Program-made: the position numbers and the translations under genes
The notes under the pieces: generated by a model
Seen by the model: only the letters and a program-made list of their open reading frames with translations
What the model was told of the DNA's origin: nothing
Databases searched by the model: none
Virus record (IMG/VR): IMGVR_UViG_2600255075_000001
Span: 32,001-96,000 of that record
DNA length: 64,000 bases
Source of the DNA: a virus
Lineage: Duplodnaviria; Caudoviricetes
Reading direction: 5' to 3' (one strand)
Shown here: positions 1 through 64,000 of the stretch, piece by piece
Numbering within the stretch: position 1 is the first letter of the stretch
How the letters are laid out: each line of letters opens with the position of its first letter

Positions 1-329
1 TCTCCCGTCAATAATATCTTTTGCTTTAATCAAATCTTCGGTATCAGTTAAAAACATATTGTATTCAGCACCGGTACTACCACTAAAATGCATTACTGCG
101 GAAGATCTTCCCCTACCATAACCAGTAAATGTTAAAACATCTTCGAAAACATATTGTCGACCCATTCGACATTTGCCTCTTTATCAATAACCGGCACGGA
201 AGGATAGTTGTGCGAATATGAAAGTAGGCTGCCTTTGTAAGTATGAATTTCACCATTTCTGTAGCTACCTTGCCAATATTTATTCTCATGAACAATCGGA
301 TACAGTATTCTTTTCTTAGATTTTGTCAT
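1..329 (-). pseudogene. Phage hypothetical protein with a probable 1-bp frameshift near 150, running off the window edge
   Basis: ORF 132..329 stops at ...WVDNMFSKMF. Shifting frame at AAT-AT-GTT gives VFEDVLTFTGYGRGRSSAVMHF..., which is open to position 1. Confidence 0.5.
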
Positions 330-482
330 TTAGCATCTCCTTGAATTTAATATGTGTAAGCTCTATTTTTCTAATTACCAGCCTTCAATTTTCTAACGGC
401 CAGTAATCTAGTTGCGTGAATTTCACGGATAACTCTCCAACCATCCCTAATACAAGCCCTTTCATCGATTCAAATACAGCTT

Positions 483-821
483 TCATTGCCAATGAGTTAA
501 AACGATCAATTTAGGCTCCAATTCCACATCGAAGACTTCCTTTATTGCTTTGGTTACTTTTTCCTTGTGCTCTGCGTATCTGTTCTCTTCATAAATAAAA
601 GGACTGAGCCCTTCGTATCCGTCTGGATCGTGCTCAACTATTACTCCAAAATAATCATAATCCCCACTATTGTTATCTGGTAGATGAACGATCTCTCCAT
701 TTCGACGATTCCATCTATAATATCCATCGTAAAAATTATCTTTTCCTTCTTCGTCCATCTTGTCTACGAGCTGCTTAACATCACAGCCAATAATGATGTA
801 ATCAGAACGATCCGTTCCCAT
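483..821 (-). CDS. Hypothetical phage protein
   Basis: 112-aa ORF with a GGAGGT RBS. Confidence 0.7.
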   Translation of the reverse strand: MGTDRSDYIIIGCDVKQLVDKMDEEGKDNFYDGYYRWNRRNGEIVHLPDNNSGDYDYFGVIVEHDPDGYEGLSPFIYEENRYAEHKEKVTKAIKEVFDVELEPKLIVLTHWQ

Positions 822-861
822 TTGGCAACCTCCAATAAAAATGAATTTTTATTGCATATAA

Positions 862-1596
862 TCATTTTTTAGAAACTCTTTCTATAGATTTCTCCCAATA
901 TTCTCTTTCTTTTTCAAAGCATATGTAGTTTCTTTCTTCCTCTAGACATGCAACCGCAGTAGTGCCACTTCCACTTGCATTATCCAGCACTATGTCGCCC
1001 TTATTTGTGTAAGTTCTTATAAAATATCTAAATAGATCAACGGGTTTTTGCGTGGGATGAATGGCTAGTTTTTGCTTGTCTGTTGAGAACTTTAGTACAC
1101 TTCTAGGATAACGCTCTGTGCTGCCTCCGCCACAAATACCAATCGTTGTTTTACCATAATTACTACCGTCGTCTTGGTGTTTTGTATAACTGTTGACCGG
1201 CTTATGCCCAATAGTTTTTTGAGGATTGTAAGTAGGTAAATTTTTATAAAACACCAAGACATTCTCATGAGCCTTCATAGGCATTTTCTTAGCATTTAAG
1301 TGACCTGTTGCTGTAGTCTTTTCCCAGATCCATTCATATCTTAACCAATCCAGGTTGCTATTGCCCAACACCTTATCGAATGGGGTTTGAGCCGTCAAAA
1401 CGATTGCTCCATTGTCTTTTATAATTCTCTTATAATGACGCCACAATACGTCTAAGGGAATAATGGAGTCCCATTTATTACGAGTTGTGCCATAAGGAAG
1501 GTCGCACAGAATCAAATCAATTGACTTGTTATTAATTAAACTCAGACCGTTCTCACCAAGACAATCTACATTATAAATCTTATTTAACTCTAGCAG
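862..1596 (-). CDS. N4-C/N6-A DNA methyltransferase (beta class); probable CTG start
   Basis: DLPY catalytic motif, HPTQKP and LDNASGSGTT SAM-binding motif. AAAGGAG lies 7 nt before CTG at 1596. Confidence 0.9.
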   Translation of the reverse strand: MLELNKIYNVDCLGENGLSLINNKSIDLILCDLPYGTTRNKWDSIIPLDVLWRHYKRIIKDNGAIVLTAQTPFDKVLGNSNLDWLRYEWIWEKTTATGHLNAKKMPMKAHENVLVFYKNLPTYNPQKTIGHKPVNSYTKHQDDGSNYGKTTIGICGGGSTERYPRSVLKFSTDKQKLAIHPTQKPVDLFRYFIRTYTNKGDIVLDNASGSGTTAVACLEEERNYICFEKEREYWEKSIERVSKK

Positions 1597-1842
1597 TTTC
1601 AAACTCCTTTCAAGAATTAGAAACAACAGCTATCACGGTTATAACAATAAAGCATACTGAAATTAAAACTGTCATTAACACAGTTGACCTATTCATATTT
1701 TTTTCTATATACATTCCTAAGAACACTCCGATGAAAACTATGACGCTTACCAGTAGGCCCATCCAAAGAGGATACCATTTGTCATTCATACTTAATCTCC
1801 TAATGCATTTAGATAAAAGCCTTCTTTTATTAGATCTTATTC

Positions 1843-2190
1843 TTAAATTAGCCTATACAAAAAAGCAAGGTCGGCATCGAGCGATTCTAATGTTGGAGTT
1901 TCGGCAAATGAATCATCGTCTTCTGGATCTGAAAGGTTATTAGAATTGTCAAATCGATAAAAAGACATCTGATCCATAATACTTTTGTTAGGGCTGAAAC
2001 GATTATCATTTCCTGTCTGGTAGATAGCACTGTTTTGTATCATCCTATTTACTTGTTCTTGTGCAGTGGGTAAGTGCTCACTAAGAAAAAAGAACGCTTC
2101 CTGTGCTGTGTCGTTGCCTTTATATGAAATATCTAGAATGTTTTCAATCCCCCAGATAGCTTTTCGCTGTTTTTCTGTCATTGGTTTCAC
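1843..2190 (-). CDS. Hypothetical protein
   Basis: 115-aa ORF with an AAGGAGG RBS. Confidence 0.6.
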   Translation of the reverse strand: MKPMTEKQRKAIWGIENILDISYKGNDTAQEAFFFLSEHLPTAQEQVNRMIQNSAIYQTGNDNRFSPNKSIMDQMSFYRFDNSNNLSDPEDDDSFAETPTLESLDADLAFLYRLI

Positions 2191-2220
2191 TGATTAATGC
2201 CCCTCCTTCTGAACATTCAC

Positions 2221-3384
2221 TTAATCGATCCAGCTCATGTATTCTTCTCGCGGTACTTCTCTTACTACAAAACACTTCTTTGCATGAACCTTAGCATCAT
2301 CCTTATGGTCAAAGTGTTCGTAAGGAATGATCACTTCAATAAGCGCTCCTTGATACCGATAGTTTGACTCGTTAATTTCCTTCTGTTCATTAAAATACAG
2401 ATAGTCGTTTTTAGGTATTGCAAATTCGCCGATTTTATAAATGAAATTAGAGTCGTAGTGACTGCTGTAATTCCCATCTTTATTGTACTTTACAAACTTA
2501 TAAAACCTTTTATTTTCTATGTATGTTTTTCCATCAAACTCGGTATACTTTTTAGGTATATCACTGATAAACTTAAGCGTCCCTTTTCTCGTTAGGCGAT
2601 AATCGCGCTCATTAATATACGTTATCTGTACCGGCTCTTTTGAAATCTCTTTAATAATGTCCTCTACACATTCAAATTTAACTTCCTCTGGCTTTTTAAA
2701 ATAATCCTCGTGTAACGATAAATCGGCTATTTTATCAATCACATTATCCAGACTAAACTCTTCGCCTTCCTCAAACTGAATCAGTTTGTCATAGTTGATT
2801 CCATACATTCCTCCGAGTTGCTCCTTCAGCTCATCGACGGATTTAATTTGTAGATCCATACATTTGAGTGCAATCCGAATAAATTCCGGTTTTGAAATTG
2901 TGTATCCCTTTTCAGTGTACTTATGGACTCGAAGTAATGAAACTATTGGAAAAGCGGTATCTTTGTTGAATCTGAGCATTCTTTGAGCATTATCTTTCAG
3001 GAAATGTTTATGTAGCACAAACTCTTCAGTCTTAAAATCGAAAGCTCCCATACACGATGTGAAGTCAAAAGTATCAAAAATATCCTTGGCTTCTGGGAAG
3101 TACTTAAAGTGAATCAACTGTACATTCTTATCTCTGCCCATTCTAACCATAATTGATTTGTTAGTGAGAATGTTAACCCAATCGCTACCTTCCCAGGCTT
3201 CCTCAACGAACTCAATAAGCGAGGCTTCATGTCGGAAATACACATCAATATCATTAACTTTCCTGTTGCTGAACAGGCTTGTGATTGCTCCACCGGCTAC
3301 GTAAACCTCGTGTCTTTTAAAAGCATTTACTACATGTTTACCAAGATAGTCATACAGTTTATTTTTCTCAAAAGTATACTTCAT
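2221..3384 (-). CDS. Pol-beta superfamily nucleotidyltransferase (CCA/poly(A) polymerase head-like)
   Basis: VAGGAITSL...NDIDVYF (GG...DxD) and FDFT motifs. Confidence 0.7.
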   Translation of the reverse strand: MKYTFEKNKLYDYLGKHVVNAFKRHEVYVAGGAITSLFSNRKVNDIDVYFRHEASLIEFVEEAWEGSDWVNILTNKSIMVRMGRDKNVQLIHFKYFPEAKDIFDTFDFTSCMGAFDFKTEEFVLHKHFLKDNAQRMLRFNKDTAFPIVSLLRVHKYTEKGYTISKPEFIRIALKCMDLQIKSVDELKEQLGGMYGINYDKLIQFEEGEEFSLDNVIDKIADLSLHEDYFKKPEEVKFECVEDIIKEISKEPVQITYINERDYRLTRKGTLKFISDIPKKYTEFDGKTYIENKRFYKFVKYNKDGNYSSHYDSNFIYKIGEFAIPKNDYLYFNEQKEINESNYRYQGALIEVIIPYEHFDHKDDAKVHAKKCFVVREVPREEYMSWID

Positions 3385-3655
3385 TTAATTCCTCCAATAA
3401 TAATTTCCACATTCTTTTTACCAAGTTTCGCGAGTTCATTTCACAACTTACTAAAGTCAATAAATCGCTTACTCATCGTCATACATATTCATTAGCTCCA
3501 TATCTCTGGAAAAACCTTTTTTAGCGCTATGGCACAATTTTCGTGCGTCTTCTTCACTTAAGTTAACTCCAACATCGTATACCTTTATACAGTCGTTTTT
3601 CCATTCATAAACTCGGTATAACATACTCTTTAAACCCCCGAATAAAATCTACCTT

Positions 3656-3922
3656 TTATTCACAAAAAGGCTTTCCGCTCTGGTCGTAAATCTGTGCTAA
3701 TGAACCGATACCATTCCTATCGGAAGTGCTTAGTGCAAAATAACATCCAGTCTTTTGATGTTTTACTGTAATTAATGACGCAGTGTCTGCTTGATCTACA
3801 GATACTACCGAAAATTCTTGACTATCAACTGTCGCCCGTTTAATTTCGGTTTCGGTCTGACCACAAGCAGCTATTAAGACTGATAGAAGACTTAGTACGG
3901 ATACTATAAAATTTTTTTTCAT
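3656..3922 (-). CDS. Small lipoprotein (DUF6440-like)
   Basis: Signal peptide with lipobox IAAC; KTGCYF motif. Confidence 0.6.
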   Translation of the reverse strand: MKKNFIVSVLSLLSVLIAACGQTETEIKRATVDSQEFSVVSVDQADTASLITVKHQKTGCYFALSTSDRNGIGSLAQIYDQSGKPFCE

Positions 3923-4497
3923 TAACTCTCCTTCAGAATCTTTACTAGTTTATTAGCTTCCCTAGATGTCTTATCAATCTCAAGTCCAATTTTACTGATG
4001 ATAAACTTTACATGAGGGCTATACGTACGATTATCTACATATATATCCTTAGTCAAATAAGGATATGGATCTGCCGGATGCTTATAGTAGCTAGTCTCTG
4101 TAAAAAACCTATCTCCAAAATGATCTCCCCCTAGGGTCCTAACTAACAATCGAACGTATTTATCCTTTCGCTGAGGAACCCAAGCATAATGATGCCAACA
4201 ATATGAACCATCCGTTTCGTATGTATTATTTTCATCTATAAAATACATTATCTCCCCAACAGAATATAAAATTTTCTTTTCTAAACCACGATTGCTAAAC
4301 GAGGTAGGAAGGTTATAAGTCACTCCCCCAATTTCCACTTTTTTTAAATTGCTGTTCACTCGGATTTCTTCCGCGTCTATTTTCTTTGTTAAAATATATA
4401 AGGCGTCTCTTATTCCATTCCTGGCCGTTGCAGATTTTGCATTTTGACGATCTTGCTTTGCCAATTCATACTCTTTTCTCATATCATCTAGATTCAT
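3922..4497 (-). CDS. Hypothetical protein
   Basis: 191-aa ORF with an AAGGAG RBS. Confidence 0.65.
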   Translation of the reverse strand: MNLDDMRKEYELAKQDRQNAKSATARNGIRDALYILTKKIDAEEIRVNSNLKKVEIGGVTYNLPTSFSNRGLEKKILYSVGEIMYFIDENNTYETDGSYCWHHYAWVPQRKDKYVRLLVRTLGGDHFGDRFFTETSYYKHPADPYPYLTKDIYVDNRTYSPHVKFIISKIGLEIDKTSREANKLVKILKES

Positions 4498-4893
4498 TTA
4501 CATCTCCTTGTTCGTACTGACTTATTCAATAAATTTTCCACTTCATTGTCTACAGTTTTCTTGTCATCCTCAAGATAATGGTCTTATTGTCGTAACCAAC
4601 AATCTTCATTCGCGCTGCTGCTCTCAATATCTCGATGGCATCTTCGTGGCACATAGGATAGGCATTAAGAATTTGTGCATACTCATTGGCATGCCCGATA
4701 GTACTCTTGAAACGATCTGATCGTGCTAAACCATTGATTAATTCCCTTCTTTAGGCTGAAACCTTCAATGTTACCATCCTTATCTAAGTGGATATCAGTA
4801 ATTTCGACCTCGCGACCATCGATAATGTCATAAAAATTTTGATCGATTTTATAATCCACTTCTATCGCTCCTATAAAAATCCGATTTTATCTC

Positions 4894-5190
4894 CTAATAA
4901 TCAAATCCCTGTTTTATCATTTCTTCCTTGATCTCCTTCAAAGTCTCAATTACAACATCTAACGAAGCTATGCGATCAAATAGCATGATTACATGAGCAT
5001 CATGGTTATCAAGAGATGTACCTACAACTTCCTTCCATTCCTCGCCTATTTCTCGGGGCTTTGATTGTATAAACGCTGCTCCATATGTTAATTTAGAACC
5101 ATCATCTTTTAATTCTGCTACGAAAATATCTCCATATCCAAATTGAAGATATTTTATATTGTTATCTGTTTTAATGGGCAAGAAGCTCAC
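4894..5190 (-). CDS. Hypothetical protein
   Basis: 98-aa ORF in the operon direction. Confidence 0.6.
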   Translation of the reverse strand: MSFLPIKTDNNIKYLQFGYGDIFVAELKDDGSKLTYGAAFIQSKPREIGEEWKEVVGTSLDNHDAHVIMLFDRIASLDVVIETLKEIKEEMIKQGFDY

Positions 5191-5211
5191 TCCTTTCCGA
5201 TATTGTTTTTA

Positions 5212-5565
5212 TTAATGCCTAACCACGCGAACCTGTAGTTCATACTTATGCGCTAAGTCAATCATATGTTTTGTACCTTTGCTCGTTCCATCCCAGAAAG
5301 CGACTAAGGCATTAGACTTTTTCGCCATCTCTTCATTTCTTATGTATTCCGCATTATTTCCGCACTTTTCCCAGTCTGCAGGGTGACTAGAAATTCTATA
5401 GCCCTTTTCAGTAGCGTACCTTTCGCCCAGCTTATCTGCTCCTTTTGCAGCTCCCGATACAATTACGATTTCATTGCGAGGTTGCAATGCAAGAAGTAAA
5501 TCGAGCTTTCTTTTTAACATCTCATAGTCACTAAAGGTTCGTGAACCGGCAACGATTACTTTCAA
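5212..5565 (-). CDS. SLOG/YspA-like (DUF2493) nucleotide-binding protein
   Basis: KVIVAGSR, IVSGAAKGAD, RNEEM and FWDGTSKGT motifs; TTG start after GAAAGGAGG. Confidence 0.85.
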   Translation of the reverse strand: MKVIVAGSRTFSDYEMLKRKLDLLLALQPRNEIVIVSGAAKGADKLGERYATEKGYRISSHPADWEKCGNNAEYIRNEEMAKKSNALVAFWDGTSKGTKHMIDLAHKYELQVRVVRH

Positions 5566-5578
5566 AATAGCCCTCCTT

Positions 5579-5950
5579 TCAGTTTCGATCTTCCACATCG
5601 ATGCTATTTGCTTCTTCCGGTGTACTTATAATATGAACGAACATTGTCGCCTCGCATTCCGGGCAATCAAACTCTAAATAATCGGTCACACCCTCTAGAT
5701 AGTCGCCTCCAACAGATTCACAAATGTTCTTTCCGCATCGAGGACAAAAGTTTATTTGTCCATACCTCCACTGAAATTCTGTGCAGATAGGAATCAAAAC
5801 AAATGGCTGATAATTTCCATTTGGTGCGATGATATCTTTCTGGGCCAGTGCTTTAGCTTCCAACTCTGTCATATCCGTAGTTGTATCAGCAGTTATCATC
5901 GCAGCTTCAGTTTGCGTTAAAATCCTATATAATTTTGGTATTTCGGACAT
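5579..5950 (-). CDS. Zinc-ribbon protein
   Basis: CPRCG and CPECE motifs. Confidence 0.6.
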   Translation of the reverse strand: MSEIPKLYRILTQTEAAMITADTTTDMTELEAKALAQKDIIAPNGNYQPFVLIPICTEFQWRYGQINFCPRCGKNICESVGGDYLEGVTDYLEFDCPECEATMFVHIISTPEEANSIDVEDRN

Positions 5951-6794
5951 TATGAAACCTCCTCATGTATTTCGATTATTCAGTTTTGATACTTCATGCA
6001 ATCCTTCTAATTCTTCATCCCATTCTACCAAAGCCTTAACCCCGTCATGCATACCCCAAGCATTTTTACATCTTCTACACCCAACTTTGCGAACTTCAGA
6101 ACTGAATTACATGCTCGTTCTTGTCGGTTCGACGGATGCAATACAATTGCCTGAAATGAACACGTATATCCTTATGTCCCTTGTGTCCCGATAAAATGCC
6201 CATGCTTCAGAATCATTTCCCGTTACCATCTCCACCTTGCCGTTAATGACGCTTGTCAACACATAAACAATGTCGTGTTTTACCATTTGTTACGAACACC
6301 CCTATTCATCTAGATACTTCGCGAAGCTTCGCGGCAACTTCTTTGCCAAGCTCTGTAATCCTGTATTGATCGGCTCTGTAAGATGTCTTCCTGTCCTGGC
6401 TCCCCTGCCCACGGTGATCGGAAGCTTGTGCCATTCATCAAGTTCCAAAGCTCGCTACTAACTCGTCCATACGAACGCTCCCTGGAACAATTTTATTCAT
6501 CGAATTACTTCGCCTAGTTTCAGACATCCATCTTCTTCCCACGTAACAATAACTACATCTTCGCCATTTTGACGTATGGACCCCGCATCAGCGTAATCGT
6601 CATAAATTAAGGCTTCTCCAAGATCAGGAGAATATGCGTCATCTGACGACTCACTTCGCAAAAATTCACCGGTTTTTTCAACCGAATTACGTATTTCATA
6701 GAGCGCCTTCCTTTGCGACAAATTTATTCAATATGTTGTACTGCCGTCGATGAATCTTCTTTGTATCGTTTTACTTGCCTATAAAATCAAGTTT

Positions 6795-7412
6795 TTATTG
6801 TCTGAATTCCTTGTTGACGATCTTTGCTATATCTTTATATATCTCCTCAACTGATCTTAATCCATCAACAATCGCTTTAGCCGGTGCAGAGTAATTTGTA
6901 GATACATTTTTATAATTGCTACGTACTCTCGTGAGTAAGCCCAAATCTGATTCATATCTGTCATTTTCACCATGCTTTCCTTTTCTTTTCATGCTCTCTT
7001 CTGCTGGAATGTCGATTATAATGTCTAGATCAGGCTTCCGCATATACTTCTGTAATTCCATGATCCAACGTCCATCTCGCCCGTTAGCAAGCCCATAAGC
7101 GACTTGACAGAGGCTATACCTATCCAGGATTAAGAATTCATATTTCTCATTCTCTAGCTCAGTAAACCAGTCCTGCTGAGCCTGCTTATCCGCAGCCATA
7201 ATCAATTCAATCGTCTCTGCAGATACTTCCCATTCTTTACGTAACCACTTCATAATCAGCTCACCAGTTGGTGTTTCGTAGCGGTGGAACTCGCTCGACA
7301 TTACTTTAAATCCTTCGCTACGTAATCTCTCAGTAAGCAATTTTGATTGGGTGTGCTTTCCGCTTTTGTCTAATCCACCAATGCTGATGATCTTCATTTT
7401 ATTATTGTTCAA
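6795..7412 (-). CDS. tmk: Thymidylate (dTMP) kinase
   Basis: P-loop GLDKSGKHTQ, LILDRY and KPDL motifs. Confidence 0.9.
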   Translation of the reverse strand: MNNNKMKIISIGGLDKSGKHTQSKLLTERLRSEGFKVMSSEFHRYETPTGELIMKWLRKEWEVSAETIELIMAADKQAQQDWFTELENEKYEFLILDRYSLCQVAYGLANGRDGRWIMELQKYMRKPDLDIIIDIPAEESMKRKGKHGENDRYESDLGLLTRVRSNYKNVSTNYSAPAKAIVDGLRSVEEIYKDIAKIVNKEFRQ

Positions 7413-7687
7413 TTCTTCTTCTCACGCGCCTTCTTTAGTCTTAGTCCGGCCGCCTGCCGTTGTTCGTCGCTCATAGTCCTGGTGCTTTCATTCCGGAAAG
7501 AAACTCTGCCAAAATCAATTTCCTCATAATAATGGGCGCCGTCCTCATTGATTCTTACCGGTTCAATTCCAGCTTTTTTTAACTTTGATATTACTCTTGG
7601 CTGTAGGGTGTACAAGTTCCATTTCATTTTCTCGTCGTCACACTGAATTACGGTTTCTCTTTCATTAGCCACGTAACTCATACTCAT
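7409..7687 (-). CDS. Hypothetical phage protein
   Basis: 92-aa ORF overlapping its neighbours; C-terminal MSDEQRQAAGLRLKKAR. Confidence 0.65.
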   Translation of the reverse strand: MSMSYVANERETVIQCDDEKMKWNLYTLQPRVISKLKKAGIEPVRINEDGAHYYEEIDFGRVSFRNESTRTMSDEQRQAAGLRLKKAREKKN

Positions 7688-8271
7688 TCACCTTTTTTCT
7701 CGATAATTTGGACTTCTAGCTTCCTTCGCCCGAACTTTACCGCCTTACTCTCGCTGCTCATAAACACATCTAATCTGCCCTCTTTGATTGCTCCTCCTCG
7801 GTCGGTACAAGTGTATGTATTATTAAAATAAGGTATGTAAATCTGCGTCCCAAACGGCATGCTTTTAGGACACGCTATGGTAACACCTTCCTTGGTTGTT
7901 TGACCACTTGCTGTAACACCGTAGTATTTGTCGCCAGGGCTCTTGCCCGTTGATTCTCGATTATTTGTATAAGCAGTAACTTCGAAATTCATATATTTGT
8001 CTTTATGTTTTACTTCTTTTGTTACTGTGTTCTTATCTTCAATCTCTATACTTTTAACATCAAATTCTGTAGCTGCGGGGATCGGTTCTAAAGATGGCGC
8101 CGGAGTGCTTTGAATCTCCAAATGCACTAGATTTCTTATTGGCTTTAGTGGCATTTCAATTGTCGGTTGAGTTGTCTCTTTCGGATCTTTGACATTTTCA
8201 TTGGCCTCACATCCAGTTAAAAAAATTAGCACAGCCATGAAAATGAAAGACAGCGTCTTATTCTCGCTCAT
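7684..8271 (-). CDS. 3D-domain cell-wall protein with lipoprotein signal
   Basis: Lipobox LTGC; VTAYT, TASG, PFGT and DRGGAIKEGRLDVF motifs. Confidence 0.85.
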   Translation of the reverse strand: MSENKTLSFIFMAVLIFLTGCEANENVKDPKETTQPTIEMPLKPIRNLVHLEIQSTPAPSLEPIPAATEFDVKSIEIEDKNTVTKEVKHKDKYMNFEVTAYTNNRESTGKSPGDKYYGVTASGQTTKEGVTIACPKSMPFGTQIYIPYFNNTYTCTDRGGAIKEGRLDVFMSSESKAVKFGRRKLEVQIIEKKGE

Positions 8272-8373
8272 AACATTCCCTTCTTAATACTGTAATTTAT
8301 CTATATAAAAATCGCTCCTCGCCTTACAGATTCAGTTTGGACAAGGAGCGATTCGACTAATGAAATGTTCGTT

Positions 8374-9600
8374 TTATTGATTTAAGGCATTCACAAAATC
8401 TAAAGCTTCTTTAAGTTTTTCTGTATCATCCGATTTTAGAAAATTAACCACTCCGAGCAGTTCTTTCATTTTAGGCGCCACGATATCACTCTTGACCTCG
8501 TTGGCAATATCCTTCAAGGCATTTTTCAGTTCATTATGATAGTCTTCAGCAGTTTTCTCATCTTCATCTTTCAAACTGTCGATCATGTCTTCGGAAAATC
8601 GCTTAGCTTTCTCTTCCAACACTTCAATTTCTTTCTTACGGATATCTTCAAAGGAATCACCTTCGTCAAGTTGTCCTTCAATTGCCTCTTTAAACACCCT
8701 TACATATGTATCAATTCCATACAACTCTTTTTCTGGCAACACTTTAAAGCGTCCACCGGCGATACCAATATAACTAGATTCTCTAAAGTACATATAAGTT
8801 TGTGATTCATGAAACTTCGTAGCAATCTCTTTGCCATTTTTGTTTTCTAGGTTTTTATTTAATTCATTTCCTTCTTTATCTAAAGCTGTAACTTCATTGT
8901 GTAGGCAACAAATTAGATCTGCTTGCGACTGGAATACTTTACGGCAAGTAGTATTCATCATTAGCTCGATTGAGTTATATTTCACGCCATTGACGAGTTC
9001 TGTTGTTTTTTCTTTTGTCCAAGCTAAAAAAATCAAACCGTAGCCTGCAGCCCTTAATGTATCAATTGGGCGTTTAAGCTCGTCATATAGATTATTCCAT
9101 ACATTATCTTTATAAATCTTCGATTCTGATAATTCTTGAATTGATGTGAAATTATTTCCGGGATACTTGTTATTCGCATTAACGATGATATAAGCAGAAG
9201 CGCAATCAATCATTCTGTCAACAGTGTCGAATCCTACCACTTTAGAAATACGAGAAACCTTTGATTCCTGTACTAGCCCAGTTACTATTTCTTGTTTGAA
9301 ATAAATCCACCTGTCTGAATCCATCTCAATATCGGTCTTTATTTTTATCTTACCATTTTTAATTTTTTCTTCTTCTTTTTTATATTCCACCAAATCGATT
9401 TTCGATTTCAGTTTCCACGTTTTATACCCAGGTTCCCAAGCTACAAGCAGTCCTGCTTCTGGTTCGTTAGGGAAAAAGTATTCAATGATTTCCTTCCACC
9501 AACGAGTCTTGCCTGATTTATAATTTCCAGCCGTTAATAAGATATAGGATTGTAAGTCTACCTTTGGAATATTCGCCGTAACGAGATTTCGAAAAGACAA
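8374..9600 (-). CDS. AAA_24/Sak4-like ATPase (SPbeta YorG-like)
   Basis: Walker A GNYKSGKT and Walker B VVGFDTVD; adjacent to the SSB-like gene. Confidence 0.7.
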   Translation of the reverse strand: MSFRNLVTANIPKVDLQSYILLTAGNYKSGKTRWWKEIIEYFFPNEPEAGLLVAWEPGYKTWKLKSKIDLVEYKKEEEKIKNGKIKIKTDIEMDSDRWIYFKQEIVTGLVQESKVSRISKVVGFDTVDRMIDCASAYIIVNANNKYPGNNFTSIQELSESKIYKDNVWNNLYDELKRPIDTLRAAGYGLIFLAWTKEKTTELVNGVKYNSIELMMNTTCRKVFQSQADLICCLHNEVTALDKEGNELNKNLENKNGKEIATKFHESQTYMYFRESSYIGIAGGRFKVLPEKELYGIDTYVRVFKEAIEGQLDEGDSFEDIRKKEIEVLEEKAKRFSEDMIDSLKDEDEKTAEDYHNELKNALKDIANEVKSDIVAPKMKELLGVVNFLKSDDTEKLKEALDFVNALNQ

Positions 9601-9659
9601 TTAGTTATTCTCCTTTGTTTTTTCTATTTCTAGACTTTAGTTTAATGTTTTACTTCTAA

Positions 9660-10802
9660 TCAGAATGGCAAATCATCATCTGAAAAATCAATGGGATGAG
9701 CGTTATCGTCGAATGGATCTTTCTTATTTTCCGTCTTAAGAGGATCTTCTTGGGTTGTCGAGACTGATTTTACAAGTTCTGCTTCTGTTAAATATTCACG
9801 AATTAATGACCCTGCAACATAACCTGTAATTTCCAGTCCCTTCTTTGCTCCATTCGTAACTTTTTCATAACTAACTTGCTTATTAGATTCATCTACATCC
9901 GCAAAGGGATCGTTGTCATCTAATTTTTCTTTAATTGGAAGCCAAGTAAATGTAGCTCGATTATTATCTTGACCTGTAACTTCAATAAAGTCGAACTCGT
10001 CAAGCGATTCAAACGCATCGGCGAGCGGTTTCTTGCCTTCTGAAGCCTCTTGTTGATATACAATCAAATGTACATTTTTGGGTTCAGAACTTGTTTTACC
10101 GTATGTAAGAAATACTCCATTTACATTTGTCATTCCTTTTTCTTTATCGGCGTATGTGCTTCTGATACCGATTTGCATTTTAAAATTATTTACTTCTACA
10201 AAATCGGGCGATTTTAAATCGCAGATGTATGGGATATCTACTTTATTTACCTGAATTGCTCGGAGCTCATCTCCAATTTTGACTTTTCCATCAATAATGG
10301 GATTAATATAGCTAGGGATTCTTGAAACTCCTTTAATTTCATTATCTCTTTCATCAGTGAACTCATATGGATTGTGTTTTCCTTTAACCTCGATCCAAGC
10401 ATCTGTATAGATGAGCTCTTTAAATTTATCAATTTTATCCCACTCAGAATCAATGTAATGATATGTATCGTCAGGATACTTTGCTTTGTCAAACCGATCT
10501 TCCCACGAAAGTTTAACTGACTTCTTTTTTGAACTACTGTAAGGATAAACAAACGGCATTTCTCTACCCGATAACTTTACCTTGAGATCGTTACTCTCAG
10601 CAGTCTCAATAATGAATTCAAGAATTTTCTTAATCTTTCCATTATCATCAGTCTCTTCTCGATAATACGGAACATCAACCCAATTATCTGTACCGTTCTC
10701 TTGGTTTCTTACCGGCTTTACTTTTCCAACAAAGTGACAACTACTAGTAAATTCTTTACCTCCATGATCTTTATTAGTTTTTACTATCGATTTATCGGTC
10801 AT
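9660..10802 (-). CDS. Single-stranded DNA-binding-like protein
   Basis: Acidic C-terminus ending DFSDDDLPF; beta-rich sequence; upstream of the AAA ATPase. Confidence 0.6.
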   Translation of the reverse strand: MTDKSIVKTNKDHGGKEFTSSCHFVGKVKPVRNQENGTDNWVDVPYYREETDDNGKIKKILEFIIETAESNDLKVKLSGREMPFVYPYSSSKKKSVKLSWEDRFDKAKYPDDTYHYIDSEWDKIDKFKELIYTDAWIEVKGKHNPYEFTDERDNEIKGVSRIPSYINPIIDGKVKIGDELRAIQVNKVDIPYICDLKSPDFVEVNNFKMQIGIRSTYADKEKGMTNVNGVFLTYGKTSSEPKNVHLIVYQQEASEGKKPLADAFESLDEFDFIEVTGQDNNRATFTWLPIKEKLDDNDPFADVDESNKQVSYEKVTNGAKKGLEITGYVAGSLIREYLTEAELVKSVSTTQEDPLKTENKKDPFDDNAHPIDFSDDDLPF

Positions 10803-10937
10803 TTAAAAATATCATTCTCCTTTTATATTAATTTCTTTTACTTTATATGTGCATTTCACTATAAAATTCTTCTTTTATTGCTGCTCTCTTCTCCTTTCTC
10901 AGAGTATCTATATAATCACCATATGGTGTTATTTTAG

Positions 10938-11011
10938 TGGGCCCTGGGGGACTCGAACCCCCGACCAATCGGTTATGAGCCGACCGCTCTAACCAACTGA
11001 GCTAAGGGCCC
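10938..11011 (-). tRNA. tRNA with CAU anticodon, most likely tRNA-Ile2 (lysidine); CCA not encoded
   Basis: GGGCCCTTAGCTCAGTTGGTTAGAGCGGTCGGCTCATAACCGATTGGTCGGGGGTTCGAGTCCCCCAGGGCCCA folds as a cloverleaf and resembles the Bacillus Ile2 tRNA. It is followed by CTA. Confidence 0.93.
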
Positions 11012-11021
11012 TTACAATTCC

Positions 11022-11051
11022 AATATTATATCCTTTTGTTTTTATTGTCAA
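11022..11051 (-). promoter_or_regulatory. Sigma-A promoter of the tRNA
   Basis: TTGACA followed by TATAAT/TAATAT just upstream of the tRNA 5' end. Confidence 0.65.
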
Positions 11052-11089
11052 CATTTATTTTTATCTTCTTACCCGGGAGTTAATGAAAC

Positions 11090-11554
11090 TCACATTTTAT
11101 CCGCTCTTTGAGTTTTAAACCCTTCGTATCTAGGCAAATATAAGCAATGTAATATTGACTCAATTAAATTTAAAGTAAAGACGCCCAGTTTCGCATCTAT
11201 TTCTATGTCAATTCGATCAACATTGTTTTTAATCCAATCTCCTACTGTTGAACTTGAAAGTGAGTAGAACTCCATTGCCGGATCTAAAATAATTGACTTC
11301 GCGAGATTACTCTGTGAACTCTCCGGATTATAGTGCTGACTATAAAATCTAGCCTTGCTATTGCTTCCTGCTTTCCCTATTTTTAAATAATCTCCATTAA
11401 AGCTAAAAGTATAAACATACATCTTGCCTTGTTTAAAGGTACATTTATGCGGTCTTCCTCTGTTTACTATAGCTATCTGTTCATCGGTTGGATATATATT
11501 GACCTCGTTCAACATCTTATATAAAAGCTGCTTAACATCTTTGTTCATATCCAC
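11090..11554 (-). CDS. GIY-YIG-like nuclease domain protein
   Basis: VYTF...YLKIGKAG...R...H pattern with a downstream Glu. Confidence 0.5.
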   Translation of the reverse strand: MDMNKDVKQLLYKMLNEVNIYPTDEQIAIVNRGRPHKCTFKQGKMYVYTFSFNGDYLKIGKAGSNSKARFYSQHYNPESSQSNLAKSIILDPAMEFYSLSSSTVGDWIKNNVDRIDIEIDAKLGVFTLNLIESILHCLYLPRYEGFKTQRADKM

Positions 11555-11808
11555 GAACGATCACTTCCTATAAAAGATTCGTTTTATTAGATTTACTCAA
11601 CCAAATGCCATTTCTGATTTATATATCCATATTTAAATTCATCAGTGGGATACCATGACTTTCCATCATCTATAGAATCAACAAGTTGATCCCCTTTCTT
11701 TTTAAATAAGATCCCGTAATCATCTCGTACTGTATGACCTATTTCCATCATTCTGAACGCCTCAAATATGCTCACTTCTTATCTCCCATTCCTCATAAAA
11801 GGCTAATT

Positions 11809-12171
11809 TTAACTAGATATGTTTTTAACACTGAAAGTACTGAAATATTTTAATTCCAAACCAACTACTTTCAATTCGTCGGCATATACTTCAGATTTAT
11901 TACCTTCAACAACAATACTAAATTCTATGTTTGAACCATCGAATTCTAAGCGTGTGACTTTATATTTTTTCTCAAGTATCTTTCTGATTTTTGGCTTTAA
12001 TACACACCCTAAACAATGCGTTTCCCCTTTTACGGTTTTCCACCCGCTTTTTTTTGCCCATTTCAGACAGGATTTCTTATTATAAAATTGTGAAACGCCC
12101 CAATCCGTACTTGCCCAACAACCACACGAATCGCAATTCATGTCATATAAAGCTACTACTTTCATTGTCAC
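11809..12171 (-). CDS. Hypothetical Cys-rich protein
   Basis: CDSCG and HCLGC motifs. Confidence 0.55.
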   Translation of the reverse strand: MTMKVVALYDMNCDSCGCWASTDWGVSQFYNKKSCLKWAKKSGWKTVKGETHCLGCVLKPKIRKILEKKYKVTRLEFDGSNIEFSIVVEGNKSEVYADELKVVGLELKYFSTFSVKNISS

Positions 12172-12191
12172 CGCCCTTTCTCATAAAAGAC

Positions 12192-12476
12192 TCATTTTAT
12201 TTGCTCAATAATTGCTTCCATTTCATTAATGTTATGTTCTAAAATACTTTTCAGTTTATCTAATGATTCATTCTTTGCTTCATTAATATCCTTACTCTTT
12301 AGCTCTATTTTATCTAAATCGAGATATCTCGAACTTAGCAGCCACATGTCAGAACCATAATGAATATGTCTGTGAACCATAATATCAGCCTTATTAATAA
12401 CTGCGGTCCAAGATCTAGGCTCTGTGTCCTTTCTTTTTCTTTGACTATAAGATGTAGTGTCTTTCCATGTAATCAT
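12192..12476 (-). CDS. Hypothetical phage protein
   Basis: 94-aa ORF with a GGAGGAG RBS. Confidence 0.65.
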   Translation of the reverse strand: MITWKDTTSYSQRKRKDTEPRSWTAVINKADIMVHRHIHYGSDMWLLSSRYLDLDKIELKSKDINEAKNESLDKLKSILEHNINEMEAIIEQIK

Positions 12477-12549
12477 ATGTTTCTCCTCCTTATCCGATAA
12501 AAGAATTGTTTTATCGTGTTTCTCCTGTATAAGGTTATTACTGCTCAGC

Positions 12550-13203
12550 TTAACATAATTTAGGAGATCTAGTTAGCACAGAGTTTAATTGTTTGTTTTT
12601 AGTAATAACGATTGGTAATACACATTCTTCTACTAAATCAACCATAAACCTATTTGTTTCTGAATCACTCTCCAAACTTTTATTTGTAATGATAAAATTG
12701 TTAAGCTCATCTTCTAATCTCTTTCCCCAATTGATACAATTATGCAAATGCGTTTTCCCATTGCTACCATATTCATTATTATCAATTGACGTAATCGTTT
12801 TATCGTTCCAGTATCCATAAGGTGTGATATATGGGAAAAGCCATCCGTCATTTTTATTTTTTTCATACCAATTGTTGAGATATTTTAATAAAAGGACAAC
12901 ATCAATCCCTAACTCTTTTTTCGTTATCAATGTTAATCTTTTTAACTTTAAATTATCTAAACTAATTTCAAGTACGTTCTCATACTCCCTCATAAAAGAA
13001 TGGTAGTCTGACTCATACGTAGAAATAAAATCATCAATTTCGAAAATTAATTCTTCTACCTGTTCTTCGGCATCATCATATGAAAGGCTGTTTATTCTAT
13101 CAACAATTTCATTTCGATCTTCTTCTTGATCATTTATTATTTTGTCCCAGAAGGTCATTGAACGTTTATTTACACTTTTCTTCCTCATCTTCACATTTTT
13201 CAT
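12550..13203 (-). CDS. Hypothetical protein
   Basis: 217-aa ORF. Confidence 0.6.
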   Translation of the reverse strand: MKNVKMRKKSVNKRSMTFWDKIINDQEEDRNEIVDRINSLSYDDAEEQVEELIFEIDDFISTYESDYHSFMREYENVLEISLDNLKLKRLTLITKKELGIDVVLLLKYLNNWYEKNKNDGWLFPYITPYGYWNDKTITSIDNNEYGSNGKTHLHNCINWGKRLEDELNNFIITNKSLESDSETNRFMVDLVEECVLPIVITKNKQLNSVLTRSPKLC

Positions 13204-13242
13204 TAGCTAATCACTTCCCATAAAAGTATTATTTCATCTAAA

Positions 13243-13656
13243 TTAACTTATAGAAAGATCTCTAAATAACATTTTAATCAACTCATAATATAATGCGAAA
13301 GCAGCCGAAAGAACAGCAAATCCCAATCCCCAAAATAATACTATTGCAACAAAATACCAATATGACAACTTCAAGTTCATGCGTTTGGGCGAAGCTACAT
13401 ATACCATTCCACCAATAATCAATAGTGTTATGGTGATCAAAAAAGTAGATAATAATAATAGCGCAGCAACGCCCCACAATTCTAATTTCAACAATTTACC
13501 AATGGCGAAGTTGGAGTAAAAATAAACTCCAGAGACACCAAAAATGGTAAAGATCCCACTAATGATCCCTAGTTTTGTGCTTGCGGGACCATCTTTAAAT
13601 TCTTTCCAAAGTTCAGTCGCAAAGTTAATCTTTCCTTCACTCACTCTTAGCGCCAT
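13243..13656 (-). CDS. Membrane protein (about 3 TM segments)
   Basis: Hydrophobic stretches. Confidence 0.65.
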   Translation of the reverse strand: MALRVSEGKINFATELWKEFKDGPASTKLGIISGIFTIFGVSGVYFYSNFAIGKLLKLELWGVAALLLLSTFLITITLLIIGGMVYVASPKRMNLKLSYWYFVAIVLFWGLGFAVLSAAFALYYELIKMLFRDLSIS

Positions 13657-13679
13657 CCATTTCCCATAAAATATTTGTT

Positions 13680-13967
13680 TTATTGTCTTTTGTACATTAA
13701 GACGCTCGAAGCCTTATTATCATAATAGAACTTCATATTTCGAGAGTCATCTTTAGACAGCGGTATAAGATGTATTTCAGCCCTGTGTTCATAATCTTTC
13801 TTTTTTAGAGTCCAATCTAGATTGTAATTCACAAAATCATAACCATCGCAGAGTACACATACATCTATGTCACTATCAATATGTGCGCGCCCTGTCACTT
13901 GAGATCCAATAATTAAGACTTCGTCTACAAAATCAAAACTTGCAAGATAATCCGTAAACTTCTTCAA
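13680..13967 (-). CDS. Minimal nucleotidyltransferase (MNT) domain protein
   Basis: IGSQVTG...SDIDVCV motif; TTG start after GAGGGG. Confidence 0.8.
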   Translation of the reverse strand: MKKFTDYLASFDFVDEVLIIGSQVTGRAHIDSDIDVCVLCDGYDFVNYNLDWTLKKKDYEHRAEIHLIPLSKDDSRNMKFYYDNKASSVLMYKRQ

Positions 13968-14244
13968 ATTGAACCCCTCAGTTGTATTCACTGTCTGTAT
14001 CTCCTTCCGGAAAGTATCATTACTATTTGTAATCCCATAGCCTAACAGAATCCTGGTCAAACTCCTCAACTACACCGTTGTACAATTTAATTTTAACCTT
14101 TGAAATAACATCTTTCGAAAATCCTTGGTATGAACCGGGGTGCTCCAGATAAACAACGCCGTTTCTTCCTTTTCCTGATACAATCACTTTATCATTAATT
14201 TTCATAAGTCATCCTCCTAATGAAATTGTTGTTTTATCGGCCGC

Positions 14245-15024
14245 CTATTTTCTAAAAGTTCTTTCGTAGTCTTCAAAACGAATCTTACGAATCTGTTTTC
14301 TGTCTGCAGAGCGAGCAATTATACCTTCCGACTCTCCAATAGCATCAATGCCTACCTTTGTTTGCTCAAAGTTTCTCAAATATCGATAGGTCTCCTCTAA
14401 GGTAACTGGGAACTCTGATCCATACACTTCGTCCAGAAGTGGAGCCCATTCCAACCCATTCGCCTGAACAAATTTCCCCCTCTCTTCCTCGTTATAAAAA
14501 GGTTGATTTCCATGTTCGCGCCATTCAGCGATTTTTTCACTGGATAAAGATAGAAGGTTTTCAAGTTCATTCACGGTTAAGGAGAATACATCAAACACCT
14601 TATATGATTGCGTTTTACTGTCCGTATAATTCTTCGCTGCCTTTGTCTTACCGCCGTAAGATTCCTGATATACGACTGTCAATGCCCAATCCCCACTAGG
14701 AAAGTTATCTTCGACAAATCTTTCTGCCATTGGCTTAAGGAAATTTGCTATATTCCCATATGGATTTCCAATACGATCTCCCTTGGCATAAAGCAGTTCT
14801 TCTCTTGAGCCAATTAAATAGTCAATTTCATCAAATTGATTCCTAAAGAAAATAATACGTGAGTTCTCGCCATCTACTTTCTCATACACAAAAATTTTAT
14901 CTGAATCAGTTAGATACCCTCTTTCTTCTACTGCTTCTTCAGTTAGTTTTCCTCTTTCACCTAGTTTATGATATGTAAGGATGCTTGGATATTTCGTAAT
15001 CGAATTAATTTTTTTAAGATCCAC
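14245..15024 (-). CDS. ATP-dependent RNA ligase family protein
   Basis: Motif I EKVDGEN, VFDV, motif IV EGII and terminal KIR; no OB domain. Confidence 0.8.
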   Translation of the reverse strand: MDLKKINSITKYPSILTYHKLGERGKLTEEAVEERGYLTDSDKIFVYEKVDGENSRIIFFRNQFDEIDYLIGSREELLYAKGDRIGNPYGNIANFLKPMAERFVEDNFPSGDWALTVVYQESYGGKTKAAKNYTDSKTQSYKVFDVFSLTVNELENLLSLSSEKIAEWREHGNQPFYNEEERGKFVQANGLEWAPLLDEVYGSEFPVTLEETYRYLRNFEQTKVGIDAIGESEGIIARSADRKQIRKIRFEDYERTFRK

Positions 15025-15262
15025 TTATTAATTCCTCCAATGAAATTATCTTTTTATTAGATGGCACAATATAAATCGTATTGATATCATCTAATCGTAA
15101 TTTTTCGAAATCAAATTGTTCGTTCAAATTTTGCCATACATACTAATTCATCAGAGATCCAGAAAATTCCTTTCCCTTTTGATGTTCAAACCTCAGTTCC
15201 TGCAGGAATTTCTCTTTTTAACCTCCGAAATATAGACGACTTATGTATTGATCTTTGTGTTA

Positions 15263-15291
15263 AATATAATACTTCAAATGATTTTTGTCAA
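15263..15291 (-). promoter_or_regulatory. Sigma-A promoter upstream of the RNA ligase cluster
   Basis: TTGACA-17 nt-TATATT with an A-rich upstream tract. Confidence 0.65.
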
Positions 15292-15350
15292 TAACTTATA
15301 TACTTTTATTTTATAAATTTGTGAAGCTGCTCACCAGCTTCTAATTGTAC

Positions 15351-15560
15351 TTATACATGAAAAATTGAGGACTCCGGCTTCTCAGAGCGGTAATATTCTA
15401 ATTGAAGCAACATCTTATCTTCGGTTCGATAAAATTTAGCGTACGGCCTAGAACCGGCTAGGTTAGCTGCTGTTAGAACATTCATCACTTTGGTTTTTAA
15501 GCCAAAATAGATGTCGCAACCTTTATCGCTATAAACAAGACCAATCGTGTAATCGTTCAT
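15351..15560 (-). CDS. Small hypothetical protein, putatively SOS-regulated
   Basis: 69-aa ORF with RBS; a LexA-like box lies upstream. Confidence 0.6.
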   Translation of the reverse strand: MNDYTIGLVYSDKGCDIYFGLKTKVMNVLTAANLAGSRPYAKFYRTEDKMLLQLEYYRSEKPESSIFHV

Positions 15561-15622
15561 TATGAGCTCCCCTTTTGGTTATCCCGGTTGTCGTATTTAG
15601 GCTTATCATGCAGAAAAATATA

Positions 15623-15636
15623 AGAACATGAGTTCG
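15623..15636. promoter_or_regulatory. LexA/DinR (Cheo) box
   Basis: AGAACATGAGTTCG (GAAC-N4-GTTC) just downstream of a minus-strand TGGTATAAT extended -10. Confidence 0.65.
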
Positions 15637-15929
15637 CTTTTTTTCTCATTATACCATGAGCAATAAACAAAGAATACAATAATTAGCCTTTAATTAGGGA
15701 AATATAATTTGCATTTTAACTTCCTCTTCTAAACTGTAAGATATATAACAATATGTCCGTTTGTCCATTCAATATCATTATATCTGTTAATAATGGTAAC
15801 ACCTTACATATTATATTGCATCATTAAAATATGGTCGTTTTTCTTCGAATTTTAATATTTACTTTTTTAAAATTACCATTTTATGTATCGAATAATGTCG
15901 AAATAGCTGTAGACAACCTTTTGCTTAAC

Positions 15930-15960
15930 AAAAAATACCGCATTACTTCATGCGGTATTT
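15930..15960 (-). terminator. Intrinsic terminator of the agr-like operon
   Basis: AAATACCGCA-N8-TGCGGTATTT hairpin with a T tract on the minus strand. Confidence 0.75.
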
Positions 15961-15963
15961 AAT

Positions 15964-16479
15964 CTAATGAAAGGTTGTCTTTTTAATGCCAATAGGCGAG
16001 TATTCAAACCTATCATTACAAACATCCATGTCTTTACTTAGGTGAGTTTTTAAAAAGTCTCTAATAACTCTATCCTGGATGCCTGCGACGAAAGGATGTT
16101 TAGTGTAATCGGCCTCAGTAAAATATATATTCCTCAACTTTGAGTCAAATTTTTTGATTTTCGGTATATTGATAGCTAGTCGCTTGTCTACAAACAGAAA
16201 TCCCTCTTCTTCCGAAATCATACCTATCAAATCTAAATGCTTATCGTGATATTTATAAGTCTTAGTTATAGTATGAACCATTGTTTCCTTACCCGGTTTA
16301 TCAACAAACAAAATATCATTGATATCTATCCATATCAGAGCATTATCCTCAACAGTCATAATCGTTCTGGGCTTATACTCACTATTCACTTTCTCCGCTA
16401 TCTCCAATACATCTGACTCGCAGAGCAAAGATCCAACTTTATTAAACAATGCCTCCCTAACGAATTTGATAATGGACAT
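15964..16479 (-). CDS. LytTR DNA-binding protein without a receiver domain
   Basis: WIDINDILFVD...TMVHT...FLFVDKRLAINIPKIKKFD LytTR pattern; ATG at 16479 after AAAGGTGA. Confidence 0.8.
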   Translation of the reverse strand: MSIIKFVREALFNKVGSLLCESDVLEIAEKVNSEYKPRTIMTVEDNALIWIDINDILFVDKPGKETMVHTITKTYKYHDKHLDLIGMISEEEGFLFVDKRLAINIPKIKKFDSKLRNIYFTEADYTKHPFVAGIQDRVIRDFLKTHLSKDMDVCNDRFEYSPIGIKKTTFH

Positions 16480-16549
16480 ATTAATCACCTTTACTTTTTT
16501 AGTCCCCTTGATATTAGATACCAAGGGGCCAATTGGTTTTATAGCTTTT

Positions 16550-16666
16550 TCACTTTCTAACTTTTGGTTCATGGAACCAGATGTTAACTTTATCTACAGT
16601 ATTTTGCTCATTCTTTTTACCAATTTTCATGATTGCTTTCCCAAACCCTACGATAATTTTATTCAT
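16550..16666 (-). CDS. agrD: AgrD-like autoinducer peptide precursor (38 aa; absent from the ORF track)
   Basis: MNKIIVGFGKAIMKIGKKNEQNTVDKVNIWFHEPKVRK has an amphipathic leader and a WFHEP tail. Strong AAAGGAGG RBS; in an operon with agrB. Confidence 0.75.
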   Translation of the reverse strand: MNKIIVGFGKAIMKIGKKNEQNTVDKVNIWFHEPKVRK

Positions 16667-17381
16667 TTATAGGTCCTCCTTTCAAATTTTTCGATTCGAA
16701 TTTACTAATATGGTAGCTAGTTTCATCCGAATTTCTTCTATATGAAAAATACAGGAATAAGCAAAAGAGTGTAAAGATTGCTATAGAGTACATGTAATAG
16801 CTGCCGTACTTTACAGGGGTGTCTACTAAAGTATAACCTGCAGAAAGGATTAGAATAATGAACAACGATACATGAAAATAAATTGTGGTTTTTTTATCAA
16901 TAGATCTAAAACCAAAAGCAAATCCTTGTTTCATAATCATAATGTATACGGAAATTGTATAGGCAATAAGTGAACAAATTACTTGAGATATATCTGATTT
17001 ATAGTTCATCGGTAGTGTAGCCTCTTCAAATGTTGAGAAGAACCCAGAGCGAACACTTAGGTGAACATAAACGGTTTGTATTAAGACGTAAAACACATTT
17101 CCTGCGATAACAACCCAGGTTGAATAAAGCCAGTTTTTTTCTTTGAAAACGTTCCTAATTAGAAGTATCAATGCTCCTATTTGAACAATCGTCATCACTG
17201 CTAATAGATCATACTCATAAAGTAAGAATGAAAGCACGGACATTAGTAAGCTGGTGAATAAAATCTCTCTCTTGTAGTACTGTAATTTGAAACCAAAAAT
17301 AGTCAGTGATAATACGATTAACGCACTGAACTCCAAAAAGGAAAGGAATATGTACCTAGCCGCAATCAACATGATTGTCAT
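16659..17381 (-). CDS. Polytopic membrane protein resembling the AgrC sensor domain, with no kinase domain
   Basis: About 7 TM segments and a short cytoplasmic tail with no H-box or HATPase; lies between agrB and agrD. Confidence 0.7.
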   Translation of the reverse strand: MTIMLIAARYIFLSFLEFSALIVLSLTIFGFKLQYYKREILFTSLLMSVLSFLLYEYDLLAVMTIVQIGALILLIRNVFKEKNWLYSTWVVIAGNVFYVLIQTVYVHLSVRSGFFSTFEEATLPMNYKSDISQVICSLIAYTISVYIMIMKQGFAFGFRSIDKKTTIYFHVSLFIILILSAGYTLVDTPVKYGSYYMYSIAIFTLFCLFLYFSYRRNSDETSYHISKFESKNLKGGPINE

Positions 17382-17898
17382 GCACGCCCTTTGTAAAATA
17401 GATAAGGTGAATCGCCTGTATAAATATAGCGGCGCTAATGATAGCTGATCGATATATATATATATTGCCTGTTACTATAATGAGGCCGATTATCTTATAG
17501 AGTAAAAAGTTTTTGTTAAATGACATTCCCTTTCTAAAAGGTCCAAATAAAATAATAAGAAAGAACGATAAGCTGTCCATGAGCAACTTGTAATCATCAA
17601 CCGCATGCCCTATGTATGGTATTACAATAATAAGAGTAACAGTATATAGAACGCATAAGTCACTTGAAGGAAGGTGATGTCCTCCCAAAATAGCGCGCAT
17701 TACACCCAAAAGAACCATTCCGAGCAAAGTTTCAATTACCCTATTGGTGACTACTGATAAAATCAATACCAACAAAATTATCAACCCAAAATTTATTATC
17801 TTTTTTAAGCCTCGTTCTAATTCATCTTTTTTTAATTTATTTAAAGTATCCTTGTTTAGAATCCAATCAGTAAGTGTTTCTGCGAGGTAATAAACCAG
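17356..17898 (-). CDS. agrB: AgrB family peptide-processing membrane protease (probable CTG start)
   Basis: MRAILGGHHLPSSDLC carries the catalytic His and Cys; TM helices. Confidence 0.85.
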   Translation of the reverse strand: MVYYLAETLTDWILNKDTLNKLKKDELERGLKKIINFGLIILLVLILSVVTNRVIETLLGMVLLGVMRAILGGHHLPSSDLCVLYTVTLIIVIPYIGHAVDDYKLLMDSLSFFLIILFGPFRKGMSFNKNFLLYKIIGLIIVTGNIYIYRSAIISAAIFIQAIHLIYFTKGVHDNHVDCG

Positions 17899-18040
17899 TC
17901 GTCCACCACTCCTTCCATTATCCACCTTTAATATAGTTGTTCTCAGTAAATCGCACAAGAATTATTTTCCTATTACTAATATATCATTATAATATTTTAT
18001 TGTAAAGTTTTATTATTATGTTAAAAATAACCCGACAGGG

Positions 18041-19042
18041 TTATTGTTCATACACTTTTATGATCGTTTCAACATTCAAAAAATCCTCTTTAAGTCGGTG
18101 GTAGTTATATACCTCATAACCATTATTCATAACTTTTGATATACCAAACTTCTCACTTATTTCTTCATAATGATCTTTTTTAATTTCTCCATGCTTATCA
18201 TAAAAGCTTTTGGCCATATAGAGCATTCCAGAATTTCTTATTATATATGGCGACAAAACTCTTACCCAATCATCGTTATAACTTTTAACTGCCGCGATTC
18301 TCCGTTGAATCAAAAATTTATCTGCCTTACCATTAGTCTGACTGCGAGTAATAACATTCCTCAATACATAATCGCTCTGTTCTAAGTTAGCCTCTGCTGA
18401 CGATCTCATAGTGGGCTTTAGAATACCATTTTTTTTAATATAGGTCTTTTGATCAAGAGCTTTATACATTAAATTCATAAAATCTGAAGACACGTTGATA
18501 ACTCTCTCGTGTTCGCCGTCTGTTAAAGAAATCAGATTCTCACTCACGATGCTTTGACGCTTCAGATTTAGCAATTCATCGTAGCCACTTTTACCAAAAA
18601 CGCCTTCAAAGATTGCGATTATCGGAAATGCATCTTGAGCATTTACACACACACTAATCATACTATCAATTTCATCTTTTGTATAAAGCGACTTTTTAGA
18701 TATATCTATAAACTTTTTAAAATAATTATTTTCTGCCAGCACATCTAATGGATTAATATTTGTATCTCTCAGGTCCTGTTCTATTCCCCATCTTATATAG
18801 TTCTGGACCATATAAAAGTTCGAGCGGCTGGCATTCAGAGTTGATGGATTTAGGTAATGAAGTAAATTTTCAATCTGATCCAGCGTAAAATTATACAAAT
18901 CTTGCCCATATGTTTCTTCTATTGATTTGGCCCTTGAAAGAATTCTACGCGCTTGGAGTGAAGTAGTCTCTGGCAGAGAGTTTACGTATCTCATTTTTTG
19001 ATACTCGTTAAAATACCCGCCTTCATAAATTTTGTTTGACAT
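18041..19042 (-). CDS. Tyrosine-recombinase-fold repressor, MrpR (SPbeta YopR)-like
   Basis: Integrase-like fold lacking the RHRY tetrad; IRNSGMLY motif; follows the YopQ-like gene as in SPbeta. Confidence 0.7.
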   Translation of the reverse strand: MSNKIYEGGYFNEYQKMRYVNSLPETTSLQARRILSRAKSIEETYGQDLYNFTLDQIENLLHYLNPSTLNASRSNFYMVQNYIRWGIEQDLRDTNINPLDVLAENNYFKKFIDISKKSLYTKDEIDSMISVCVNAQDAFPIIAIFEGVFGKSGYDELLNLKRQSIVSENLISLTDGEHERVINVSSDFMNLMYKALDQKTYIKKNGILKPTMRSSAEANLEQSDYVLRNVITRSQTNGKADKFLIQRRIAAVKSYNDDWVRVLSPYIIRNSGMLYMAKSFYDKHGEIKKDHYEEISEKFGISKVMNNGYEVYNYHRLKEDFLNVETIIKVYEQ

Positions 19043-19062
19043 TAGCGATTACTCCCTCTAAT

Positions 19063-20358
19063 TCAAGATATCCAACTCTTAATATCAATTTTTTCGAAGT
19101 GATCTTTTACTAACTTTTGCAGACGAGACGAAGCTCCTTTGTTGTAAGTAACCACTTTATCTAGCTCTTTAACTTCTTCAATAATTGTCTCAATGACATT
19201 CTTTATTTTACTAAACGACACATCGTTTTCTTTAAATATTTTTGCAATAACAATGTACCCAATAAACATGCGCGGCTGCCTTAGAAGACTTGTTTTTGTA
19301 TTGAACTCATCATCAAAAACCCCTAGCAAATTGTTGAAGAAGTCTGTTAAATATACCCCAACTTCCTTTGCTTCGAAAGCAGTTTTTGGCTCAAATACCT
19401 GGTCGATTGCATTTGCTAAAATATCTGTAGTCGTGTAATGGCCTGCCAATTCGCTAATCTTTGAACCTGAGGCAATCTTTCCTTTGAGATCGGAATTGAT
19501 CTGTAATTGTTTAACGGCAACATAAGAAACTTTCTCTTGTTTGAGTTGCTCAAGTCGTTCAGTTTTAACTACGTTGATAGTGTTAATTTGACCAAAATAC
19601 TTTTTAGCGGTATCTGTGTCATAAACTCGTATACTCAATATTATATCTTGCTGCAGATCCGGATTAACAGATAAAGCCCTTACTGCTCCTTGAAGTCGGT
19701 GAAATCCATCAAGAATAGAGATGGTAGCTCCTTCCTTAATAGTCAAGACTTTAGATTTTGGATTGTATGTTATCGGATCGAAATCCTCAGAATAGACGTT
19801 TAGAGTAATCATATCAGGCAGATATGTTTCATTTAACATATGTTCTGCAATATCTTTTACGCTTTGCAAATTAACATCTGGTACAGGGACAACCCCATCT
19901 CTTCCCTTTTTATATTTGGCGCTTCTCTGTGTTTCGAAATCGTAAACAATAATCTTGTTATGGTACCATTTTACTGGCTCCGAAATTTTAATTGTAGTAA
20001 CAAAATTTTCATGATCAATTTGTAGCACACTGTTAATCGATATAGGAAGATTAACATCTTTAACTTCCTTGCCTGTATACTTCCTTGCTTCTGATATCTC
20101 ACCTTCAGTAAAATAATTTTCTGCTCTCACTTCGTCAGACCCATCAATTTTAAATACGGCCATTGAGATAAGACAGAGAACAGCGGTATCAATTTCTCCA
20201 AGTAAATTTTCGTTTTTAATAATTTCGTTAAAAAATCCAGAAGGTATGTCATATTCGGATAAATTTTTATTTACTTCCTCAATATTTTTTCTTTTATATT
20301 TTATTCTTTCTATTGCATTAGTCAGATTGCTTTCAAGTTCGCTACGGTCACGCAACAT
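19063..20358 (-). CDS. DndB/ParB-like DGQHR-family protein (SPbeta YopQ-like)
   Basis: ILDGFHR motif; synteny with the YopR-like gene. Confidence 0.75.
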   Translation of the reverse strand: MLRDRSELESNLTNAIERIKYKRKNIEEVNKNLSEYDIPSGFFNEIIKNENLLGEIDTAVLCLISMAVFKIDGSDEVRAENYFTEGEISEARKYTGKEVKDVNLPISINSVLQIDHENFVTTIKISEPVKWYHNKIIVYDFETQRSAKYKKGRDGVVPVPDVNLQSVKDIAEHMLNETYLPDMITLNVYSEDFDPITYNPKSKVLTIKEGATISILDGFHRLQGAVRALSVNPDLQQDIILSIRVYDTDTAKKYFGQINTINVVKTERLEQLKQEKVSYVAVKQLQINSDLKGKIASGSKISELAGHYTTTDILANAIDQVFEPKTAFEAKEVGVYLTDFFNNLLGVFDDEFNTKTSLLRQPRMFIGYIVIAKIFKENDVSFSKIKNVIETIIEEVKELDKVVTYNKGASSRLQKLVKDHFEKIDIKSWIS

Positions 20359-20420
20359 AATAAAAACTCCTTCCTTCATACCACATACTATAGTCATTAT
20401 ATCACAGATTGTTGACTATA

Positions 20421-20494
20421 AATAATAAAAATATACACAGAAATACATCTCATGAAAAGCCTTATTGCTTTGAGATATATCCCTATGTATATTT
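20421..20494 (-). terminator. 24-bp-stem hairpin with U-rich tail upstream of the yopQ/yopR-like operon
   Basis: Arms 20429-20452 and 20471-20494 match at 20/24; all four mismatches become G-U pairs in minus-strand RNA. Confidence 0.55.
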
Positions 20495-20569
20495 TCAATT
20501 TAATTAACGTATTATTTTACAATAAAATCTTGTTTTTATAGGTTAATGCTATGAAAGAAGCTCCACGCT

Positions 20570-21274
20570 CTAACTCAATTCGTCAGGAGTGTTTATAAAT
20601 TGAATAAATTGCTTGCCTAACGCAGATGTTCTAGAGGCGACCATTCCGCTACCACCCATTATAGTATGCAAATCGCTTGAGTCTTTACTAATAAGTCCTC
20701 TATTGTACAAATCGCTCATTATCAGTTTCGTAAATTCTAGTTCGCCTGATAACTGCGGATAATACTGAAAAATAACTAGCCCAATACTTCCCTTATCTAA
20801 ATCTATTGAGTGCCCAGCCTTTTGCAAATTTTGTTTTGGATCATTGAGAAAGAATAAAATTTTTAAATGCCATTCATTAAATGAATCAATAAAAGATAAA
20901 AACATTTGTTGTCGATTTTCATCAATTGAATTAGTAAGCGCTGAATTGCTGACCGCGTTAAGTAGTGCTGCACGTTTTTCAATTTGATGAGTCCTGATTG
21001 ATATATTTATAGCTTGTAAAACAACGCTCAAGAAAGCTTCATTGTTAGATAAGGAATAGATGTCAAATGTCTCGATTTTATTATTTAGTTCATTCAGTCT
21101 TTGGTCCAACATAACCAATATATTCTCTTTTCTTTTTTCTGCCGGGGACGTAACAACTAAACCGAAGTATTCCGATAAAAATCCCCCAACTGCAGGGATA
21201 GCCGAAATTGTGCTTTTGATTGTTGCGTGAACAATATCGCCTTTAGTGTTTTTAAAATTATCATCAATACTCAC
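20570..21274 (-). CDS. Hypothetical protein (possibly Abi/defence-associated)
   Basis: 234-aa ORF with IPAVGG and a wHTH-like C-terminus. Confidence 0.55.
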   Translation of the reverse strand: MSIDDNFKNTKGDIVHATIKSTISAIPAVGGFLSEYFGLVVTSPAEKRKENILVMLDQRLNELNNKIETFDIYSLSNNEAFLSVVLQAINISIRTHQIEKRAALLNAVSNSALTNSIDENRQQMFLSFIDSFNEWHLKILFFLNDPKQNLQKAGHSIDLDKGSIGLVIFQYYPQLSGELEFTKLIMSDLYNRGLISKDSSDLHTIMGGSGMVASRTSALGKQFIQFINTPDELS

Positions 21275-21517
21275 TTAATTCACCCTCGTAATAAATAAGA
21301 TTATACAAACTATGTTCTTGCTGAATTTCCTCTCCATTCAAGAGCAGTTTTCATTACACTGTTCCTGTCATCCCATAATGCTATAATAAATCTACGTAGT
21401 AAATCATTTTCTCTCATGAGTCCGTATATTTCATCCATCTCTTCAGTGGTAAATCTGTTTTCGGGTTTAATTTCCGTGAACATAAATGAACTCCTCAATA
21501 AAACCGCTATTTTCAAC

Positions 21518-21973
21518 TTATTGACCGGTAATTAATTTAAGCAATTTTCTTTGTTGTTCTAAGGATAAATTTTGAAACATGCATGTGCTAATTTTCTGTA
21601 ACAAAATGGGTTCAATTGTGCAGACGATATTTTTATACTCTTCTTGATAATCTGACCTACTTTTTAAACAAGGAATAAGTGAATTGATATGATAATGGTT
21701 AACAATTGCATTTAGTAAAACAGTTATAGATACTTTGCCCATGTTACGCAATCTATAGATATATGAGAACTTGACGTTCATCACGTTTTCAAGGTTGCAA
21801 ATTCCACCTCTACGTAACGCGTTAATAACTCTTGTTTCTCTATTTGCCCCTGGATTCACAAATAGATCTTCTACAGGCGTCTCGTTTCTAAAGTCATCCT
21901 TTATATCTAGAAGATTCATTAAAGGTTGATCAATATTTTTTATTAAATAATCAAGAGTGATTGGAGTAGACAT
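21518..21973 (-). CDS. RNA polymerase alpha-CTD-like domain protein
   Basis: TRVINALRRGGI..L......IYRLRNMGKVS matches the alpha-CTD HhH pattern. Confidence 0.65.
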   Translation of the reverse strand: MSTPITLDYLIKNIDQPLMNLLDIKDDFRNETPVEDLFVNPGANRETRVINALRRGGICNLENVMNVKFSYIYRLRNMGKVSITVLLNAIVNHYHINSLIPCLKSRSDYQEEYKNIVCTIEPILLQKISTCMFQNLSLEQQRKLLKLITGQ

Positions 21974-22018
21974 GTTCTCTTCCCCTATTCAAAAATTTAG
22001 CCGCGGATATCTCTAATA

Positions 22019-22336
22019 CTACTGTTCAATTGGAATAATAAAACTACCCTGATCTCTAAACATCTGATCAATCTCATAAACAATTTTAGTGTTTCTCGAT
22101 ACTCGGCTCCAGTTTTGAACAAGTAACTCATTAATACCTTGGTTTTTCATTTCATCAAGAATATTCTCAAACCGATCACTCCGCTGGTTTGCCGAGATTA
22201 CATCTTTGAATACGGCAATGACCCGTTTGTCATTGTCCTCGGCAAACTGTTTGCATCCCACAATCTGTTTACCTAGTTTCTCTTCTGCTTGTTCTTGTGT
22301 TCCAACTCTTACATATATCATAACAGAATTACTCAC
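22019..22336 (-). CDS. Serine recombinase catalytic-domain-only protein with the nucleophile replaced
   Basis: IYVRVGT (canonical YxRVST) and SRVSRN motifs; no DNA-binding domain. Confidence 0.7.
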   Translation of the reverse strand: MSNSVMIYVRVGTQEQAEEKLGKQIVGCKQFAEDNDKRVIAVFKDVISANQRSDRFENILDEMKNQGINELLVQNWSRVSRNTKIVYEIDQMFRDQGSFIIPIEQ

Positions 22337-22391
22337 TATACACCTCTCCTTGTCCGATGAAATTGACCTTTTATCTCTATATCATAATGCT

Positions 22392-22625
22392 GCTTCAATC
22401 CACGCACTCTTGTAGAGTGCGGCATCAAATGAAGACTTTTCTGAATCTAAATGGAGATTTCAATCCACGCACCCGTAAGGGGTGCGACATTATATGATGC
22501 ATATGAGCCTAAAATGTATGAACGTATTTCAATCCACGCACCCGTAAGGGGTGCGACGTAACCAACACATTGTTTAAAAAACCAATACAGAGTATTTCAA
22601 TCCACGCACCCGTAAGGGGTGCGAC
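22392..22625 (-). CRISPR. Cas-less type I-C mini CRISPR array: 4 repeats, 3 spacers (33, 37 and 36 nt)
   Basis: Three identical 32-nt repeats GTCGCACCCCTTACGGGTGCGTGGATTGAAAT (22457, 22526, 22594) plus a variant terminal repeat at 22392-22423. Confidence 0.95.
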
Positions 22626-22800
22626 TCCGTTTCCCAACCAATATAGGGTCTAAAACGGCATTCTACTAATATTAATAAAGAGTTTAATTTTTATAATCCC
22701 TAGTTAAATTACCGTATAATGTTTAAACACCCATATATCTAGATGAAATTTGGTGCGAATCCCCCAGGGATATCATGCTCGCTTCCCATTCGCACTTCCT
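22626..22800 (-). promoter_or_regulatory. CRISPR leader
   Basis: AT-rich stretch plus GTGCGAATGGGAAGCGAGCATGATATCCCTGGGGGATTCGCAC, an inverted motif typical of Firmicutes I-C leaders. Confidence 0.7.
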
Positions 22801-22823
22801 TCCGTTATTTTTTAATATTAACC

Positions 22824-23117
22824 CTACTTACCGGCATACTTGCTGATTCTGACTTTGTGTGTATACTCATTATAAAGATAACCTCGTTCAGGAGATATAC
22901 CAATTAGTTCTGGACGCTCTGTGTACACCTCATCTAATGTTCTATCTTCTCTACCAACAGCAGACATGCTCTCTATCTCGATAGGGTACTTGGAAAATAA
23001 CGCTCTGACAATCTCTTCAGCGTGTTCTTTATTTTTTGCAAACACAATTCCTTCAAATTTTGATCCCGCTTTTCTACTATTAATTTTATGAAAATAACAG
23101 TGCACTGAATATATCAT
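22824..23117 (-). CDS. Hypothetical protein upstream of the CRISPR leader
   Basis: 97-aa ORF with an AAAGGAG RBS. Confidence 0.65.
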   Translation of the reverse strand: MIYSVHCYFHKINSRKAGSKFEGIVFAKNKEHAEEIVRALFSKYPIEIESMSAVGREDRTLDEVYTERPELIGISPERGYLYNEYTHKVRISKYAGK

Positions 23118-23171
23118 TAGTTTATAGTTCTCCTTTTGCCATTATCGAACAAGTAGATCATCTAATAAAAG

Positions 23172-23591
23172 TCAGTTTTCATCGACTGTACGATTCATAT
23201 ACAAGTCCATTCTAAGCATGTTGAAGATCGCCGAATCACACCTTTCTCCGCTGTATTTTCTGCAAAAACCAAGTAGCAGCGCTTCATCAAAAGTACTTCT
23301 CGACTCATTAAAGAACTTATTATCAACTACGGGGTAAAAAGCTGTTTCTTTACCTTTATTCAATCTCACTTCTGCTTCAACAATCGCTAAATCTTCACTA
23401 ATAATTGTTGTGTTAACTACGCTCCTATAGTCTTTTACAATTAGCTTCTCTATGGATTCCTCTTTCTCCCTTTGTTCCAAAAATGATTTTGCCATACCGT
23501 ATATACGAGATAACTGAAAGCGTCCAGTATCCTTCATTGCCAGCTCTTCAAAGAATTTAGGGATCTCTTCGAATGATAAGTCTTTTAACAT
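23172..23591 (-). CDS. Hypothetical protein
   Basis: 139-aa ORF with an AAGGAGGT RBS. Confidence 0.65.
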   Translation of the reverse strand: MLKDLSFEEIPKFFEELAMKDTGRFQLSRIYGMAKSFLEQREKEESIEKLIVKDYRSVVNTTIISEDLAIVEAEVRLNKGKETAFYPVVDNKFFNESRSTFDEALLLGFCRKYSGERCDSAIFNMLRMDLYMNRTVDEN

Positions 23592-23926
23592 TAAACTACC
23601 TCCTTGGATATTATTCTTATGAAATTCAAGTTTTATCAGTTTTTAATAACTCAGCAAGTTTATAAATGTCTTCCTTGAGGAGGACCAACTCGCATAATTT
23701 CTTCTCCTTTTTATCTGCACCAAGGGTCATGACATTCGCAATAAAGTCTTTTTCATGCGAAGTATTTACAATTTCCATCCATCTTGGGGATACTTCACAA
23801 ATCAAAGCTTTTGCGCCCAGTTCATTCTTCTTTCTTTGATAAAAACCTACTGGAAATCTGATAATATTATCATCCATTTTAGGCCCTCCTAACTCCAAAA
23901 AAATAAAACTAGTATTTTATTGGTTA

Positions 23927-24418
23927 CTACCGTCTCTGAATTTCTTGCATTTTAACCTTACCAATAATAATCATTTCCTGAAATGCTCTTCCCTTTACTT
24001 GGACATCATCTTGAAACTTTCCCTTATCCCAAAAGAGTGCAATTTTCGCAAGTTGATATAATACATAATACTTCTTACAAACTAAAAGACCAACGACTAT
24101 TAATATATTGAAAAACAGTAGAACCGCTACCAATACTAAACTCGGAATACTTGTGGATATTGGAATATTTACAATAAACTGCTGTAAAAAGCCTAGAGAG
24201 AGCGCAACTGTACCAGCAACTCCCGAAGCTTTTTGATCAAGGAGGTTAAGAAACAAACTTGGATTATAATTAAAAAATGTTCCACTTTCTTTACGAAGAT
24301 CATCGAAGCTTTTTGAGAAAAATGCAAATCCTAAAAAAATTACACCAACAAGATCCATAATTAGGCCAAAAATAGACCAAATATTTGCAACAGTAAAATG
24401 ACTCAAATCAACATTCAT
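23927..24418 (-). CDS. Membrane protein
   Basis: Three hydrophobic segments. Confidence 0.6.
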   Translation of the reverse strand: MNVDLSHFTVANIWSIFGLIMDLVGVIFLGFAFFSKSFDDLRKESGTFFNYNPSLFLNLLDQKASGVAGTVALSLGFLQQFIVNIPISTSIPSLVLVAVLLFFNILIVVGLLVCKKYYVLYQLAKIALFWDKGKFQDDVQVKGRAFQEMIIIGKVKMQEIQRR

Positions 24419-24998
24419 TTTTTCCGATCCTTTTGATTTATTTTATTGTTGAAGCCAGTCTTTTATCCAATTTTTATGTAGGTACTCAGCGTCTCAGTAA
24501 GCCACCTTGTGCCACCAGTTAAAAGGCTGCTAAATACTCCTGGATTCTTGTAAAAGTACAAGCATGTTGTCAATCCAATAAATCCCAAGATAATCTTATT
24601 TCGATTAGGCATTCTGTCTCCTCCGCTTCTTATGGGATGCCCTACAACTTATAATTCTTCAGAATCATAACCAATCATGCCATCATTCCTCATAAAACCA
24701 ATCCATTATTTATTTTCAACATACTCATCGACGCGTTTTCTAAACTCTTCATTGTCTCTATATTCAAAACACGAAGAGACAACCATTTGAATTATACTTT
24801 CCCTTGTCATCTCGCGAATCTTCTCGTCGGCCATAACTCCATCAGAAAAGGTTTTGGCATTGCTCAGCACTGAATCAAAGTCATATCTAACTCTACTCAC
24901 AAAACAACCCTCCATCTAAAATCATAAAATCTCCATTTTATCTTCTTCTTTAGAGCTCTTTTTTAGCTTCCATCCACAAGTAAATTATTTTTATATTC

Positions 24999-25481
24999 CT
25001 ATCTGTTTCCCATCACTTGCCACGCAGCACTAGATGGTGTGTAAATTTTTTTATTATCCCCATCTCTGCACCACACAACAAAATGCTCACAATTATTAAA
25101 TACTAGATTATAGCCTGTTGTATACAATTTACTATATGCTTTTTGAATTGCCTCCTCCCGGCTGCAATTCAATGGGCTGTTTCTTATTTCAATTGCTTTC
25201 CCATTTTTAAAAGTCTCGATTGTATCCATTTGTATAATTCCTAAGCCATCTACCTTTGTGAAATGAATCACCATTCCATCACCTATATAGATTCCATGAT
25301 GAATATATCCGCAAAAAACCGAAATGTGATCTCCTTTTACTATTTCAGGGTCCTTACCAAAGAATGCATGTATCGCTTTATATGGCGCAGCCTGAGAGCT
25401 TTCAACAGCATTGATTGTTGTTCTTGTCACTCTTTCAATTGCTTCGCTCAGTAAGGTTAAAGTATACTTCAAGCAAAACAC
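24999..25481 (-). CDS. LRAT family (permuted NlpC/P60) protein
   Basis: HHGIYIGDGMVIHF and YNLVFNNCEHF motifs. Confidence 0.85.
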   Translation of the reverse strand: MFCLKYTLTLLSEAIERVTRTTINAVESSQAAPYKAIHAFFGKDPEIVKGDHISVFCGYIHHGIYIGDGMVIHFTKVDGLGIIQMDTIETFKNGKAIEIRNSPLNCSREEAIQKAYSKLYTTGYNLVFNNCEHFVVWCRDGDNKKIYTPSSAAWQVMGNR

Positions 25482-25551
25482 CCCTTATAAAATCAGTTTT
25501 TTATTAGATTGTTTAGCACTGCGCTTCCGCGGTTATCAATATGTTAGTTTC

Positions 25552-26310
25552 TTATTTGTTTTTTATCCGGGAAATACTGATACTCTCCTTAATCTCTTTC
25601 CAAACCTGCTCCATGACTATCTGTGGATGAACTGAATTAATTTCTTTCTCTTCATCACTTAAAGTTTGCTTGAACCTTAACCACTGTTTACTGAGGTATG
25701 CCAATCTTAAGTCCCTGTTAGTGCATCCTCTAAATTCATCATCGTTTCGTAAATGTTCTATCCATTTTCCTTGAACTTTTTGCGTAATCTCTTCAGTATA
25801 AATTACTCTATTTTGTTCGAGTTTATTTATTTCTTCTATGCCAAACTTCTCTTCAATCAATTCGTCTAAAGAATAAAATAATTGAGAATCCCATATAGCA
25901 CCCTCATCATTCAAGAAATGGTCAATGCTCATGTAATATGTACTTAATATGACAACCACTGAAACCTTATATGTTACATCCACAGGTATATCTTCAATAA
26001 CTTTATTGTACTCATCTACTATATTAGTAATTTTCAACTTCACTTCATTACCGCTTGTTTTATACAAATGATTCTTAATCAAATCCTCGTATGAAATAAG
26101 TGAACTTTGAACTTCATCCATTGTGAGTTTTGATTCAGTGATAAATACTGGGTAGTTTCCCCTTTTTGCTAAAAGAAATAATTTAAGGAAATTTTCCTTA
26201 GAGCTACTAATAGAAATATTAACTCTTTCGATTTCATCAGGGTCTAATTCATTGATAAAATATATTATCTCATTTTCATTTGCAAATTTAATAATATCTT
26301 CTAAAAACAT
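25552..26310 (-). CDS. Hypothetical protein
   Basis: 252-aa ORF. Confidence 0.6.
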   Translation of the reverse strand: MFLEDIIKFANENEIIYFINELDPDEIERVNISISSSKENFLKLFLLAKRGNYPVFITESKLTMDEVQSSLISYEDLIKNHLYKTSGNEVKLKITNIVDEYNKVIEDIPVDVTYKVSVVVILSTYYMSIDHFLNDEGAIWDSQLFYSLDELIEEKFGIEEINKLEQNRVIYTEEITQKVQGKWIEHLRNDDEFRGCTNRDLRLAYLSKQWLRFKQTLSDEEKEINSVHPQIVMEQVWKEIKESISISRIKNK

Positions 26311-26335
26311 ATTCCCTCTCTCTTTCTTGATGAAA

Positions 26336-26863
26336 TCAGACTTTTATTTGCTCGGCCAACTCTTTAAATTTCAGTAATAATTCTCTTGAATGCTCTAGTT
26401 GTTCTTCTAAAACGCCGTTGCTGCCTTCGATTTTAAAATGAAGTCCATTTATAATCCAATCAATCGACACACCATAGATAGAAGCAAGTTTAGATATGGT
26501 CAATAAATCGGGCTCACTAACATTGTTTTCATATCCGCTTATGGTTTTGTTATTTATACCTGAGAGCTGGGAAACCTCTCTTTGAGACAGTCCTTTAAGT
26601 TCTCTAGATTTTTTAAGTCTAAGTGATATTTCCTCTTTCTTAGGTGCCACTATTTTTTCTTCTTTTAATTGACGGCCAAACAAATAATCTAGCGTAACAT
26701 TGTAGAAATCAGCTACTTTAATTATAAATTTAAAATCAGGCTCTCTAATATCGTTTTCGTATCCTTAATACGTAGTACGAGCGATATTCAAAGTTTTTGC
26801 AAGATCGCCCTGTGATAAACGTATTGATTCTCTTAAATATCGAAGTCTTTCGCCAATCGACAT
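26336..26863 (-). pseudogene. Tandem XRE-HTH regulator with an in-frame TAA at codon 33 (26765-26767)
   Basis: MSIGERLRYLRES...ARTTY*GYENDIREPD...DYLFGR continues in frame into a second intact XRE domain. Confidence 0.8.
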
Positions 26864-27361
26864 GTATTCACCTAATCTAAAAGAATATTATTTTATTCAC
26901 TCATCAACTTCAATCAACAACCCTACAGTTACACTGATCGTTTCACCGGCATCAAATTCTACGTAGGCTGCGTCAGTTTCTGAAGTGAATCCATCAAATT
27001 CGTACTGAAGGAAAAAGCCAGTTCCTAATCCAATATGTCTCACTCGATCTCCACGATGAAATATCAAAAAGACCAGCCCCTATGTAGTTTGAAAACTGTT
27101 ATATACATTATAATACGTTTCCAATATCTAGTATATCATATAATAATAAATTATATTCTTATACTTTTATTTTAATTATTTTCCCAAACTACCTCTTTAG
27201 TTACATTGTCAATTATCCTGTAACCGACTGGACAAAATAGTTTGAGTGCTTCGAGATCTTCGCTATCTTTTATTCGCTGCCAGTATTCGATTCCTGCTTT
27301 ATCATCCCGTCCGTCATAGCGTTGCAGACAGTATCTCTTCACTTCGTTTTCCATCTCCTTA

Positions 27362-27667
27362 TCAAGCAGTTTGGAGCGCTAGATACTTTTGCATAGATAA
27401 TTCGGTTACCTGGTCTAAGAACCATTTCTCTTCAACAGGATTCAACTCTCGTGGTGTTATATAGGTGTCGCTGTTATTGCAATAAATATCCGTGCGCCAT
27501 CCGTTACCCTGTTGCTTAAAAGTAAAGGTGAGATCTCCCCATATTAAGTCTTTCTCATTTAGGACTTTAACTGCTTCCTCTTCCGTCAAACCATCGTTTT
27601 GCTTCACGAGAAGGTTTTTAAAATATTCATACTCTAAAAATCTTCTTTTTATCATTATTAACACCAT
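27362..27667 (-). CDS. Hypothetical protein
   Basis: 101-aa ORF. Confidence 0.55.
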   Translation of the reverse strand: MVLIMIKRRFLEYEYFKNLLVKQNDGLTEEEAVKVLNEKDLIWGDLTFTFKQQGNGWRTDIYCNNSDTYITPRELNPVEEKWFLDQVTELSMQKYLALQTA

Positions 27668-27684
27668 CCTATATATTTTTGTTT

Positions 27685-27936
27685 TTAAGAATTGTCTTCT
27701 TCAAGTACTTGATTGCACACTTCTACGCATTCATTACAAATAACAACTCGTCTGGCAGCAATCATTTTATTTAATTCGCTTTGAAACTTACCACAAAAAT
27801 CGCATTGCAACTCATTCTCGATACTTGGGAAAACAAGAAGTTCATCATACTTTTTAGCTTTTCTCATAATCTCATGCATCGCCTTAACACCTATATTCGA
27901 TTCGCTCATACCCAATCTCTCCCTTATATAATTCAC
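27685..27936 (-). CDS. ClpX C4-type zinc finger protein
   Basis: CDFCGK...MIA....ICNECVEVC. Confidence 0.8.
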   Translation of the reverse strand: MNYIRERLGMSESNIGVKAMHEIMRKAKKYDELLVFPSIENELQCDFCGKFQSELNKMIAARRVVICNECVEVCNQVLEEDNS

Positions 27937-28930
27937 TTTTTATCGTCCATTTGCTCTTGTTTCAAATATTCGGCTGCAGGCGTCCCATTGCTCCAATCAT
28001 AATTCTCAAGAAAATCAAATTGCGATTTACAGTGCCATCCATTCTCAAACATTTGTCTGTGATGCCTTTCTCTTTCTTCTACATCATCATATTTATATAA
28101 TTCCCGTTTGATTATAGACTCATGATATTTAATCATTATTTTGTAGTTCCCTCCTTATGAAATCTGCTTTTTTTGCTATTTAGGTTGAACAAGCATTCCA
28201 CCACATTCAGGCTCTTCGCCTTCAAGCCATCCTATAATGCGCTCAAACATCGATCTATAACTACCCCTAAAATCAAAAAGTACATCATCAAATCCAATAC
28301 TAAAACAACGGCCATCTCTCAAATCCCAATTCGGACAAACATATTTGATATGCCTACAAATTCTGTTTCGATTTTTACTAAGTCTACCGAACCTGTGACT
28401 GTCCCATATTTTACTCATAATTATTTTGTATTCATCAACTGTTAGCGATTCGCTACAGATTACTTCTGGAATATTACCCATGATTATTGATCGTCCTTTC
28501 GTTTTTGTGAATGAAATTGCTTTTTCATTTCTCGTTGCTTCTTCTAGTCTATTCTATTTGTTTGTAACCTTAATAATGATTTGCTGCGACTCAAGGATGA
28601 TACTTAGTTCTGTCTTGCCATAACCCGAACTAATGGACACTCTCTTGTCACTCTCATCTAATCCAAAGTATTCAGTTATTTTATTTTTACTATTATTGAT
28701 TGACTCAAGATCGCTTGTTAAGTTAGGGAATGTTAATGATACAGTCATTGCTGAATCGCTGCCACATGAGACAAATGACCAAACTGAGCCGGTTCCTTTA
28801 TTGATCTCGTCTAGTAGATTTGAAAGTTTGCCAAGCTGGAATATTGATGGAGTTTGCATTTATATGTCTCCTTTCGGTTCGCCGATTATTTAAAAGCTCC
28901 GTAACAATTAGGTTGGGCTGTTATATCAAT

Positions 28931-29287
28931 TTATAGTTCACTACCATCCCACGGATAACAATTGGTATTATTTATGATTTGAGGCTTTACCCCAAAGTAA
29001 TGGTACTCTGGCTCCAACTCTTCGTCTTCATAAGCTGCGGCCCACTCCGAAGCGATATTACTTGGATTGCTCGTTTCGACCAACTTAATTTCAACGGTTC
29101 CTACATCTAACAGATGATCGCCACTACTGCACTTAGGACATTTAATACCATTTCCATTTGAATCAACTATGTTACATGAAAAATGTAAACTACATTCAAT
29201 ACAGTACTGCAGTTCATCGTAGAATATGTGACCAATGATCTTCTCATCATAGTGCTGGATAATTCGTATAGGCATTAGTTTCCCCAT
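28931..29287 (-). CDS. Zinc-ribbon hypothetical protein
   Basis: CIEC and CPKC motifs. Confidence 0.55.
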   Translation of the reverse strand: MGKLMPIRIIQHYDEKIIGHIFYDELQYCIECSLHFSCNIVDSNGNGIKCPKCSSGDHLLDVGTVEIKLVETSNPSNIASEWAAAYEDEELEPEYHYFGVKPQIINNTNCYPWDGSEL

Positions 29288-29624
29288 ATAATCCCCCCTG
29301 TTGAATTTACTTTTTAATATTTATTTATGCTCACCCAGTCGCAATCTTTGTTCTAAACATTTGCTCTGTTTTGAGTCAAAATCCTCAGCGCGCGCGCGAT
29401 CTAAAATGATTTCTAGAGAATCCATCGCAGCCGAGAAGCCCTTCTTTTCTTTAGGTAAATTGCATTGCAGCTTATTGATTGCCATTCTTTGCAATTCAGA
29501 CTCTAGAGTACTCGGTAAACATGATACCCATACCTTACATTGAAAGTCTTCCCCTAGATTGAGAGTTACCCATTTACCATACATTTCAGTTCATCCTCCC
29601 TCCTATAAAATCGCTCTTTTATTG

Positions 29625-30188
29625 TTAAGTCAGGCAAGCCATAGACTTAGCGATAATCCTCTTGTCTGATTCTATTTGCTTCATCACTAGTTCCTGTTCT
29701 TCAAATTCAATTTTGATTTCAGCCATTCTTTGTTCGATTTCCTTCTTAACTTTAATAGATCTTGTTTTATATAATTTAAGATTTAAATTAGCTAACTCTA
29801 TATCATTGTATAATTTTGTTTCTTTTATTTTCTTATACAATGTATTTTCTAGCTTTGTTAACCTTCTTATTTCAGATTGATAGAGTTTCACTAATTTATC
29901 ATGGAGAGGATTCTTTTTATCTAAATCTGGAATATGTCCTCTTTTATATTCTATTACCGTTATTACTGTAGTAAGGTCTTGTGAAAGAATAATTCCCTTT
30001 TTCCCAGAAGCGAACAGATGACTTCTGTTACCTTTATCGCAAGTAATTTCTCCTATGTATGTACCCGCCCTAATAATTGACTTACACATATTAATAATGT
30101 CGGCTTCATTCAACATCTTAAATCTTTCTTTTGCTCGTTGTATTGCATGAGGAGTAAAATCCAAAGCTTTTAAATTCACTTTGATCAT
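29625..30188 (-). CDS. Hypothetical phage protein (TPHAIQRAKER N-terminus, coiled-coil C-terminus)
   Basis: 187-aa ORF. Confidence 0.6.
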   Translation of the reverse strand: MIKVNLKALDFTPHAIQRAKERFKMLNEADIINMCKSIIRAGTYIGEITCDKGNRSHLFASGKKGIILSQDLTTVITVIEYKRGHIPDLDKKNPLHDKLVKLYQSEIRRLTKLENTLYKKIKETKLYNDIELANLNLKLYKTRSIKVKKEIEQRMAEIKIEFEEQELVMKQIESDKRIIAKSMACLT

Positions 30189-31413
30189 TCTTTCCCCTCC
30201 GGGACCAATTGATATTTATTTATAATTTCAATAGCTTTATTTTTAAAATTCTCACCTATATAAACTGTTTGCCAGCTATTACTTAACCCGATTAGATTTT
30301 CTTTTTTCAATTTTCTTAGAACGTCAGTATCGTAACCCCTCCAGCTTTCATTTCCACTTGCTGTTAAATGAATAAGTACAACAGTTAGATCTTCAATTAA
30401 TTGATCCATTTTTCACCTCATAAAAGACTTATTTCATCGTAATTGCTTCGACAATTAACCGACATGAATTATCATAATGTGCTTGGGCTAATTCCTTGCT
30501 TTTCTCTAAAGTGTGAACGTCTCTTCCAATATCTTTACCATCGAACCAGATCATATAAGTGTCATTATTTCCTTTAGAAATGAGATAATGACTTTTCTTA
30601 ATTCCGAAGTCAACCCATGACTCGTGTTTATGAATCGAAGTTGATTTAAATTCCAATTTTTTAAACATAATAATTCGTCTCCTATTCATATTCTGAATGA
30701 AATACTTCTTTCATTTGGCTATATTACTTTCCGATATTGATATCCTGTAGGTGAATTGCCCACATATTCAAAACAAAACTTTCGGTTAGCCAAATTAATC
30801 TCTGTTACTGCACCTTTTTGGAATCCAGATGATTTAAGTTGTTCTATGAAATTTGGATTATGAATTATATCTGGATCGCTCTTATCATCAATAACAATTT
30901 CAAAACGTTTCAGTTGATCTGGAAGTTCATTTACTTCTTCCCAATAGTCAAGTGCAATCAATGCTCCATTTCCAATTCCTGCTTCATTGCAAGCATTCGC
31001 AATATTTGTGCCGATTACATACTCTTCCTTGTCAAATCTCCAGACTAACTTATATATTTTCATTTACTACTCCTCCTCTGAATAAGCCGATAAAAGAATC
31101 CTTTCATCGTATTACATTAATTCCAAAATCATTTATCCATTCCAAATATCCAGAAGATGCTTCTTGTGCATAGATTAAGTTACATTTTGTTCCCTTCACA
31201 TCTAAGTAAGTCTTAGCCTTGTTTTCGGCCTCTTGCTTTGTTAAAGCTTCCACAGGCATTGCAGCTCCATCATATCCAACATGCCAAATCACATTGAAAC
31301 ATCTCCCCATGAAATAATCTTTTCATCGTATTAAATTCTGATTTTGCTCTTGAGTCCTAGCGAAACGTAATATAGGTGTATGCTCTTACATTTTTAAAGA
31401 AATCATTTGATTA

Positions 31414-31929
31414 TTAAACGATCAAGTAAGCCCAAACGACGTATAACAAATACACAAATAAAGGATGTGCCAGTATTGTAATTACCTGAGCTAACCTGTT
31501 TTCCTTTATTAGCTTCTCAATTCTTAACACTTCGTGATGCAATCCTGTCTTTCTGCAATATTCAATTGCATAGTTATTTGCATCCATCTCTTTTCTATTG
31601 AATGAGTAATAGATTAAATATAAAGCGCGCGCTAGTTTTTTTAATATCCATGGCTTATTACTGCTACTACGAAATGTGTAATTCTCTTTATTTCTATTCT
31701 TATACTGCCAGCTATGTCGCATCTCATGAGCAAGAATTCCAATGTTATTTGTGTCTGCAACAGCTACAAACTCGGGGTTTTCTTCCCAAACATGTGCCCC
31801 TAAAAATAACGAACCATATTTTTTAGTTTTTTCTTTTGCCTCTTCTCCAAAGAAGACTAAGGGATCGACATTCAGTTCTCGTTTTAGGTTTTCAGTATGA
31901 GCGTAAAAAAGCGTTTTCTCATCTACCAT
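31414..31929 (-). CDS. Zincin-like metallopeptidase domain protein with a C-terminal TM segment
   Basis: LAHEMRHSWQ (HExxH) and EMDA motifs. Confidence 0.65.
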   Translation of the reverse strand: MVDEKTLFYAHTENLKRELNVDPLVFFGEEAKEKTKKYGSLFLGAHVWEENPEFVAVADTNNIGILAHEMRHSWQYKNRNKENYTFRSSSNKPWILKKLARALYLIYYSFNRKEMDANNYAIEYCRKTGLHHEVLRIEKLIKENRLAQVITILAHPLFVYLLYVVWAYLIV

Positions 31930-32055
31930 GTAACTATCTCCCTATGTATAATCGTTTATTTTTACAGAACAGACATTGCTCTTCACCAAGTACTTAAAGC
32001 ATATTTCTTCTTCTTTATACAAGTCAATTCTTGTATAAAATATTCATTTCATTTT

Positions 32056-32319
32056 TTAATGTCTATTAATACCATACTCATTAACCAACCGGCAAATGTG
32101 AGATTTTTTAATTGCAATGATTTCATCTTCAGATAGTTCTTTAAAAAAATCTTCGTATGTAAATTCGGGAAACATCTTTTTCAATTGAGAAATCCGTTTT
32201 TCCGGAATAACCCCTGTCTTTAGCCAAATAGATATATTCGCCCTGTTAATTCCTATACTATTAGCAATATCTGAATAAGTTTTTCCATAAAGATTACAAG
32301 CCAATCTTAAACCGTTCAA
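32056..32319 (-). CDS. XRE-type HTH protein
   Basis: TYSDIANSIGINRANISIW. Confidence 0.7.
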   Translation of the reverse strand: MNGLRLACNLYGKTYSDIANSIGINRANISIWLKTGVIPEKRISQLKKMFPEFTYEDFFKELSEDEIIAIKKSHICRLVNEYGINRH

Positions 32320-32932
32320 TAATTTTCACGCTCCTATAAGTTGAGCAATTTGATAAAAGGATCATTTTATTGCTTAAAACACTCTAATTATTTGTTCGGT
32401 TTTCTTTTTTAAATACTCAATCTCTTTTGACTGCGATTTAATCAGTGCTAACATTCCAGTAATTACTGGATCATTTCTATAGTGTCTATCATCGATTAGT
32501 TTTTCAAGTTCTTTTATTTTCAACGTCGCCCACTCCTTCTAACTCATCGAGTATATATTGATAAGCTGCTACTTTACCCTCCCAATAACCTAAACTATAG
32601 CCCCCAAAATAATTATGAGTTTGTTCTGGATTTTCTCCATGTTCATTTTTATAGGTGAAAGCTCTTCGTTTAGCATAAGTTATCCTCTTTGCTAAAAAAT
32701 CTCTAATGTCTTGCATTTATCCGAATTCCTCCTAGATAAATAAAATATAGTTTTATCGTATATCATACATATATATTATATTCTTTTATTATATTAACGT
32801 CAATCCTTTTTCACTTAAAAAGCCTAATTAGTTTTTACACTAATTAGGCCTATGTACCGGTAGACATTCTGGATCAAATCCTTTACATTCACAATTGCAA
32901 TCCATAATGTATTATTTTATTATCAAAGAACG

Positions 32933-33340
32933 TTAATTAAACATGTCAGCACAACTTATTTTATGAGCCTGCGTAACTTTCTGCATTACATCGCTACTCA
33001 ACTCGGCTACTTTGTTTATTAGCCTTGATTTGTCAACCGTTCTGACCTGCTCTAACATAACAACAGAATCCAAGAGTACTCCATCTACACCCCCTTCTAA
33101 GACAACATGTGTAGGCAGTTTTGCTTTTTGGATTTGAGACGAAATAGCTGCTACAATTACAGTAGTTCCAAACTTGTTACCCTTTTGATTACTGATGATT
33201 ACGCAAGGTCTAATGCCTCCTTGCTCAGATCCCACGTTTCCATCAAGCCTAACAGTCCAAACTTCTCCCCTATTCACTTCTACTTTCTGTGTCATTCTAT
33301 TCACATCGCTATACTTCCGTTCTAATACTGCAGCCATCAA
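32933..33340 (-). CDS. mazF: MazF/PemK (EndoA-like) endoribonuclease with no adjacent antitoxin
   Basis: RGEVW...GSEQGGIRPCVIISN...KAKLPTHV...LEQVRTVDKSRL. Confidence 0.9.
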   Translation of the reverse strand: MMAAVLERKYSDVNRMTQKVEVNRGEVWTVRLDGNVGSEQGGIRPCVIISNQKGNKFGTTVIVAAISSQIQKAKLPTHVVLEGGVDGVLLDSVVMLEQVRTVDKSRLINKVAELSSDVMQKVTQAHKISCADMFN

Positions 33341-33556
33341 TCGATCTCTCCTTTTTGATTTTTCGCTATATTTTCATTTTTTATTCACAATAGTATTATA
33401 CCCCCTATTATAAAGAACAAAACTATAAAATACAATAGTTATTTGTCAAATGGAAAATCGCTCAAAAAACAAAGTATTTTATCCTTTACATAAATGGATA
33501 GGCATGGTAATGGAATAAATTCCCTCCAAACTGGATAGATTTAATATTATACGGAG

Positions 33557-34042
33557 GTGGCACATTTGAGGAAAGATAATTGGACAAGCCAGGAAGATAA
33601 GATTCTGGCAGATACTATTCTCGCACATATTGCAAGCGGAAGCACTCAACTACAAGCTTTTGAAGAGGTGTCAGCAAAAGTCGATAGATCTTCAGCAGCG
33701 TGTGGATTTAGATGGAATAGCGAATTAAGAAAGATCTATACTGAAGAGATTAAGAAGGCTAAAACTGCGCGCGCCGAATCCAAAATGAAAAGATCAAATA
33801 ATGATTACTCAGAACAGGTTGAGCAAGACTACGAAGATACCTTTGGCGGTTTACTCGAAAAGTTGAAATCAAAAATAAGCTTACTTGAAAAAGAGTTAGA
33901 TCGAGTAAAGAATGAAAACACCAGATTGAAAATTACTTTACAGGATAGCAGGCCGGATGTGGTTTTGAGCGAGGATTTTAAAAACATGATAAAAATAATT
34001 GAACGCGCCAGATCACTAGGCGTCTTAGAGAAGACAAGTTAA
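33557..34042 (+). CDS. rsfA: RsfA family sporulation transcription regulator
   Basis: RKDNWTSQED..LA...GSTQLQAFEEV...RSSAACGFRWNS. Confidence 0.88.
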   Translation: MAHLRKDNWTSQEDKILADTILAHIASGSTQLQAFEEVSAKVDRSSAACGFRWNSELRKIYTEEIKKAKTARAESKMKRSNNDYSEQVEQDYEDTFGGLLEKLKSKISLLEKELDRVKNENTRLKITLQDSRPDVVLSEDFKNMIKIIERARSLGVLEKTS

Positions 34043-34070
34043 CCCCCACCATAAGGTAGGGGTTTTTTAT
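34041..34070 (+). terminator. Terminator between the convergent rsfA and ligase genes
   Basis: AACCCCCACC-N4-GGTAGGGGTT followed by a T tract. Confidence 0.7.
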
Positions 34071-34904
34071 TTATAAAACATATTCAACAAACACTGGCGA
34101 TCTCAATAGTCCTTTTTTAGTCCAATTTCTTGTTTTAATCCGAGCCTTTATTAGCGGCTCAAGATAGACAGTACTTTTGTCTTCTTTGTAAGTGATCGAT
34201 CTTTTTATGACATTGAATGCTTTTTTTGCTTCTGGATTCACACCCAATTCAATAACACCGGCAGCTCTCATTTTGCCTGTCTCATCTATAACTGATGTGA
34301 GCCATCCAAATTCGTTCTTTTTATAACCTGTAATAAACACTTCGGCATATGTCCAATTTATTACCTTCTGCCAATTCCAAGATCTCTTGCCTATTTCGTA
34401 TCTTGACTCTGCCATCTTTTGAACTAAGCCCTCTAATGCATTTGCCTCTACAAGCTCATAAAGGGCACTAGCTGAGCCGAGAGACCATTTAACCTGTTTA
34501 TATGACTCCGTCTCACTAAAAGATTCCGAAAGCAATTCTTTTCGTTTTAACAGTGGCAATCCTGATGTATCAATTCCTTTATATCTTATAATATCAAATG
34601 CAAAGAATGTGACTAAGGTTTTATCGGTTTTGGACTTGAATCTTTTAGATAATGCTTCGAAATCAGGTTTTCCTTGGGCGTCAATTATGACTACCTCTCC
34701 ATCAATAATTGTTCCTTCTGGTAATGGACAATCTAGCAACTCTGAAAATATAGACGTTACCTCGTTATTGTGCCGAGTGTATAATTTCACACCATTTATA
34801 GTACTGATTATCAGTCTAAATCCATCAAACTTCAATTCATTTATATAAGCAGCTTCATCACTTGGATTATTTGCCGTTTGTAAAAGCATAGGAGAAACAA
34901 ACAT
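34071..34904 (-). CDS. ATP-dependent DNA ligase (SPbeta LigB/LigD ligase-like)
   Basis: ELKFDGFR, IDGEVV, FDII, EGLVQK and WQKVIN motifs. Confidence 0.9.
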   Translation of the reverse strand: MFVSPMLLQTANNPSDEAAYINELKFDGFRLIISTINGVKLYTRHNNEVTSIFSELLDCPLPEGTIIDGEVVIIDAQGKPDFEALSKRFKSKTDKTLVTFFAFDIIRYKGIDTSGLPLLKRKELLSESFSETESYKQVKWSLGSASALYELVEANALEGLVQKMAESRYEIGKRSWNWQKVINWTYAEVFITGYKKNEFGWLTSVIDETGKMRAAGVIELGVNPEAKKAFNVIKRSITYKEDKSTVYLEPLIKARIKTRNWTKKGLLRSPVFVEYVL

Positions 34905-35232
34905 TTTTCATCACCCAATTACATTGTAACTCTTTTTCAAAAGATATTTATCTAGTAAGTATTGGGTTAATGAAGATCTCCAACAATAGTTACGTACCAT
35001 GCTATAGCACCAGATATTAAAAATCCTAACATTAAAGTTAACCAGAATATTCTAAGGATTTTCTTGACTACATTGAATATACGAATCATCTCACTAACTC
35101 CATTTCAATTTTTACACTTATTGGAATTATATCACCTCTGACCCCATAATGTAAATTTTATCTGAAAATATCTTATAGGATATGTTTGGGATATGAACAA
35201 TTGTCTACACTTACCATTAGGAGTGTGGACAG

Positions 35233-35604
35233 ATGAATCGATTTAAAAATGAAGAATCCTATCTACTTTTGCTCGGTGCAAGGATCAAGCAAATTAGAAA
35301 TGATAAAGGTATAACTCAAGAGGAATTGGCTGAAAGAATGAATACTTCGAGTCCTTATATTGGCAATGTTGAACGTGGTCAAAAAAACATTACATTATCG
35401 TCGTTATTCAGGTTTGCTGACGCTCTAAATGTCCGCGTAATGGATTTATTTGCTTTCGAAGCATTCTCTGATACCGGCATTGTGAAACCCTCAGAATTAG
35501 CAATTACAGAAGATAAGATGTTGCCACTTATTGAATTACTTTCGCAGTGTAATACAGCGGATAGAGATAAAATATACCGCATGCTTATTGAATTTCTAAA
35601 GTAA
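35233..35604 (+). CDS. XRE family HTH regulator
   Basis: LGARIKQIR..KGITQEELAE...YIGNVERGQKN. Confidence 0.85.
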   Translation: MNRFKNEESYLLLLGARIKQIRNDKGITQEELAERMNTSSPYIGNVERGQKNITLSSLFRFADALNVRVMDLFAFEAFSDTGIVKPSELAITEDKMLPLIELLSQCNTADRDKIYRMLIEFLK

Positions 35605-35845
35605 AAGCCATATGAAATACAAATTTTATCGTGGAATAAAAAGTGGCCGCTGTTATACGGCCACACGGTTTCCTTTAGTTACATAAAAAATATTGTCATC
35701 CTTACACATTTGAGTAAACAAGTTGAATTTTTCAAAATCGTCAAATGTGTAATTGTTTATGGCTAACTCATTTCTCCACTTTTCAATTGTTGTAACTGTA
35801 TACATGAACATTCTCCTCCGTATTAAGCTCATAAGTTGTATTGTT

Positions 35846-36860
35846 CTATTCCGAGCTCTCAGATACAAAGTGGTTGTAAAGAGCCTGGAGTCCATTTACA
35901 CGCCCCCAAACCTGATCCTTCTTTGTAGTCCCCCCAACGCAGTAGCGACGATAAGAATCCCCCTTTTTGTTATTCTGTGAGTACCATTGTAAAAACGCCG
36001 ATACTTTTTCTTGATCGCTGTTATTCAAGAATAAGGCGACCATCGAAGGAATATTTACCTTCGTTACGAACTTGGATTTGTCCTGGAATGTTTTCTCAAT
36101 GTTGTTATATGCAGAATCGAGTAATTGTAGTGTCTCATCTTCAATTTCGTTTTGTTTAAAGATAGCTTCAACATCCTTTGTTGAAAAAGAGGGGAAATCT
36201 AATTTACCCGCGATAATTATGGATTGAAGTATGCACATTTGACGATCCGATTTCTTAATACTTCCCTCCGGGAAATGTGCAACGTTTAGAAACAGGCCGC
36301 TTTTATTAATTCTTTCATGTCCATAGTTTTGAACTTTTTTCGAAGCAGATACAAAAGCAAGATGCTCTTTTGAAACAGGTTTTCCGTTATTCAGTCTATA
36401 AAAGACAGTGTCTATGATACTTTCTTCATCATCGTTCTCATCGAATTCCAAAACCCTGAAGGTTATCATAAAACTGTTTATTGAATCTTGCACCTCTTCA
36501 GGAAGCTCTGAAAATCTTAATCCGGATATGTCGTAGGTTTCACCATTAGACTCAAGCGTCACCGGTTCCAGCTTCGTCAAAGCAAATTCATCTTTTCTGT
36601 AAGAATAAAAGATGGTAAGCCTTTGTTGACCATCGATGACATCATAGACGTTTACCTGTTTTTCATTAATAATTTTAGGAGTCTGAACAGCATACACATC
36701 AGGAACGAACAAAGTTAGAGACGAATGAATAAGCAACGAATTGTCTTCAATCTTCCATTGCCCTGATGGACGTTGAATAGGGTGATCAAAAGTAATAGTC
36801 CCCCCGCTCGATCATGCTGCAAATTTGTTTAACGTTCCAGGATAAAGGTTTTCTAATCAT
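35846..36860 (-). pseudogene. DUF262 (ParB-like) protein frameshifted in a G6 run at 36800-36805
   Basis: ATG at 36860 with RBS. Removing one G gives ERGTITFDHPIQR, in frame with DGQQRLT and FYRLNNG. Confidence 0.75.
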
Positions 36861-37649
36861 ATATTAGTGCCTCCTGAAGAATTCGATATGGTAATATTGT
36901 ACAACGAGTCATTTGTTGCTGTTACCAATTTTGCTAGCTAGATGATAAAATCAATGTTTTATTACCTATATGTACTTAAAATGCTTATGCGAATGATACA
37001 ACCATTTCATGATACAACTTGATATAGTGTTCATCGATTATTTCATATGCGCGCGGAGAAAAATATACACTGTTCATCTTATCAGCGGCCGCGGTTCTTT
37101 CATTGATAAATTCAATTAAATCGTCTGCATCATCGAATATTTTCGTTTGAGATTTTCTAGTATCGATCTTAGTAGCATCTCTCAAGCTAATGACAACACT
37201 CCTGCTCTCATCAATAACATCAAGATTGCCGTATTTGTTTATAGCAGTGTGATAACTACTCATAATAAAAACTCCTTAATAAATTTAATTAGTATACTTT
37301 TATTTTATAATTCATCATTCATTAATTTTATTGAAATGATCCCTTTAGATAGAAAACTGTCGGATAAAGCGAACTCGCCATCTTTGTCAAAAAAGAAGTT
37401 GTATTCTCCTTCCTTCCGACTAAAAGTTGCAAGTTTAATGACGACACCATAATCTAACGAGTATATGTTTCCTGGTGTAAAATCCATATTCGCTTCACCC
37501 CTTCTATGTATTTCCTACTCCTTTATTATAACACAAACTAGATTAATAGTATAGTTTTATTTTATTAATCAAACGATGAAAACAGTTTTTCATCGTTCTA
37601 TAACTTCATACCTCTCTATATTTCCCCTTGAACATCAAACCATTTACCA

Positions 37650-38525
37650 TCACCATATTCTACTCACTTCGTCATTCGTTTGAGATAAAACAATTTCATT
37701 TCTTTTTGTAATATTTTTATCTTTCATAAGTCTTCCTATTTCAAATAATGCCGCGAACTCAACTGATAATGCCTTTGCGATTATCGTGTTACCGTTGGTT
37801 CTGTAAAAATTTATTCCATCAGTATATACATGCTCATATATAGGACTAATATCATAAACATATGCAGGTTTAAGATCTCCAACACCATTTAATATTCCTG
37901 CTGAAATAGAGTGATTACCTCCATTTACAAAGCCTATCCTCATTGGCAACCAAAATTCAATGTTATGATTGTTGCTTTTCTCCTCCCATTCACCCCAAAA
38001 CCGACCTTTGCCAATGTTAACCATCGAGTTTAATTGTCTCCCTTTATTCCAAGGCCAAGGTAGTACAAGATCCTCTTTCAAAACTACTCGTTCATTTTCT
38101 GCAGGTAAATCCATGAAGAAATCATACATCTTTTTGCCGTTACTTTTGTCGATCACCTCGGATATACTAAACAAGACATGCCATGCATCAATATTCGGTA
38201 ACCTCTCAAATTCCTTGCCTTGATATAAAAGGTTTGTAATGTACTTAGTTTGCAGCCGTAATCCTATAAGTTTAATAGTATCAAATATTGGATGACGTTC
38301 TGGCATTTCGATCTGATCGCATTTTATTTGCCTTTGCTCGTGATTTTCAATCACGATCTTTGCATAGCTCATTAAATTATCGAACAATATCTTCTTTTGA
38401 CCAAAGGATGCTTTGACATCTGAGTTATAAACACTAGTTTTTTCGTCCGCTTCTTCCTTTGATAATTTACTCATTATATGCTTGAAAAAATCTATTAGTT
38501 TCTCCCCCTTATATAGAATAAACAT
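37650..38525 (-). CDS. DUF6710-like protein
   Basis: VLPWPW...NH...WLPM..GGNHSISAG pattern. Confidence 0.55.
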   Translation of the reverse strand: MFILYKGEKLIDFFKHIMSKLSKEEADEKTSVYNSDVKASFGQKKILFDNLMSYAKIVIENHEQRQIKCDQIEMPERHPIFDTIKLIGLRLQTKYITNLLYQGKEFERLPNIDAWHVLFSISEVIDKSNGKKMYDFFMDLPAENERVVLKEDLVLPWPWNKGRQLNSMVNIGKGRFWGEWEEKSNNHNIEFWLPMRIGFVNGGNHSISAGILNGVGDLKPAYVYDISPIYEHVYTDGINFYRTNGNTIIAKALSVEFAALFEIGRLMKDKNITKRNEIVLSQTNDEVSRIW

Positions 38526-38710
38526 ACAGGAAGTTTATACCACATTTTGAATTATGACTTCTTACTATGAGCAAGCAAACTTGTTTATTGGTATGACGCT
38601 CAGCCAAATGAATTTGTGAGATTTAATATATCTCGTTCTATACAAATTTGTGTTCACCATATTTATTTATGTAATGAAATAGCCATTTCATAAAATTTCC
38701 TCATTGTTAA

Positions 38711-39508
38711 TTACCATCTAAACATATCATTGCTATCACTATTTGTACTGTTGGCATTCGAAAACCCGTCCAAATCAGGAAATAAGGTTTCATTTCTAAT
38801 GTCAAAACAATCAATTAAAATTTTTCGGCACTCCAATTTTAATTTAGCTGTGATTGCAATACTTAAATTGGCGTTATTTTCCTTAGGTAATTTTAAACTG
38901 CCACTTTTTATTCCGCTTACATCGCTGTATAAAAATACTCCATGTTGAGCTGCAATTCTCTTCGATACGACGGGAGTTTCAATGAACATAGGATGATCGT
39001 ATTTACTTAGATCCTTTGTTAAATCACTATAATCACGATCATCAAGAACACCTTCAATACCACCCCCTACAAAATTTGTATGTACACCTAACAATAGTCC
39101 TGTTTTGTCTTGATTCGCTTGAACACAAAACCATAAACCAACTAGTGAGTTTTTAGAAAAATCAACAAGCCTTGTCGCTGCTCCGTGATGTTGCAATTTG
39201 GCAAGAAGTTCTGAATCACTAATCTCATTCCCATACAGCTTTCCGTAGCCTTTGTGTCTCGCTTGTTTTATCAGAGATTCTTCATAGTTAATGATATCGT
39301 TCTCTAAAATATTGGGCTTCGAATTAATCAGTTTTCGATAGGCGCCACTATGTATAGGCCAATCAATATTACTTTGACCCCGCCATAACCTAACATTATT
39401 GTATCTTCCAGAATTATTAATAATGACCAACTCAGTTAATTCTAAAAAAGATTCTGGTGCAAATACTTCGCCAAATAATTCAGTTTGTAAGAACTTCATA
39501 ATATCCAC
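38711..39508 (-). CDS. FRG domain protein
   Basis: WRGQSN, LQHHGAATRLVDFS and RIAAQHGVF motifs. Confidence 0.85.
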   Translation of the reverse strand: MDIMKFLQTELFGEVFAPESFLELTELVIINNSGRYNNVRLWRGQSNIDWPIHSGAYRKLINSKPNILENDIINYEESLIKQARHKGYGKLYGNEISDSELLAKLQHHGAATRLVDFSKNSLVGLWFCVQANQDKTGLLLGVHTNFVGGGIEGVLDDRDYSDLTKDLSKYDHPMFIETPVVSKRIAAQHGVFLYSDVSGIKSGSLKLPKENNANLSIAITAKLKLECRKILIDCFDIRNETLFPDLDGFSNANSTNSDSNDMFRW

Positions 39509-40008
39509 CTCGTGACTCGTTCAGTTAATGTAAATTAATTTAGAATAAAACAGTCATTTCATTTCAAATTCATAAATATCGAATTCGTCCCAGATTTGCC
39601 ACTTTACATTTGATAGTTTTTCAAGGTCAATATTTCTCATTCCATGACTTAAATATGCTTTATCACGTGTTCCATTTATTACATCTAGTATTCTATTATT
39701 GATTCCCTCAACGGACTGATCAACCAGAATATAAGATGCCCCACCATCTAAAGTATCTTCAAATTGAAACTTGGAGCCTCGCGATTCCTGAATTAATCCC
39801 TTTAATTTGCGTTTATAAAACTTTGGCTTATAATCAATTTCAAGCATTTCTCTTTTCCTCTCTTTCCTCATAAAATAACCCTTATATCGCCCATTTGCAT
39901 TATATATTCTTATTATACTGATTTAACCAAAACAATCATAGGTAGGGTAACATTTGTTCCATTAAACTTTGATTATGTATTCCTTGATCCTTTTGATCGA
40001 CGCCGCTG

Positions 40009-42630
40009 TTATATAGCTTCTGCCGCGTCATCCTCCATCTTATCAATAATAACTAGGACAGTATTAACTGAGGTTCCCGATTCTTTAAAAGATCCTTCGG
40101 GTAACATATCGTAGTATCCACGCTCATTTAACCATTCGCGGAATTCTACACTTTTAAAATCGTTCGCAAAGGTGAAATGAGGAGACATGATAGCAACAAT
40201 ACGTCCACCATTCTTTAGGCACTTATAGGCATGCTGCACATGGGCTATGTCTTTGTTGCGTTCGAATGGAGGATTCATAATGATTTTGTCGAAATGGTTA
40301 TATCTAACATGTTCAAGGAAATCATATCCAACAATATTGTATTGTTTAAGTTCTAAAATCTCACGAAGTGAACTGTTCCACTCTATCCCCTCTAGATCCG
40401 CAGCTATGCCGTTTTGCTGACAATGTGCTGTTATACTGTCTAGAATGTTCCCATTACCCGCAGACGGTTCGAGGACTGTCTCTCCGTCTTTAATATCTGC
40501 ATAGCTCAGCATGTGTTCAACAATGGTTTTAGGTGTAGGATAGTAGCCGTCTATTTTCTTGAATTTAACCTCAGCTTCAAGTTTCTTGATTTTCTTTATT
40601 ATTGGGTTTACCGGCTTCTCAATTTCCGCGATGATTGTTTCATATTCATCTAATGCACTGTTGTATTGATATGTATTGCATATATTCGCTCTATTAAGCA
40701 TCTTTTGTTTTTTGGGAACTTGAAGATTCCACATGCCATCAAGAGGTAAACTATAATCAATTTCAGGATATTTAGTCTCCCGTTTAAACTTTGTTCTTGA
40801 GATAAATCGATTATGAATGTCATCTCTAAACGTACCAACTAAAAGAGCTTGTTCTAATTGTGTCATGCTGTTATGGATTGCTTTATCTTTTAGATATTGA
40901 AGCAAAGCAATTTCAAGTCGTAGCCTTTCCCGCTTATTTTCTCTATTTTCCTCCTCATTTTGACGCTTCCATGTGTTAGTAAGATAGTTTCTGCTTATTG
41001 CATTAAGTTTCTTTTGTGCCGATTCAATTTGCTTCTCAATCTTGCCAATATTTTGTTCCTGATTGGATGAAATTGGGTTTTTATCGGTTTTCTCTCCATT
41101 TTGCTGTTTCATCTTTGAGCTGCTGATATTCATTACTTTTAGCGATTCCAGAGCCTCCACAATGAGGGAAGAGCCTTGCCCATAGGAACGGAATAGTCCA
41201 ATCAAGATCTCGGATACGAAGAAGCCTCTTTCTTTTACATAGTCCGATATCTTTGCTTTATATTCTGTTTTCTCTTCCTCAGTTTCTGGACGCTTAATAT
41301 TGCCATACTGATCCGACATAATAGATGTGGAATAGTCCATAATCCAATCTGCAGCATCTTCTATGGTAATGCTGGTATCATGAGCGCCGGCTGTTATAGG
41401 TGATTCTTGAGCCTCTGCAAAGCCTAATAGCGCTTTTAACTCTGCTGTGATATCGTGACCATTCTTCGATTTGGTAATAAGTTGTGATGCTTTGTCTTTA
41501 GTAATGACAAGGTTTGTCGTATTGAGTTTTGTAGCACAATGGAGAGCCCACAATTGACGCTTAGTTGCCTGTTTTTCATCAGTTACAGTTTCATTTTTCG
41601 TGTAAGTTTGCTTCTTCTCTGTTGACGCCTCTTCGGTGTCTCCGGACAATGCTGGTGCGTCCATATTTGCTTTAGGTTGTTTACGCGACGTCTTCTTAAA
41701 TACAATTTTCTCTTCATATTCTGTTGCTTCTTGCAATTCAACGATAGAAATGTGTCCTTTCTGAAGGAGATCGTTTATTTTGTCCGTAGACACAAACATT
41801 GTTTTTCCTTTAGCCTTAGAAGGCTTGCCATTCTTGCCAAGTTTGGAAAAAGATCCGCTTTTCTTGTCATCATAAACATACACACATTGCCACTTAGTAC
41901 CCTTCCAATTGCCGTTAGTGTAGTCGCACTTCATAATGAACGTAGTTCCAGTTTTAAAATCTTCTGCTGTTATAAAGGTTTTTTCAACTTCTACAAATTT
42001 AACGATCGTTCTAGGAACAAGTATAATTTCTGATTCAAGTGTATCGGAATTGCGCAGAACCTTTTCGAAACGGTTCACAATAGCAATTACTCTTTCTTGT
42101 TTCTGTTGTTCAGCCGTTTTTGTTTTATCTTTATAATCATAATCATTGCAAGCGAATACGCCGGTTCCCTTGCCTATAATTTGACCGTCCTTTTCAATAT
42201 GCCAAGAACAATTACCTGGATTTTCATAAGTGAATGAAGGGTAAGTTTCAACAACTGTAAATTGCGGTTCCGTATCCCTGCATCTCAGACGTTCGATACC
42301 TGCTAGAGCCGCCGCGCGCTCCCCTTCGGTAGCACCAGAGTTAGCGGCCGCAAGTTTGTGTAATTTTTCTAATTTACGATTAATATCCTGATTGGTTTTA
42401 ACACTGCTATAAAGTACTTGCTTCTTTTCATATCCCGAATAGTATGTATTAGAATGATCGATAACGAGAACATAACCATTTTTTTCAGCGAGACCATCCC
42501 AAGAAGCTGGGTCAAAATAATCAGTCATTGAGTCGCTGCAATCTTCTTTATACCCATAAGTCTTCCAGCCACGTTTAACGAGTTCCCGCATAATTAATAC
42601 TTTAGCTTCTCTCTTATCTCCATACCACAT
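40009..42630 (-). CDS. Large multidomain protein with a C-terminal N6-adenine methyltransferase domain
   Basis: YYPTP, VLEPSAGNG and IMNPPF motifs in the last ~190 aa. Confidence 0.8.
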   Translation of the reverse strand: MWYGDKREAKVLIMRELVKRGWKTYGYKEDCSDSMTDYFDPASWDGLAEKNGYVLVIDHSNTYYSGYEKKQVLYSSVKTNQDINRKLEKLHKLAAANSGATEGERAAALAGIERLRCRDTEPQFTVVETYPSFTYENPGNCSWHIEKDGQIIGKGTGVFACNDYDYKDKTKTAEQQKQERVIAIVNRFEKVLRNSDTLESEIILVPRTIVKFVEVEKTFITAEDFKTGTTFIMKCDYTNGNWKGTKWQCVYVYDDKKSGSFSKLGKNGKPSKAKGKTMFVSTDKINDLLQKGHISIVELQEATEYEEKIVFKKTSRKQPKANMDAPALSGDTEEASTEKKQTYTKNETVTDEKQATKRQLWALHCATKLNTTNLVITKDKASQLITKSKNGHDITAELKALLGFAEAQESPITAGAHDTSITIEDAADWIMDYSTSIMSDQYGNIKRPETEEEKTEYKAKISDYVKERGFFVSEILIGLFRSYGQGSSLIVEALESLKVMNISSSKMKQQNGEKTDKNPISSNQEQNIGKIEKQIESAQKKLNAISRNYLTNTWKRQNEEENRENKRERLRLEIALLQYLKDKAIHNSMTQLEQALLVGTFRDDIHNRFISRTKFKRETKYPEIDYSLPLDGMWNLQVPKKQKMLNRANICNTYQYNSALDEYETIIAEIEKPVNPIIKKIKKLEAEVKFKKIDGYYPTPKTIVEHMLSYADIKDGETVLEPSAGNGNILDSITAHCQQNGIAADLEGIEWNSSLREILELKQYNIVGYDFLEHVRYNHFDKIIMNPPFERNKDIAHVQHAYKCLKNGGRIVAIMSPHFTFANDFKSVEFREWLNERGYYDMLPEGSFKESGTSVNTVLVIIDKMEDDAAEAI

Positions 42631-43138
42631 AATATTACATCTCCTTGCTATGTATTATTTTATTTTTAAATTCAAGATTTAGTTGCTGTTATATGATCAA
42701 TGCAAGGGATAATAGTAACATTTTATTTGGTATTAAAAGAATCGGCTGCAACGTATGAAGCTAAAGTCATTTTTAATAATTCCTTTGTTTTTTTGTCTGT
42801 CTCTTCTTTTATTAATTGTTCAAACTGTTTAATAATTTCATCTTCTTTTGTTTTCATCTAATCGCTCCTTATCGTATAACTGTATAACCGTTTTCTTCTG
42901 CCCATTCTTTAGCATTTTTTCTACTATTCAATACATTTATTACCCATCCACCAGCCTCGCACAAAGAGCCAGTTAGAGGATAAAATCTTAAAGCTTTTAT
43001 TTCCCATTTTCTATTCTTATTATTTAATGCAACTCGCCCATCGAACCTAATAGGTATATTTAATTCTTGATTCATCGTTTTATCCTCCTATGAAATTAAA
43101 ATTTCATTGCCTGATTAAATACAAGCACAGTATTCTAA

Positions 43139-44314
43139 TTAGCGGGTGTATCTATACAAATAACAGTTACCATGGCTAACAGCGCTTATGCCGTCGCGGG
43201 TCTTTTTAACTAAACGCCTTTGTTGTTTCTCGCTGATAAATTCGTCTGCGATTGGTTTTAGATCCTCAATCTTGATTTCTTGAGTTAAGACACTTTTATC
43301 CGTAGTCTTAACGATTTGGAAAGCTGCTCGTATATTATCGCTTGTACTCCATTTTAAAACTAAAATCTCACCAACATTAAACGGATTGGGTTCAGTTTCT
43401 TTCTTATCTGTCCATCCTTCGGGAATTTTCATTTCTTCGATTTCGGCATATGGATAGTAGCAGTAGCACCCTTTTAAATGCTGGTCAATGTAATCGCCGC
43501 TAACCTTCTTAGGATTTACCTTTAAAACAGTTGCCCAGAGTCCTCTTACTTTTATCAAATAACCTACCTTTACAGTATCTTTGCTATATTCAAAGCCTCC
43601 AATTTCATCCATGCGGTTTTGTAAATAAGCAAGTTTATCGACTTCGTATTCCATCCGATCTAGCAATTTTTGCAGCCATTCTTCATCATTTCTTTCTTCT
43701 GCCTTGACAATATACCTTTCAAGGCTACGAATTTCCTTTTGGCACTCCTCTATCCTGTTATTCAAATAAGGCTTACTATTGAGTTTTGTTTGGTCTGCTG
43801 TTGCATGCGCAGTTTCTGCTCGTTCCTTGAAATATTCGCTTTTTCGATACTCATCGAATCCTTTATGGTAACGGTTTAAAACCCTGTTTCTTTGATTTGT
43901 GAAAGCTCTACCTGCGCTGCTGTTTATATTCGGTTGCGTCAGCCATGACCAGTCTTTGCGCAATTCATCAAACTCCTGTTGCAATCCTTTCGCTCTATTG
44001 GCTGCATTATCTGCGTATTCTTCATAGCGTTCCGCCCTACGTTCTGCTTTCTCCGCTTTCCGTTCTAGCTGTTCAGCATATGACAAACGCTCGCCTTCCT
44101 GTCCTCCGTTTGTAAAGCCCAACTGTTCAGCAACCCGAAGGGCCGAATAATGATTATTCGTTGATTTCGACACCCAAGCTCCTGCATAGCTTGACCATGT
44201 AAAAAACCGCCTCAATTCTTTTTTCTGCACTTCTGGCATTGATTTGTATTCGTCTTTTGTAAAACGCAATTCAATTTTCTGTGTTTCACGATTTAAAATG
44301 TATTGGTTTGACAT
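43139..44314 (-). CDS. DUF3560 domain protein
   Basis: ERRAERY...A...QPNINSSAGRAF...R...KSEYFKERA. Confidence 0.7.
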   Translation of the reverse strand: MSNQYILNRETQKIELRFTKDEYKSMPEVQKKELRRFFTWSSYAGAWVSKSTNNHYSALRVAEQLGFTNGGQEGERLSYAEQLERKAEKAERRAERYEEYADNAANRAKGLQQEFDELRKDWSWLTQPNINSSAGRAFTNQRNRVLNRYHKGFDEYRKSEYFKERAETAHATADQTKLNSKPYLNNRIEECQKEIRSLERYIVKAEERNDEEWLQKLLDRMEYEVDKLAYLQNRMDEIGGFEYSKDTVKVGYLIKVRGLWATVLKVNPKKVSGDYIDQHLKGCYCYYPYAEIEEMKIPEGWTDKKETEPNPFNVGEILVLKWSTSDNIRAAFQIVKTTDKSVLTQEIKIEDLKPIADEFISEKQQRRLVKKTRDGISAVSHGNCYLYRYTR

Positions 44315-44367
44315 ATTTATTCCTCCTATAAAATCGAAATTTCATTGCCTGATTAAAACGTTTTTTG

Positions 44368-44823
44368 TTACTCTTTCCATCCCTTTTTAATCGTTGCAAA
44401 ATCGCCAACTTTAATTATGTGAGCTTTTGTTTTACTCTTGTATATCCTAATAGTAACCGAGTTGTCATCTGCAAAATGAACAGTTCCTTTGCCGCTCATC
44501 TCACCAAATATTGTATCAACCGTGTAACGGACCTTATCTCCTTGATTTAAAGACTGGATAACTTCTCTTTGCATAATTGTTTGAATGAGATCCACTGTCA
44601 AATCATACTTTTCGGCATACTCAAGTGCTTTTTCATATGGCAGACCAACCATACAATAATTCCCCCAATAAGGAGCTACAAAACCGCTGTCACGCCTATA
44701 CGATTTAATATTATTTTCTTTTATATCTAAATCAATCAATTGCTGGAGCGTCTTATACTCCTCTTCTGTTCGGTTGTATATGTTAATTCGAGCCACCTTA
44801 TTTATTCCATTCACATTGAGCAC
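44368..44823 (-). CDS. Hypothetical protein
   Basis: 151-aa ORF. Confidence 0.55.
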   Translation of the reverse strand: MLNVNGINKVARINIYNRTEEEYKTLQQLIDLDIKENNIKSYRRDSGFVAPYWGNYCMVGLPYEKALEYAEKYDLTVDLIQTIMQREVIQSLNQGDKVRYTVDTIFGEMSGKGTVHFADDNSVTIRIYKSKTKAHIIKVGDFATIKKGWKE

Positions 44824-45338
44824 CCCATTATTGTTTTTAGGCTTTGCAACTTTCTCATTACATTAAATCAAATAAAATCAAACTTTTATCGTTCATTAAA
44901 ATACAAAACCTTTATTAAATATGATTTCGATCATTCTTTCATATTCCGATTGTGGCTGGTTAATTCTATCCGATTCAAATGTAAATCCTCTACCGCATAC
45001 ACCAATTAGTCCATTTTCAATGAGAATATAAAATAAATGTTTATTTCTGGGCTCATATTCCTCTATGTATTCAATTACTAAGTTTTGTTTGTAGATGTTT
45101 TCTTGATTTACTGGTCCTCCACCAAAGAAATGTGACACAAGAGAATTATAGAGATTATATATATTTGCATTTATTAATAAGATTACGTCTTCCGTATTTA
45201 ACACCTTATTCTTTACTGCTTGAATCGCTTTTTTAAATTGAGTTTTTGATTCAAATACTTTTTCGGTAACTGCAAAATTAAACATTTTCACTACCTCCAT
45301 TATCCCATCTGAAAAAATACTTGCATACATTCTTTTAT

Positions 45339-45764
45339 TTATACTGCTATGTATTTTGATTTAGGAGAATTTTTCTTATGATATTCAAGCTGCCATAACA
45401 TTAATTCTTTAGTATTATAAGCTTTGCCGATTAGTCTGTTTTTACCTTTGACGCTAGTAGCTTTATCAATTACATGACTCCGCTCACCATAGTAATATTC
45501 TCGTGTATTCTTTTTGAATATGGAGAGAATCCAATACATGTTTTTTTCTTTGTTATTATTGATGTTAGTATAGATAAAACCTCTATTTCCCCAATGACTA
45601 GAAATTTCAGAAAGCCGGTTAATTATAGCTTTTTCATCTGGAAAGAATTCGTACGTTGCAAAAACTGAATCGAGTTTACTTACAATTGGATCAGTAGCTC
45701 CATAATATATTTCCGTTTTACCCTTACTGTTAGAAAACTTTGCAATAACGAAGGCATTAGACAT
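45339..45764 (-). CDS. Hypothetical protein; apparent paralog of 15351..15560
   Basis: C-terminal half YNTKELMLWQLEY..NSPKS aligns with YRTEDKMLLQLEY..EKPES. Confidence 0.6.
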   Translation of the reverse strand: MSNAFVIAKFSNSKGKTEIYYGATDPIVSKLDSVFATYEFFPDEKAIINRLSEISSHWGNRGFIYTNINNNKEKNMYWILSIFKKNTREYYYGERSHVIDKATSVKGKNRLIGKAYNTKELMLWQLEYHKKNSPKSKYIAV

Positions 45765-46013
45765 TCTAAATCCTCCTTATATTATTTTCTTTTACTTTAT
45801 TATAAGACTTCCAACAATGGTTAATTTTTGTTGTTCCTTTTTTAGCTGCCATTTACTCGCAAGGATTGCCAACGCTGTTTTACTCATTGTTTTCCACCTC
45901 ATAATAGTTTTTGTTTTATCTCTTCTTCTTAACTTAATTATGCCACATTCAACTATTTAAATCAATTATTATATTCTTTTATTCTGTAATTGTAAAGCCC
46001 AAATTTTTGGGCT

Positions 46014-46451
46014 TCAATCTTTATGTACAATGTAGAATCGATTATCCTTTTCCACTACTCGATTAAATGTAAACAGATTCTCTATAGGTTCATCAATAAC
46101 CTTTGATAATTTATACATTGTTTTAACGTCAAGGTTGTTATCTTTAAAAATTTGACTCACACGCTGTTTGGTTAAACCTCCAAGTAATTGTCCCAGTTGC
46201 TCCTGAGTTAACCCCTTCTCTTTTGTTACTTCCCTTAGTTTGTTCTCAAACCCTTCGGCCTTAAACACTTCAATTTGTTTATCAATATATTGCGATGCCT
46301 TAGATGAATGATAAATTTCTTTGCAGCTATCGCATTGAACAGCAGGAATGTTTTCAATAACTAAAGTTTTCCCCTCCACGGTTTGCTCAATGGTATCCAT
46401 TATAGGTGACAATTGCTTAGATCCGCATTCGACACACACTTTTAATTCCAT
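46014..46451 (-). CDS. MqsA/YgiT-type zinc finger plus XRE HTH antitoxin
   Basis: CVECG...IENIPAVQCDSCKE followed by an HTH. Confidence 0.8.
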   Translation of the reverse strand: MELKVCVECGSKQLSPIMDTIEQTVEGKTLVIENIPAVQCDSCKEIYHSSKASQYIDKQIEVFKAEGFENKLREVTKEKGLTQEQLGQLLGGLTKQRVSQIFKDNNLDVKTMYKLSKVIDEPIENLFTFNRVVEKDNRFYIVHKD

Positions 46452-46493
46452 GATTCCACTCCCCCATTTTCCTTTTAAAGGGCGAAAGCTTCA

Positions 46494-46790
46494 TTAGTTC
46501 GCCCTAACCTGGTTATCCATAACAGTTATAATAACGATTAATTCATCCGGATTATGTACAAACTTGATAGCTAACCTATGGTCGTGCTGTCCTCCTTTAA
46601 TCTTATAAGATGTCACACCGTCAGGATTGTTTGTATCGGTTCTTAGGATCTGATTAGGATTCGTCAGGATATCTCGAACATCAGCATCTGTTAAACCCCG
46701 TTGAATCATTTGTATCCTTGCATGCTTAGTCATAAAGTAATTACCCTGAGTTGCAAGCGATTGAATTTTAGTAAGTACCGCTGAAACCAT
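46494..46790 (-). CDS. DUF4258 (RelE-like) toxin
   Basis: TKHARIQMIQRGL...IVIITV; directly upstream of the antitoxin. Confidence 0.75.
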   Translation of the reverse strand: MVSAVLTKIQSLATQGNYFMTKHARIQMIQRGLTDADVRDILTNPNQILRTDTNNPDGVTSYKIKGGQHDHRLAIKFVHNPDELIVIITVMDNQVRAN

Positions 46791-46943
46791 TATGTATCAA
46801 CTCCTATCTATAAGTCAAGTATACACTTTACTTTTGACAAAGTCAATAAAATAATTGTATATTACATAGTTTAATTATATTAATTTTCAATCAAGAAAAA
46901 CTGCCCGTCTGGTTTATTAGAACGGACAGTAAGTAGTTTTATA

Positions 46944-47306
46944 TTACTCCATAAGCTTTTTTGCTTCATTTTCCTTTCTACGATAATCAGTAAATACAAC
47001 CATTCTATCAGCCCCATCAGTCTTTAAAGCATACAATATTTCATATCCCATAAGTTCACCGACAATGTTTAATAGGTTAGTCTCATCACCTTCTTTAACT
47101 TTTTCTTTCCATTTAGCATGATAGGCGTCAACCTTCTTTTGTGTACTTTCTGTATCAGTTACATTGTGCATGACATCGTAAGCTATACTCTCCATTACCG
47201 CTTTAGTATCTTTAACAAACTCGCTGTTCATACCACAGGCAGACAAAGTTAAAACCGATAAACATAGTAAGACAGTTATAATTGTCTTAGATAGACGTTT
47301 AATCAT
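46944..47306 (-). CDS. Lipoprotein
   Basis: Lipobox LSAC. Confidence 0.7.
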   Translation of the reverse strand: MIKRLSKTIITVLLCLSVLTLSACGMNSEFVKDTKAVMESIAYDVMHNVTDTESTQKKVDAYHAKWKEKVKEGDETNLLNIVGELMGYEILYALKTDGADRMVVFTDYRRKENEAKKLME

Positions 47307-47945
47307 AGTAAGTTACTCCCTCATATTGGTTAATTTATGCAAATACATTTATATACCGTTGGACCTATATTGGTCTAGCAAATTTTAGGTAGTTTAGGTA
47401 GAAAGGTATATATGTTAAGATTAGTTGTGTGAAAGGATATAAGTAATGGAGATACATAAGGATAAATGTTGGGTGGATTAGATTAGATAGAGTTGCGATT
47501 AATATAGATGGAAATATAAAGTGTAATCATATATTAGTGATCACAAAAAGCAAGCTAATGTAAACTTATGTAGTCTTAAAGTAGTAGTAAAATGTAATCA
47601 TAAAGCAATCAAAAATGTAAAAGACTTTTGACATGTTACAATTGTTACTAGGCGATGATAGCACAAAGTAGATAGCCAATTAGATATAAATCAGCGCTCT
47701 CTTTTTGCTCATTCATTACAATTTTAAACAGAATTATTACACAAGTAAACAAATATAATACTCTATACTTCTCAACACTTCACTTTACCATACAACATAT
47801 ATTATATAGTAAATAAGGGGGGGTATTTTACATCAAAGAGCCGGTTCAATTTCAAAAAAGAGTCCGCAGCACTTCTACTCCTAGACTCAACTTATAAATT
47901 TTCTCATCCTCATTTTCTTCCTCATCTTAAATTTCACCTAAAATT

Positions 47946-47996
47946 CTATCGTAATCCCTATCGTAGGCCTATCGTAATATTGCCGTAACCATCGTA
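47946..47996. repeat. Short direct repeats (C[T/C]ATCGTA x4, about 11-12 bp period)
   Basis: Copies at 47946, 47958, 47969 and 47989, plus a degenerate copy at 47982. Confidence 0.6.
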
Positions 47997-48412
47997 ATAT
48001 CCATCATTTAACGATACCCTTATTAGCCTAATTTTCTCACCAAATTCACCAATTCAACACAAAAAACCCTTGTACAATAAGGGTTTACGATATGATTCGT
48101 TACTAAACTATTTACTTTGACAATTTTATGCACAATAATCCTTATACCTACAACGATTCCAGATATCTAATTTGCCCAGTTTTAATCAACGCTCGATATA
48201 TATCTATCGACAGATAATCAAATCATAATTTATTCAAAATACGAACCGTAAACGACTTGTGCTTATAATTTCATTTCTAAGTCAAAATTCAACACAATTA
48301 TTAATAGATTTCCCAGGTCTAATACTTAATTAATGGTTTCATTCGTTTAACACAGTTGCATCAATAATTCATTGATTAATCTGTGGTATTTTCATGTTTA
48401 CACTTTAGTCAG

Positions 48413-48527
48413 TTAAAAACATAGAAAATGGCATACACCTATAATAGAATAATTAATATATCTATTACTTATATTATATAATACATATTACTCTATTATA
48501 GGTGTATGCCAAAATCTATGTTTTTAA
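48413..48527. repeat. 41-bp inverted repeat (37/41) with a 33-bp AT-rich loop
   Basis: Arms at 48413-48453 and 48487-48527. Confidence 0.9.
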
Positions 48528-48531
48528 ACAT

Positions 48532-49278
48532 TTAACTTTTTCTCCCAGAAATTGAATAAACGTTTGCTTTTGTTGCTTCTCCCCTTCTATTGCTTTGATT
48601 GATAGTAATATAACCCTTGCTTTGAAGTAACTCTAAGTATCTGAAAATCGTCCTTTTAGGAATACTAATACTTTTTTCTAACTGGGTAATGCCTATATCA
48701 AAACCGTTTAAAAATAAATCGCACTTATGACTAATGTATTGATAAATGTAAAATCCATTTAGTCCTATCTCGTCTTGGAGTATTGTTTGAAAACACACGA
48801 AGTCGAATACATGAGTGTTGTCAATTACGAAATATGTACCATCTTTGATCCCAATCTGCTTACTCTCCTCTGTTCTGTAAAATGCTTTTAATGGCTGTTT
48901 TATAAAATAATTTTTGGACATATCGACTAATCTTCTGGTTTCTGCATCTAAACTAAAATATGTAGTAAAACTTAATTCTCCAGTCTCATACTTATATTGC
49001 AAAGGAAAATCCCTTGTTGAATGAGTTAAGCCAATCCGATCTGTAAGTCCATTTCTTTTTATAATTTTATTAATATTAGTGTAGCTTGATGAATACCCAA
49101 GCATTTGTTTAATTTTTTCAGCAGGTATTGGATACTTACAGTAGCGATATAGATAACACAAAAGACAATAATAACAATAAACAGTTGCAATGTTGCCAGT
49201 GTTGATTCCGTCAAAATTTTTTAAGTCATCAAATATCTCGTTATGGATATATACGAGTTCTCTTCTTCTCATTGCCAT
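48532..49278 (-). CDS. Winged-helix DNA-binding protein (possible replication initiator)
   Basis: C-terminal LEKSISIPKRTIFRYLELLQSKGYI...NVY wHTH. Confidence 0.6.
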   Translation of the reverse strand: MAMRRRELVYIHNEIFDDLKNFDGINTGNIATVYCYYCLLCYLYRYCKYPIPAEKIKQMLGYSSSYTNINKIIKRNGLTDRIGLTHSTRDFPLQYKYETGELSFTTYFSLDAETRRLVDMSKNYFIKQPLKAFYRTEESKQIGIKDGTYFVIDNTHVFDFVCFQTILQDEIGLNGFYIYQYISHKCDLFLNGFDIGITQLEKSISIPKRTIFRYLELLQSKGYITINQSNRRGEATKANVYSISGRKS

Positions 49279-49293
49279 AATTTGAGTTTACCT

Positions 49294-50346
49294 CTAGGCC
49301 CTGTTAGCAATCATATTACGAGCTGCCGACCTAACTTGATACCCTAGGCCATTCTTGATTCCCTTTAGTAAGGAGATAAGTTCTTCGCGAGACAGTTCCT
49401 CAAATATATCTTCTTTGATGTCATTTTCCATTTGGATACCGGCCATATTCTCCATTCCTATTTCATTGTTCGCATAGATCATTGTTGTATTAACGTTTTT
49501 GTGATTCCCTTGTCTTTTAGCTCTATGGATATCACCTGTGGTCTCAAGTTCCCAATTAATCGCCACGGTTTTCAAACTGTGAAAAACGATATTTCTATGC
49601 TCCGGTATTCCGAGTTGATTCCTAATTTTTTTCATCATAGCAGAAATAGTCTTAGGGGTAATATGAAAAAATTTGTTATCTGTGTATCTCTTGCAATAGT
49701 GTTGCTGTCTAAGATCCATTAAAGCTTTATATAAGTCCGGACGAATAGGTTTTTTATCTTTTACTCCTCCTTTGTCAATTACCTCAACAATGTAATATTC
49801 ACCACACTCAGACTGGCGAATATTATCCTCTTTTAATGACAGTAATGCGCCCTCCCTTATCGAAGTTGTATATGCCAGTCTGATTAATACGGATTTCTCA
49901 AGACCTTTATCCTGGCTTAAAGCAAGTTCAGCAAACAATCGAGCTTCATCCAAAGTTAGCTTTCCGTAACTTTGGCTATCTGCTGGCAAAAAATCTAACC
50001 TCAGTATGTTGCTCTTAATGGGATACTCGTTTCTTTCAAGATGTTCGAAGAGACTCAATACTGCGGCTATGTAAGCATTAACAGTAGTTTTTTTGTTGTA
50101 TTGATCAATAAGATACTTCTGGTAACGAATCATATCAACATTCCTAAACTGCAGATCCTCACGCTTTAAATCTTCAATATTTTTATTTTTCATATACATG
50201 AAAAATTTTCTGATACCTCTTTCGTAATTTTGTGCTGTGCTGGCGCTTTGAATCTCATGCTTTGATAAAAAAGCTTGAATATCTTCATATACTGAATCAT
50301 GATGCAGACTCACAATATTGTTTGTTGCTTTGTTCAACCTAATCAT
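49294..50346 (-). CDS. Tyrosine recombinase/integrase
   Basis: SAM-like N-domain; R (TSIREG), K (DKGG), HSLK, GNH and catalytic Y (TMIYA). Confidence 0.85.
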   Translation of the reverse strand: MIRLNKATNNIVSLHHDSVYEDIQAFLSKHEIQSASTAQNYERGIRKFFMYMKNKNIEDLKREDLQFRNVDMIRYQKYLIDQYNKKTTVNAYIAAVLSLFEHLERNEYPIKSNILRLDFLPADSQSYGKLTLDEARLFAELALSQDKGLEKSVLIRLAYTTSIREGALLSLKEDNIRQSECGEYYIVEVIDKGGVKDKKPIRPDLYKALMDLRQQHYCKRYTDNKFFHITPKTISAMMKKIRNQLGIPEHRNIVFHSLKTVAINWELETTGDIHRAKRQGNHKNVNTTMIYANNEIGMENMAGIQMENDIKEDIFEELSREELISLLKGIKNGLGYQVRSAARNMIANRA

Positions 50347-50667
50347 CTCCCCTTTTATTTACTAACAATTTATCATTATATAGTAAGGTACGTCAACAAT
50401 ATAAATATTTATTGCATTCTTTTGTTTTATATGCTACCTTTATTTTAAATAGTTTGCTAAGAGCAAATTATAAAATGATAATGGAGGTATGCAATTTAGT
50501 GCGTATGATTGGAGCTTCTTTTGCTAGTTGGCAAGATAATTATTATGATGGGGTTGAAAATGACGAGTTTGAATACCGTGGTTTAGAAAAAGAGATGTAC
50601 GATGAATATATAAACGATACTTCAGACGATTATTTGTTGGCACTTAAAAGGCAAGGAGGTAAAAACA

Positions 50668-53241
50668 ATCAGTCTAGATAAACAAATTTATCTATATAGT
50701 GTAGATACAAGCGCTTTTTATGACGAATTCGAATACAAAATACATAAAAAACTAAATAAATATTATATTCTAAAAAAGAGTATAAAAATCGCTCTCAATA
50801 CTGCAAAAAAAGATCAAGCAAAGAGAGTACTAAGTAAAATCGGTATCAGAATTAAGAAATATAAACTTCTCCTCGAAGAGAAATTGAGCAAAAACACTAA
50901 TGCTCGCAAATTACGCGAGGACCATCTTATTTCAAGTAAACTTGTCACCGCTTTTGAATCCACTCTTACCCGGACAATAAATGCTCAGATAAATTGTATC
51001 TGTGCCGATCTAATAATTGTGCGCACTTATTATCTTAAAGTGCTTGAAAATCTCATAACACAAGGATTTATATTTAAAAATGAAAAGTATGTATATTTAA
51101 CAGCATCAGCTGGTCAGATACGCACTAAAAAGACAGTATTTATCAAGGAGAGTTTATTACAAAAACACCGTGATACATTGACATGCGGTTTAACAGTTGA
51201 AAAAATAAATAGTCTCGGTGGAGTAAACATAAATAAATACCTTGCCTATCTTGCGCTATGCTTTAGTGCTTCAGATCCTTGGAAGGACTTCAATATTGAT
51301 CGAGCAATTGTAGTTGATGATATGGAAACCAATGTGCGAAGCGTTGTGGATTTTGTCGATGACAAGAGTTATGAGATTACGCGGCAACAGATGGATATAC
51401 CAATTAATCATACCGATGGTTGCGGAATGGTTCTGCCGAGAAAAAATAAAAAAAGCATGATGGTTCGGCTTCCCTGGGTTAAGGGGCTACTTGTCCCTTT
51501 CCCTTTTGATAAATTCATTAGAGAAAAAAGTAAAAGCTCAAAAGTAAAAGACATTTACGGCAAGGAGTACGATATTATAAAAGACCGAATTGAGGTCATC
51601 TTTACAAAGAGTCAATTCAAGATGTGGAAATACTATTCTTCGTGGGATGAATACAGAGCGTTCTACAAACTTCATGGTTGTCACGCAAGTAAGTGCAACG
51701 AAGAAGATGACGTTTTTAGAAAAGCTAAACTTAATTATCAAATGTTACAGACGCTTACCGACTTTTCAGATAACGAATTAATGTCTGTAAGTGCAAAGAC
51801 GATTGAGAAGATAAACAATATCGGCAGAGATCGCGATACCATGCTAAGTATTCTTGGGGTAAAAGAGAGCAATAACAAGGATTATTTCCAACAAGCGCTG
51901 GAGTTATATCCCGAATTACTTAACGATACATATAGCAGAGAAGTTCTAAAACAGGTCAAGAAAAGCATCGTCAAAGAAGCCAAATCAGGAAAAATTGACG
52001 TAGAAGGTTACTACACATTTGTATCTCCAGATCTTTATGCGTTCTGCGAGTATCTATTTCTAAATGACTTAACACCCGCGGGACTACTTGATAATGGCCA
52101 AGTTTACTGTAGTTTGTTTAAAGAATATTCAACTCTCGATTGTCTTAGGAGTCCTCATTTATATCGAGAGCACGCAGTGCGTCAGAATATTGTCGATAAA
52201 GAAAAAAGTCGATGGTTTGTTACTAAAGGAGTCTATACTAGTTGTCATGATCCTATAAGTAAACTTCTTCAGTTCGATGTGGATGGCGACAAGAGTCTTG
52301 TCTGTGCGGACAGCGTTATTATTGATGTAGCCAAGAGAAATATGAAAGAAATTGTTCCTTTGTATTACAATATGTCCAAAGCTGAGGCTCAAATGATAAC
52401 CGATGCCGAAGTTTATAATGGCTTAGCTGCCGCTTACACCGGCGGCAACATCGGGCTCTATAGCAACAATATCACTAAGATTTGGAACAGTGAAAATCCT
52501 AATCTGGACGTAATTAAGCTACTCTGTTGTGAAAATAACTTTGTGATTGATTATGCTAAAACATTATATAAACCAACAAGACCTGACAGTATGGCAAAAC
52601 TAATTAAAGGCTACACTAAGGCTAAAAATCCTAACTTCTTTATTTATGCAAAAGATAAATCTAAGGATAGTGTAGAAAATGCCAACGCTAGTGTAGTGAA
52701 TAGATTGCAAAAATTGATTCCTAATCCACGACTGAATTTTCGAGCTGCAAACTTAGGACAATTTACTTACAAAACGCTTTTAAGCGACACAAACAAATAC
52801 ATAGATGTATCGAAAGAAAATAATTTAATTGAGAAATTTAAAGAGCTTGATTTGAAACGAAGATTCTTTTCTCTTGTTGATGAAGAAGACCTATACAGCA
52901 AATCTTATCGGTATAAGGAAATCAGAGATATTCTACTCGATTATAATACAAATATTAATTATATTGTGGACGTATTAGTTGAGTATTTGTATGTGTATAA
53001 AAAAAGTAGCTATAAAACAACACTTTGGAGCAGTTTTGGAGATGTCATTGTTGAAAACATCAAAAGAAACGTGACTCACCCTTTAAAAGGCGGCTATATT
53101 TTGTGTAATGTATGTGGGGATAGGATTTTAGAAACAAGTAACCGAAGAAAATATTGTGAACGCTGCTGGAAAGAGGAACAAAAAAGGATAAAAAGAGAAA
53201 GTTGGCACAAGCATAAAAGTAAATATAGAAAAACCTGCTAG
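50668..53241 (+). CDS. yonO: YonO-like single-subunit DNA-dependent RNA polymerase; ATC start
   Basis: QFDVDGD (DxDGD), SAGQIRTKK, TDGCGM and LRSPHL motifs. The frame is open from ATC at 50668 (LDKQIYLYSVDTSAFY), 7 nt after GGAGGT. Confidence 0.9.
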   Translation: MSLDKQIYLYSVDTSAFYDEFEYKIHKKLNKYYILKKSIKIALNTAKKDQAKRVLSKIGIRIKKYKLLLEEKLSKNTNARKLREDHLISSKLVTAFESTLTRTINAQINCICADLIIVRTYYLKVLENLITQGFIFKNEKYVYLTASAGQIRTKKTVFIKESLLQKHRDTLTCGLTVEKINSLGGVNINKYLAYLALCFSASDPWKDFNIDRAIVVDDMETNVRSVVDFVDDKSYEITRQQMDIPINHTDGCGMVLPRKNKKSMMVRLPWVKGLLVPFPFDKFIREKSKSSKVKDIYGKEYDIIKDRIEVIFTKSQFKMWKYYSSWDEYRAFYKLHGCHASKCNEEDDVFRKAKLNYQMLQTLTDFSDNELMSVSAKTIEKINNIGRDRDTMLSILGVKESNNKDYFQQALELYPELLNDTYSREVLKQVKKSIVKEAKSGKIDVEGYYTFVSPDLYAFCEYLFLNDLTPAGLLDNGQVYCSLFKEYSTLDCLRSPHLYREHAVRQNIVDKEKSRWFVTKGVYTSCHDPISKLLQFDVDGDKSLVCADSVIIDVAKRNMKEIVPLYYNMSKAEAQMITDAEVYNGLAAAYTGGNIGLYSNNITKIWNSENPNLDVIKLLCCENNFVIDYAKTLYKPTRPDSMAKLIKGYTKAKNPNFFIYAKDKSKDSVENANASVVNRLQKLIPNPRLNFRAANLGQFTYKTLLSDTNKYIDVSKENNLIEKFKELDLKRRFFSLVDEEDLYSKSYRYKEIRDILLDYNTNINYIVDVLVEYLYVYKKSSYKTTLWSSFGDVIVENIKRNVTHPLKGGYILCNVCGDRILETSNRRKYCERCWKEEQKRIKRESWHKHKSKYRKTC

Positions 53242-53488
53242 AATTTTAGAAAGATGCTGTAACCCTTGCTACGCTTGGCTTTCTGTTGATTATAGTAGCA
53301 TAAAATTAAAAATTACATACCTATATTGGCTTATTTAAAGCCTTTTTAGTCAAATCGCTTAATCGTATTAAAGGGAGATGTATATCAACAACCAGCGCAG
53401 AAAACTTGAGTGATGTTCACTCCTTCCTAATTCATTTAAACAATTGCTTTAACCGATATAAAAATATTGAAATTTATAAAGGAGAACG

Positions 53489-53773
53489 ATGATTATGAAT
53501 AAAGACCAATTAGTAAAACAGGTAGCAAATGATACCAACTTAAGCAATAAAGATGTCGATCTAACAATCAATCATGCCTTAGAAGTAATTAAGCAGGCAC
53601 TGTCAAATGGAGACAAAGTTACACTTCATGGTTTCGGCAGCTTTGAAAATCGAACTCGTGCTGCACGCAAAGGTCGTAATCCTCAAACCGGCGAAGAGAT
53701 GCTGATTCCGGAATCTAAGAGACCAGCATTTTCTGCAGGAAAAAAATTTAAAGACGCCCTTAATTGCAAATAA
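53489..53773 (+). CDS. hup: HU family DNA-binding protein
   Basis: MNKDQLV...GFGSF..R.RAARKGRNPQTGE...PAFSAGKKFKD. Confidence 0.95.
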   Translation: MIMNKDQLVKQVANDTNLSNKDVDLTINHALEVIKQALSNGDKVTLHGFGSFENRTRAARKGRNPQTGEEMLIPESKRPAFSAGKKFKDALNCK

Positions 53774-53868
53774 TACTTTGATAATCCACCCCTCGTCATG
53801 TGCGAGGGGCTTTGTTCGTTATTCGTTAAGTAAATAAAATAATAATTTCATGGGAGTGAAAGCGCTAG

Positions 53869-54066
53869 ATGTCAAAAAAGAATCATGATAAAAGCTCGTT
53901 CAATCGGACGGGTTTATTTGATTATGAAAAAATGACTATTAACTATGAAGATAAGAATGGAGTTTACACTTTTAACCTGAAATCCGCCCTCGAAAAGTTA
54001 GACGGTCAAAATATTTCCCTCAGTGTTGAAGCCGAGACTCCTGCAGCCATAGTTGACGAGGAATAA
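53869..54066 (+). CDS. YonK-like protein
   Basis: 65-aa ORF; SPbeta synteny between HU and the phosphoesterase. Confidence 0.55.
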   Translation: MSKKNHDKSSFNRTGLFDYEKMTINYEDKNGVYTFNLKSALEKLDGQNISLSVEAETPAAIVDEE

Positions 54067-54069
54067 GAT

Positions 54070-55275
54070 ATGGATCAACCAGAAACATTTAGGAAGCCGG
54101 GCGAAGACTTAGACGATTATCTTGTCCGTCTCGGAGATAACTTTGATTTATACGGTTTGACATGGACTACCGCCTCTTCCCTGCTCAACTCAGAGGCAGA
54201 AGATGAATATAGTGAGTCAAAATGGAGAAAAGACTATAACTGTTATTTACGATGGAAAGATAAATTAACTCTTAAGTTATCCAATGACGGAGAGTATCTA
54301 CAAGAAATTCATGATAAAACAACTGAATTACTTAAGGAAAAAATACGACTCCAAGACCAGAAGCGAGAATATACAACTACTGTTCGATACCAGGCTCGTT
54401 TTGAACATCTAAAAAATGAAATACATAAGTCAATTCTAGCATTGGCAAAAATTAAACCCTTAAACTTTCAATCACCTGCACCGGTATTTTCAGATGTCAG
54501 AGCAAACATTTTATGGTCGGATTGGCACTACGGCAGCGATTTTAAAAACAGTCTCAATGAATACAACCCGGATATTTTCAGAGCCAGGCTACAAAGATTA
54601 GTTTCCCAAACCATAAAATATATCAAACTGCACAAAGTTAATACTTTGACAGTTGGAGCTCTTGGCGATTTCCTTGCTGGCGCTATCCATATATCTAACC
54701 GTGTACAATCCAGCGAGACGATTATCGAACAAATCCAAGTCGTTTCCGAAGCTCTTGCAGAGTCATTAGCCGAGCTATCAAAACATGTGCAGCAGATTTG
54801 CTTTATCAATATCATTGGTAACCACGCTAGGCTAATACCGAACAAAACCGAATCTATTTTAAATGAAAACCTTGAAAACCTAATCCCTTGGTATCTGCAT
54901 AGTCGCTTAAAAGATTTCAAGAATGTCGAGATATGCCAGGATACAGACGGCTATTATGTAGACAATTCCTTCTCGCCTAGCCATGTTTACGTTCATGGAG
55001 ATTTAGACCATGTGTCAAGCGTAGCTAAAACAATCCCCCAGGTTATTGGTGTTGTACCGAGGTATATTTTCTGCGGGCACATCCATCATGACACAGTAAA
55101 GGAGCATGGCAGAACTAAGGTTATCTCGAATGGGTCGTTAATTGGTGTAGATGATTACGCTGTATCTAAACGCTTATACGCTGAACCAATGCAAAAAATG
55201 CACATATTTAATGGTGACAGAATTGAGTACACCATTGATATCCCACTGAATAGATGTGATGTGAATGAAAAATGA
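54070..55275 (+). CDS. Calcineurin-like metallophosphoesterase (YonJ-like)
   Basis: SDWHYG, LGD, GNH, HGD and GHIHH motifs. Confidence 0.85.
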   Translation: MDQPETFRKPGEDLDDYLVRLGDNFDLYGLTWTTASSLLNSEAEDEYSESKWRKDYNCYLRWKDKLTLKLSNDGEYLQEIHDKTTELLKEKIRLQDQKREYTTTVRYQARFEHLKNEIHKSILALAKIKPLNFQSPAPVFSDVRANILWSDWHYGSDFKNSLNEYNPDIFRARLQRLVSQTIKYIKLHKVNTLTVGALGDFLAGAIHISNRVQSSETIIEQIQVVSEALAESLAELSKHVQQICFINIIGNHARLIPNKTESILNENLENLIPWYLHSRLKDFKNVEICQDTDGYYVDNSFSPSHVYVHGDLDHVSSVAKTIPQVIGVVPRYIFCGHIHHDTVKEHGRTKVISNGSLIGVDDYAVSKRLYAEPMQKMHIFNGDRIEYTIDIPLNRCDVNEK

Positions 55276-55662
55276 TATTTCTCCAATTAACGTAATCGTT
55301 CTAAGTGATTTTGAAAAAGAATCCGATTGTATGATAGCTGCATGTTTGGATATCTTGGAAACTTGCAAGTCAAGAATTGATAATGAGTCGGTATTACGTA
55401 TGGTTGCACAGGAAATACGGGAGATTACCTTGCGCGAAATCCTTACAAAAGAAATACAGATGAAAGCGGCAATTCTCGAACAAACAAAGAGTTGGTAAGC
55501 ATATGAGCAAATATCAAGCACATCAGATCGAAATGATTTGGTGTGTTTTCATTTATTCATAAAAGAATGTGGGTAACTCTTTTTAAAGGGTTTATAAATA
55601 GGTTTCTCTCCCCCCTACTCACCTTCTTTATTATCTAGGGGGATATTTAAGGTGGTGAAATA

Positions 55663-56733
55663 ATGCCAAAACTAAAAAACAATGCTCCAACTATTGAAGA
55701 ATCAAAAGATAAAACATGTACTTCTTGCGGGAAAACTAAAAAAATGAGAATAGACTTTTATATGTCAAATTCAAAACATCATTCTGACAGGCGCTATCCT
55801 GTATGTAAGGTATGTATTAAGAAAGATTTGAATATTAACGAACAGAGTAGTATTCGATCTGTTCTACTAGAGATGAATAGACCCTTTCTTTTTAACGTTT
55901 GGTCTAATGCATTGATTGAAGCTGAAAAAAAGAACTCAGACCCTTTTGGACTCTACCTTAAAAGTATCCAATTATCATATAAAGAATTGACCTGGCCAGA
56001 TTCAGATGTGGAGTATGTGGGGCCTCTAATCGAAAACAAAATAAATCCAACAGCTACTTCTGATCAAATAAATATCTTAATCAACACAAATGATAAAAGG
56101 AACGAAGAAGATGTAGTAACCATGCTTGGATACGATCCCTTTGTAGTTGAGACGGCAGCAGATAGAATATTTCTATTTGGAAGACTTGTCGATTTTCTAG
56201 ATGAAAGTACGTTAGAAGACGGTTTTAAGCTGCCAGCAGTTGTTGAAATAGTTAAGACATTCCATCAAATAGATAAAATAAATGCTCAGCTATCCTCTAT
56301 TATGACGGATTCGAAATCTGTTGCAAGTAATATTGGAGGCATTACATCTCTTGTCAATGCTAAAGAGAAAATGCTTAAATCTGTTTTAGCTCTAGCAAAA
56401 GATAATGGTATCTCTGTAAATCATAACAATAATAAAAGTAAAGGCTCTGGCACTCTTTCAGGTATTATCAAAACCCTCCATGAAAATGGATTTGACGAGG
56501 CGCAAGTTAACCTCTTCGATATTGAAACTTCCGAAGGAATGTTACAGGTTGCAGACATCAGCAATCGAAGTATCTTAAATCAGCTACAATTTGATGAAAA
56601 TGATTATGTTTCAATGCTAACTGAACAAAGAGAATTGATTCAGGAACTAGATAAAAAAGTTTTGGCTCTTGAGGAAGAAAATAGATTATTAAAAAGAAAT
56701 GAAAAGAAACAGGGCTTAGGCAATGATAAATAA
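55663..56733 (+). CDS. Zn-finger protein preceding the terminase (YonG-like; possible small subunit)
   Basis: CTSCG...CKVC; overlaps the start of terL. Confidence 0.55.
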   Translation: MPKLKNNAPTIEESKDKTCTSCGKTKKMRIDFYMSNSKHHSDRRYPVCKVCIKKDLNINEQSSIRSVLLEMNRPFLFNVWSNALIEAEKKNSDPFGLYLKSIQLSYKELTWPDSDVEYVGPLIENKINPTATSDQINILINTNDKRNEEDVVTMLGYDPFVVETAADRIFLFGRLVDFLDESTLEDGFKLPAVVEIVKTFHQIDKINAQLSSIMTDSKSVASNIGGITSLVNAKEKMLKSVLALAKDNGISVNHNNNKSKGSGTLSGIIKTLHENGFDEAQVNLFDIETSEGMLQVADISNRSILNQLQFDENDYVSMLTEQRELIQELDKKVLALEEENRLLKRNEKKQGLGNDK

Positions 56734-58522
56734 AAATATGTCACAACGAAAAATTGATGGCTATTTAAAATTAGTAGAAGTTATTCAATGGGGCAGAAGA
56801 TACCCCGTCCGATTTGTAGAACGTTTTTTTGGCATTGAGCTTCTCGACTATCAAAAATACATCTTTATGCAAAGCTGGTCTACCCCTTTTGTACTTTGGG
56901 TTATGAGCCGGAATGCTGGGAAAACTACTCTTGGCTCCCCTTTCATCATGGCAAAAAGTCTATTGGTTCCTAATTTGCAAGTATACATATTGGCAGGCGT
57001 GGGTAGTCAAAGCCAGGAAATGTTTATGAAAATTGAAAAAATTGCAAAAAGAGAAATTGCCTCATTTACCGGTTTAACAGATATATTTTATAACGAAACA
57101 ATTAAAAGTGCCGCGAATACAGACGGCTTTACACACAATCCCGCCTCATTTCAGTACAAATTATATAATAACAGCGCTGTTAACTCTCTAAATGGAGCTT
57201 TTGATAATAACCGCTCTAAGCGTTCTAATCTAAACTTTTATGACGAAAGCGGATTTGCTCCCGATGATTTATTCTTAACCTCCGAACCTTTTACTGTGCA
57301 AAATAGCGATTTTAGACTTGGCGGCGAAGTTGATGTAACTATGTTGCCAAAACAATTTCCCAATCAATTAATTTATGCGTCTTCTGCATCATCGACTGAT
57401 ACATATTTTTTCAGTAAGTATCGTGATTTTGCGCAAAAAATGTTTCTCGGTGACAAAAGGTACTTTGTAGCAGATATTAGTTGTGATTTGGTGATTAATG
57501 CCACACATAACGGTAAGAAGTACCCTGTTTCACTCCTATCGCAAGAAACCGTTGACGCCGCGATGCGAGATAATAAAGAAAAAGCTATGCGCGAGTATAA
57601 AAATGTTTTCTCCACTGAAGGAGGAAATGATCAAATTGTTAAACGTGCAGCTATCATCAGAAACTCCGAATTACGCCCTCCCACCTTAGCAAATGAAGGG
57701 GGATCAAGGTATATAATTGCATATGATCCCGCTCGAAGTTATGATAATTCGGTTGCTATTGTTGGAGAAATTATATGTGATGAGCAAATTGGATATAAAT
57801 TAAAAATATGCAATGCTGTTAGTTTTTCAGATATGGCAAAAAAGAAAAAGACACCTATGCGTACTCCGGAACAAACCGAATTCATTAAACAAATGATATT
57901 AGACTATAATGGTGCAGGTTTTGCTGATTACGAGAACATAGAAGCTTTATTAATTGATTCGGGCGCAGGTGGAGGCGGTACGATTATCTCCGACTACTTT
58001 ATGGAACAATGGCTTGATAAGGGCGGCCGTCTTCATAAGGGATTAATCGATAAGATCGAATCGGCAGACTATATAAATAAGTTTCCTTCTGCTGTAGACA
58101 AAATAAAACTTCTTTCTCCAAAAAAATACAAAAAAGATATGTTTGAAGCACTAATTGAAATGATGAATCTGGACTTAATTTCATTTACGGATACTTATGA
58201 TAATAAGGGCATTATCCTTACCAACAGACTCGATGATAAAGGCAATGTAACAGAAAGTAAATACAAGTTGTCCAATGATGAGATTACATCATTAATTCAA
58301 TTAGATCTGGCAAAAGAAGAACTGGTTAGCATCTATCGATTTGAAAGCACAAACGGAAATTGCCGATATGATTTACCGCCCGACAAGCAAAGCAAAATGC
58401 ATGACGACCGAGCATATTGTGTTGCAATGCTTGCCTGGTATCTTCAACAGCTTAGACGCGAAAGCATTACAAATAAGTCTCGACCCAAAAGCGACATTTC
58501 AAGGTATGTATTTTATAACTAG
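56723..58522 (+). CDS. terL: Terminase large subunit (YonF-like)
   Basis: Walker A SRNAGKTT, Walker B FYDES, nuclease AYDPARSYDNS and HDDR motifs. Confidence 0.88.
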   Translation: MINKNMSQRKIDGYLKLVEVIQWGRRYPVRFVERFFGIELLDYQKYIFMQSWSTPFVLWVMSRNAGKTTLGSPFIMAKSLLVPNLQVYILAGVGSQSQEMFMKIEKIAKREIASFTGLTDIFYNETIKSAANTDGFTHNPASFQYKLYNNSAVNSLNGAFDNNRSKRSNLNFYDESGFAPDDLFLTSEPFTVQNSDFRLGGEVDVTMLPKQFPNQLIYASSASSTDTYFFSKYRDFAQKMFLGDKRYFVADISCDLVINATHNGKKYPVSLLSQETVDAAMRDNKEKAMREYKNVFSTEGGNDQIVKRAAIIRNSELRPPTLANEGGSRYIIAYDPARSYDNSVAIVGEIICDEQIGYKLKICNAVSFSDMAKKKKTPMRTPEQTEFIKQMILDYNGAGFADYENIEALLIDSGAGGGGTIISDYFMEQWLDKGGRLHKGLIDKIESADYINKFPSAVDKIKLLSPKKYKKDMFEALIEMMNLDLISFTDTYDNKGIILTNRLDDKGNVTESKYKLSNDEITSLIQLDLAKEELVSIYRFESTNGNCRYDLPPDKQSKMHDDRAYCVAMLAWYLQQLRRESITNKSRPKSDISRYVFYN

Positions 58523-58544
58523 AAATTCAAGGAGGTGAGCCAAT

Positions 58545-59987
58545 ATCGGTCCACCAACAAGAGATGTAGTCCAATATGAAAAATTATCGCAAGGGATATA
58601 TGCACTATCTTACAAAACAAATTCGACTAAGCTAAAGTTTACCAAAGACCAGGTATTCTCAATACTGGAGAGCAACGATGAAGAGAAGTTACGAAATGCA
58701 TCTCACTACTTCTTCTCTATTTCAGGCCAATATAGAAATTTAATACAACACTATTCCACTATTCTAACTTACAGCTACCTCACAATACCCAGAGTAAAAG
58801 ATAAATCATTATATAGTAATGTTAGGTTCCAAAACGACTTTCAAAAAGTTCTTGACTATACAGATAAAGCCTACATCGAGGAATCCTGTAGATTCATTGC
58901 GTTAGTGACTTTAATGGATGGAGTATTCTATGGTTATGAACGCCAGTTAGATGACGTTATTACTCTACAGCAGCTCCCTCCGCAATTTTGTCGATCTAAA
59001 TATAAAATAAATGGTTCTTATGCTATTGAGTTTAATTTACGCTTTTTCGATACGTATAAAGATATCCAATTGAAGTTAAAGTTGTTTGAAATGTTCCCTG
59101 AAGATTTTTTGCAATTATACCTGGATTATAAAGATGGAAAATCGACCGAATGGGTTCAATTAAATCCGAGTTATGCAAGATGTCATAAATTTCAAGATGA
59201 CGCCAGACCAATGTTGGCAGACATATTCCCTGAGTTAATAAACCTTAAGGAATACAAAGAATTAGATAAATCAAAAACAAAAATGGATTTATATAAATTG
59301 ATCGTTCAGAAGCTTCCAGTAGATGACGATGGAGAACCTACGATTTTATTAGAAGAAGCTAAGGCGCTACATTCTAATGCCAAAAAAATGATTTCACAAG
59401 AAGGTATAGATGTACTAACAACTCCCCTCGAAGTTCAAGGTGTTAACCTGCAGGAACGAGGATCGACAATCAATGACAACATTAATAGAGCAAATAATAT
59501 GGTTTTTGATGAAGCCGGTGCTTCACGAATTATATTCAATGGAGGTTCCGATGGTGGCAGTATTGGACTTTCATACTCCATTAATGTAGACGAAAACACG
59601 ATGTTTCCATTACTTGACCAATTTAAAAGATGGTATGACAACAAGTTTAAATCGTTAGTTAATACAAAAAATTATTGGTTTGAAAATCTATTTCCTGAAG
59701 TCACAAGATTTAACTGGAAGGAAAAATACGATCAGTATAAAGATGCTGCTACGCTTGGTTATTCAAAGTTATTGCCCATTGTAACAATGGGTATAAAGCA
59801 AACCACATTCTTAAACCTGCTTCAATATGAGAATGATTTGCTAGGTTTGAATGATTTAATGTCCCCTCTTCGCTCTACTCATACGCAAAGTGGTGAACAA
59901 GGGCGACCAGAGCAAGGTGAAAAATCTTTAAGCGAAAAAGGAATAGAAACGAGAAATAAAAATGGGAATAAAAATAGATCTAAATAG
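58545..59987 (+). CDS. Portal protein (YonE-like); ATC start
   Basis: Lies between terL and the protease. The frame is open from ATC at 58545 after AGGAGGTG, 120 codons upstream of the tracked start; the C-terminus contains GRP. Confidence 0.75.
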   Translation: MGPPTRDVVQYEKLSQGIYALSYKTNSTKLKFTKDQVFSILESNDEEKLRNASHYFFSISGQYRNLIQHYSTILTYSYLTIPRVKDKSLYSNVRFQNDFQKVLDYTDKAYIEESCRFIALVTLMDGVFYGYERQLDDVITLQQLPPQFCRSKYKINGSYAIEFNLRFFDTYKDIQLKLKLFEMFPEDFLQLYLDYKDGKSTEWVQLNPSYARCHKFQDDARPMLADIFPELINLKEYKELDKSKTKMDLYKLIVQKLPVDDDGEPTILLEEAKALHSNAKKMISQEGIDVLTTPLEVQGVNLQERGSTINDNINRANNMVFDEAGASRIIFNGGSDGGSIGLSYSINVDENTMFPLLDQFKRWYDNKFKSLVNTKNYWFENLFPEVTRFNWKEKYDQYKDAATLGYSKLLPIVTMGIKQTTFLNLLQYENDLLGLNDLMSPLRSTHTQSGEQGRPEQGEKSLSEKGIETRNKNGNKNRSK

Positions 59988-60004
59988 GAAAGGAGGTGTT
60001 AAGA

Positions 60005-61645
60005 ATGAATCTTACAGTCAGCACGAGTCTCCCTATCACCTTCGAGCAGATTGAGAAGTTACCTGATTCGCGCTTTACAAAAGTAAAAATATATCTTTGT
60101 CATACAGGAAAAAACTTAAATAACTCGTATTTTGAAAAGAGTGTAATTGAAGAAGCTATTCCATCATTGGCAAACATTCCTATCCTTGGTTTTATACAAG
60201 TAGATAATCTTAATGAAGCAGATTTTAAAGGTCACGAACAGCGACTTATGATTGATGAAAACGGAGTAACTGTTGAGTATTTAGGTAGGGCCTATGGTGT
60301 TATCCCAGAAGACAATAGAGCTTACTTTGAAAATAAGCTGTGCGATGATAATGTTACGAGAGAGTTTCTAGTTGTTGAAGGAGTCTTATGGAACAAATTT
60401 AAAGACGCAACCGAGATTATTATTAATAATGACTCTCGTCCACAATCTATGGAGCTAGCGCCATCTTCAATTGAAGGCAACTTCAAAAAAGATGGTGTTT
60501 TCTATTTTTCTAAATTTCAATTTGAAGGCGCATGCATTTTGGGATCTAATATTACTCCGGCAATGCGCGGATCTGTAATTGAAAATGTAGATTTTAGTCT
60601 TAATAGCGCTTCACTTCAATCCATGTTGAATGAATTTAACACAACATATTCAGAATTAAATCAACCCTCTAAGGAGGATGATAATAAATATAAAGGAGGA
60701 GTTAACTTGAACGAAAAATTGGAGCTGTTCAAGAAATTTCCGACTCTTAAAGATGAAGACATTGCTGAACTTAAAGCAAACATTGAGCAATACTCTCTTG
60801 AAGAATTAGAAACAAACTTGAATCAGATCGTTAAGTCACAAACAGATAGCAACACTTTCTCTCTTACTGCACAGCAACTCCAACAGGAAATTAGAGGAGC
60901 ATTAACTCTAGAGCGAGTGATTGATAAATGGAATGACAGTGTTCGTGCTTACTGGTATATAGATCATGATGATAATAGAGTATATGCTGAAGACACTCAA
61001 GATGGTTATCTTCCAGTTGGTCTTAACTATACAAAAAGTGGCGACTCAGTAGTTATTGATTTTGAAAGTAAGAAAAGGATCAAATGGGTCCCCCAGGATC
61101 TAGAAGAAGGCATTGAAACTGCTGTTTCCTTTGTATCTATTGATCGCAGTGCCGCTGAATTGGAAATTACAAAGAAGACTGTTGAACAGGATTTTTTCAC
61201 TAAGTTAGAGGAAATAAATACTGAGTTAGACGAATTAAAGCCTCAATTTGAAGCTACGAAAGCACAGAATGAAAAATTGCAAGCTGAAGTATCTGAATAT
61301 TCTTCTAATGTTGACAATGAAAAATTAAAAGTGCAAATCAATGAACTCTCTGCTTACAAACTAGCAAGAGAAAAGCAGGATAAGCTCGATGTAATTAAGA
61401 ACTTCAAAGATCTTACTGATGACGAGAAGAAACCATTTCAAGATGAAGTTGATAAATATGCTATAGAAGAACTTGAAGATAAGCTCTTCTCTTTTGTTGG
61501 ACGCAAGGGTCTATCTAGCTTCTCTGCGAATCGTGGATCTAAGGAATATCTAACTACATCTCTAGCTAATTTTGAGGCTCAGACTAAATCTAACGAACCC
61601 ACATGGGCAAGTTTAGTCGAAGATTTTAAAAATAAAAGTAATTGA
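60005..61645 (+). CDS. Prohead protease/scaffold (YonD-like)
   Basis: CHTGKNLNNS, HEQ, QSMEL and ILG...PAM motifs; coiled-coil C-terminus. Confidence 0.75.
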   Translation: MNLTVSTSLPITFEQIEKLPDSRFTKVKIYLCHTGKNLNNSYFEKSVIEEAIPSLANIPILGFIQVDNLNEADFKGHEQRLMIDENGVTVEYLGRAYGVIPEDNRAYFENKLCDDNVTREFLVVEGVLWNKFKDATEIIINNDSRPQSMELAPSSIEGNFKKDGVFYFSKFQFEGACILGSNITPAMRGSVIENVDFSLNSASLQSMLNEFNTTYSELNQPSKEDDNKYKGGVNLNEKLELFKKFPTLKDEDIAELKANIEQYSLEELETNLNQIVKSQTDSNTFSLTAQQLQQEIRGALTLERVIDKWNDSVRAYWYIDHDDNRVYAEDTQDGYLPVGLNYTKSGDSVVIDFESKKRIKWVPQDLEEGIETAVSFVSIDRSAAELEITKKTVEQDFFTKLEEINTELDELKPQFEATKAQNEKLQAEVSEYSSNVDNEKLKVQINELSAYKLAREKQDKLDVIKNFKDLTDDEKKPFQDEVDKYAIEELEDKLFSFVGRKGLSSFSANRGSKEYLTTSLANFEAQTKSNEPTWASLVEDFKNKSN

Positions 61646-61666
61646 AACTAGGAGGCAATATAAATC

Positions 61667-62203
61667 ATGGCTATTGTTAAACAACCGAGTGTATATGGTG
61701 TGGTCGAATTAAATCACATTGCAGCAGTTAAAACAGGTGAAATTAAAGCTCAATTCCCTTTGAATACAACTGATTTTGCATCTACACCAGCAGAAAATGG
61801 CATGCTATTAATCGTTGACGAAGTAATTGAAGACATCAAAAAACCAACTGGAATCACTAACTATGTCTATCTTCATGCTTCTGTAGAAAAAGACTACGAA
61901 GGCAAAGGGCGCAAACACTTCAGTGTAAAACCCGGTGAATTTCTTCCTAAATTGTTGAAATTGAAAAGAGGTGACACTTTCGAGACAAACAGCTTTGAAT
62001 ATGACACAGCGACCTATGCCAACTATGTGGCCATCACTGCGGCCATTAATAGCACTACAGTTTACGGAATTCCTTCTACATCTGGATACATTCGCATTGT
62101 TGCATCCCCCGGTGGTACCGAGGCAGTAACTCTAAAAGTTGTTAAAGGTGTTACTCTTCCCAACGGTGAACTCGGTCTTAAATTTGTCGTAGATAAAGGG
62201 TAG
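61667..62203 (+). CDS. Head decoration/structural protein (YonC-like)
   Basis: ENGMLL motif; directly upstream of the capsid gene. Confidence 0.6.
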   Translation: MAIVKQPSVYGVVELNHIAAVKTGEIKAQFPLNTTDFASTPAENGMLLIVDEVIEDIKKPTGITNYVYLHASVEKDYEGKGRKHFSVKPGEFLPKLLKLKRGDTFETNSFEYDTATYANYVAITAAINSTTVYGIPSTSGYIRIVASPGGTEAVTLKVVKGVTLPNGELGLKFVVDKG

Positions 62204-62240
62204 TAAATAAAAACTTAAAATACTAGGAGGATAATACACA

Positions 62241-63233
62241 ATGGCAGATATGACAATTAAACAACTTGCGGTCGCTGTTTATAAAAAACAAGCCCCCACT
62301 AACTTCTCTTTGAATGATATGGAAGGCGCATTGCGCGATAAATTCCGCGAACTTGCTTCAGATTTTAATACTTATCGTCGTAATAAAATTGAGATTTTTG
62401 AACTCATTGAGCAAGTAATCGATGAAGTCGCACCTAAAAAAATTATCGAAGCAATTGGTATGTTCGCAGAAGTCAAAACTTATGGTCAAGGTGAGCGCGC
62501 GCGCTTCAAACGTAAGCTTGGTCGTAATAATGTTAGACGCTTCATCACACGTGTTGGACTTGGTGGAATTTACGAACGTGTACGCTTGGATAGCGATTAT
62601 GTAGACGTTGCCACACATGCTTACGGCGGGGCTGCATATGTGGAATTCGAACAATTCCTAGATGGAACGATGGATTTCACCGATTTGGTCAATCTCATCA
62701 TCGATGGAATTGAATATAAAATTTTAGAAGAAGTACAAGCAGCACTCATCGCTACTTTTAATGGCCTTCCCGCAGCCAATAAAGCATCGGGTGCAGCTTT
62801 TGATGCGGCAGAAATGAGACGCTTGATTACAACTATTAAGGCATATGGCGGTAATGCGAACATCATTTGTACACCAGAATTCGCCGGTACAATTACGCCT
62901 GCATCTGGATTTGTCGGTGACCCAGACAAGGCAGATATGCGCAATCAAGGATATATTGGCCGTTTTGAAGGTGCGAATGTAATCGTACTTCCACAATCCT
63001 TTACTGATTCCAGTAACACAACCAAAGTTCTCAATCCTCAATTTGCTTTCATTGTACCTACCGGTGGTACAGAAGATGAAAAAATTGTAAAAGTGGCTCT
63101 TGAGGGGCAGACAGTTGTAAAAGAAGTACAAAATGCCGATGATTCCATGGAATTCCAAGCATACAAAAAAATCGGTAGCAATATTTTGTTCACTAATTAC
63201 TTTGCGGTTTATAAGAACACGGCTCTACAATAA
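62241..63233 (+). CDS. Major capsid protein (YonB-like)
   Basis: 330 aa; strong RBS; position in the head module; followed by a hairpin. Confidence 0.8.
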   Translation: MADMTIKQLAVAVYKKQAPTNFSLNDMEGALRDKFRELASDFNTYRRNKIEIFELIEQVIDEVAPKKIIEAIGMFAEVKTYGQGERARFKRKLGRNNVRRFITRVGLGGIYERVRLDSDYVDVATHAYGGAAYVEFEQFLDGTMDFTDLVNLIIDGIEYKILEEVQAALIATFNGLPAANKASGAAFDAAEMRRLITTIKAYGGNANIICTPEFAGTITPASGFVGDPDKADMRNQGYIGRFEGANVIVLPQSFTDSSNTTKVLNPQFAFIVPTGGTEDEKIVKVALEGQTVVKEVQNADDSMEFQAYKKIGSNILFTNYFAVYKNTALQ

Positions 63234-63243
63234 CATCCATTTT

Positions 63244-63272
63244 TGAGGACGGATAATCCCGTCCTCTATTAT
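63244..63272 (+). terminator. Hairpin after the capsid gene
   Basis: GAGGACGG-N6-CCGTCCTC followed by TATTAT. Confidence 0.6.
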
Positions 63273-63301
63273 TAAATTATAAAGGGAGCGAATATTTCAA
63301 T

Positions 63302-63790
63302 ATGGCAAATCGAAAACTAACTGATAAAACTATGGTCTCAGTCTTTAATAATAACGGCGGTGTTGTATTCTATTATTCTGAACTCAATAGAGTAAAACGA
63401 AGATGGGATAAGCCAAACGTAGACAAGAAAATATCTCTTGAAGAATTGAAAGAACTAGTAAATACCGCGGGTGGTTATGAACTTCTACGTGATGACCTTT
63501 TAATCACAGACATTGATGTGCGCGAAGAATTAGGTCTACCCGTAGAAAAAGAATATATGCTTGATGATCAAGGAATCAAAGAATTGCTCTGTAGATCACA
63601 AGAAGATTTGGAAGAAGTTCTTAGTAATGCTTCAGACGCAATCAAAGAAAAAATTGCACATGTTGCGATACTAATTCAACTTGCCGACTTGAATAAAATT
63701 GAAGTCATAAAGGCCAATACTGGCATCGATATTCTTTCTGCAATCCAACAAGGAAAAGAAGATCAAAAAACAGGCGTAAAGACTAAATAA
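63302..63790 (+). CDS. Phage structural-module protein (YonA-like)
   Basis: 162-aa ORF after the capsid gene. Confidence 0.6.
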   Translation: MANRKLTDKTMVSVFNNNGGVVFYYSELNRVKRRWDKPNVDKKISLEELKELVNTAGGYELLRDDLLITDIDVREELGLPVEKEYMLDDQGIKELLCRSQEDLEEVLSNASDAIKEKIAHVAILIQLADLNKIEVIKANTGIDILSAIQQGKEDQKTGVKTK

Positions 63791-63803
63791 AGGAGAGGTA
63801 TGC

Positions 63804-64000
63804 TTGCCCACTCCATTTTCTAAGGTGTTTTCTATTTTCACTGGTAAAATTCAAGATGACCTCTACTCTATCCTTTCTGTAGAGGAAGCCGAACTTGATA
63901 TGATAGATTTGTTAAATGAATCAATCGTTAAATTTGAATTCCCTAAAGAGGATATAAGAAATAAAGACGACTTAATTAAGGAGTTCATAGAAGATTTATC
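63804..64000 (+). CDS. Head-tail connector-like protein (partial)
   Basis: TTG start after AGGAGAGG; MPTPFSKVFSIFTGKIQDD...; open to the window end. Confidence 0.6.
   Translation, partial: MPTPFSKVFSIFTGKIQDDLYSILSVEEAELDMIDLLNESIVKFEFPKEDIRNKDDLIKEFIEDL

Follow-up and report, generated by a model that had tools for sequence, protein, structure and literature searches.

Repressors of SPbeta-family phages are described as binding many dispersed AT-rich boxes (PMC10516654; bioRxiv 10.1101/2025.11.27.690993), and the phi3T box is given as an asymmetric 26-bp sequence that a monomer recognises (bioRxiv 10.1101/2025.11.27.690993). In cluster A mycobacteriophages, repressors are reported to halt transcription at numerous intergenic sites (PMC9283540). 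Among gene-cassette systems, the attC site of integrons is a long imperfect palindrome, and XerC/XerD-type sites have asymmetric arms. In contrast, the phage element analysed here is an 18-bp symmetric palindrome, composed of two 6-bp arms around a copy-specific 6-bp centre.

A scan of the window (the whole 64,000-nt stretch of phage DNA that was analysed) for exact copies of ATRAAA-N6-TTTYAT revealed 41 sites versus 0.29 expected, the latter being the mean of 100 dinucleotide-preserving shuffles, of which the highest yielded 2; the earlier estimate of fewer than one chance copy in 64 kb was thus confirmed. Forty sites lie within 835-44889 and one at 53834, upholding the described pattern of a dense array with a single late copy and correcting the count of 39 given for the former. 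In an unbiased search for gapped palindromes, TAAAA-N6-TTTTA ranked first (40 versus 2.45 expected), and the element was the top de novo gapped palindrome in the genomes G000, G083, G051 and G069. Across the whole genome, 73 sites were found versus 5 for the reversed control pattern; 69 of them, at C30:18335-144934, are inside a large SPbeta-like prophage of ~130 kb that forms a low-GC block (0.33-0.39 versus 0.524 genome-wide), and only 4 in the 6.3 Mb outside it. The array is real, and larger than first stated. Among 60 genomes sampled from the bacterial class, most had about as many palindromes as copies of the reversed control, those above control being G158 (51 versus 10), G148 (50 versus 22), G184 and G192. 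Rather than being widespread in the bacterial class, the palindrome is confined to the phage.

A scan of SPbeta-like relatives, as suggested earlier, revealed enrichment in SPbeta (14 sites versus 1 for the control), E3 (24 versus 0) and Perkons (38 versus 2) as well as in phi3T (16 sites), Goe12 (18), SPR (13), Tsamsa (21) and FADO (30); further counts were 12 versus 0 in KKP_3916, 13 in SPbetaL1, 15 in BUCT082 and 10 in a Staphylococcus SPbeta-like phage. As part of the reading favoured below, the palindrome appears to be an intergenic element conserved in the SPbeta-like phage supergroup.

The palindromes are situated mostly in short intercistronic gaps, often between a stop codon and the next ribosome-binding site. 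With gene calls from our own simple and crude caller, a start codon was located at most 40 nt downstream of 27 of the 41 window sites, and an upstream stop codon overlapped the site or lay at most 12 nt away in 24. The view that essentially all copies are at gene junctions applied to most of them, the sole clear intragenic copy being 41067..41084 inside the 873-aa methyltransferase-like ORF 40009-42630. At five of the 41 sites, exactly those predicted, the stop codon is the TRA within the arm, namely at 3642..3659 (centre TCTACC; ORF 3656-3922), 6781..6798 (TCAAGT; ORF 6795-7412), 8360..8377 (TGTTCG; ORF 8374-9600), 13666..13683 (TATTTG; ORF 13680-14069) and 31090..31107 (GAATCC; ORF 31104-31310). 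In the ORF list, one ORF on the minus strand with 50 aa or more falls within each of the nine single-gene units named beforehand. They extend from 11083..11100 (CTCACA) to 11570..11587 (GATTCG) around ORF 11090-11554; through 12183..12200 (GACTCA), 12497..12514 (GAATTG), 13220..13237 (GTATTA) and 13666, with ORF 12192-12476 and ORF 12550-13203 on either side of 12497; from 14220..14237 (TTGTTG) to 15040..15057 (TTATCT); through 30420..30437 (GACTTA), 30697..30714 (TACTTC) and 31090; from 38674..38691 (TAGCCA) to 39545..39562 (CAGTCA); and from 43090..43107 (TTAAAA) to 44328..44345 (TCGAAA).

As to gene content, the pairs 14220/15040, 38674/39545 and 43090/44328 bound an RNA-ligase-like ORF (14245-15024), an FRG-domain ORF (38711-39508) and a DUF3560 ORF (43139-44314), respectively, and a CRISPR-like mini-array is bounded by 22357..22374 (TTGACC) and 23165..23182 (GTCAGT). 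Site 11083 is upstream of a strong sigma-70-like promoter on the minus strand (11051-11023), and a terminator-like hairpin (35664-35643) adjoins site 35612..35629 (TACAAA). Further exact copies are 24924..24941 (TCTCCA), 36945..36962 (TCAATG), 37576..37593 (ACAGTT) and 44872..44889 (TCAAAC).

Arm variants were found to combine independently (AT 30, AC 13, GT 8 and GC 6 among 57 copies), and a pairing excess sought at six position pairs in the centre and beyond the arms was absent. Since the arms vary independently and nothing covaries, the palindrome is read as a site on double-stranded DNA for a putative two-fold symmetric protein and not as an RNA hairpin. A small AU hairpin before the ribosome-binding site, acting as a signal for processing, stability or translation, would agree with the palindromes lying on the transcribed strand a short way ahead of ribosome-binding sites and with the SPbeta record, where two of them are labelled stem_loop (2622-2651 and 116406-116431). 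This is exceedingly unlikely, as the third pair would be an A-C mismatch in 13 of the 57 copies, a stem of only six A-U pairs would be very weak, and both-strand symmetry is kept whatever the gene direction.

The original prediction of integron- or pdif-like gene shuffling held for the cassette-like anatomy, where promoterless, one-directional RBS-ORF-site units, inverted arms flanking a 6-bp centre and encoded tyrosine recombinases are present, and failed for family membership. An attC-type long imperfect palindrome is absent, the arms are symmetric without XerC/XerD-type asymmetry, and the scarcity of copies outside the prophage likewise speaks against either family. Unit-flanking sites are not in alternating orientation because symmetric sites have none. 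Membership of the integron or pdif family was rejected upon testing these defining features, and a true integron (attC/IntI) or a Xer-dependent pdif module system is of almost negligible probability.

A full-length MrpR/SroF-type master-repressor homolog with recombinase fold is encoded on the minus strand at 18041..19042 (Pfam MrpR_N_CB 1.3e-24, MrpR_C_cat 6.3e-14; PDB 8a0a 4.7e-27, 9rd5 7.9e-30), beside a YopQ-like gene. The palindromes could be operators or stoperator-like roadblocks through which this repressor silences the early arm gene by gene, in line with the dispersed boxes of SPbeta-family phages and the intergenic halting of transcription in cluster A mycobacteriophages cited above. 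SPbeta, however, has both the palindrome and SPBRE, the known SPbeta repeated element and MrpR/SroF operator, and the two are distinct in sequence and place: 11 strong SPBRE matches were located at the ten published peak genes (PMC10516654), whereas 10 of the 14 SPbeta palindromes are without a strong SPBRE within 1 kb and absent from the ten peaks reported there. The asymmetric, monomer-bound phi3T box differs as well. Moreover, the MrpR homologs of G081, G086 and G082 are 62-69% identical and share the recognition helix, yet these genomes have no palindrome excess, with only 0-3 one-mismatch copies near the homolog gene; the G051 homolog is just 44% identical and has a different helix, yet 80 copies are present. 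The suggested alternative of a global operator for an MrpR-like repressor is thereby contradicted, and we regard it as very unlikely.

When G000 was compared with its close relative G083, 80 ends of homology blocks were obtained, 21 of which were no more than 10 bp from a site; random positions gave 1.6 on average and at most 8. Early-arm junctions with a site (n = 55) comprised 24 with a breakpoint, 6 with both sides homologous and 25 with neither; site-less junctions (n = 107) comprised 15, 39 and 49, respectively, and 4 ambiguous cases. For breakpoint versus both-homologous, site versus no site, the Fisher odds ratio was 10.4 (p = 8e-6). In the SPbeta clade, 1027 unique ends of homology were counted, 52 of them within 5 bp of a palindrome, and a breakpoint was present in 54 of 76 palindrome junctions versus 389 of 1208 other junctions; the genomes compared being kin, such counts overstate independent events. 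Presence/absence breakpoints at the sites, put forward as a test with the original prediction, were thus found both in G000/G083 and in the SPbeta clade.

Within the window, blocks shared with G083 start at the first base of 26330..26347 (TCAGAC), 1 bp ahead of 3642 and 23165, 3 bp ahead of 6781, 6 bp ahead of 10861..10878 (TTCTTC), 8 bp ahead of 15040 and 12 bp ahead of 29605..29622 (TCGCTC). They end at the last base of 1813..1830 (GCCTTC) and of 20522..20539 (TCTTGT), the latter upstream of the yopQ/mrpR-like pair, 1 bp beyond 8360, 23619..23636 (TTCAAG) and 30420, 2 bp beyond 835..852 (ATGAAT), and within the palindrome at 22357. Block 23164-23637 is a site-gene-site unit. Contig matches of an environmental relative (rhizosphere metagenome, run X3) begin exactly at 23903, the first base of 23903..23920 (CTAGTA), begin at 25483 next to 25487..25504 (TCAGTT), and stop at 28529 after 28511..28528 (TTGCTT). 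Homology starts or stops at the palindrome edge in six SPbeta-clade genomes: SPbeta and phi3T are unrelated before palindrome 83687 and 100% identical over 1018 bp from its first base, matches of Goe12, Goe13 and SPbetaL2 run up to the final base of palindrome 116414 and no further, and the SPbetaL4 match begins 1 bp ahead of palindrome 132746. Homologous blocks almost always take in the whole palindrome including the centre. Site-less breakpoints are common (15 of 54 informative junctions in G000; 32% in the SPbeta clade), so the palindrome is neither necessary nor unique; as intergenic gaps are very short and a viable junction is near the site anyway, selection for intact genes accounts for part of the sharpness.

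Identical centres were found in 122 of 6582 oriented cross-genome pairs, with ~1.6 expected by uniform chance. Of these, 47 had homology at both flanks, 50 at one flank and 25 at neither, the last meaning that none was detectable in the 375 bp to each side. G000 and G083 share 23 identical-centre pairs of 5382 (~1.3 expected) in collinear order; homology is present at both flanks in 5 of them, at one in 12 and at neither in 6. Among the window copies, the G083 centre is the same with one homologous flank at 1813, 4873..4890 (ATCCGA), 15040, 20522, 26330, 29605 and 32353..32370 (GGATCA); with no homologous flank at 12183, 14220, 25487 (whose centre occurs again at C30:143145), 31309..31326 (TAATCT) and 32035..32052 (TATTCA); and with both flanks homologous at 30420, in a sensitive test, and at 53834..53851. 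Relatives keep the same 18-mer and centre in the same order while one or both neighbouring genes are replaced. One single-gene unit with both its palindromes is located at C30:143.1-143.9 kb in G000 and in the central part of the early arm of G083. That all 57 early-arm centres are different is close to a chance outcome and carries little weight.

The centres bear on a regulatory or architectural role, where transcription would be blocked, paused or insulated by a conserved phage protein bound between cistrons, for instance an HU-like protein, an Xre-type regulator or YopQ/SroE, the second repressor. The sites would then be expression-unit borders, with which mosaic junctions coincide since selection keeps whole units, the palindrome having no causal part in recombination. 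A non-contacted centre need not persist, yet it is identical in the 25 cross-genome and the 6 G000/G083 pairs lacking flank homology; homology edges are 0-1 bp from the palindrome edge in many lineages, and sigma-70-like promoters in the region are not above shuffles (71 versus 74.7; 88 versus 89.2). The arms are alike in SPbeta and phi3T, which belong to different immunity groups with differing repressor boxes, implying that the palindrome cannot set immunity. Conversely, the sites occupy 5' untranslated or intercistronic positions beside ribosome-binding sites, like several SPbeta MrpR boxes, and 4 of the 14 SPbeta palindromes are 85-278 bp from an SPBRE box. In some cases in the SPbeta clade, the palindrome, a conserved A-tract box and the ribosome-binding site follow one another in a ~45-bp linker, the A-tract box resembling the phi3T SroF box as published (bioRxiv 10.1101/2025.11.27.690993). 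Many site-less junctions also carry breakpoints, and the role of SroE is stated as open in the 2025 preprint (bioRxiv 10.1101/2025.11.27.690993). On balance, we consider a purely regulatory role possible, though rather unlikely.

As the palindromes mark where related phages swapped genes, they are probably a built-in joint for module exchange, and we lean modestly towards such addressed joints as their function, all support for which is comparative. A two-fold symmetric protein would bind the two identical arms on double-stranded DNA, and the centre, specific for each copy, would serve as an address. We infer that the palindromes are preferred crossover points where co-resident relatives trade gene modules; a block between two matching addresses could be swapped with gene order undisturbed. 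Crossover might proceed by (a) centre-matched site-specific exchange by an orphan tyrosine recombinase, YopP-like or YomM-like, or by (b) short-homology recombination by the phage annealing machinery, the element being kept for other, regulatory reasons, which resembles the PeSL cassettes of T4-type phages; the two routes appear about equally probable. Points against addressed joints are that six conserved bp per arm are short for a tyrosine-recombinase arm and that palindrome-inclusive blocks are also expected from ordinary homologous recombination in a shared backbone.

Candidate enzymes for route (a) are a YopP-like tyrosine recombinase at 49294..50346 on the minus strand (Pfam Phage_integrase 2.8e-10; 30-32% identity to SPbeta yopP), in which Box I Arg, Lys, His-x-x-Lys, His and Tyr align with relatives, and a YomM-like orphan tyrosine recombinase at C30:118759-119742, which resembles archaeal XerA-type structures. 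Both retain Arg, Lys, His-x-x-Arg/Lys, His and Tyr and are conserved in G000, G051 and SPbeta. The link of the recombinase 49294-50346 to the palindrome is that of a candidate, based only on this conservation and the retained catalytic residues. Having the enzymes is no predictor of the site, since Lactococcus phage 949 encodes YopP-like and YomM-like proteins and has only 2 palindromes, and Brevibacillus phage Sundance encodes a YopP-like protein and has 3.

Candidate binders encoded on the minus strand are a YopQ/SroE-like DndB-domain protein at 19063..20397 (Pfam DndB 3.1e-9; 28% identity to SPbeta yopQ) and a YonR-like Xre-type HTH protein at 26336..26683 (Pfam HTH_3 1.9e-16; 38% identity to SPbeta yonR). 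On the plus strand, the late arm opens with a gene for a YonO-like single-chain RNA polymerase at 50884..53241 (Pfam RdRP 5.5e-17; 54% identity to SPbeta yonO), and the late-arm palindrome 53834..53851 is found after the gene for a YonN-like HU protein at 53489..53773 (Pfam Bac_DNA_binding 6.6e-34).

A scan of the window for ATRAAA-N6-TTTYAT, an 18-bp palindrome composed of two 6-bp arms and a 6-bp centre ("address") that differs from copy to copy, revealed 41 copies, 40 of them at 835-44889 and one at 53834. In 100 dinucleotide-preserving shuffles, the mean was 0.29 and the maximum 2, so that the excess over chance claimed in the original prediction was borne out. When any 5-bp inverted arms with gaps of 0-12 were scanned for, TAAAA-N6-TTTTA ranked first, with 40 copies observed versus 2.45 expected. 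The 6.43-Mb assembly to which the window belongs (G000; window at C30:50148-114147) contains 73 palindromes versus five matches to the reversed pattern, which served as the control in each genome. Sixty-nine of the 73 are located at C30:18335-144934, a block with a G+C content of 0.33-0.39 versus 0.524 for the genome, which corresponds to a prophage of about 130 kb; only four palindromes lie outside the prophage, in 6.3 Mb.

Genes were identified via Pfam and via comparison with SPbeta. The window encodes a YonO-like RNA polymerase (50884-53241), an HU-like YonN (53489-53773), a homolog of the MrpR/SroF-type repressor (18041-19042), a YopQ-like DndB protein (19063-20397), a YopP-like tyrosine recombinase (49294-50346), a LigB-like ligase (34071-34904) and a YonR-like HTH protein (26336-26683). 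Judged by these predicted genes, the prophage is a distant SPbeta-like phage; the phage collection yielded no match at the DNA level. The yopQ/mrpR-like pair is followed immediately downstream by genes for an AgrB-family protein (17356-17958; Pfam 4.4e-12) and a LytTR DNA-binding protein (15964-16572), an arrangement suggesting that peptide signalling accompanies the lysogeny module where SPbeta has its arbitrium genes.

Gene direction in the window switches after 50346, from the minus strand (the early arm, in which all genes are minus) to the plus strand. Placement of the palindromes relative to genes was obtained with a simple, purpose-made gene caller. A start codon follows within 40 nt downstream at 27 of the 41 palindromes, and the upstream stop codon overlaps the palindrome or lies within 12 nt of it at 24 of 41; in five cases, the stop codon is inside the arm, at exactly those five places that had been named beforehand. 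Between 39 and 40 of the 41 copies are outside long ORFs, the one at 41067 being clearly within one, and nine single-ORF units are each flanked by two palindromes.

Counts in other genomes (palindromes/control) were 44/5 in G083, which carries a closely related phage, and 80/10 and 31/9 in the bacterial genomes G051 and G069. Among phages, they were 24/0 in Geobacillus virus E3, 38/2 in Psychrobacillus phage Perkons, 12/0 in Alicyclobacillus phage KKP_3916, 3/0 in Brevibacillus phage Sundance, 14/1 in SPbeta, 16/2 in phi3T, 18/1 in Goe12, 13/1 in SPbetaL1, 13/1 in SPR, 15/0 in BUCT082, 21/0 in Tsamsa, 30/1 in FADO, 10/0 in the SPbeta-like Staphylococcus phage, 6/1 in Staphylococcus phage 6ec and 2/0 in Lactococcus phage 949. 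The best protein match of the G000 prophage in G051 reaches at most 59% identity, though G051 has the palindrome. No class-wide excess was found: of 60 further genomes drawn from across the class, most had counts near the control, and four showed an excess (G158, 51 vs. 10; G148, 50 vs. 22; G184, 20 vs. 8; G192, 16 vs. 6). A generic AT-rich or class-wide motif is excluded by the reversed-pattern controls and the 60 sampled genomes, and the palindrome belongs to the phage lineage rather than to the hosts. Copies with the centre TCCGTG or its complement occur outside the prophage at G000 C10:8706, G069 C1:268628 and 557312, and G085 C1:2496909, other genera included; the neighbouring genes showed no homology to the G000 cassette protein.

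In the SPbeta record, two palindromes are labelled merely as stem-loops. A description of the palindrome was not found in the covered literature on SPbeta-family repressors, YonO, arbitrium and stoperators, a body that does not include Lazarevic et al. 1999 and Brady et al. 2023, and passages on palindromes, inverted repeats, mosaics, breakpoints or hotspots that describe it were likewise absent from two SPbeta preprints.

In the 57 early-arm copies, read on the transcribed strand, the left arm's third base and the right-arm base opposite to it are AT in 30, AC in 13, GT in 8 and GC in 6. These combinations are near independence, 13 of 57 being non-pairs, and pairing at six position pairs within the centre and outside the arms was not above the shuffled level. 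In view of this lack of covariation between the arms or at flanking and centre pairs, an RNA hairpin was rejected. The 57 centres are all different, as chance alone would usually give, and one centre (TCAGTT) is present twice across the whole prophage. A mild asymmetry is evident from A at position 12 in 38, C at position -1 in 31 and a purine at position 0 in 51 of the 57 copies. In SPbeta, the arms are weakly extended to about 11 bp, and in the G000 phage 6 bp are conserved. The signature is that of a protein presumably binding double-stranded DNA with two-fold symmetry.

Sigma-70-like promoters and terminators were not enriched in window positions 1-40000, and a conserved hexamer at a fixed distance from the palindrome was absent; sigma-70 promoters or terminators at the palindromes were rejected on these grounds. 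Promoters of YonO were ruled out as well, the palindromes being densest in the opposite (early) arm. YonO is described to transcribe the late genes of SPbeta as one operon from a single start (PMC5467207). Given the missing sigma-70 enrichment and the single YonO promoter in SPbeta, the palindromes are not promoters of either polymerase.

A first reading, taken from the literature, was that the palindrome is the operator of MrpR, which would be one form of the global operator named as the alternative in the original prediction. For SPbeta, one dispersed element, SPBRE, is reported as the MrpR recognition site on the basis of ten ChAP-seq peaks, EMSA and reporter data (PMC10516654), and the SroF box of phi3T is reported as a 26-bp asymmetric sequence bound by a monomer (bioRxiv 10.1101/2025.11.27.690993). 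The boxes upstream of the ten published peak genes, as extracted here, read AAATACAAAwAATATGTAT, and neither these nor the phi3T box conform to ATRAAA-N6-TTTYAT. Four of the 14 SPbeta palindromes are found 85-278 bp from an SPBRE box; the other ten have no strong SPBRE within 1 kb and are absent from the ten reported peaks. The genomes G081, G086 and G082 encode MrpR homologs with 62-69% identity and the same recognition helix as the window protein, and they show no palindrome excess, with 0-3 one-mismatch copies nearby only. The MrpR homolog of G051 is 44% identical and its helix is different, yet this genome is rich in palindromes. The MrpR operator was consequently dropped, in the form of the earlier alternative too, because SPbeta holds both elements at different places and the palindrome does not track MrpR homologs.

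SPBRE and SroF boxes resemble the palindrome in being dispersed, AT-rich intergenic elements of the same phage family, often just before a ribosome-binding site, and their reader protein is described as having a recombinase fold (Kohm et al. 2023, PMC10516654; Chmielowska et al. 2025 preprint). SPBRE differs from the palindrome in sequence, positions and copy number, and it changes with the immunity type, whereas the palindrome arms are constant. Loss of recombinase function has been published for MrpR (PMC10516654); in the window homolog, alignment and sequence revealed the box I Arg and the box II motif to be lost. The palindrome is a conserved, phage-specific DNA site of protein type that is distinct from the repressor box.

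A box near the published SroF box of phi3T lies directly beside some palindromes (SPbeta NC_001884, 132764-132790 and 113681-113707; phi3T, 107905-107930), in SPbeta although its own repressor reads a different box. In work by Brady et al. in 2023, SroE and SroF reportedly bind multiple sites of the phage genome; if the SroE sites were identical with these palindromes, the binder would already be known. The yopQ/mrpR-like pairs of G081 (C1:3.695-3.735 Mb), G086 (C17, about 140-155 kb) and G082 (C43), 53-69% identical to those of the window, are located in small low-GC islands lacking a large prophage and palindromes, and these islands may be remnants or stand-alone repressors conferring immunity. 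In G069, ACGAA-N6-TTCGT is enriched at C1:255-355 kb (six observed vs. 0.13 expected); these copies resemble LexA-type SOS boxes within a prophage region and would agree with the antirepressor under LexA control that has been reported for phages of the SPbeta family.

As the original prediction had anticipated, relatives break at the palindromes, both in the comparison of G000 with G083 and within the SPbeta clade. The MrpR homolog of the G083 phage is 96% identical to that of the window. Blastn of the prophage showed 21 of 80 homology-block ends to be within 10 bp of a palindrome, compared to 1.6 on average and 8 at most in 2000 trials with random positions; only 9% of called gene boundaries are that close to one. 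Several homology blocks are units of one gene between two sites (e.g., C30:46414-46616 and C30:73311-73784). The 162 early-arm junctions were classed by the homology cover of 80 bp inside each neighbouring gene. Among the 55 site-bearing junctions, 24 were breakpoints, six had both sides and 25 neither side homologous, with none ambiguous, while the respective numbers for the 107 site-less junctions were 15, 39, 49 and four, giving an odds ratio of 10.4 (p = 8e-6) for breakpoint versus both-homologous.

Twenty-three palindromes with the same centre are shared by G000 and G083 versus about 1.3 expected, and they are in collinear order; homology was found in both flanks of five pairs, one flank of 12 and neither flank of six. 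One single-gene unit, including both its palindromes, is near the right end of the prophage in G000, whereas its place in G083 is the middle part of the early arm. An ungapped-flank scan for identical centres in G000, G083, G051 and G069 yielded one pair, which is intragenomic and in G083, and DNA comparison of G051 with G069 gave no usable homology. In contigs of an environmental relative from a rhizosphere metagenome (X3), match edges at 23903, 25483 and 28529 coincide with the edges of three palindromes. A joint at 25504-26918 in two further assembled runs (X1 and X2) was considered as an excision product and rejected, the contig being from elsewhere in the same genome and sharing the TCAGTT-centre palindrome.

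For the SPbeta clade, megablast was performed with 2018-nt SPbeta queries containing the palindrome at positions 1001-1018. At the SPbeta palindrome 83687, phi3T and hybrids matched positions 1001-2018 at 100.0%, BUCT082 matched 1001-1433 and SPbetaL1 1-1023; the alignment shows unrelated sequence before the palindrome and identity from its first base onward. Matches of Goe12, Goe13 and SPbetaL2 ended at 1018 for palindrome 116414, which sits between yorZ and yosA, and the match of SPbetaL4 began at 1000 for palindrome 132746; at palindrome 113663, a clean homology edge was absent in the same megablast. The single non-homologous joint between phi3Ts and SPbeta is placed 'following yosA' in the Dragos preprint (Supplementary Table 1).

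When six complete genomes were compared all against all, 52 of the 1027 unique homology ends were found no more than 5 bp from a palindrome; palindromes including this margin make up about 0.3% of a genome. A breakpoint was present at 54 of 76 palindrome junctions versus 389 of 1208 others, corresponding to a pooled odds ratio of 5.2, a value that overstates independence since the genomes are kin. The centre was identical in 122 of 6582 oriented cross-genome palindrome pairs; based on blastn or tblastx of 375-bp flanks, both flanks were homologous in 47 of these, one in 50 and neither in 25. At some joints, a piece of about 45 bp is conserved, in which the palindrome is accompanied by an A-tract box resembling the SroF box of phi3T and by a ribosome-binding site; this piece is flanked on both sides by different genes in different phages.

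The palindrome pinpoints, with base precision, the places at which relatives diverge, and its centre outlasts the replacement of both neighbouring genes, which speaks against a purely regulatory element, a reading that we regard as rather unlikely. From the pattern of homology, we infer that crossovers occur at the palindromes, which would result in an ordered exchange of blocks between matching addresses. Two routes are about equally likely: site-specific exchange by a candidate tyrosine recombinase, which would be limited to palindromes with equal centres, and short-homology recombination at an element that would be retained for another reason, as in PeSLs. The regulatory reading stays a serious rival because several points weigh against a causal role in recombination. 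Breakpoints are frequent at site-less junctions too, and the very short intergenic gaps imply that viable joints must fall near a palindrome; whole palindromes are within conserved blocks, as plain homologous recombination in a shared backbone leaves them; the arms are short for a tyrosine recombinase; and phage 949 combines both recombinases with hardly any palindromes.

Two tyrosine recombinases are kept in these phages, the YopP-like one of the window and a YomM-like one (C30:118759-119742), whose gene immediately precedes a palindrome and the tape-measure gene. In both, the Arg, Lys, His-x-x-Arg/Lys, His and Tyr residues are preserved across 20-30% identity; the YomM-like protein was found in 129 and the YopP-like protein in 95 phage records. 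The YomM-like protein is XerA-like with a full catalytic set (L078:4612-5595), and its position immediately upstream of the tape-measure gene is conserved in SPbeta-like, Tsamsa-like, FADO-like and virulent Lactococcus 949-group phages. Naming the binder by presence or absence was abandoned, as both recombinases also occur in Lactococcus phage 949 with its two palindromes, and the presence of either recombinase and that of the palindrome do not predict one another. That crossover at the palindromes is a natural recombinase-mediated cassette exchange, in which the YopP-like or YomM-like protein would pair equal-centre palindromes of co-resident genomes and swap the block between two addresses, we consider unlikely; if true, accessory and immunity genes would be shuffled in an ordered, scar-free manner with synteny kept.

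Among known systems, the palindrome appears to act most like promoter-early stem-loop (PeSL) mobile cassettes of T4-type phages (Arbiol et al. 2010, PMC2839356), with a layout like that of heterospecific recombinase sites. PeSLs are likewise short intergenic repeats among small non-essential genes, to which indels and replacements of close relatives map, as found here for the palindrome, and in both cases the element may be retained for regulation yet serve as the crossover point. PeSLs are described to contain a strong sigma-70 promoter and a terminator hairpin and to recombine by homology between copies, mini-circles having been shown (PMC2839356). The palindrome differs in having no promoter, hexamer or enrichment of either signal, an A-T-only instead of a GC-rich stem, 12 conserved bases only and its own centre in each copy, and, unlike PeSL copies, palindromes within one genome share almost no homology.

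Heterospecific lox and FRT sites, used with Cre or Flp for cassette exchange in the laboratory, have 13-bp arms. They share with the palindrome the inverted arms around a short centre; exchange would need equal centres, and many different centres would block internal deletion yet permit a swap between matching addresses. Matching centres were found in the G000/G083 and SPbeta-clade pairs, uniqueness within a genome being near chance. Those sites are an engineered use; the palindrome differs in this respect and in its shorter arms, and the recombinases proposed to act on it are candidates.

Integron attC sites span roughly 60-140 bp; they are imperfect palindromes that contain paired R/L boxes and extrahelical bases, and they undergo recombination in the form of folded single strands. 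In the present element, 18 bp, perfect 6-bp arms and no pairing beyond the arms were found. The tyrosine recombinases gave only general Phage_integrase matches; their genes, at 49294-50346 and beyond the window, do not head an array, the place at which an integron carries an IntI-type integrase next to attI and a cassette promoter. For dif and pdif, a 28-bp site with distinct 11-bp XerC and XerD arms and a 6-bp centre is characteristic. The palindrome has the 6-bp centre, and its arms are identical inverted copies. The anatomy resembling a cassette array holds, with promoterless units in one direction on the minus-strand early arm, no promoter enrichment and nine two-site units, whereas the suggested membership of integrons or pdif modules fails on the attC and Xer-arm features.

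The dif/pdif modules of Acinetobacter plasmids are recombinase-type sites flanking single adaptive genes (Mindlin et al. 2019, PMC6449649); they resemble the palindrome in multiple sites with 6-bp centres in accessory regions and in flanked single genes in varied contexts, and they are described with host dif copies, distinct XerC and XerD arms and dependence on host Xer. The palindrome, in contrast, is symmetric, specific for the phage lineage and present at near-control counts in most of the chromosomes sampled. Stoperators of Cluster A mycobacteriophages are described as asymmetric, orientation-locked to transcription and varying with the immunity repressor (PMC9283540, PMC6550527). They share dozens of copies in short intergenic gaps of a temperate phage, the palindrome having 69 in about 130 kb; the palindrome differs by its symmetric arms with weak asymmetry only and by being common to SPbeta and phi3T, which are of different immunity. 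Since the defining features of integrons, pdif modules, SPBRE and stoperators were examined and not found, the palindrome is not a member of any of these.

Two explanations have long been given for modular phage evolution, namely special linkers at the borders of modules and random recombination on which selection then acts. To our knowledge, clear linkers at such borders are rare. Here, an 18-bp element with a protein-type signature and a copy-specific centre is located at the mosaic joints of a large Firmicute phage supergroup, and because this includes the tractable models SPbeta and phi3T, the question is directly testable in Bacillus subtilis. Crossover at the palindromes would explain the clean reassortment of immunity regions and of defence and counter-defence genes, an example being the border of the repressor/antirepressor region with the yopW block in SPbeta and phi3T, and the palindrome would be a simple annotation marker for exchangeable units. 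If only regulatory, it would still add to a model phage a second type of dispersed control site that has not been described.

Two further stretches of the window were observed in connection with palindromes. Between those at 22357 and 23165, four direct repeats of about 34 nt with a spacing of 65-69 nt are present at 22390-22625, the last two being identical; they form a CRISPR-like mini-array, a cas gene was not seen within the window, and the contigs of X1-X3 break inside the array. Palindrome-bounded units at 35846-36736, 37650-38525, 38711-39508 and 40009-42630 encode a GmrSD-N-like nuclease domain, DUF6710, an FRG-domain protein and a large N6-methyltransferase-like protein, and together they look like a stretch of genes of defence or counter-defence type.

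Follow-up and report, generated by a model that had tools for sequence, protein, structure and literature searches.

The locus comprises a cassette of four genes on the minus strand, preceded by a conserved pair of lysogeny genes, and its order in the direction of transcription is a YopQ/DndB-like gene, an MrpR/YopR-like gene, a promoter-like site, the AgrB gene, the gene of a seven-helix membrane protein, a 38-aa ORF, a LytTR gene, and a terminator. All the positions given here are those of the window, i.e., the whole stretch of 64,000 nucleotides that was analysed, in which the features are arranged as follows.

15933..15960, minus strand: intrinsic-terminator-like hairpin at the cassette end (11-pair stem, 4 GC pairs, T-run)
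15956..17868, no strand: block replaced by a non-matching allele in a sister prophage (hypervariable cassette; blastn of L010 against the window)
15964..16479, minus strand: stand-alone LytTR-domain protein, 171 aa (Pfam LytTR E 9.1e-5, 23.1 bits, cut-off 22.6)
16550..16666, minus strand: 38-aa precursor-like ORF, MNKIIVGFGKAIMKIGKKNEQNTVDKVNIWFHEPKVRK, with the RBS AAAGGAGG 8 nt upstream
16659..17381, minus strand: kinase-less seven-helix membrane protein of a family without a name, 240 aa (family profile match E 3.3e-60)
17356..17958, minus strand: AgrB-like membrane peptidase, 200 aa from TTG 17958, or 180 aa if the start is CTG 17898
17978..18006, minus strand: promoter-like site TTTACA-17-TATATT with TG, in the gap between the MrpR stop and AgrB (top score of the scan, 10 of 12)
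18041..19042, minus strand: MrpR/YopR-like repressor with a recombinase-like fold, 333 aa (Pfam MrpR_N_CB E 1.3e-24, MrpR_C_cat E 6.3e-14)
19063..20397, minus strand: YopQ-like gene (DndB/DGQHR-type), first of the conserved lysogeny pair, 444 aa (Pfam DndB E 3.1e-9; phrog_5732 E 1.9e-105)

Prophage Setting of the Cassette

The cassette, together with a terminase and the YopQ and YopR homologues, lies in an island of approximately 135 kb with approximately 35% GC, within a genome of approximately 53% GC, which bears out the proposal of an earlier note on this DNA that it is phage-borne. The matches to Pfam DndB, MrpR_N_CB, and MrpR_C_cat likewise place it directly downstream of YopQ/MrpR-like genes, as that note had read. 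The upstream pair, which matches phrog_5830 and phrog_5732, has the composition and gene order of the SPbeta lysogeny module, with YopQ (DndB-like) followed by MrpR/YopR; the YopQ of SPbeta is also a DndB protein in Pfam, and the MrpR-like protein is about 29% identical to SPbeta yopR (tblastn).

All four frames of the cassette are open and provided with ribosome sites, their junctions are tight or overlapping, and the operon is closed by the terminator that had been predicted, an 11-pair hairpin with a T-run, read from 15960 to 15933. The promoter-like site in front of AgrB comes from a scan in which the total number of such sites across the whole region was no greater than that expected by chance (shuffles). 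A 5-bp hairpin with a T-run was also noticed after the MrpR stop, and is absent from the output of the terminator scan. Searches of 50,697 phage records returned no match to the cassette (blastn, distant mode) or to AgrB (tblastn), and scans of IMG/VR with AgrB and with MrpR returned no confirmed relatives.

The lack of aimR, which had been remarked on for the window, extends to the whole genome, where Pfam AimR (PF22871) has no match above its cut-off, and the same result was obtained throughout the set of genomes searched (G000, G002, G005, G045, and G071), including that of a sister prophage without the cassette (G005). The one weak match (22 bits) lies on a different contig, in a chromosomal frame of 592 aa; B. 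subtilis, included as a control, was matched, and the AimR protein of SPbeta, used as a query, found nothing.

AgrB and the Precursor-like Peptide

The AgrB protein passes the Pfam family (PF04647; E 4.4e-12, 46.2 bits, cut-off 23), and the residues R88, G92, G93, H95, C102, P140, and K155 are invariant in an alignment of eight sequences, so that the His/Cys pair is intact, as had been claimed; H95 and C102 are presumably the equivalents of the catalytic pair of S. aureus AgrB. The start codon is uncertain, with two candidates: a TTG at 17958, used also in a source-annotated relative (P0003), and a CTG at 17898, which follows AAGGAG and is the coordinate given in the earlier note; an in-frame stop separates these two positions in the sister prophage.

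The 38-aa peptide agrees with AgrD in its position, size, leader, RBS, and H-x-P motif, and to this extent the description of it as AgrD-like is justified. On the other hand, it contains neither Cys nor Ser, its tail is shortened to HEPKVRK, and it scores 12 bits against an AgrD model with a cut-off of 19 (TIGR04223), a model against which the peptide allele of the sister prophage has no score. Given this, it should not be assumed that this allele forms a thiolactone or lactone ring or is processed by AgrB; it may yield a linear or non-canonical peptide, and the cyclic peptide that had been envisaged does not accord with the lack of Cys/Ser at the ring position and the shortened tail. Of the 19 gaps examined in related loci, 14 have, at the equivalent position, a short ORF behind a strong RBS, and 13 of these 14 end in an AgrD-type P-x-EL tail; the AgrD model was passed by half of the peptides tested (5/10), and two more phage-like loci carry a small ORF at the peptide position.

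The LytTR Protein

The LytTR match covers residues 79-152 of a 202-aa frame, with a score barely above the cut-off. The likelier start of the gene is the ATG at 16479, with the RBS AAAGGTGA and a sister homologue of 172 aa, and from this start the LytTR gene and the peptide ORF do not overlap. The protein can be aligned with 11 partner LytTR proteins, and its language-model neighbours are LytTR clusters (scores 0.88-0.89); the LytTR allele of the sister prophage has no Pfam match. No match to Response_reg was found in the protein, which thus lacks the receiver that, together with LytTR, would define an AgrA, in agreement with the initial reading.

LytTR-type direct repeats were sought upstream of the cassette with a crude test in an AT-rich region, in which the best pair of 9-mers (period 19-23) agreed at 7/9 and was equalled in 162 of 200 shuffles. 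The direct repeats of 18 further loci were likewise not above the shuffles, except at L014 (13/200 equal).

The Seven-Helix Membrane Protein and Its Family

The alignment-based AlphaFold (AF2) model of the membrane protein consists of seven long helices (pLDDT 92.7), and the model based on the single sequence is poor (pLDDT 49). The predicted topology is N-out/C-in, in agreement with the K+R counts, and the predicted cytoplasmic loops are better conserved than the outer ones (mean top-residue frequency 0.41-0.49 vs 0.19-0.39). Neither Pfam nor NCBIfam assigns the protein to a family, and it has no kinase domain (HisKA/HATPase); it ends 26 residues past helix 7, without the histidine-kinase core that an AgrC would carry behind its sensor, and this confirms the earlier description of a protein of approximately seven transmembrane segments without a histidine kinase. 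It has all the features of its family, i.e., a length of about 210-250 aa, seven helices, and the motifs FS..E (helix 1), Q (helices 4 and 5), N.GFGF (inner loop 5), and a K/R-R-D..E tail, and polar residues are conserved within its helices (E17, E39, Q102, and Q133). No Pfam family was assigned to any of the 43 family members scanned.

As a single query, the membrane protein finds matches in 39 of 101 related genomes, at 59 places with open frames of 52-291 aa, and the family profile matches 75 of the 101, which means that the architecture, rather than being peculiar to phage as had been supposed, is a widespread bacterial module. Of the 59 places, 48 lie no more than 1.5 kb from a Pfam AgrB match (coordinates cross-read by eye). 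Twenty loci were drawn from these 59, the top scorers first and then others already seen to adjoin AgrB, and the adjacency to AgrB in 19/20 is biased because the loci were chosen partly for this known neighbour, the unbiased count being that of the 59 places. In 17 of the 20 loci, which were not picked by the presence of LytTR, a LytTR-domain ORF lies directly downstream on the same strand; 11 of these ORFs are short and stand-alone, and six have about 600 aa, with all four of the long ones tested being LytTR-GGDEF-EAL fusions. Because the LytTR domain recurs in this way, either bare or fused, this domain, and not a receiver, is the constant partner of the family. Paralogues of the sensor family also occur in tandem arrays, up to several adjoining a single AgrB.

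A word-based protein search returned only the membrane protein itself, Foldseek found nothing in the PDB at E <= 0.001, and a PDB sequence search with the family profile found nothing. The structural neighbour in the ESM Atlas is a GHKL-domain cluster (TM 0.70), which is a lead only, and hhalign of the family alignment against the N-terminus of the AgrC-like kinase of the host gave a probability of 0.2, i.e., no match. VIA-align against all representatives gave Pex3 as its best hit, with a Z of 8.6 that is not meaningful for a helical bundle, and the sensor thus has no likeness among solved structures.

The Same Domain in Histidine Kinases

The family domain forms the N-terminal sensor of six histidine kinases of 452-469 aa, encoded in three genomes of one genus (G098, G086, and G071; loci L041-L043), in which it matches profile positions 1-214 at E 1e-29 to 1e-35 in a six-frame profile search. 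The fusions keep the family motifs and continue into an H-box, and Pfam HATPase_c is present in all three of the six that were tested. The operon at these loci contains a REC-type regulator, one or more kinases, AgrB, and a small AgrD-like ORF, the last of which was noted in two of the three loci; the regulator, scanned in two of the three, is REC alone in one and REC with a sub-cut-off GerE in the other. A seventh case (G067) has a weaker match (32.7 bits), followed by an in-frame TAA and a SPOB_a/HATPase_c_5 kinase core, and also adjoins AgrB. A word-based search with the family alignment among proteins of 421-2000 aa found nothing, which is weak evidence; the fusions came to light in the six-frame search. 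We know of no printed description of histidine kinases with this sensor domain beside AgrB. Because the same domain heads histidine kinases beside AgrB/AgrD, the membrane protein is best read as a module for sensing peptides from which the kinase has been lost.

Allele Replacement and Linkage to the MrpR-like Gene

The flanks of the cassette match the sister prophage (L010) with 92.8% nucleotide identity up to 17869 and 82.5% from 15955, and nothing matches in between (blastn). Outside the cassette, YopQ and MrpR are 95.8% and 96.4% identical in amino acids, and within it the values are 41.9% for AgrB (86.7% over the first 30 aa and 33.3% over the remainder), 28.4% for the sensor, 37.8% for the peptide, and 35.5% for LytTR, the gene of which falls within the variable block. 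Both alleles, which are 28-42% identical, keep the four-gene layout, and their peptides share the motif NTxDKV..W..P.K, which argues for selection. Judged by sequence, the difference between the two prophages looks like that of a specificity allele.

Among the 11 genomes with an MrpR-like gene, four have the cassette no more than 2 kb away, and two of these four are distant low-GC elements with MrpR proteins 31-33% identical, one with the same gene order and the other with a different one. The replacement of the allele and the repeated linkage to MrpR fit specificity groups, and in this respect the communication system proposed in the earlier note gains support. Three sister prophages with MrpR proteins 60-69% identical lack the cassette and have unrelated cargo instead (an ABC ATPase, GNAT, and DinB), and the site may be no more than a hot spot for cargo.

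Proposed Mechanism and Alternative Explanations

It is proposed that an SPbeta-like prophage has, in this cassette, a self-contained module for peptide signalling, derived from agr and working as set out here, a reading to which we give a probability of roughly one half. The 38-aa precursor would be cut and exported by AgrB, and the freed peptide would build up outside the cells, where it would be sensed by the seven-helix membrane protein, acting as an AgrC-type sensor domain without a kinase. The sensor would then relay the signal with no phosphotransfer step, either capturing the LytTR protein at the membrane or letting it go, and this protein, in its free or captured state, would alter the transcription of phage or host genes. 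The sequences show the genes present, their homologies, the kinase fusions in other genomes, the recurrent LytTR partner, the replaced allele, and the MrpR linkage; the processing and chemistry of the peptide, the contact between the sensor and LytTR, and the target genes are inferred.

The cassette is likely to be phosphorylation-independent, as had been suggested, given that it encodes neither a kinase nor a receiver, and because its membrane protein shares homology with the sensor region of kinases encoded next to AgrB/AgrD, a direct route from sensor to LytTR would be the most economical reading. The system appears to be self-contained, given that nowhere outside the cassette does the host genome encode an AgrB or a member of the sensor family. 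The lack of a second AgrB or sensor-family member in the host also makes the jamming of host quorum sensing, the other role considered in the earlier note, less likely; an orphan AgrC/AgrA-like pair, made up of a GHKL kinase and a REC-LytTR regulator without AgrB/AgrD, does exist on contig C15 of the host. The maintenance or induction of lysogeny, which the earlier note saw as possibly governed in place of arbitrium, would be the favoured candidate for the target of the cassette, with the odds against it.

A broader reading, which can be put forward only tentatively, is that the cassette represents a form of agr-derived phage communication unrelated to arbitrium, in which a secreted, AgrB-processed peptide, perhaps other than a thiolactone, and a kinase-less seven-helix receptor directly gating LytTR would set lysogeny or induction, and the swapped cassettes would be private channels (pherotypes) of SPbeta-like phages in Paenibacillus-type hosts. 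This would be part of a wider undescribed principle in the Paenibacillales, i.e., a phosphate-free coupling of an AIP-type sensor to LytTR, with DNA binding or c-di-GMP turnover as the output.

A rather doubtful alternative is that the cassette signals as proposed and is cargo (a moron), by which lysogens would count each other and adjust the host, with no role in lysis-lysogeny, its position beside the repressor being explained by expression in lysogens and the tolerance of insertions. The unrelated accessory genes at the same site in the sister prophages would be expected in this case, as would the own promoter-like site and terminator of the cassette, the mostly chromosomal distribution of the family, which is rarely phage-linked (75/101 genomes vs only 4 beside MrpR), and the c-di-GMP enzyme that ends many bacterial versions, which suggests a lifestyle output. 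It fits less well with the occurrence of the cassette beside MrpR in three separate phage lineages and two gene orders, with the exact boundaries of the allele replacement between near-identical phages, which would be expected if private channels were needed, and with the lack of a recognisable AimR in the prophage.

It is improbable that the membrane protein is an accessory of peptide maturation or export (an AgrE-like modification or leader removal) and not the receiver, in which case the peptide would be sensed elsewhere, for example, by the orphan pair on contig C15, with the LytTR protein as an ordinary regulator. The conserved polar residues within its helices would also suit an enzyme, and in P. 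polymyxa an uncharacterised agrE gene next to the agr locus is required for N-acetylation of the peptide, according to PMC12180512, the only work in open-access PMC and bioRxiv in which agrE appears together with agrB and agrD. However, histidine kinases encoded next to AgrB/AgrD have this domain, in full length, as their membrane portion, which is the position of a sensor and not of an enzyme, the tandem paralogues of the family beside one AgrB resemble receptor diversification, and none of the three canonical agrBDCA loci inspected (G031, G045, and G100) has a family member nearby.

Finally, the decay of the cassette in this phage lineage, with loss of signalling, is very unlikely, given that the open frames with their ribosome sites and close junctions, the His/Cys pair of AgrB, the layout and peptide motif kept in both alleles, and the intact 193-aa AgrB of P0003, a relative of the sister allele, outweigh the peptide without Cys/Ser and most of the AgrD tail, the AgrB score that is the lowest among the matches passing the family cut-off (E 1.4e-10 vs typically 1e-15 to 1e-20), the early stop in the AgrB frame of the sister allele, and the marginal LytTR score.

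If the proposed signalling module is real, a second channel, sensed at the membrane and assembled from agr components, would mean that phages recruited bacterial quorum sensing more than once, and the cassette, through which phages or lysogens may communicate in a new way, would offer a tractable case with natural allele swaps. Phage aside, the existence of the AgrC-type sensor domain in both kinase-fused and free forms points to kinase-less transmembrane peptide signalling, and the pairing of the free form with bare LytTR or LytTR-GGDEF-EAL in many genomes suggests the same route. The findings connect agr with the poorly understood LytTR regulatory systems (LRS), and, for at least one class of LRS-like systems, suggest the input signal that has long been sought. 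In open-access PMC and bioRxiv, no description was found of an LRS combined with AgrB, or of AgrB, AgrD, and LytTR with a missing kinase or receiver, and LytTR, GGDEF, AgrB, and AgrD occur together, in the text available there, only in work on the agr of C. difficile.

Comparison with Known Systems

One comparison is with the kinases that carry the same sensor domain, which are homologous to the membrane protein over profile positions 1-214 and also adjoin AgrB; they extend into an H-box and an ATPase domain and have as their partner a regulator of REC type (two of the three loci were scanned for it), whereas the membrane protein stops short. No sequence match links it to the AgrC-like sensor of the host.

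In the specificity groups of agr, a hypervariable block spans the processing enzyme, peptide, and sensor. The cassette shares such a block with staphylococcal agr, as well as the AgrB peptidase with its His/Cys pair, an adjoining small precursor ORF, a multi-helix membrane sensor, and an output through a LytTR domain. It differs in that the sensor lacks a kinase, the LytTR protein lacks a receiver and is itself encoded within the variable block, the peptide, which is devoid of Cys/Ser, falls below the cut-off of the AgrD model, and the genes run in the order B-sensor-D-LytTR.

With the LRS, the cassette shares a LytTR regulator that lacks a receiver and is encoded together with a membrane protein, a pairing found here and in 17/20 of the related loci. 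In the HdrRM and BrsRM systems of S. mutans, the membrane protein is thought to hold the LytTR regulator inactive, according to PMC6193735, and these systems work without phosphotransfer, as would the cassette, which has no kinase or receiver. In contrast with HdrM, assigned to DUF2154 in the same work (PMC6193735), the membrane protein of the cassette has no Pfam family and is homologous to the sensor domains of kinases, and its operon includes an AgrB/AgrD signal-producing pair. A direct-repeat pair, 11-13 bp apart and 4-11 bp upstream of the -35 of the operon, is given there as the defining feature of an LRS (PMC6193735), whereas the cassette has no upstream direct repeats above chance in the crude test.

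Among phages, the cassette has in common with phiCDHM1 the presence of agr-type genes, and differs from it in having no kinase, in having a LytTR protein, and in lying beside a repressor. The set in phiCDHM1 is said to be agrB, agrD, and an agrC kinase, with no agrA. Its genome, that of a C. difficile phage, is described as carrying agr-type genes in PMC3901668.

The cassette and arbitrium are both phage-borne, with peptide signals near the yopM-R/MrpR lysogeny genes and alleles that diverge among related phages. So far, the main known form of peptide communication in temperate phages is arbitrium, in which an imported peptide binds a cytoplasmic receptor. In the SPbeta-like phages this system is AimR-AimP-AimX, as outlined in PMC8612738. 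The cassette, by comparison, has no AimR and lies downstream of yopQ-yopR and not upstream of yopM (SPbeta record), and its peptide would meet the sensor at the membrane, whereas that of arbitrium is sensed after import.

Prophage Setting and Organization of the Cassette

The window lies within contig C30 of the host genome (6.43 Mb in 32 contigs), in which the G+C content is 32–43% between ~17 and 153 kb, against 49–57% outside this region (5-kb windows). This low-G+C island, together with the large-terminase match, the several phage-only PHROG families, the tRNA-Met, and the DNA methyltransferase-like gene found in the window, places the cassette in a prophage of ~135 kb, i.e., of the SPbeta size class. 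The gap between this prophage (~35% G+C; G000:C30 ~17,000–153,000) and its host (~53%) is unusually large for a resident prophage. The accessory phage genes of the window include an RNA-ligase-like gene (14245–15024), a nucleotidyltransferase (Polbeta/NTP_transf_2; 13680–14069), the tRNA-Met (10937–11011), the DNA-methyltransferase-like gene (873 aa; 40009–42630), and an LRAT/NlpC-like gene (24999–25481).

The earlier note had located the cassette downstream of YopQ/MrpR-like genes, and the order of the features on the minus strand bears this out.

Features of the cassette and its upstream neighbours (window coordinates)
20397..19063, minus: YopQ-like gene (Pfam DndB; phrog_5732, E 1.9e-105)
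19042..18041, minus: MrpR/YopR-like gene (Pfam MrpR_N_CB, E 1.3e-24; MrpR_C_cat, E 6.3e-14)
18006..17978, minus: promoter-like site TTTACA-17-TATATT with TG, the top-scoring one in the region
17958..17356, minus: AgrB (Pfam 46.2 bits, cut-off 23)
17381..16659, minus: membrane protein, 240 aa, with a 26-nt overlap with AgrB
16666..16550, minus: 38-aa ORF, AAAGGAGG in front, overlapping the stop of the membrane-protein gene
from 16479 (likeliest start, ATG), minus: LytTR protein, 171 aa (Pfam LytTR; AAAGGTGA in front)
15960..15933, minus: hairpin of 11 pairs followed by a T-run (terminator scan)

Against SPbeta yopR, the MrpR/YopR-like gene shows ~29% identity. For the LytTR gene, the ATG at 16479 is the likeliest start, with a product of 171 aa, given that the listed start at 16572 falls within the peptide ORF and that the homologue in the sister prophage (a prophage in genome G002 with another allele of the cassette) has 172 aa. 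Two starts are candidates for AgrB, the TTG at 17958, used in a source-annotated relative, and the CTG at 17898 behind AAGGAG. In the sister prophage (L010 ~9427–9640, G002:C2), AgrB has an in-frame stop ~20 codons past the relative's TTG start, and a CTG preceded by a strong ribosome site may serve as its start codon, a reading that would suit the window as well (CTG at 17898).

AgrB, the single AgrB match of the host genome, keeps R88, G92, G93, H95, C102, P140, and K155, all of them invariant among eight relatives, so that the His and Cys had rightly been read as intact. The claim that the LytTR protein has no receiver domain also holds in the Pfam scan, in which the LytTR match itself is marginal (23.1 bits, cut-off 22.6), and all of the language-model neighbours of this protein are short LytTR clusters.

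Allele Replacement and Linkage to MrpR

The sister prophage belongs to a genome of the same genus as the host of the window, and its cassette block has an identical gene order, whereas the sequences of the block and its flanks differ sharply in their conservation.

Identity between the sister prophage (G002) and the window
Left flank, window 20539–17869: 92.8%, nucleotide
Cassette block, window 17868–15956: no nucleotide match
Right flank, from 15955: 82.5%, nucleotide (15963 is the base after the LytTR stop codon)
YopQ: 95.8%, protein
MrpR: 96.4%, protein
AgrB: 41.9%, protein (first 30 aa 86.7%, remainder 33.3%)
Sensor (membrane protein): 28.4%, protein
Peptide: 37.8%, protein
LytTR: 35.5%, protein

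Of the 101 genomes searched, 11 have an MrpR-like gene, and in four of these (G000, G002, G045, and G071) a cassette lies less than 2 kb from the MrpR-like gene. The order in G045, where MrpR is 33% identical, is YopQ-MrpR-AgrB-sensor-peptide-LytTR, as in the window, and that in G071 is sensor-AgrB-peptide-LytTR-104 aa-MrpR; both of these distant elements are likewise G+C-poor (32% and 28%, respectively). The cassette is absent from the closer relatives G001, G003, and G005 (MrpR 60–69% identical), which have an ABC ATPase, GNAT, and DinB in its place. No match to the Pfam AimR model exceeded the cut-off in G000, G002, G005, G045, or G071, with a positive B. subtilis control, which extends the earlier remark that no aimR was visible. 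The aimR-aimP genes of SPbeta precede yopM rather than follow yopR.

Three observations, namely the recurrent MrpR linkage, the swapped alleles, and the AimR result, favour a cassette that acts in the phage's own decision. On the other hand, some sister phages have no cassette and the module is mostly found on chromosomes, which favours accessory cargo (a moron), a reading against which the same three observations stand.

The Sensor Family and its Kinase-Borne Forms

Neither Pfam nor NCBIfam has a family for the membrane protein or 42 of its relatives. The AlphaFold model, obtained from an alignment of 43 family members, has seven long helices (pLDDT 92.7, pTM 0.89), in keeping with the ~7-TM protein without a histidine-kinase domain described in the earlier note, and the Lys/Arg counts predict an outside N-terminus and an inside tail of 26 residues. 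Among 1.8 billion representatives, exhaustive HMMER searching recovered 51 proteins at E ≤ 0.001, query included, nearly all of 208–240 aa. In a six-frame search of the 101 related genomes, the single protein matched 39 genomes at 59 places, of which 48 have a Pfam AgrB match within 1.5 kb when the coordinates are compared side by side; the family profile, searched in the same genomes, matched 75. Given that the PDB sequence, Foldseek, and structure-alignment searches returned no solved structure resembling the family, and that no match was obtained between it and the AgrC-like sensor of the host, the membrane protein is here called AgrC-type for its position and predicted role, not on grounds of homology to S. 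aureus AgrC.

Decisive for the reading of the family is that the full-length sensor domain (profile positions 1–214, E 1e-29 to 1e-35) also forms the N-terminal part of six kinases of 452–469 aa in three genomes of one genus (G098, G086, and G071). These fusions keep the motifs of the family in the alignment and continue straight into the H-box, and HATPase_c was found in all three of the six that were scanned. Their operons consist of a REC-type regulator, the kinase(s), and AgrB, followed in two of three loci by a small AgrD-like ORF; the regulators scanned, from two of the three loci, have REC alone in one case and REC with a sub-cut-off GerE match in the other. Just past AgrD, at L041:4848–6206 and L042:1652–3004, stands a further AgrC-type kinase in convergent orientation (SPOB_a + HATPase_c_5, 450–452 aa), so that a single AgrBD pair has kinases of two kinds around it. 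A fourth genome, G067, has a weaker match adjoining AgrB (32.7 bits, helices 1–5), in which a single in-frame TAA joins these helices to a SPOB_a/HATPase_c_5 core (161 + 278 aa; G067:C58, L040:1039–2361); a pseudogene, a pair of separate genes, or an error of sequencing could each account for this interrupted AgrC-like gene.

In the alignment, the kinase-free copy of the G071 phage-like element is visibly close to the kinase-borne sensors of the same genus, which indicates that the two forms exchange. By this comparison, the membrane protein is a sensor domain without its former kinase. The position of the family at the N-terminus of AgrB/AgrD-linked histidine kinases, that of the AgrC sensor, argues for a receptor and against an enzyme, although an enzymatic or accessory role in peptide maturation or export may still apply, given the agrE that adjoins the agr genes of P. 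polymyxa and is reported to be required for N-acetylation of the peptide (PMC12180512).

LytTR as the Constant Partner

Twenty loci around family members were inspected, chosen as the top-scoring of the 59 places and then ones already seen to adjoin AgrB; LytTR was not a criterion of the choice.

LytTR-domain ORFs at the 20 loci
Directly downstream, same strand: 17 of 20
Short ORFs of these 17 (110–172 aa, without receiver): 11
ORFs of ~600 aa of these 17: 6
Divergent: 1 of 20
At 2.3 kb: 1 of 20
None: 1 of 20

Around these loci, neither a kinase nor a receiver is conserved. All four of the ~600-aa ORFs scanned have a LytTR-GGDEF-EAL architecture, with LytTR at the N-terminus, and lie directly downstream of sensor-AgrB-AgrD (L016:1370–3178, L018:1776–3596, L024:4890–6701, and L026:1414–3234), the others being L020:5287–7095 and L021:1540–3393; here, the peptide signal may be wired via the LytTR domain to c-di-GMP turnover. 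Given this constant partnership, the module, as defined by comparison, is sensor, AgrB, small ORF, and LytTR domain, with DNA binding or c-di-GMP turnover as its predicted output, and its occurrence ahead of an enzyme points to the LytTR domain as the part that receives the sensor's signal.

Arrays of three or four paralogous membrane proteins, each preceded by an HTH-LytTR fusion, were also seen. Fusions with HTH_3 (221–224 aa) and arrays of ~200–225-aa proteins of the same family stand upstream of the sensor-AgrB module at L020:352–3675, L021:4927–7926, and L016:4973–6536. G083 and G082 have 13–19 sensor-family members each.

The Peptide ORFs

An ORF of 37–49 aa with a strong ribosome site occupies 14 of 19 AgrB-to-LytTR gaps, and 13 of these 14 have a tail of the type [HN]-R-P-E-x-P-x-E-L. 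Where Cys is present (L018, L022, and L023), it lies five residues before H, and other peptides have Ser, Thr, or Asn near this position; the two distant phage-like elements encode Ser-type peptides (...SVFWINKPVAPKELIK and ...SIFLWHQPEAPEELLQKK). Half of the ten peptides tested passed the AgrD model.

The window peptide, MNKIIVGFGKAIMKIGKKNEQNTVDKVNIWFHEPKVRK, scores 12 bits against this model (cut-off 19); it is AgrD-like in its position, size, leader, and an H-x-P motif. It has neither Cys nor Ser, and the suggestion of a cyclic peptide finds no support in this lineage. Given that NTxDKV..W.(.)P.K and a short basic tail are all that the window and sister peptides have in common, the product of this lineage may be linear or otherwise unusual.

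A REC-LytTR regulator of 251 aa and a 432-aa GHKL kinase, with neither AgrB nor AgrD close by, lie on C15 of the host (G000:C15:56823–58857), and an ORF of 717 aa comes after them; as an orphan AgrCA-like pair, the two could in principle hear a foreign peptide.

A Proposed Kinase-Less Signalling Unit and Known Systems

In the proposed mechanism, AgrB would produce a signal, which would be read by the kinase-less sensor and relayed to the LytTR protein through protein contact. That the cassette is such a working, self-contained unit is the most likely reading, at about an even chance (roughly 0.5). All of the evidence for it is comparative.

Published precedents are the agr genes of phage phiCDHM1 (PMC3901668) and the kinase-less LytTR systems of streptococci. 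Searches of open-access text yielded no description of an AgrB/AgrD pair coupled to both a bare LytTR domain and a sensor that lacks a kinase, no LytTR-GGDEF-EAL form of the module, and no such cassette adjoining a phage repressor. Direct repeats upstream of the -35, a hallmark of LytTR regulatory systems according to PMC6193735, did not stand out at the cassette.

The divergent cassette block resembles the specificity groups of agr, but here the regulator lies within the variable block, as would be expected if LytTR must fit its own sensor. As in the LytTR regulatory systems, in which a LytTR regulator that lacks a receiver is held by a membrane protein (PMC6193735), the candidate sensor is paired with a bare LytTR protein, whereas here the membrane protein comes from another family and an agr-type signal generator is attached.

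Follow-up and report, generated by a model that had tools for sequence, protein, structure and literature searches.

A type I-C CRISPR leader-array cassette carried by an SPbeta-like prophage in a host without cas genes

A temperate prophage related to SPbeta, resident in a bacterium whose genome has no cas genes, carries a cassette with a genuine type I-C CRISPR leader and array. We favour, with moderate confidence, the reading that this cassette comes from the I-C locus of a congeneric bacterium and is used together with host Cas proteins whenever the phage resides in a Cas-positive host. The sequence analysed, hereafter the window, is a 64,000-nt stretch of the prophage (positions 32,001 to 96,000 of IMG/VR record IMGVR_UViG_2600255075_000001).

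Results

Repeats, spacers and orientation

Positions 22392-22823 of the window, read on the minus strand, comprise a leader of 198 nt, then three 32-nt repeats of identical sequence with three spacers, and at the far end a degenerate repeat. The elements are listed in reading order; C numbers denote contigs and G numbers genomes of congeners.

22626..22823, minus strand: CRISPR leader, 198 nt, between the ORF97 stop codon and repeat 1 (alignment to native leaders)
22748..22801, minus strand: inverted repeat in the leader, GTGCGAAT-N27-ATTCGCAC, arms 22753-22760 and 22788-22795 (inverted-repeat search, conservation)
22594..22625, minus strand: repeat 1, leader-proximal, GTCGCACCCCTTACGGGTGCGTGGATTGAAAT (1 nt off the native repeat of G006)
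22558..22593, minus strand: spacer 1, 36 nt, newest by position (match at G003:C3:61340-61375)
22526..22557, minus strand: repeat 2, same sequence as repeat 1
22489..22525, minus strand: spacer 2, 37 nt (match at C29:125367-125403)
22457..22488, minus strand: repeat 3, same sequence as repeat 1
22424..22456, minus strand: spacer 3, 33 nt, oldest by position (match at C29:137582-137614)
22392..22423, minus strand: degenerate terminal repeat, leader-distal, GCCGCACTCTACAAGAGTGCGTGGATTGAAGC (71% identity, hairpin kept)

The four 32-nt copies follow one another at start-to-start distances of 65, 69 and 68 nt, and the spacers between them are unique and mutually unrelated. A pattern derived from the repeat matched four times in the 64-kb window, against 0.00 matches expected from 100 shuffles. 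Repeats 1-3 are identical, and the fourth copy, at the low-coordinate end, is 71% identical to them over a 34-nt register. Tandem Repeats Finder reported no head-to-tail repeat at the array, as expected for a CRISPR array. When a crude k-mer finder was run on the whole genome, it returned 14 clusters; 13 of these were head-to-tail tandem repeats according to Tandem Repeats Finder, and unique spacers were found in a single cluster, the window array. Rfam at gathering thresholds reported only a tRNA in the whole window; a more permissive search limited to 22300-22900 returned eukaryotic snoRNAs on two rows, both at chance level, and no family of CRISPR repeats.

In the minus-strand reading the repeat has the form GTCGC...ATTGAAAT, with GTCGCAC at its start and GTGGATTGAAAT at its end. 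This tail does not vary among the three full repeats and is shared, with few exceptions, by the congener repeats listed; the conserved 3' tail of a repeat becomes the crRNA handle. The orientation is fixed by the degenerate copy, which then comes last, by the 198 nt between the ORF97 stop codon and the first repeat, which then form the leader, and by the homology of this leader to native ones. Repeat 1 folds into a 7-bp hairpin (-12.8 kcal/mol, z about -2.6, none of 200 shuffles being as stable), and the degenerate repeat keeps an 8-bp hairpin (-11.8 kcal/mol, z about -2.9).

Cognate I-C systems in the genus

Seven species genomes of the genus were compared, one per species (the host's own and six others). 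A relaxed repeat pattern found 97 repeats in G002, 50 in G004 and one, outside a masked stretch, in G006; with the own genome, this makes four genomes with matches. The arrays of G002, G004 and G006 flank a seven-gene operon, cas3-cas5-cas8c-cas7-cas4-cas1-cas2, with the right gene sizes; the same repeat family and a cognate I-C system are found together in three of the six other species. Pfam searches recognized Cas3-like, Cas5d, Csd1 (Cas8c), Cas7, Cas4 and Cas1 proteins in the G004 operon, Cas2 in a 99-aa ORF of G002 and Csd1 in a 641-aa ORF of G006. The closest relative of the phage repeat is that of G006, which differs at one position. Judged by these sequence comparisons, the phage array is a genuine CRISPR array of the type I-C family.

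Spacers 1-3 are absent from the arrays of G002 and G004 at up to three mismatches (the G006 array was masked). On the chromosome of G003, the same locus has decayed to a leader and one repeat, a relic which implies that CRISPR loss is ongoing in the genus.

A leader homologous to native leaders

The phage leader aligns over its full length with the leader of G006, which follows cas2, and with the chromosomal relic of G003, at a mean column identity of 77%; it also aligns with the leader of G004. Its best-conserved part is the inverted repeat, which in native loci begins at about the end of cas2. The core pattern of this element occurs in 14 of 136 family genomes, the own genome included, and the element lies upstream of each of the five G002 arrays. 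It is separated from repeat 1 by 126 nt in the phage and by 123-127 nt in 12 of the 13 native leaders whose first repeat was found by pattern (136 nt in the remaining one); this count leaves out six copies without a recognizable repeat within 260 nt and one masked copy. By comparison with these functional loci, the phage leader is complete.

A consensus scan of the leader found no promoter-like site on the array strand and no terminator. The inverted repeat varies little and covariation in it is weak, with both sides changed in one of eight pairs, and the fold of the 61-nt region around it is not better than that of shuffles (z 0.26). An RNA structure was rejected on these two results, and we regard the inverted repeat as a putative DNA site conserved in sequence, rather than as a demonstrated RNA structure.

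The carrier prophage and its neighbour

The window lies inside a low-GC island (33-40% GC) that extends from about 17 kb to 155 kb on contig C30 (∼138 kb). Among its products are a homologue of YonO that shares 54% identity with SPBc2 yonO over 96% of its length, as well as an exonuclease, a large terminase, a portal protein, an MrpR-type repressor-like protein (for MrpR and SPBRE see PMC10516654), a DNA ligase and a methyltransferase. The array is located ∼55 kb from the nearest island edge. The carrier is identified as an SPbeta-like temperate prophage of ∼138 kb, with the array in its early-gene region.

The same genome holds a second prophage, a low-GC island of ∼46 kb at about 106-152 kb on contig C29, with tape measure, portal and terminase genes. 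The structural genes of both prophages belong to the same PHROG families and stand in the same order. Within this second island sits the only other CRISPR-like sequence of the host, a mini-array of two repeats and one spacer from the same repeat family (C29:144595-144692).

When 3 kb of sequence surrounding the array was compared with 50,697 phage records, no match came up. The array itself had only repeat-level or chance-level matches in these records, and none at spacer level below E 1e-4. In IMG/VR the repeat family is present on 15 stretches from 14 viral contigs, on none of which was the leader motif found at up to four mismatches.

A cassette between palindromic motifs

Comparison with a related prophage of G003 delimits the unit to which the array belongs:

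22372..23163, minus strand: cassette, 792 bp, with no counterpart in the G003 sister prophage (homology breakpoints)
22357..22374, no strand assigned: intergenic palindrome ATRAAA-N6-TTTYAT at the array-distal border, here ATGAAA-N6-TTTTAT, with breakpoint 22371/22372 inside it
23165..23182, no strand assigned: intergenic palindrome at the ORF97-side border, here ATAAAA-N6-TTTCAT, abutted by breakpoint 23163/23164
22824..23117, minus strand: ORF97, a small protein encoded directly upstream of the leader, part of the cassette

On either side the cassette is bordered by sequence that shares 86% and 88% identity with the prophage on G003:C2, with homology ending at 22371/22372 and resuming at 23163/23164. 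In G003 the slot holds a 232-aa ORF instead, whose long hydrophobic stretches look membrane-like by eye. The flanking 139-aa gene also occurs in two other relatives from IMG/VR, of 135 and 165 kb, neither of which has the array; in all, the array is present in none of three related prophages sharing this gene. Such absence points to a recent or sporadic acquisition, and it leaves no conservation that would argue for selection.

The palindromic motif occurs 41 times in the window, against 0.29 expected, and 40 of these copies lie between genes, mostly right next to the ribosome-binding site of the minus-strand gene that follows. The two border copies are imperfect and both were missed by a generic inverted-repeat finder. 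Genome-wide counts were 69 in this prophage, none in the other prophage and four in the remaining 6.2 Mb; the motif is also frequent in the G003 prophage and the IMG/VR relatives. It precedes nearly every early gene. This distribution suggests that gene cassettes may be exchanged through recombination between copies of the motif.

ORF97 had no match in Pfam or PHROG, no sequence match in the PDB at E up to 10 and nothing at 0.9 or above in the protein atlas. Its predicted model is confident (pLDDT 93.3), and structure searches with it gave no clear fold match (best Foldseek E 0.12, best VIA Z 5.6). ORF97 is not Cas2, and the sequence and fold searches run returned no Acr-like match. The family comprises nine proteins including ORF97, which is absent from the other six genomes of the genus. 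Its homologues occur in other Bacillota near genes for relaxases, AbiEii and Schlafen-AlbA2, neighbourhoods that suggest mobile-element cargo. Arrayed I-C repeats or the leader motif were found within 6 kb at none of 10 homologue loci, so the association of ORF97 with an array appears local to this phage. At one of these loci, L080, a lone repeat-like match with six mismatches lies 2.4 kb away on the other strand.

Much of this anatomy had been proposed in the initial annotation of the window: four repeats, three spacers and a leader, taken as a type I-C mini-array inside a phage and joined with ORF97 in one cassette between palindromic sites at 22357 and 23165. The repeat search, the shuffles and the leader alignments confirm the array. 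Its subtype and leader are upheld by a repeat family that flanks I-C operons in G002, G004 and G006 and by a leader homologous to native ones from end to end, with its element at native spacing. A low-GC island with YonO, terminase and portal genes, and prophage synteny on both sides, agree with the phage location; the palindromes are real, though imperfect and only two of 41 copies, and the homology breakpoints coincide with both, as one cassette would have it.

Absence of Cas proteins from the host

The host assembly (6.43 Mb in 32 contigs, 98.4% complete, 52.4% GC) was searched for Cas proteins. Cas1, Cas5d and Cas7 searches gave no match in it, and a search with the Cas3 core gave only sub-threshold helicase matches. 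The Csd1 search was also empty, and its control found nothing in any of the control genomes. Since this control gave no signal, tblastn was run with congener Cas proteins: 15 queries, taken as ORF translations from the G006 and G004 operons, produced a single weak match in the host genome (31% over 88 residues, E 0.004). The host genome has no cas genes.

That the window itself contains no cas gene had already been stated in the initial annotation, and the statement extends to the whole 98.4%-complete genome. The same annotation had proposed that the array hijacks the I-C machinery of its host; with Cas searches and tblastn both negative, and no I-C cas genes in the host genome, the proposal fails for this lysogen. 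In a cell without Cas proteins the array is inactive, and hijacking is conceivable only in Cas-positive relatives of this host.

Targets of the spacers

Spacer 1 matches G003:C3 at 35 of 36 positions, with a 5'-TTC flank, and this is its only match besides itself in the 136 family genomes; in the own genome it matches nothing above background, and IMG/VR contains no exact match. The matched site falls in a TadE/G-like gene of a pilus-type operon; the 82-kb contig carrying this operon also has a ParA-like gene and is plasmid-like, perhaps a plasmid. Spacers 2 and 3 both match the second prophage of the same cell. Spacer 2 (30/37, 5'-TTC flank) matches an ORF just upstream of the tape-measure gene, and none of 60 shuffles reached 30 (maximum 27). 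Spacer 3 (30/33, 5'-TTT flank) matches the phrog_284 exonuclease gene, and again none of 60 shuffles reached 30 (maximum 25). Mismatches to the targets therefore number 1, 7 and 3 for spacers 1, 2 and 3, none of which is perfect. TTC is the PAM of type I-C systems; it flanks two of the three protospacers and TTT the third.

Outside the array, the carrier prophage has no match to any spacer at up to seven mismatches, and for the two targeted genes the homologues in the carrier show protein identities of only 29% and 46%. The degenerate patterns of both spacer 2 and spacer 3 also occur on a 43.9-kb IMG/VR contig (IMGVR_UViG_2848028059_000001), where the spacer-3 protospacer and its flanks are the same as in the second prophage and add nothing independent. 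The spacer of the second mini-array had no target at up to eight mismatches in the own genome or up to three in the genus.

The reverse search used 144 spacers (140 unique) extracted from the arrays of G002 and G004. One G002 spacer matches the carrier prophage at C30:39656-39689 (32/34, TTC flank), which indicates that this phage lineage meets Cas-positive I-C hosts. Eight other matches of G002 and G004 spacers to the own genome, of 17-21 nt and with E values of 0.002-0.007, were taken as chance.

Discussion

Proposed use in Cas-positive hosts

The explanation we favour begins with a phage that would have acquired the array from the chromosomal I-C locus of a bacterium in this genus and that now carries it behind ORF97, as an exchangeable cassette of the early-gene region. 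In a Cas-positive congeneric host, transcription of the array would be followed by cleavage at the repeat hairpins, the work of host Cas5, and the resulting crRNAs would enter the host Cascade and direct Cas3 to DNA matching the spacers. The targets would be a plasmid and a rival phage sharing the carrier's structural type, so that competitors of the resident prophage would be excluded. Use of this kind could occur, since three of six congeners have a cognate I-C system and one of them holds a spacer against the phage.

Several results count against this explanation: the present host has no Cas proteins, one protospacer is flanked by TTT, and the target of spacer 1 is plasmid-like rather than viral. 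Selected use of the array is further disfavoured by its absence from sister phages, by the imperfect matches and by the negative promoter scan on the array strand.

Host Cas1-Cas2-Cas4 could in principle also add spacers to the phage copy, given a conserved upstream element at its native distance and a native leader-repeat junction; from this anatomy, spacer acquisition through the leader is plausible. A stronger form of the idea, which we hold only tentatively and consider rather unlikely, is that the array is fully competent for adaptation: memory would be written in the phage, packaged and spread, remaining silent in Cas-less hosts, and the palindrome would serve as a recombination substrate for capture.

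Alternative explanations

The most serious competitor, which we judge unlikely, is that leader and array are an inert passenger, caught by illegitimate recombination in or near a host CRISPR locus and persisting without benefit. A host without cas genes, three related prophages without the array, the G003 locus decaying to a leader and one repeat, and spacer matches that are all imperfect would fit such a history. A passenger would not, however, be expected to keep three identical repeats, hairpins in all four copies and a leader element at its preserved spacing. The capture is also neat: it starts at the first conserved base of the leader and stops 20 nt beyond the end repeat. The second prophage in the same cell has a mini-array of the same repeat family.

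Alternatively, the repeats, perhaps with ORF97 as an Acr, might act as an anti-CRISPR decoy that titrates host Cas5, Cas7 and Cas8c and dilutes anti-phage crRNAs. The phage is under I-C pressure, being targeted by a Cas-positive congener, and the leader is immediately preceded, on its own strand, by a small ORF. There is also a precedent in the AcrIC5-RacrIC1 operon of a Bifidobacterium prophage, where RacrIC1 lies 11 nt after an AcrIC5 homologue and, in the experiments described, a non-targeting crRNA also lowered interference (PMC10651486). In both cases a prophage carries I-C repeat sequence behind a small ORF of the same orientation. But the Racrs described there are solitary repeats, whereas here four repeats enclose three genuine full-length spacers with non-chance targets, with 198 nt of complete, adaptation-type leader separating ORF97 from the repeats. 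Within 6 kb at the 10 ORF97-homologue loci, neither arrayed I-C repeats nor the leader motif occur. We consider a decoy improbable.

A regulatory role is much less probable still. Viral arrays of this kind (Cracr/crlRNA) are described in a preprint (10.1101/2024.10.29.618823); on this reading, the spacers would pair partly with promoters of host cas or defence genes, silencing them via Cascade. When the four spacers of the two arrays were compared with the three congener I-C loci, the best ungapped matches covered 18-22 of 33-37 nt, which we judged unremarkable without a shuffled control, and the first 12 nt matched at no more than 11 positions; the near-full-length spacer matches go instead to mobile elements.

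Finally, the I-C loci and relics of the genus might suggest that the array is what is left of a CRISPR locus on the host chromosome itself, lying near the prophage. This is scarcely credible and already contradicted by its depth of ∼55 kb inside the low-GC island, by flanks 86-88% identical to the prophage of another species and by a bordering motif present 69 times in the prophage and four times in the other 6.2 Mb.

Relation to known virus-borne arrays

The concept of viral mini-arrays that turn host Cas proteins on related viruses is established (PMC11656645, PMC6858448). The closest parallels are the Saccharolobus portogloboviruses SPV1 and SPV2 (Medvedeva et al. 2019), described as carrying cas-less mini-arrays of one to three spacers with promoter-type leaders and host-like repeats, one SPV1 spacer matching a plasmid (PMC6858448). 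As there described, they share with the phage array a virus without cas genes, host-type repeats with a leader (here of the type found in Cas-positive congeners), few spacers that match a related virus and not the carrier, one spacer against a plasmid, and a proposed exclusion of competitors that depends on host Cas. In contrast to them, the phage array is bacterial and of type I-C, and belongs to a temperate SPbeta-like phage of ∼138 kb in a Cas-less host; its spacer matches are imperfect, and reciprocal targeting was not found, the spacer of the second prophage being unmatched in the genus.

The mini-arrays and solitary repeat units of phages and prophages surveyed by Faure et al. (2019), as reported in PMC6858448 and PMC11656645, are likewise cas-less, with host-type repeats and spacers against related phages. 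The Discussion of PMC6858448 describes bacteriophage mini-arrays as lacking leaders; unlike the arrays of that survey, as these citing papers present them, the one analysed here has a full leader with the family element at native spacing. The array thus falls in a known class of virus-borne mini-arrays and is unusual in this leader. It also resembles orphan arrays in having no cas genes in the same genome, but it is prophage cargo and does not stem from a CRISPR locus of the resident chromosome; a true chromosomal relic is that of G003.

Implications

The experimental support for virus-borne mini-arrays cited in these sources comes from archaeal viruses. Here, a bacterial locus offers all the pieces for a test: a full leader, three spacers with identified targets, congeners with I-C systems, one of which is immunized against the phage, and a cassette-less sister prophage as a natural control. 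One set of spacer targets is a prophage in the same cell.

A phage-borne array can outlive the CRISPR-Cas system of its host, so Cas-less genomes may carry arrays that are unrelated to their own immunity; prophage-borne arrays in such genomes affect how orphan arrays are interpreted in genome surveys. If the array is indeed competent for adaptation, the phage would deliver to each newly lysogenized host a mobile and self-updating immune memory against rival phages and plasmids.

Intergenic palindromes and genes of the prophage

The gap in base composition between the prophages and the host chromosome is large: GC content is 34-39% in both the ∼138-kb SPbeta-like prophage that carries the mini-CRISPR array and a second prophage of the same genome, versus 52.4% in the host chromosome (window 1-64000 compared with the rest of the genome).

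An 18-bp palindrome, ATRAAA-N6-TTTYAT, was found in 41 copies in the 64-kb window (835-53851), versus 0.29 expected. All but one of these copies (40 of 41) are intergenic, and most of them directly adjoin the ribosome-binding site of the following minus-strand gene. The prophage as a whole contains 69 copies, the second prophage none and the other 6.2 Mb of the genome four, and the palindrome is likewise frequent in related prophages. It might be the operator of the MrpR-like repressor or, as the other candidate role, a recombination hot spot for the exchange of cassettes, such as the unit formed by ORF97, the leader and the array. These copies, and the genes described below, are located in the window as follows.

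22357-22374, 23165-23182, 43090-43107 and 44328-44345: example copies of the palindrome
18041-20397, minus strand: MrpR-type and DndB-like proteins
22019-22336, minus strand: 105-aa resolvase-like ORF (positions 2-97 of 145 of the serine resolvase profile)
15964-17958, minus strand: AgrB-like and LytTR-domain proteins
50884-53241, plus strand: homologue of YonO, the SPbeta single-subunit RNA polymerase

The MrpR-type protein, which is tyrosine-recombinase-like and has both MrpR domains, adjoins the DndB-like protein at 2-4 kb from the array. The 105-aa ORF lies immediately downstream of the array. Its match to serine resolvases is confined to their N-terminal part, and the ORF looks truncated; its counterpart in the sister prophage of the congener G003 has 138 aa.

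The AgrB-like and LytTR-domain proteins are encoded as neighbours. They are components of a peptide quorum-sensing circuit, and the pair may constitute a phage communication module. The structural genes on the plus strand are headed by the YonO homologue, which shares 54% identity with SPBc2 yonO and 58% with a protein of Clostridium phage D-1873.

Leader and repeat family

An inverted repeat, GTGCGAAT-N27-ATTCGCAC, is common to the type I-C leaders of the bacterial family. It is present in 14 of 136 genomes and lies at a nearly constant distance (123-127 nt) from the first repeat; covariation between its arms is weak.

Window 22748-22801; loci L025, L026, L045, L046, L049 and others: leader inverted repeat

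The second prophage (∼46 kb; contig C29, about 106-152 kb) carries a mini-array too, whose repeats are of the family found in the window; it consists of two diverged repeats and one spacer, with no recognisable leader. The hairpin of repeat 2 is preserved by change on both sides. No target of the spacer was found in the own genome (≤8 mismatches) or in the genus (≤3 mismatches).

G000:C29:144595-144692 (locus L005, about 1497-1600), outside the window: second-prophage mini-array

State of I-C loci in congeners

The cas1 position of the congener G006 is broken into several ORFs. At the cas2 position of G004 (L025 8265-8540), the ORF listing contains no ORF of at least 80 aa, and cas2 may therefore be frameshifted there; the Cas2 ORF has 99 aa in both G002 and G006. 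A decayed chromosomal relic occurs in G003.

G003:C1:2038909-2039140 (L087, about 4910-5140): I-C relic

No I-C repeat arrays were found in the G003 genome. Because it keeps a degraded leader and a single repeat without arrays, this congener shows that the I-C system has been lost within the genus.
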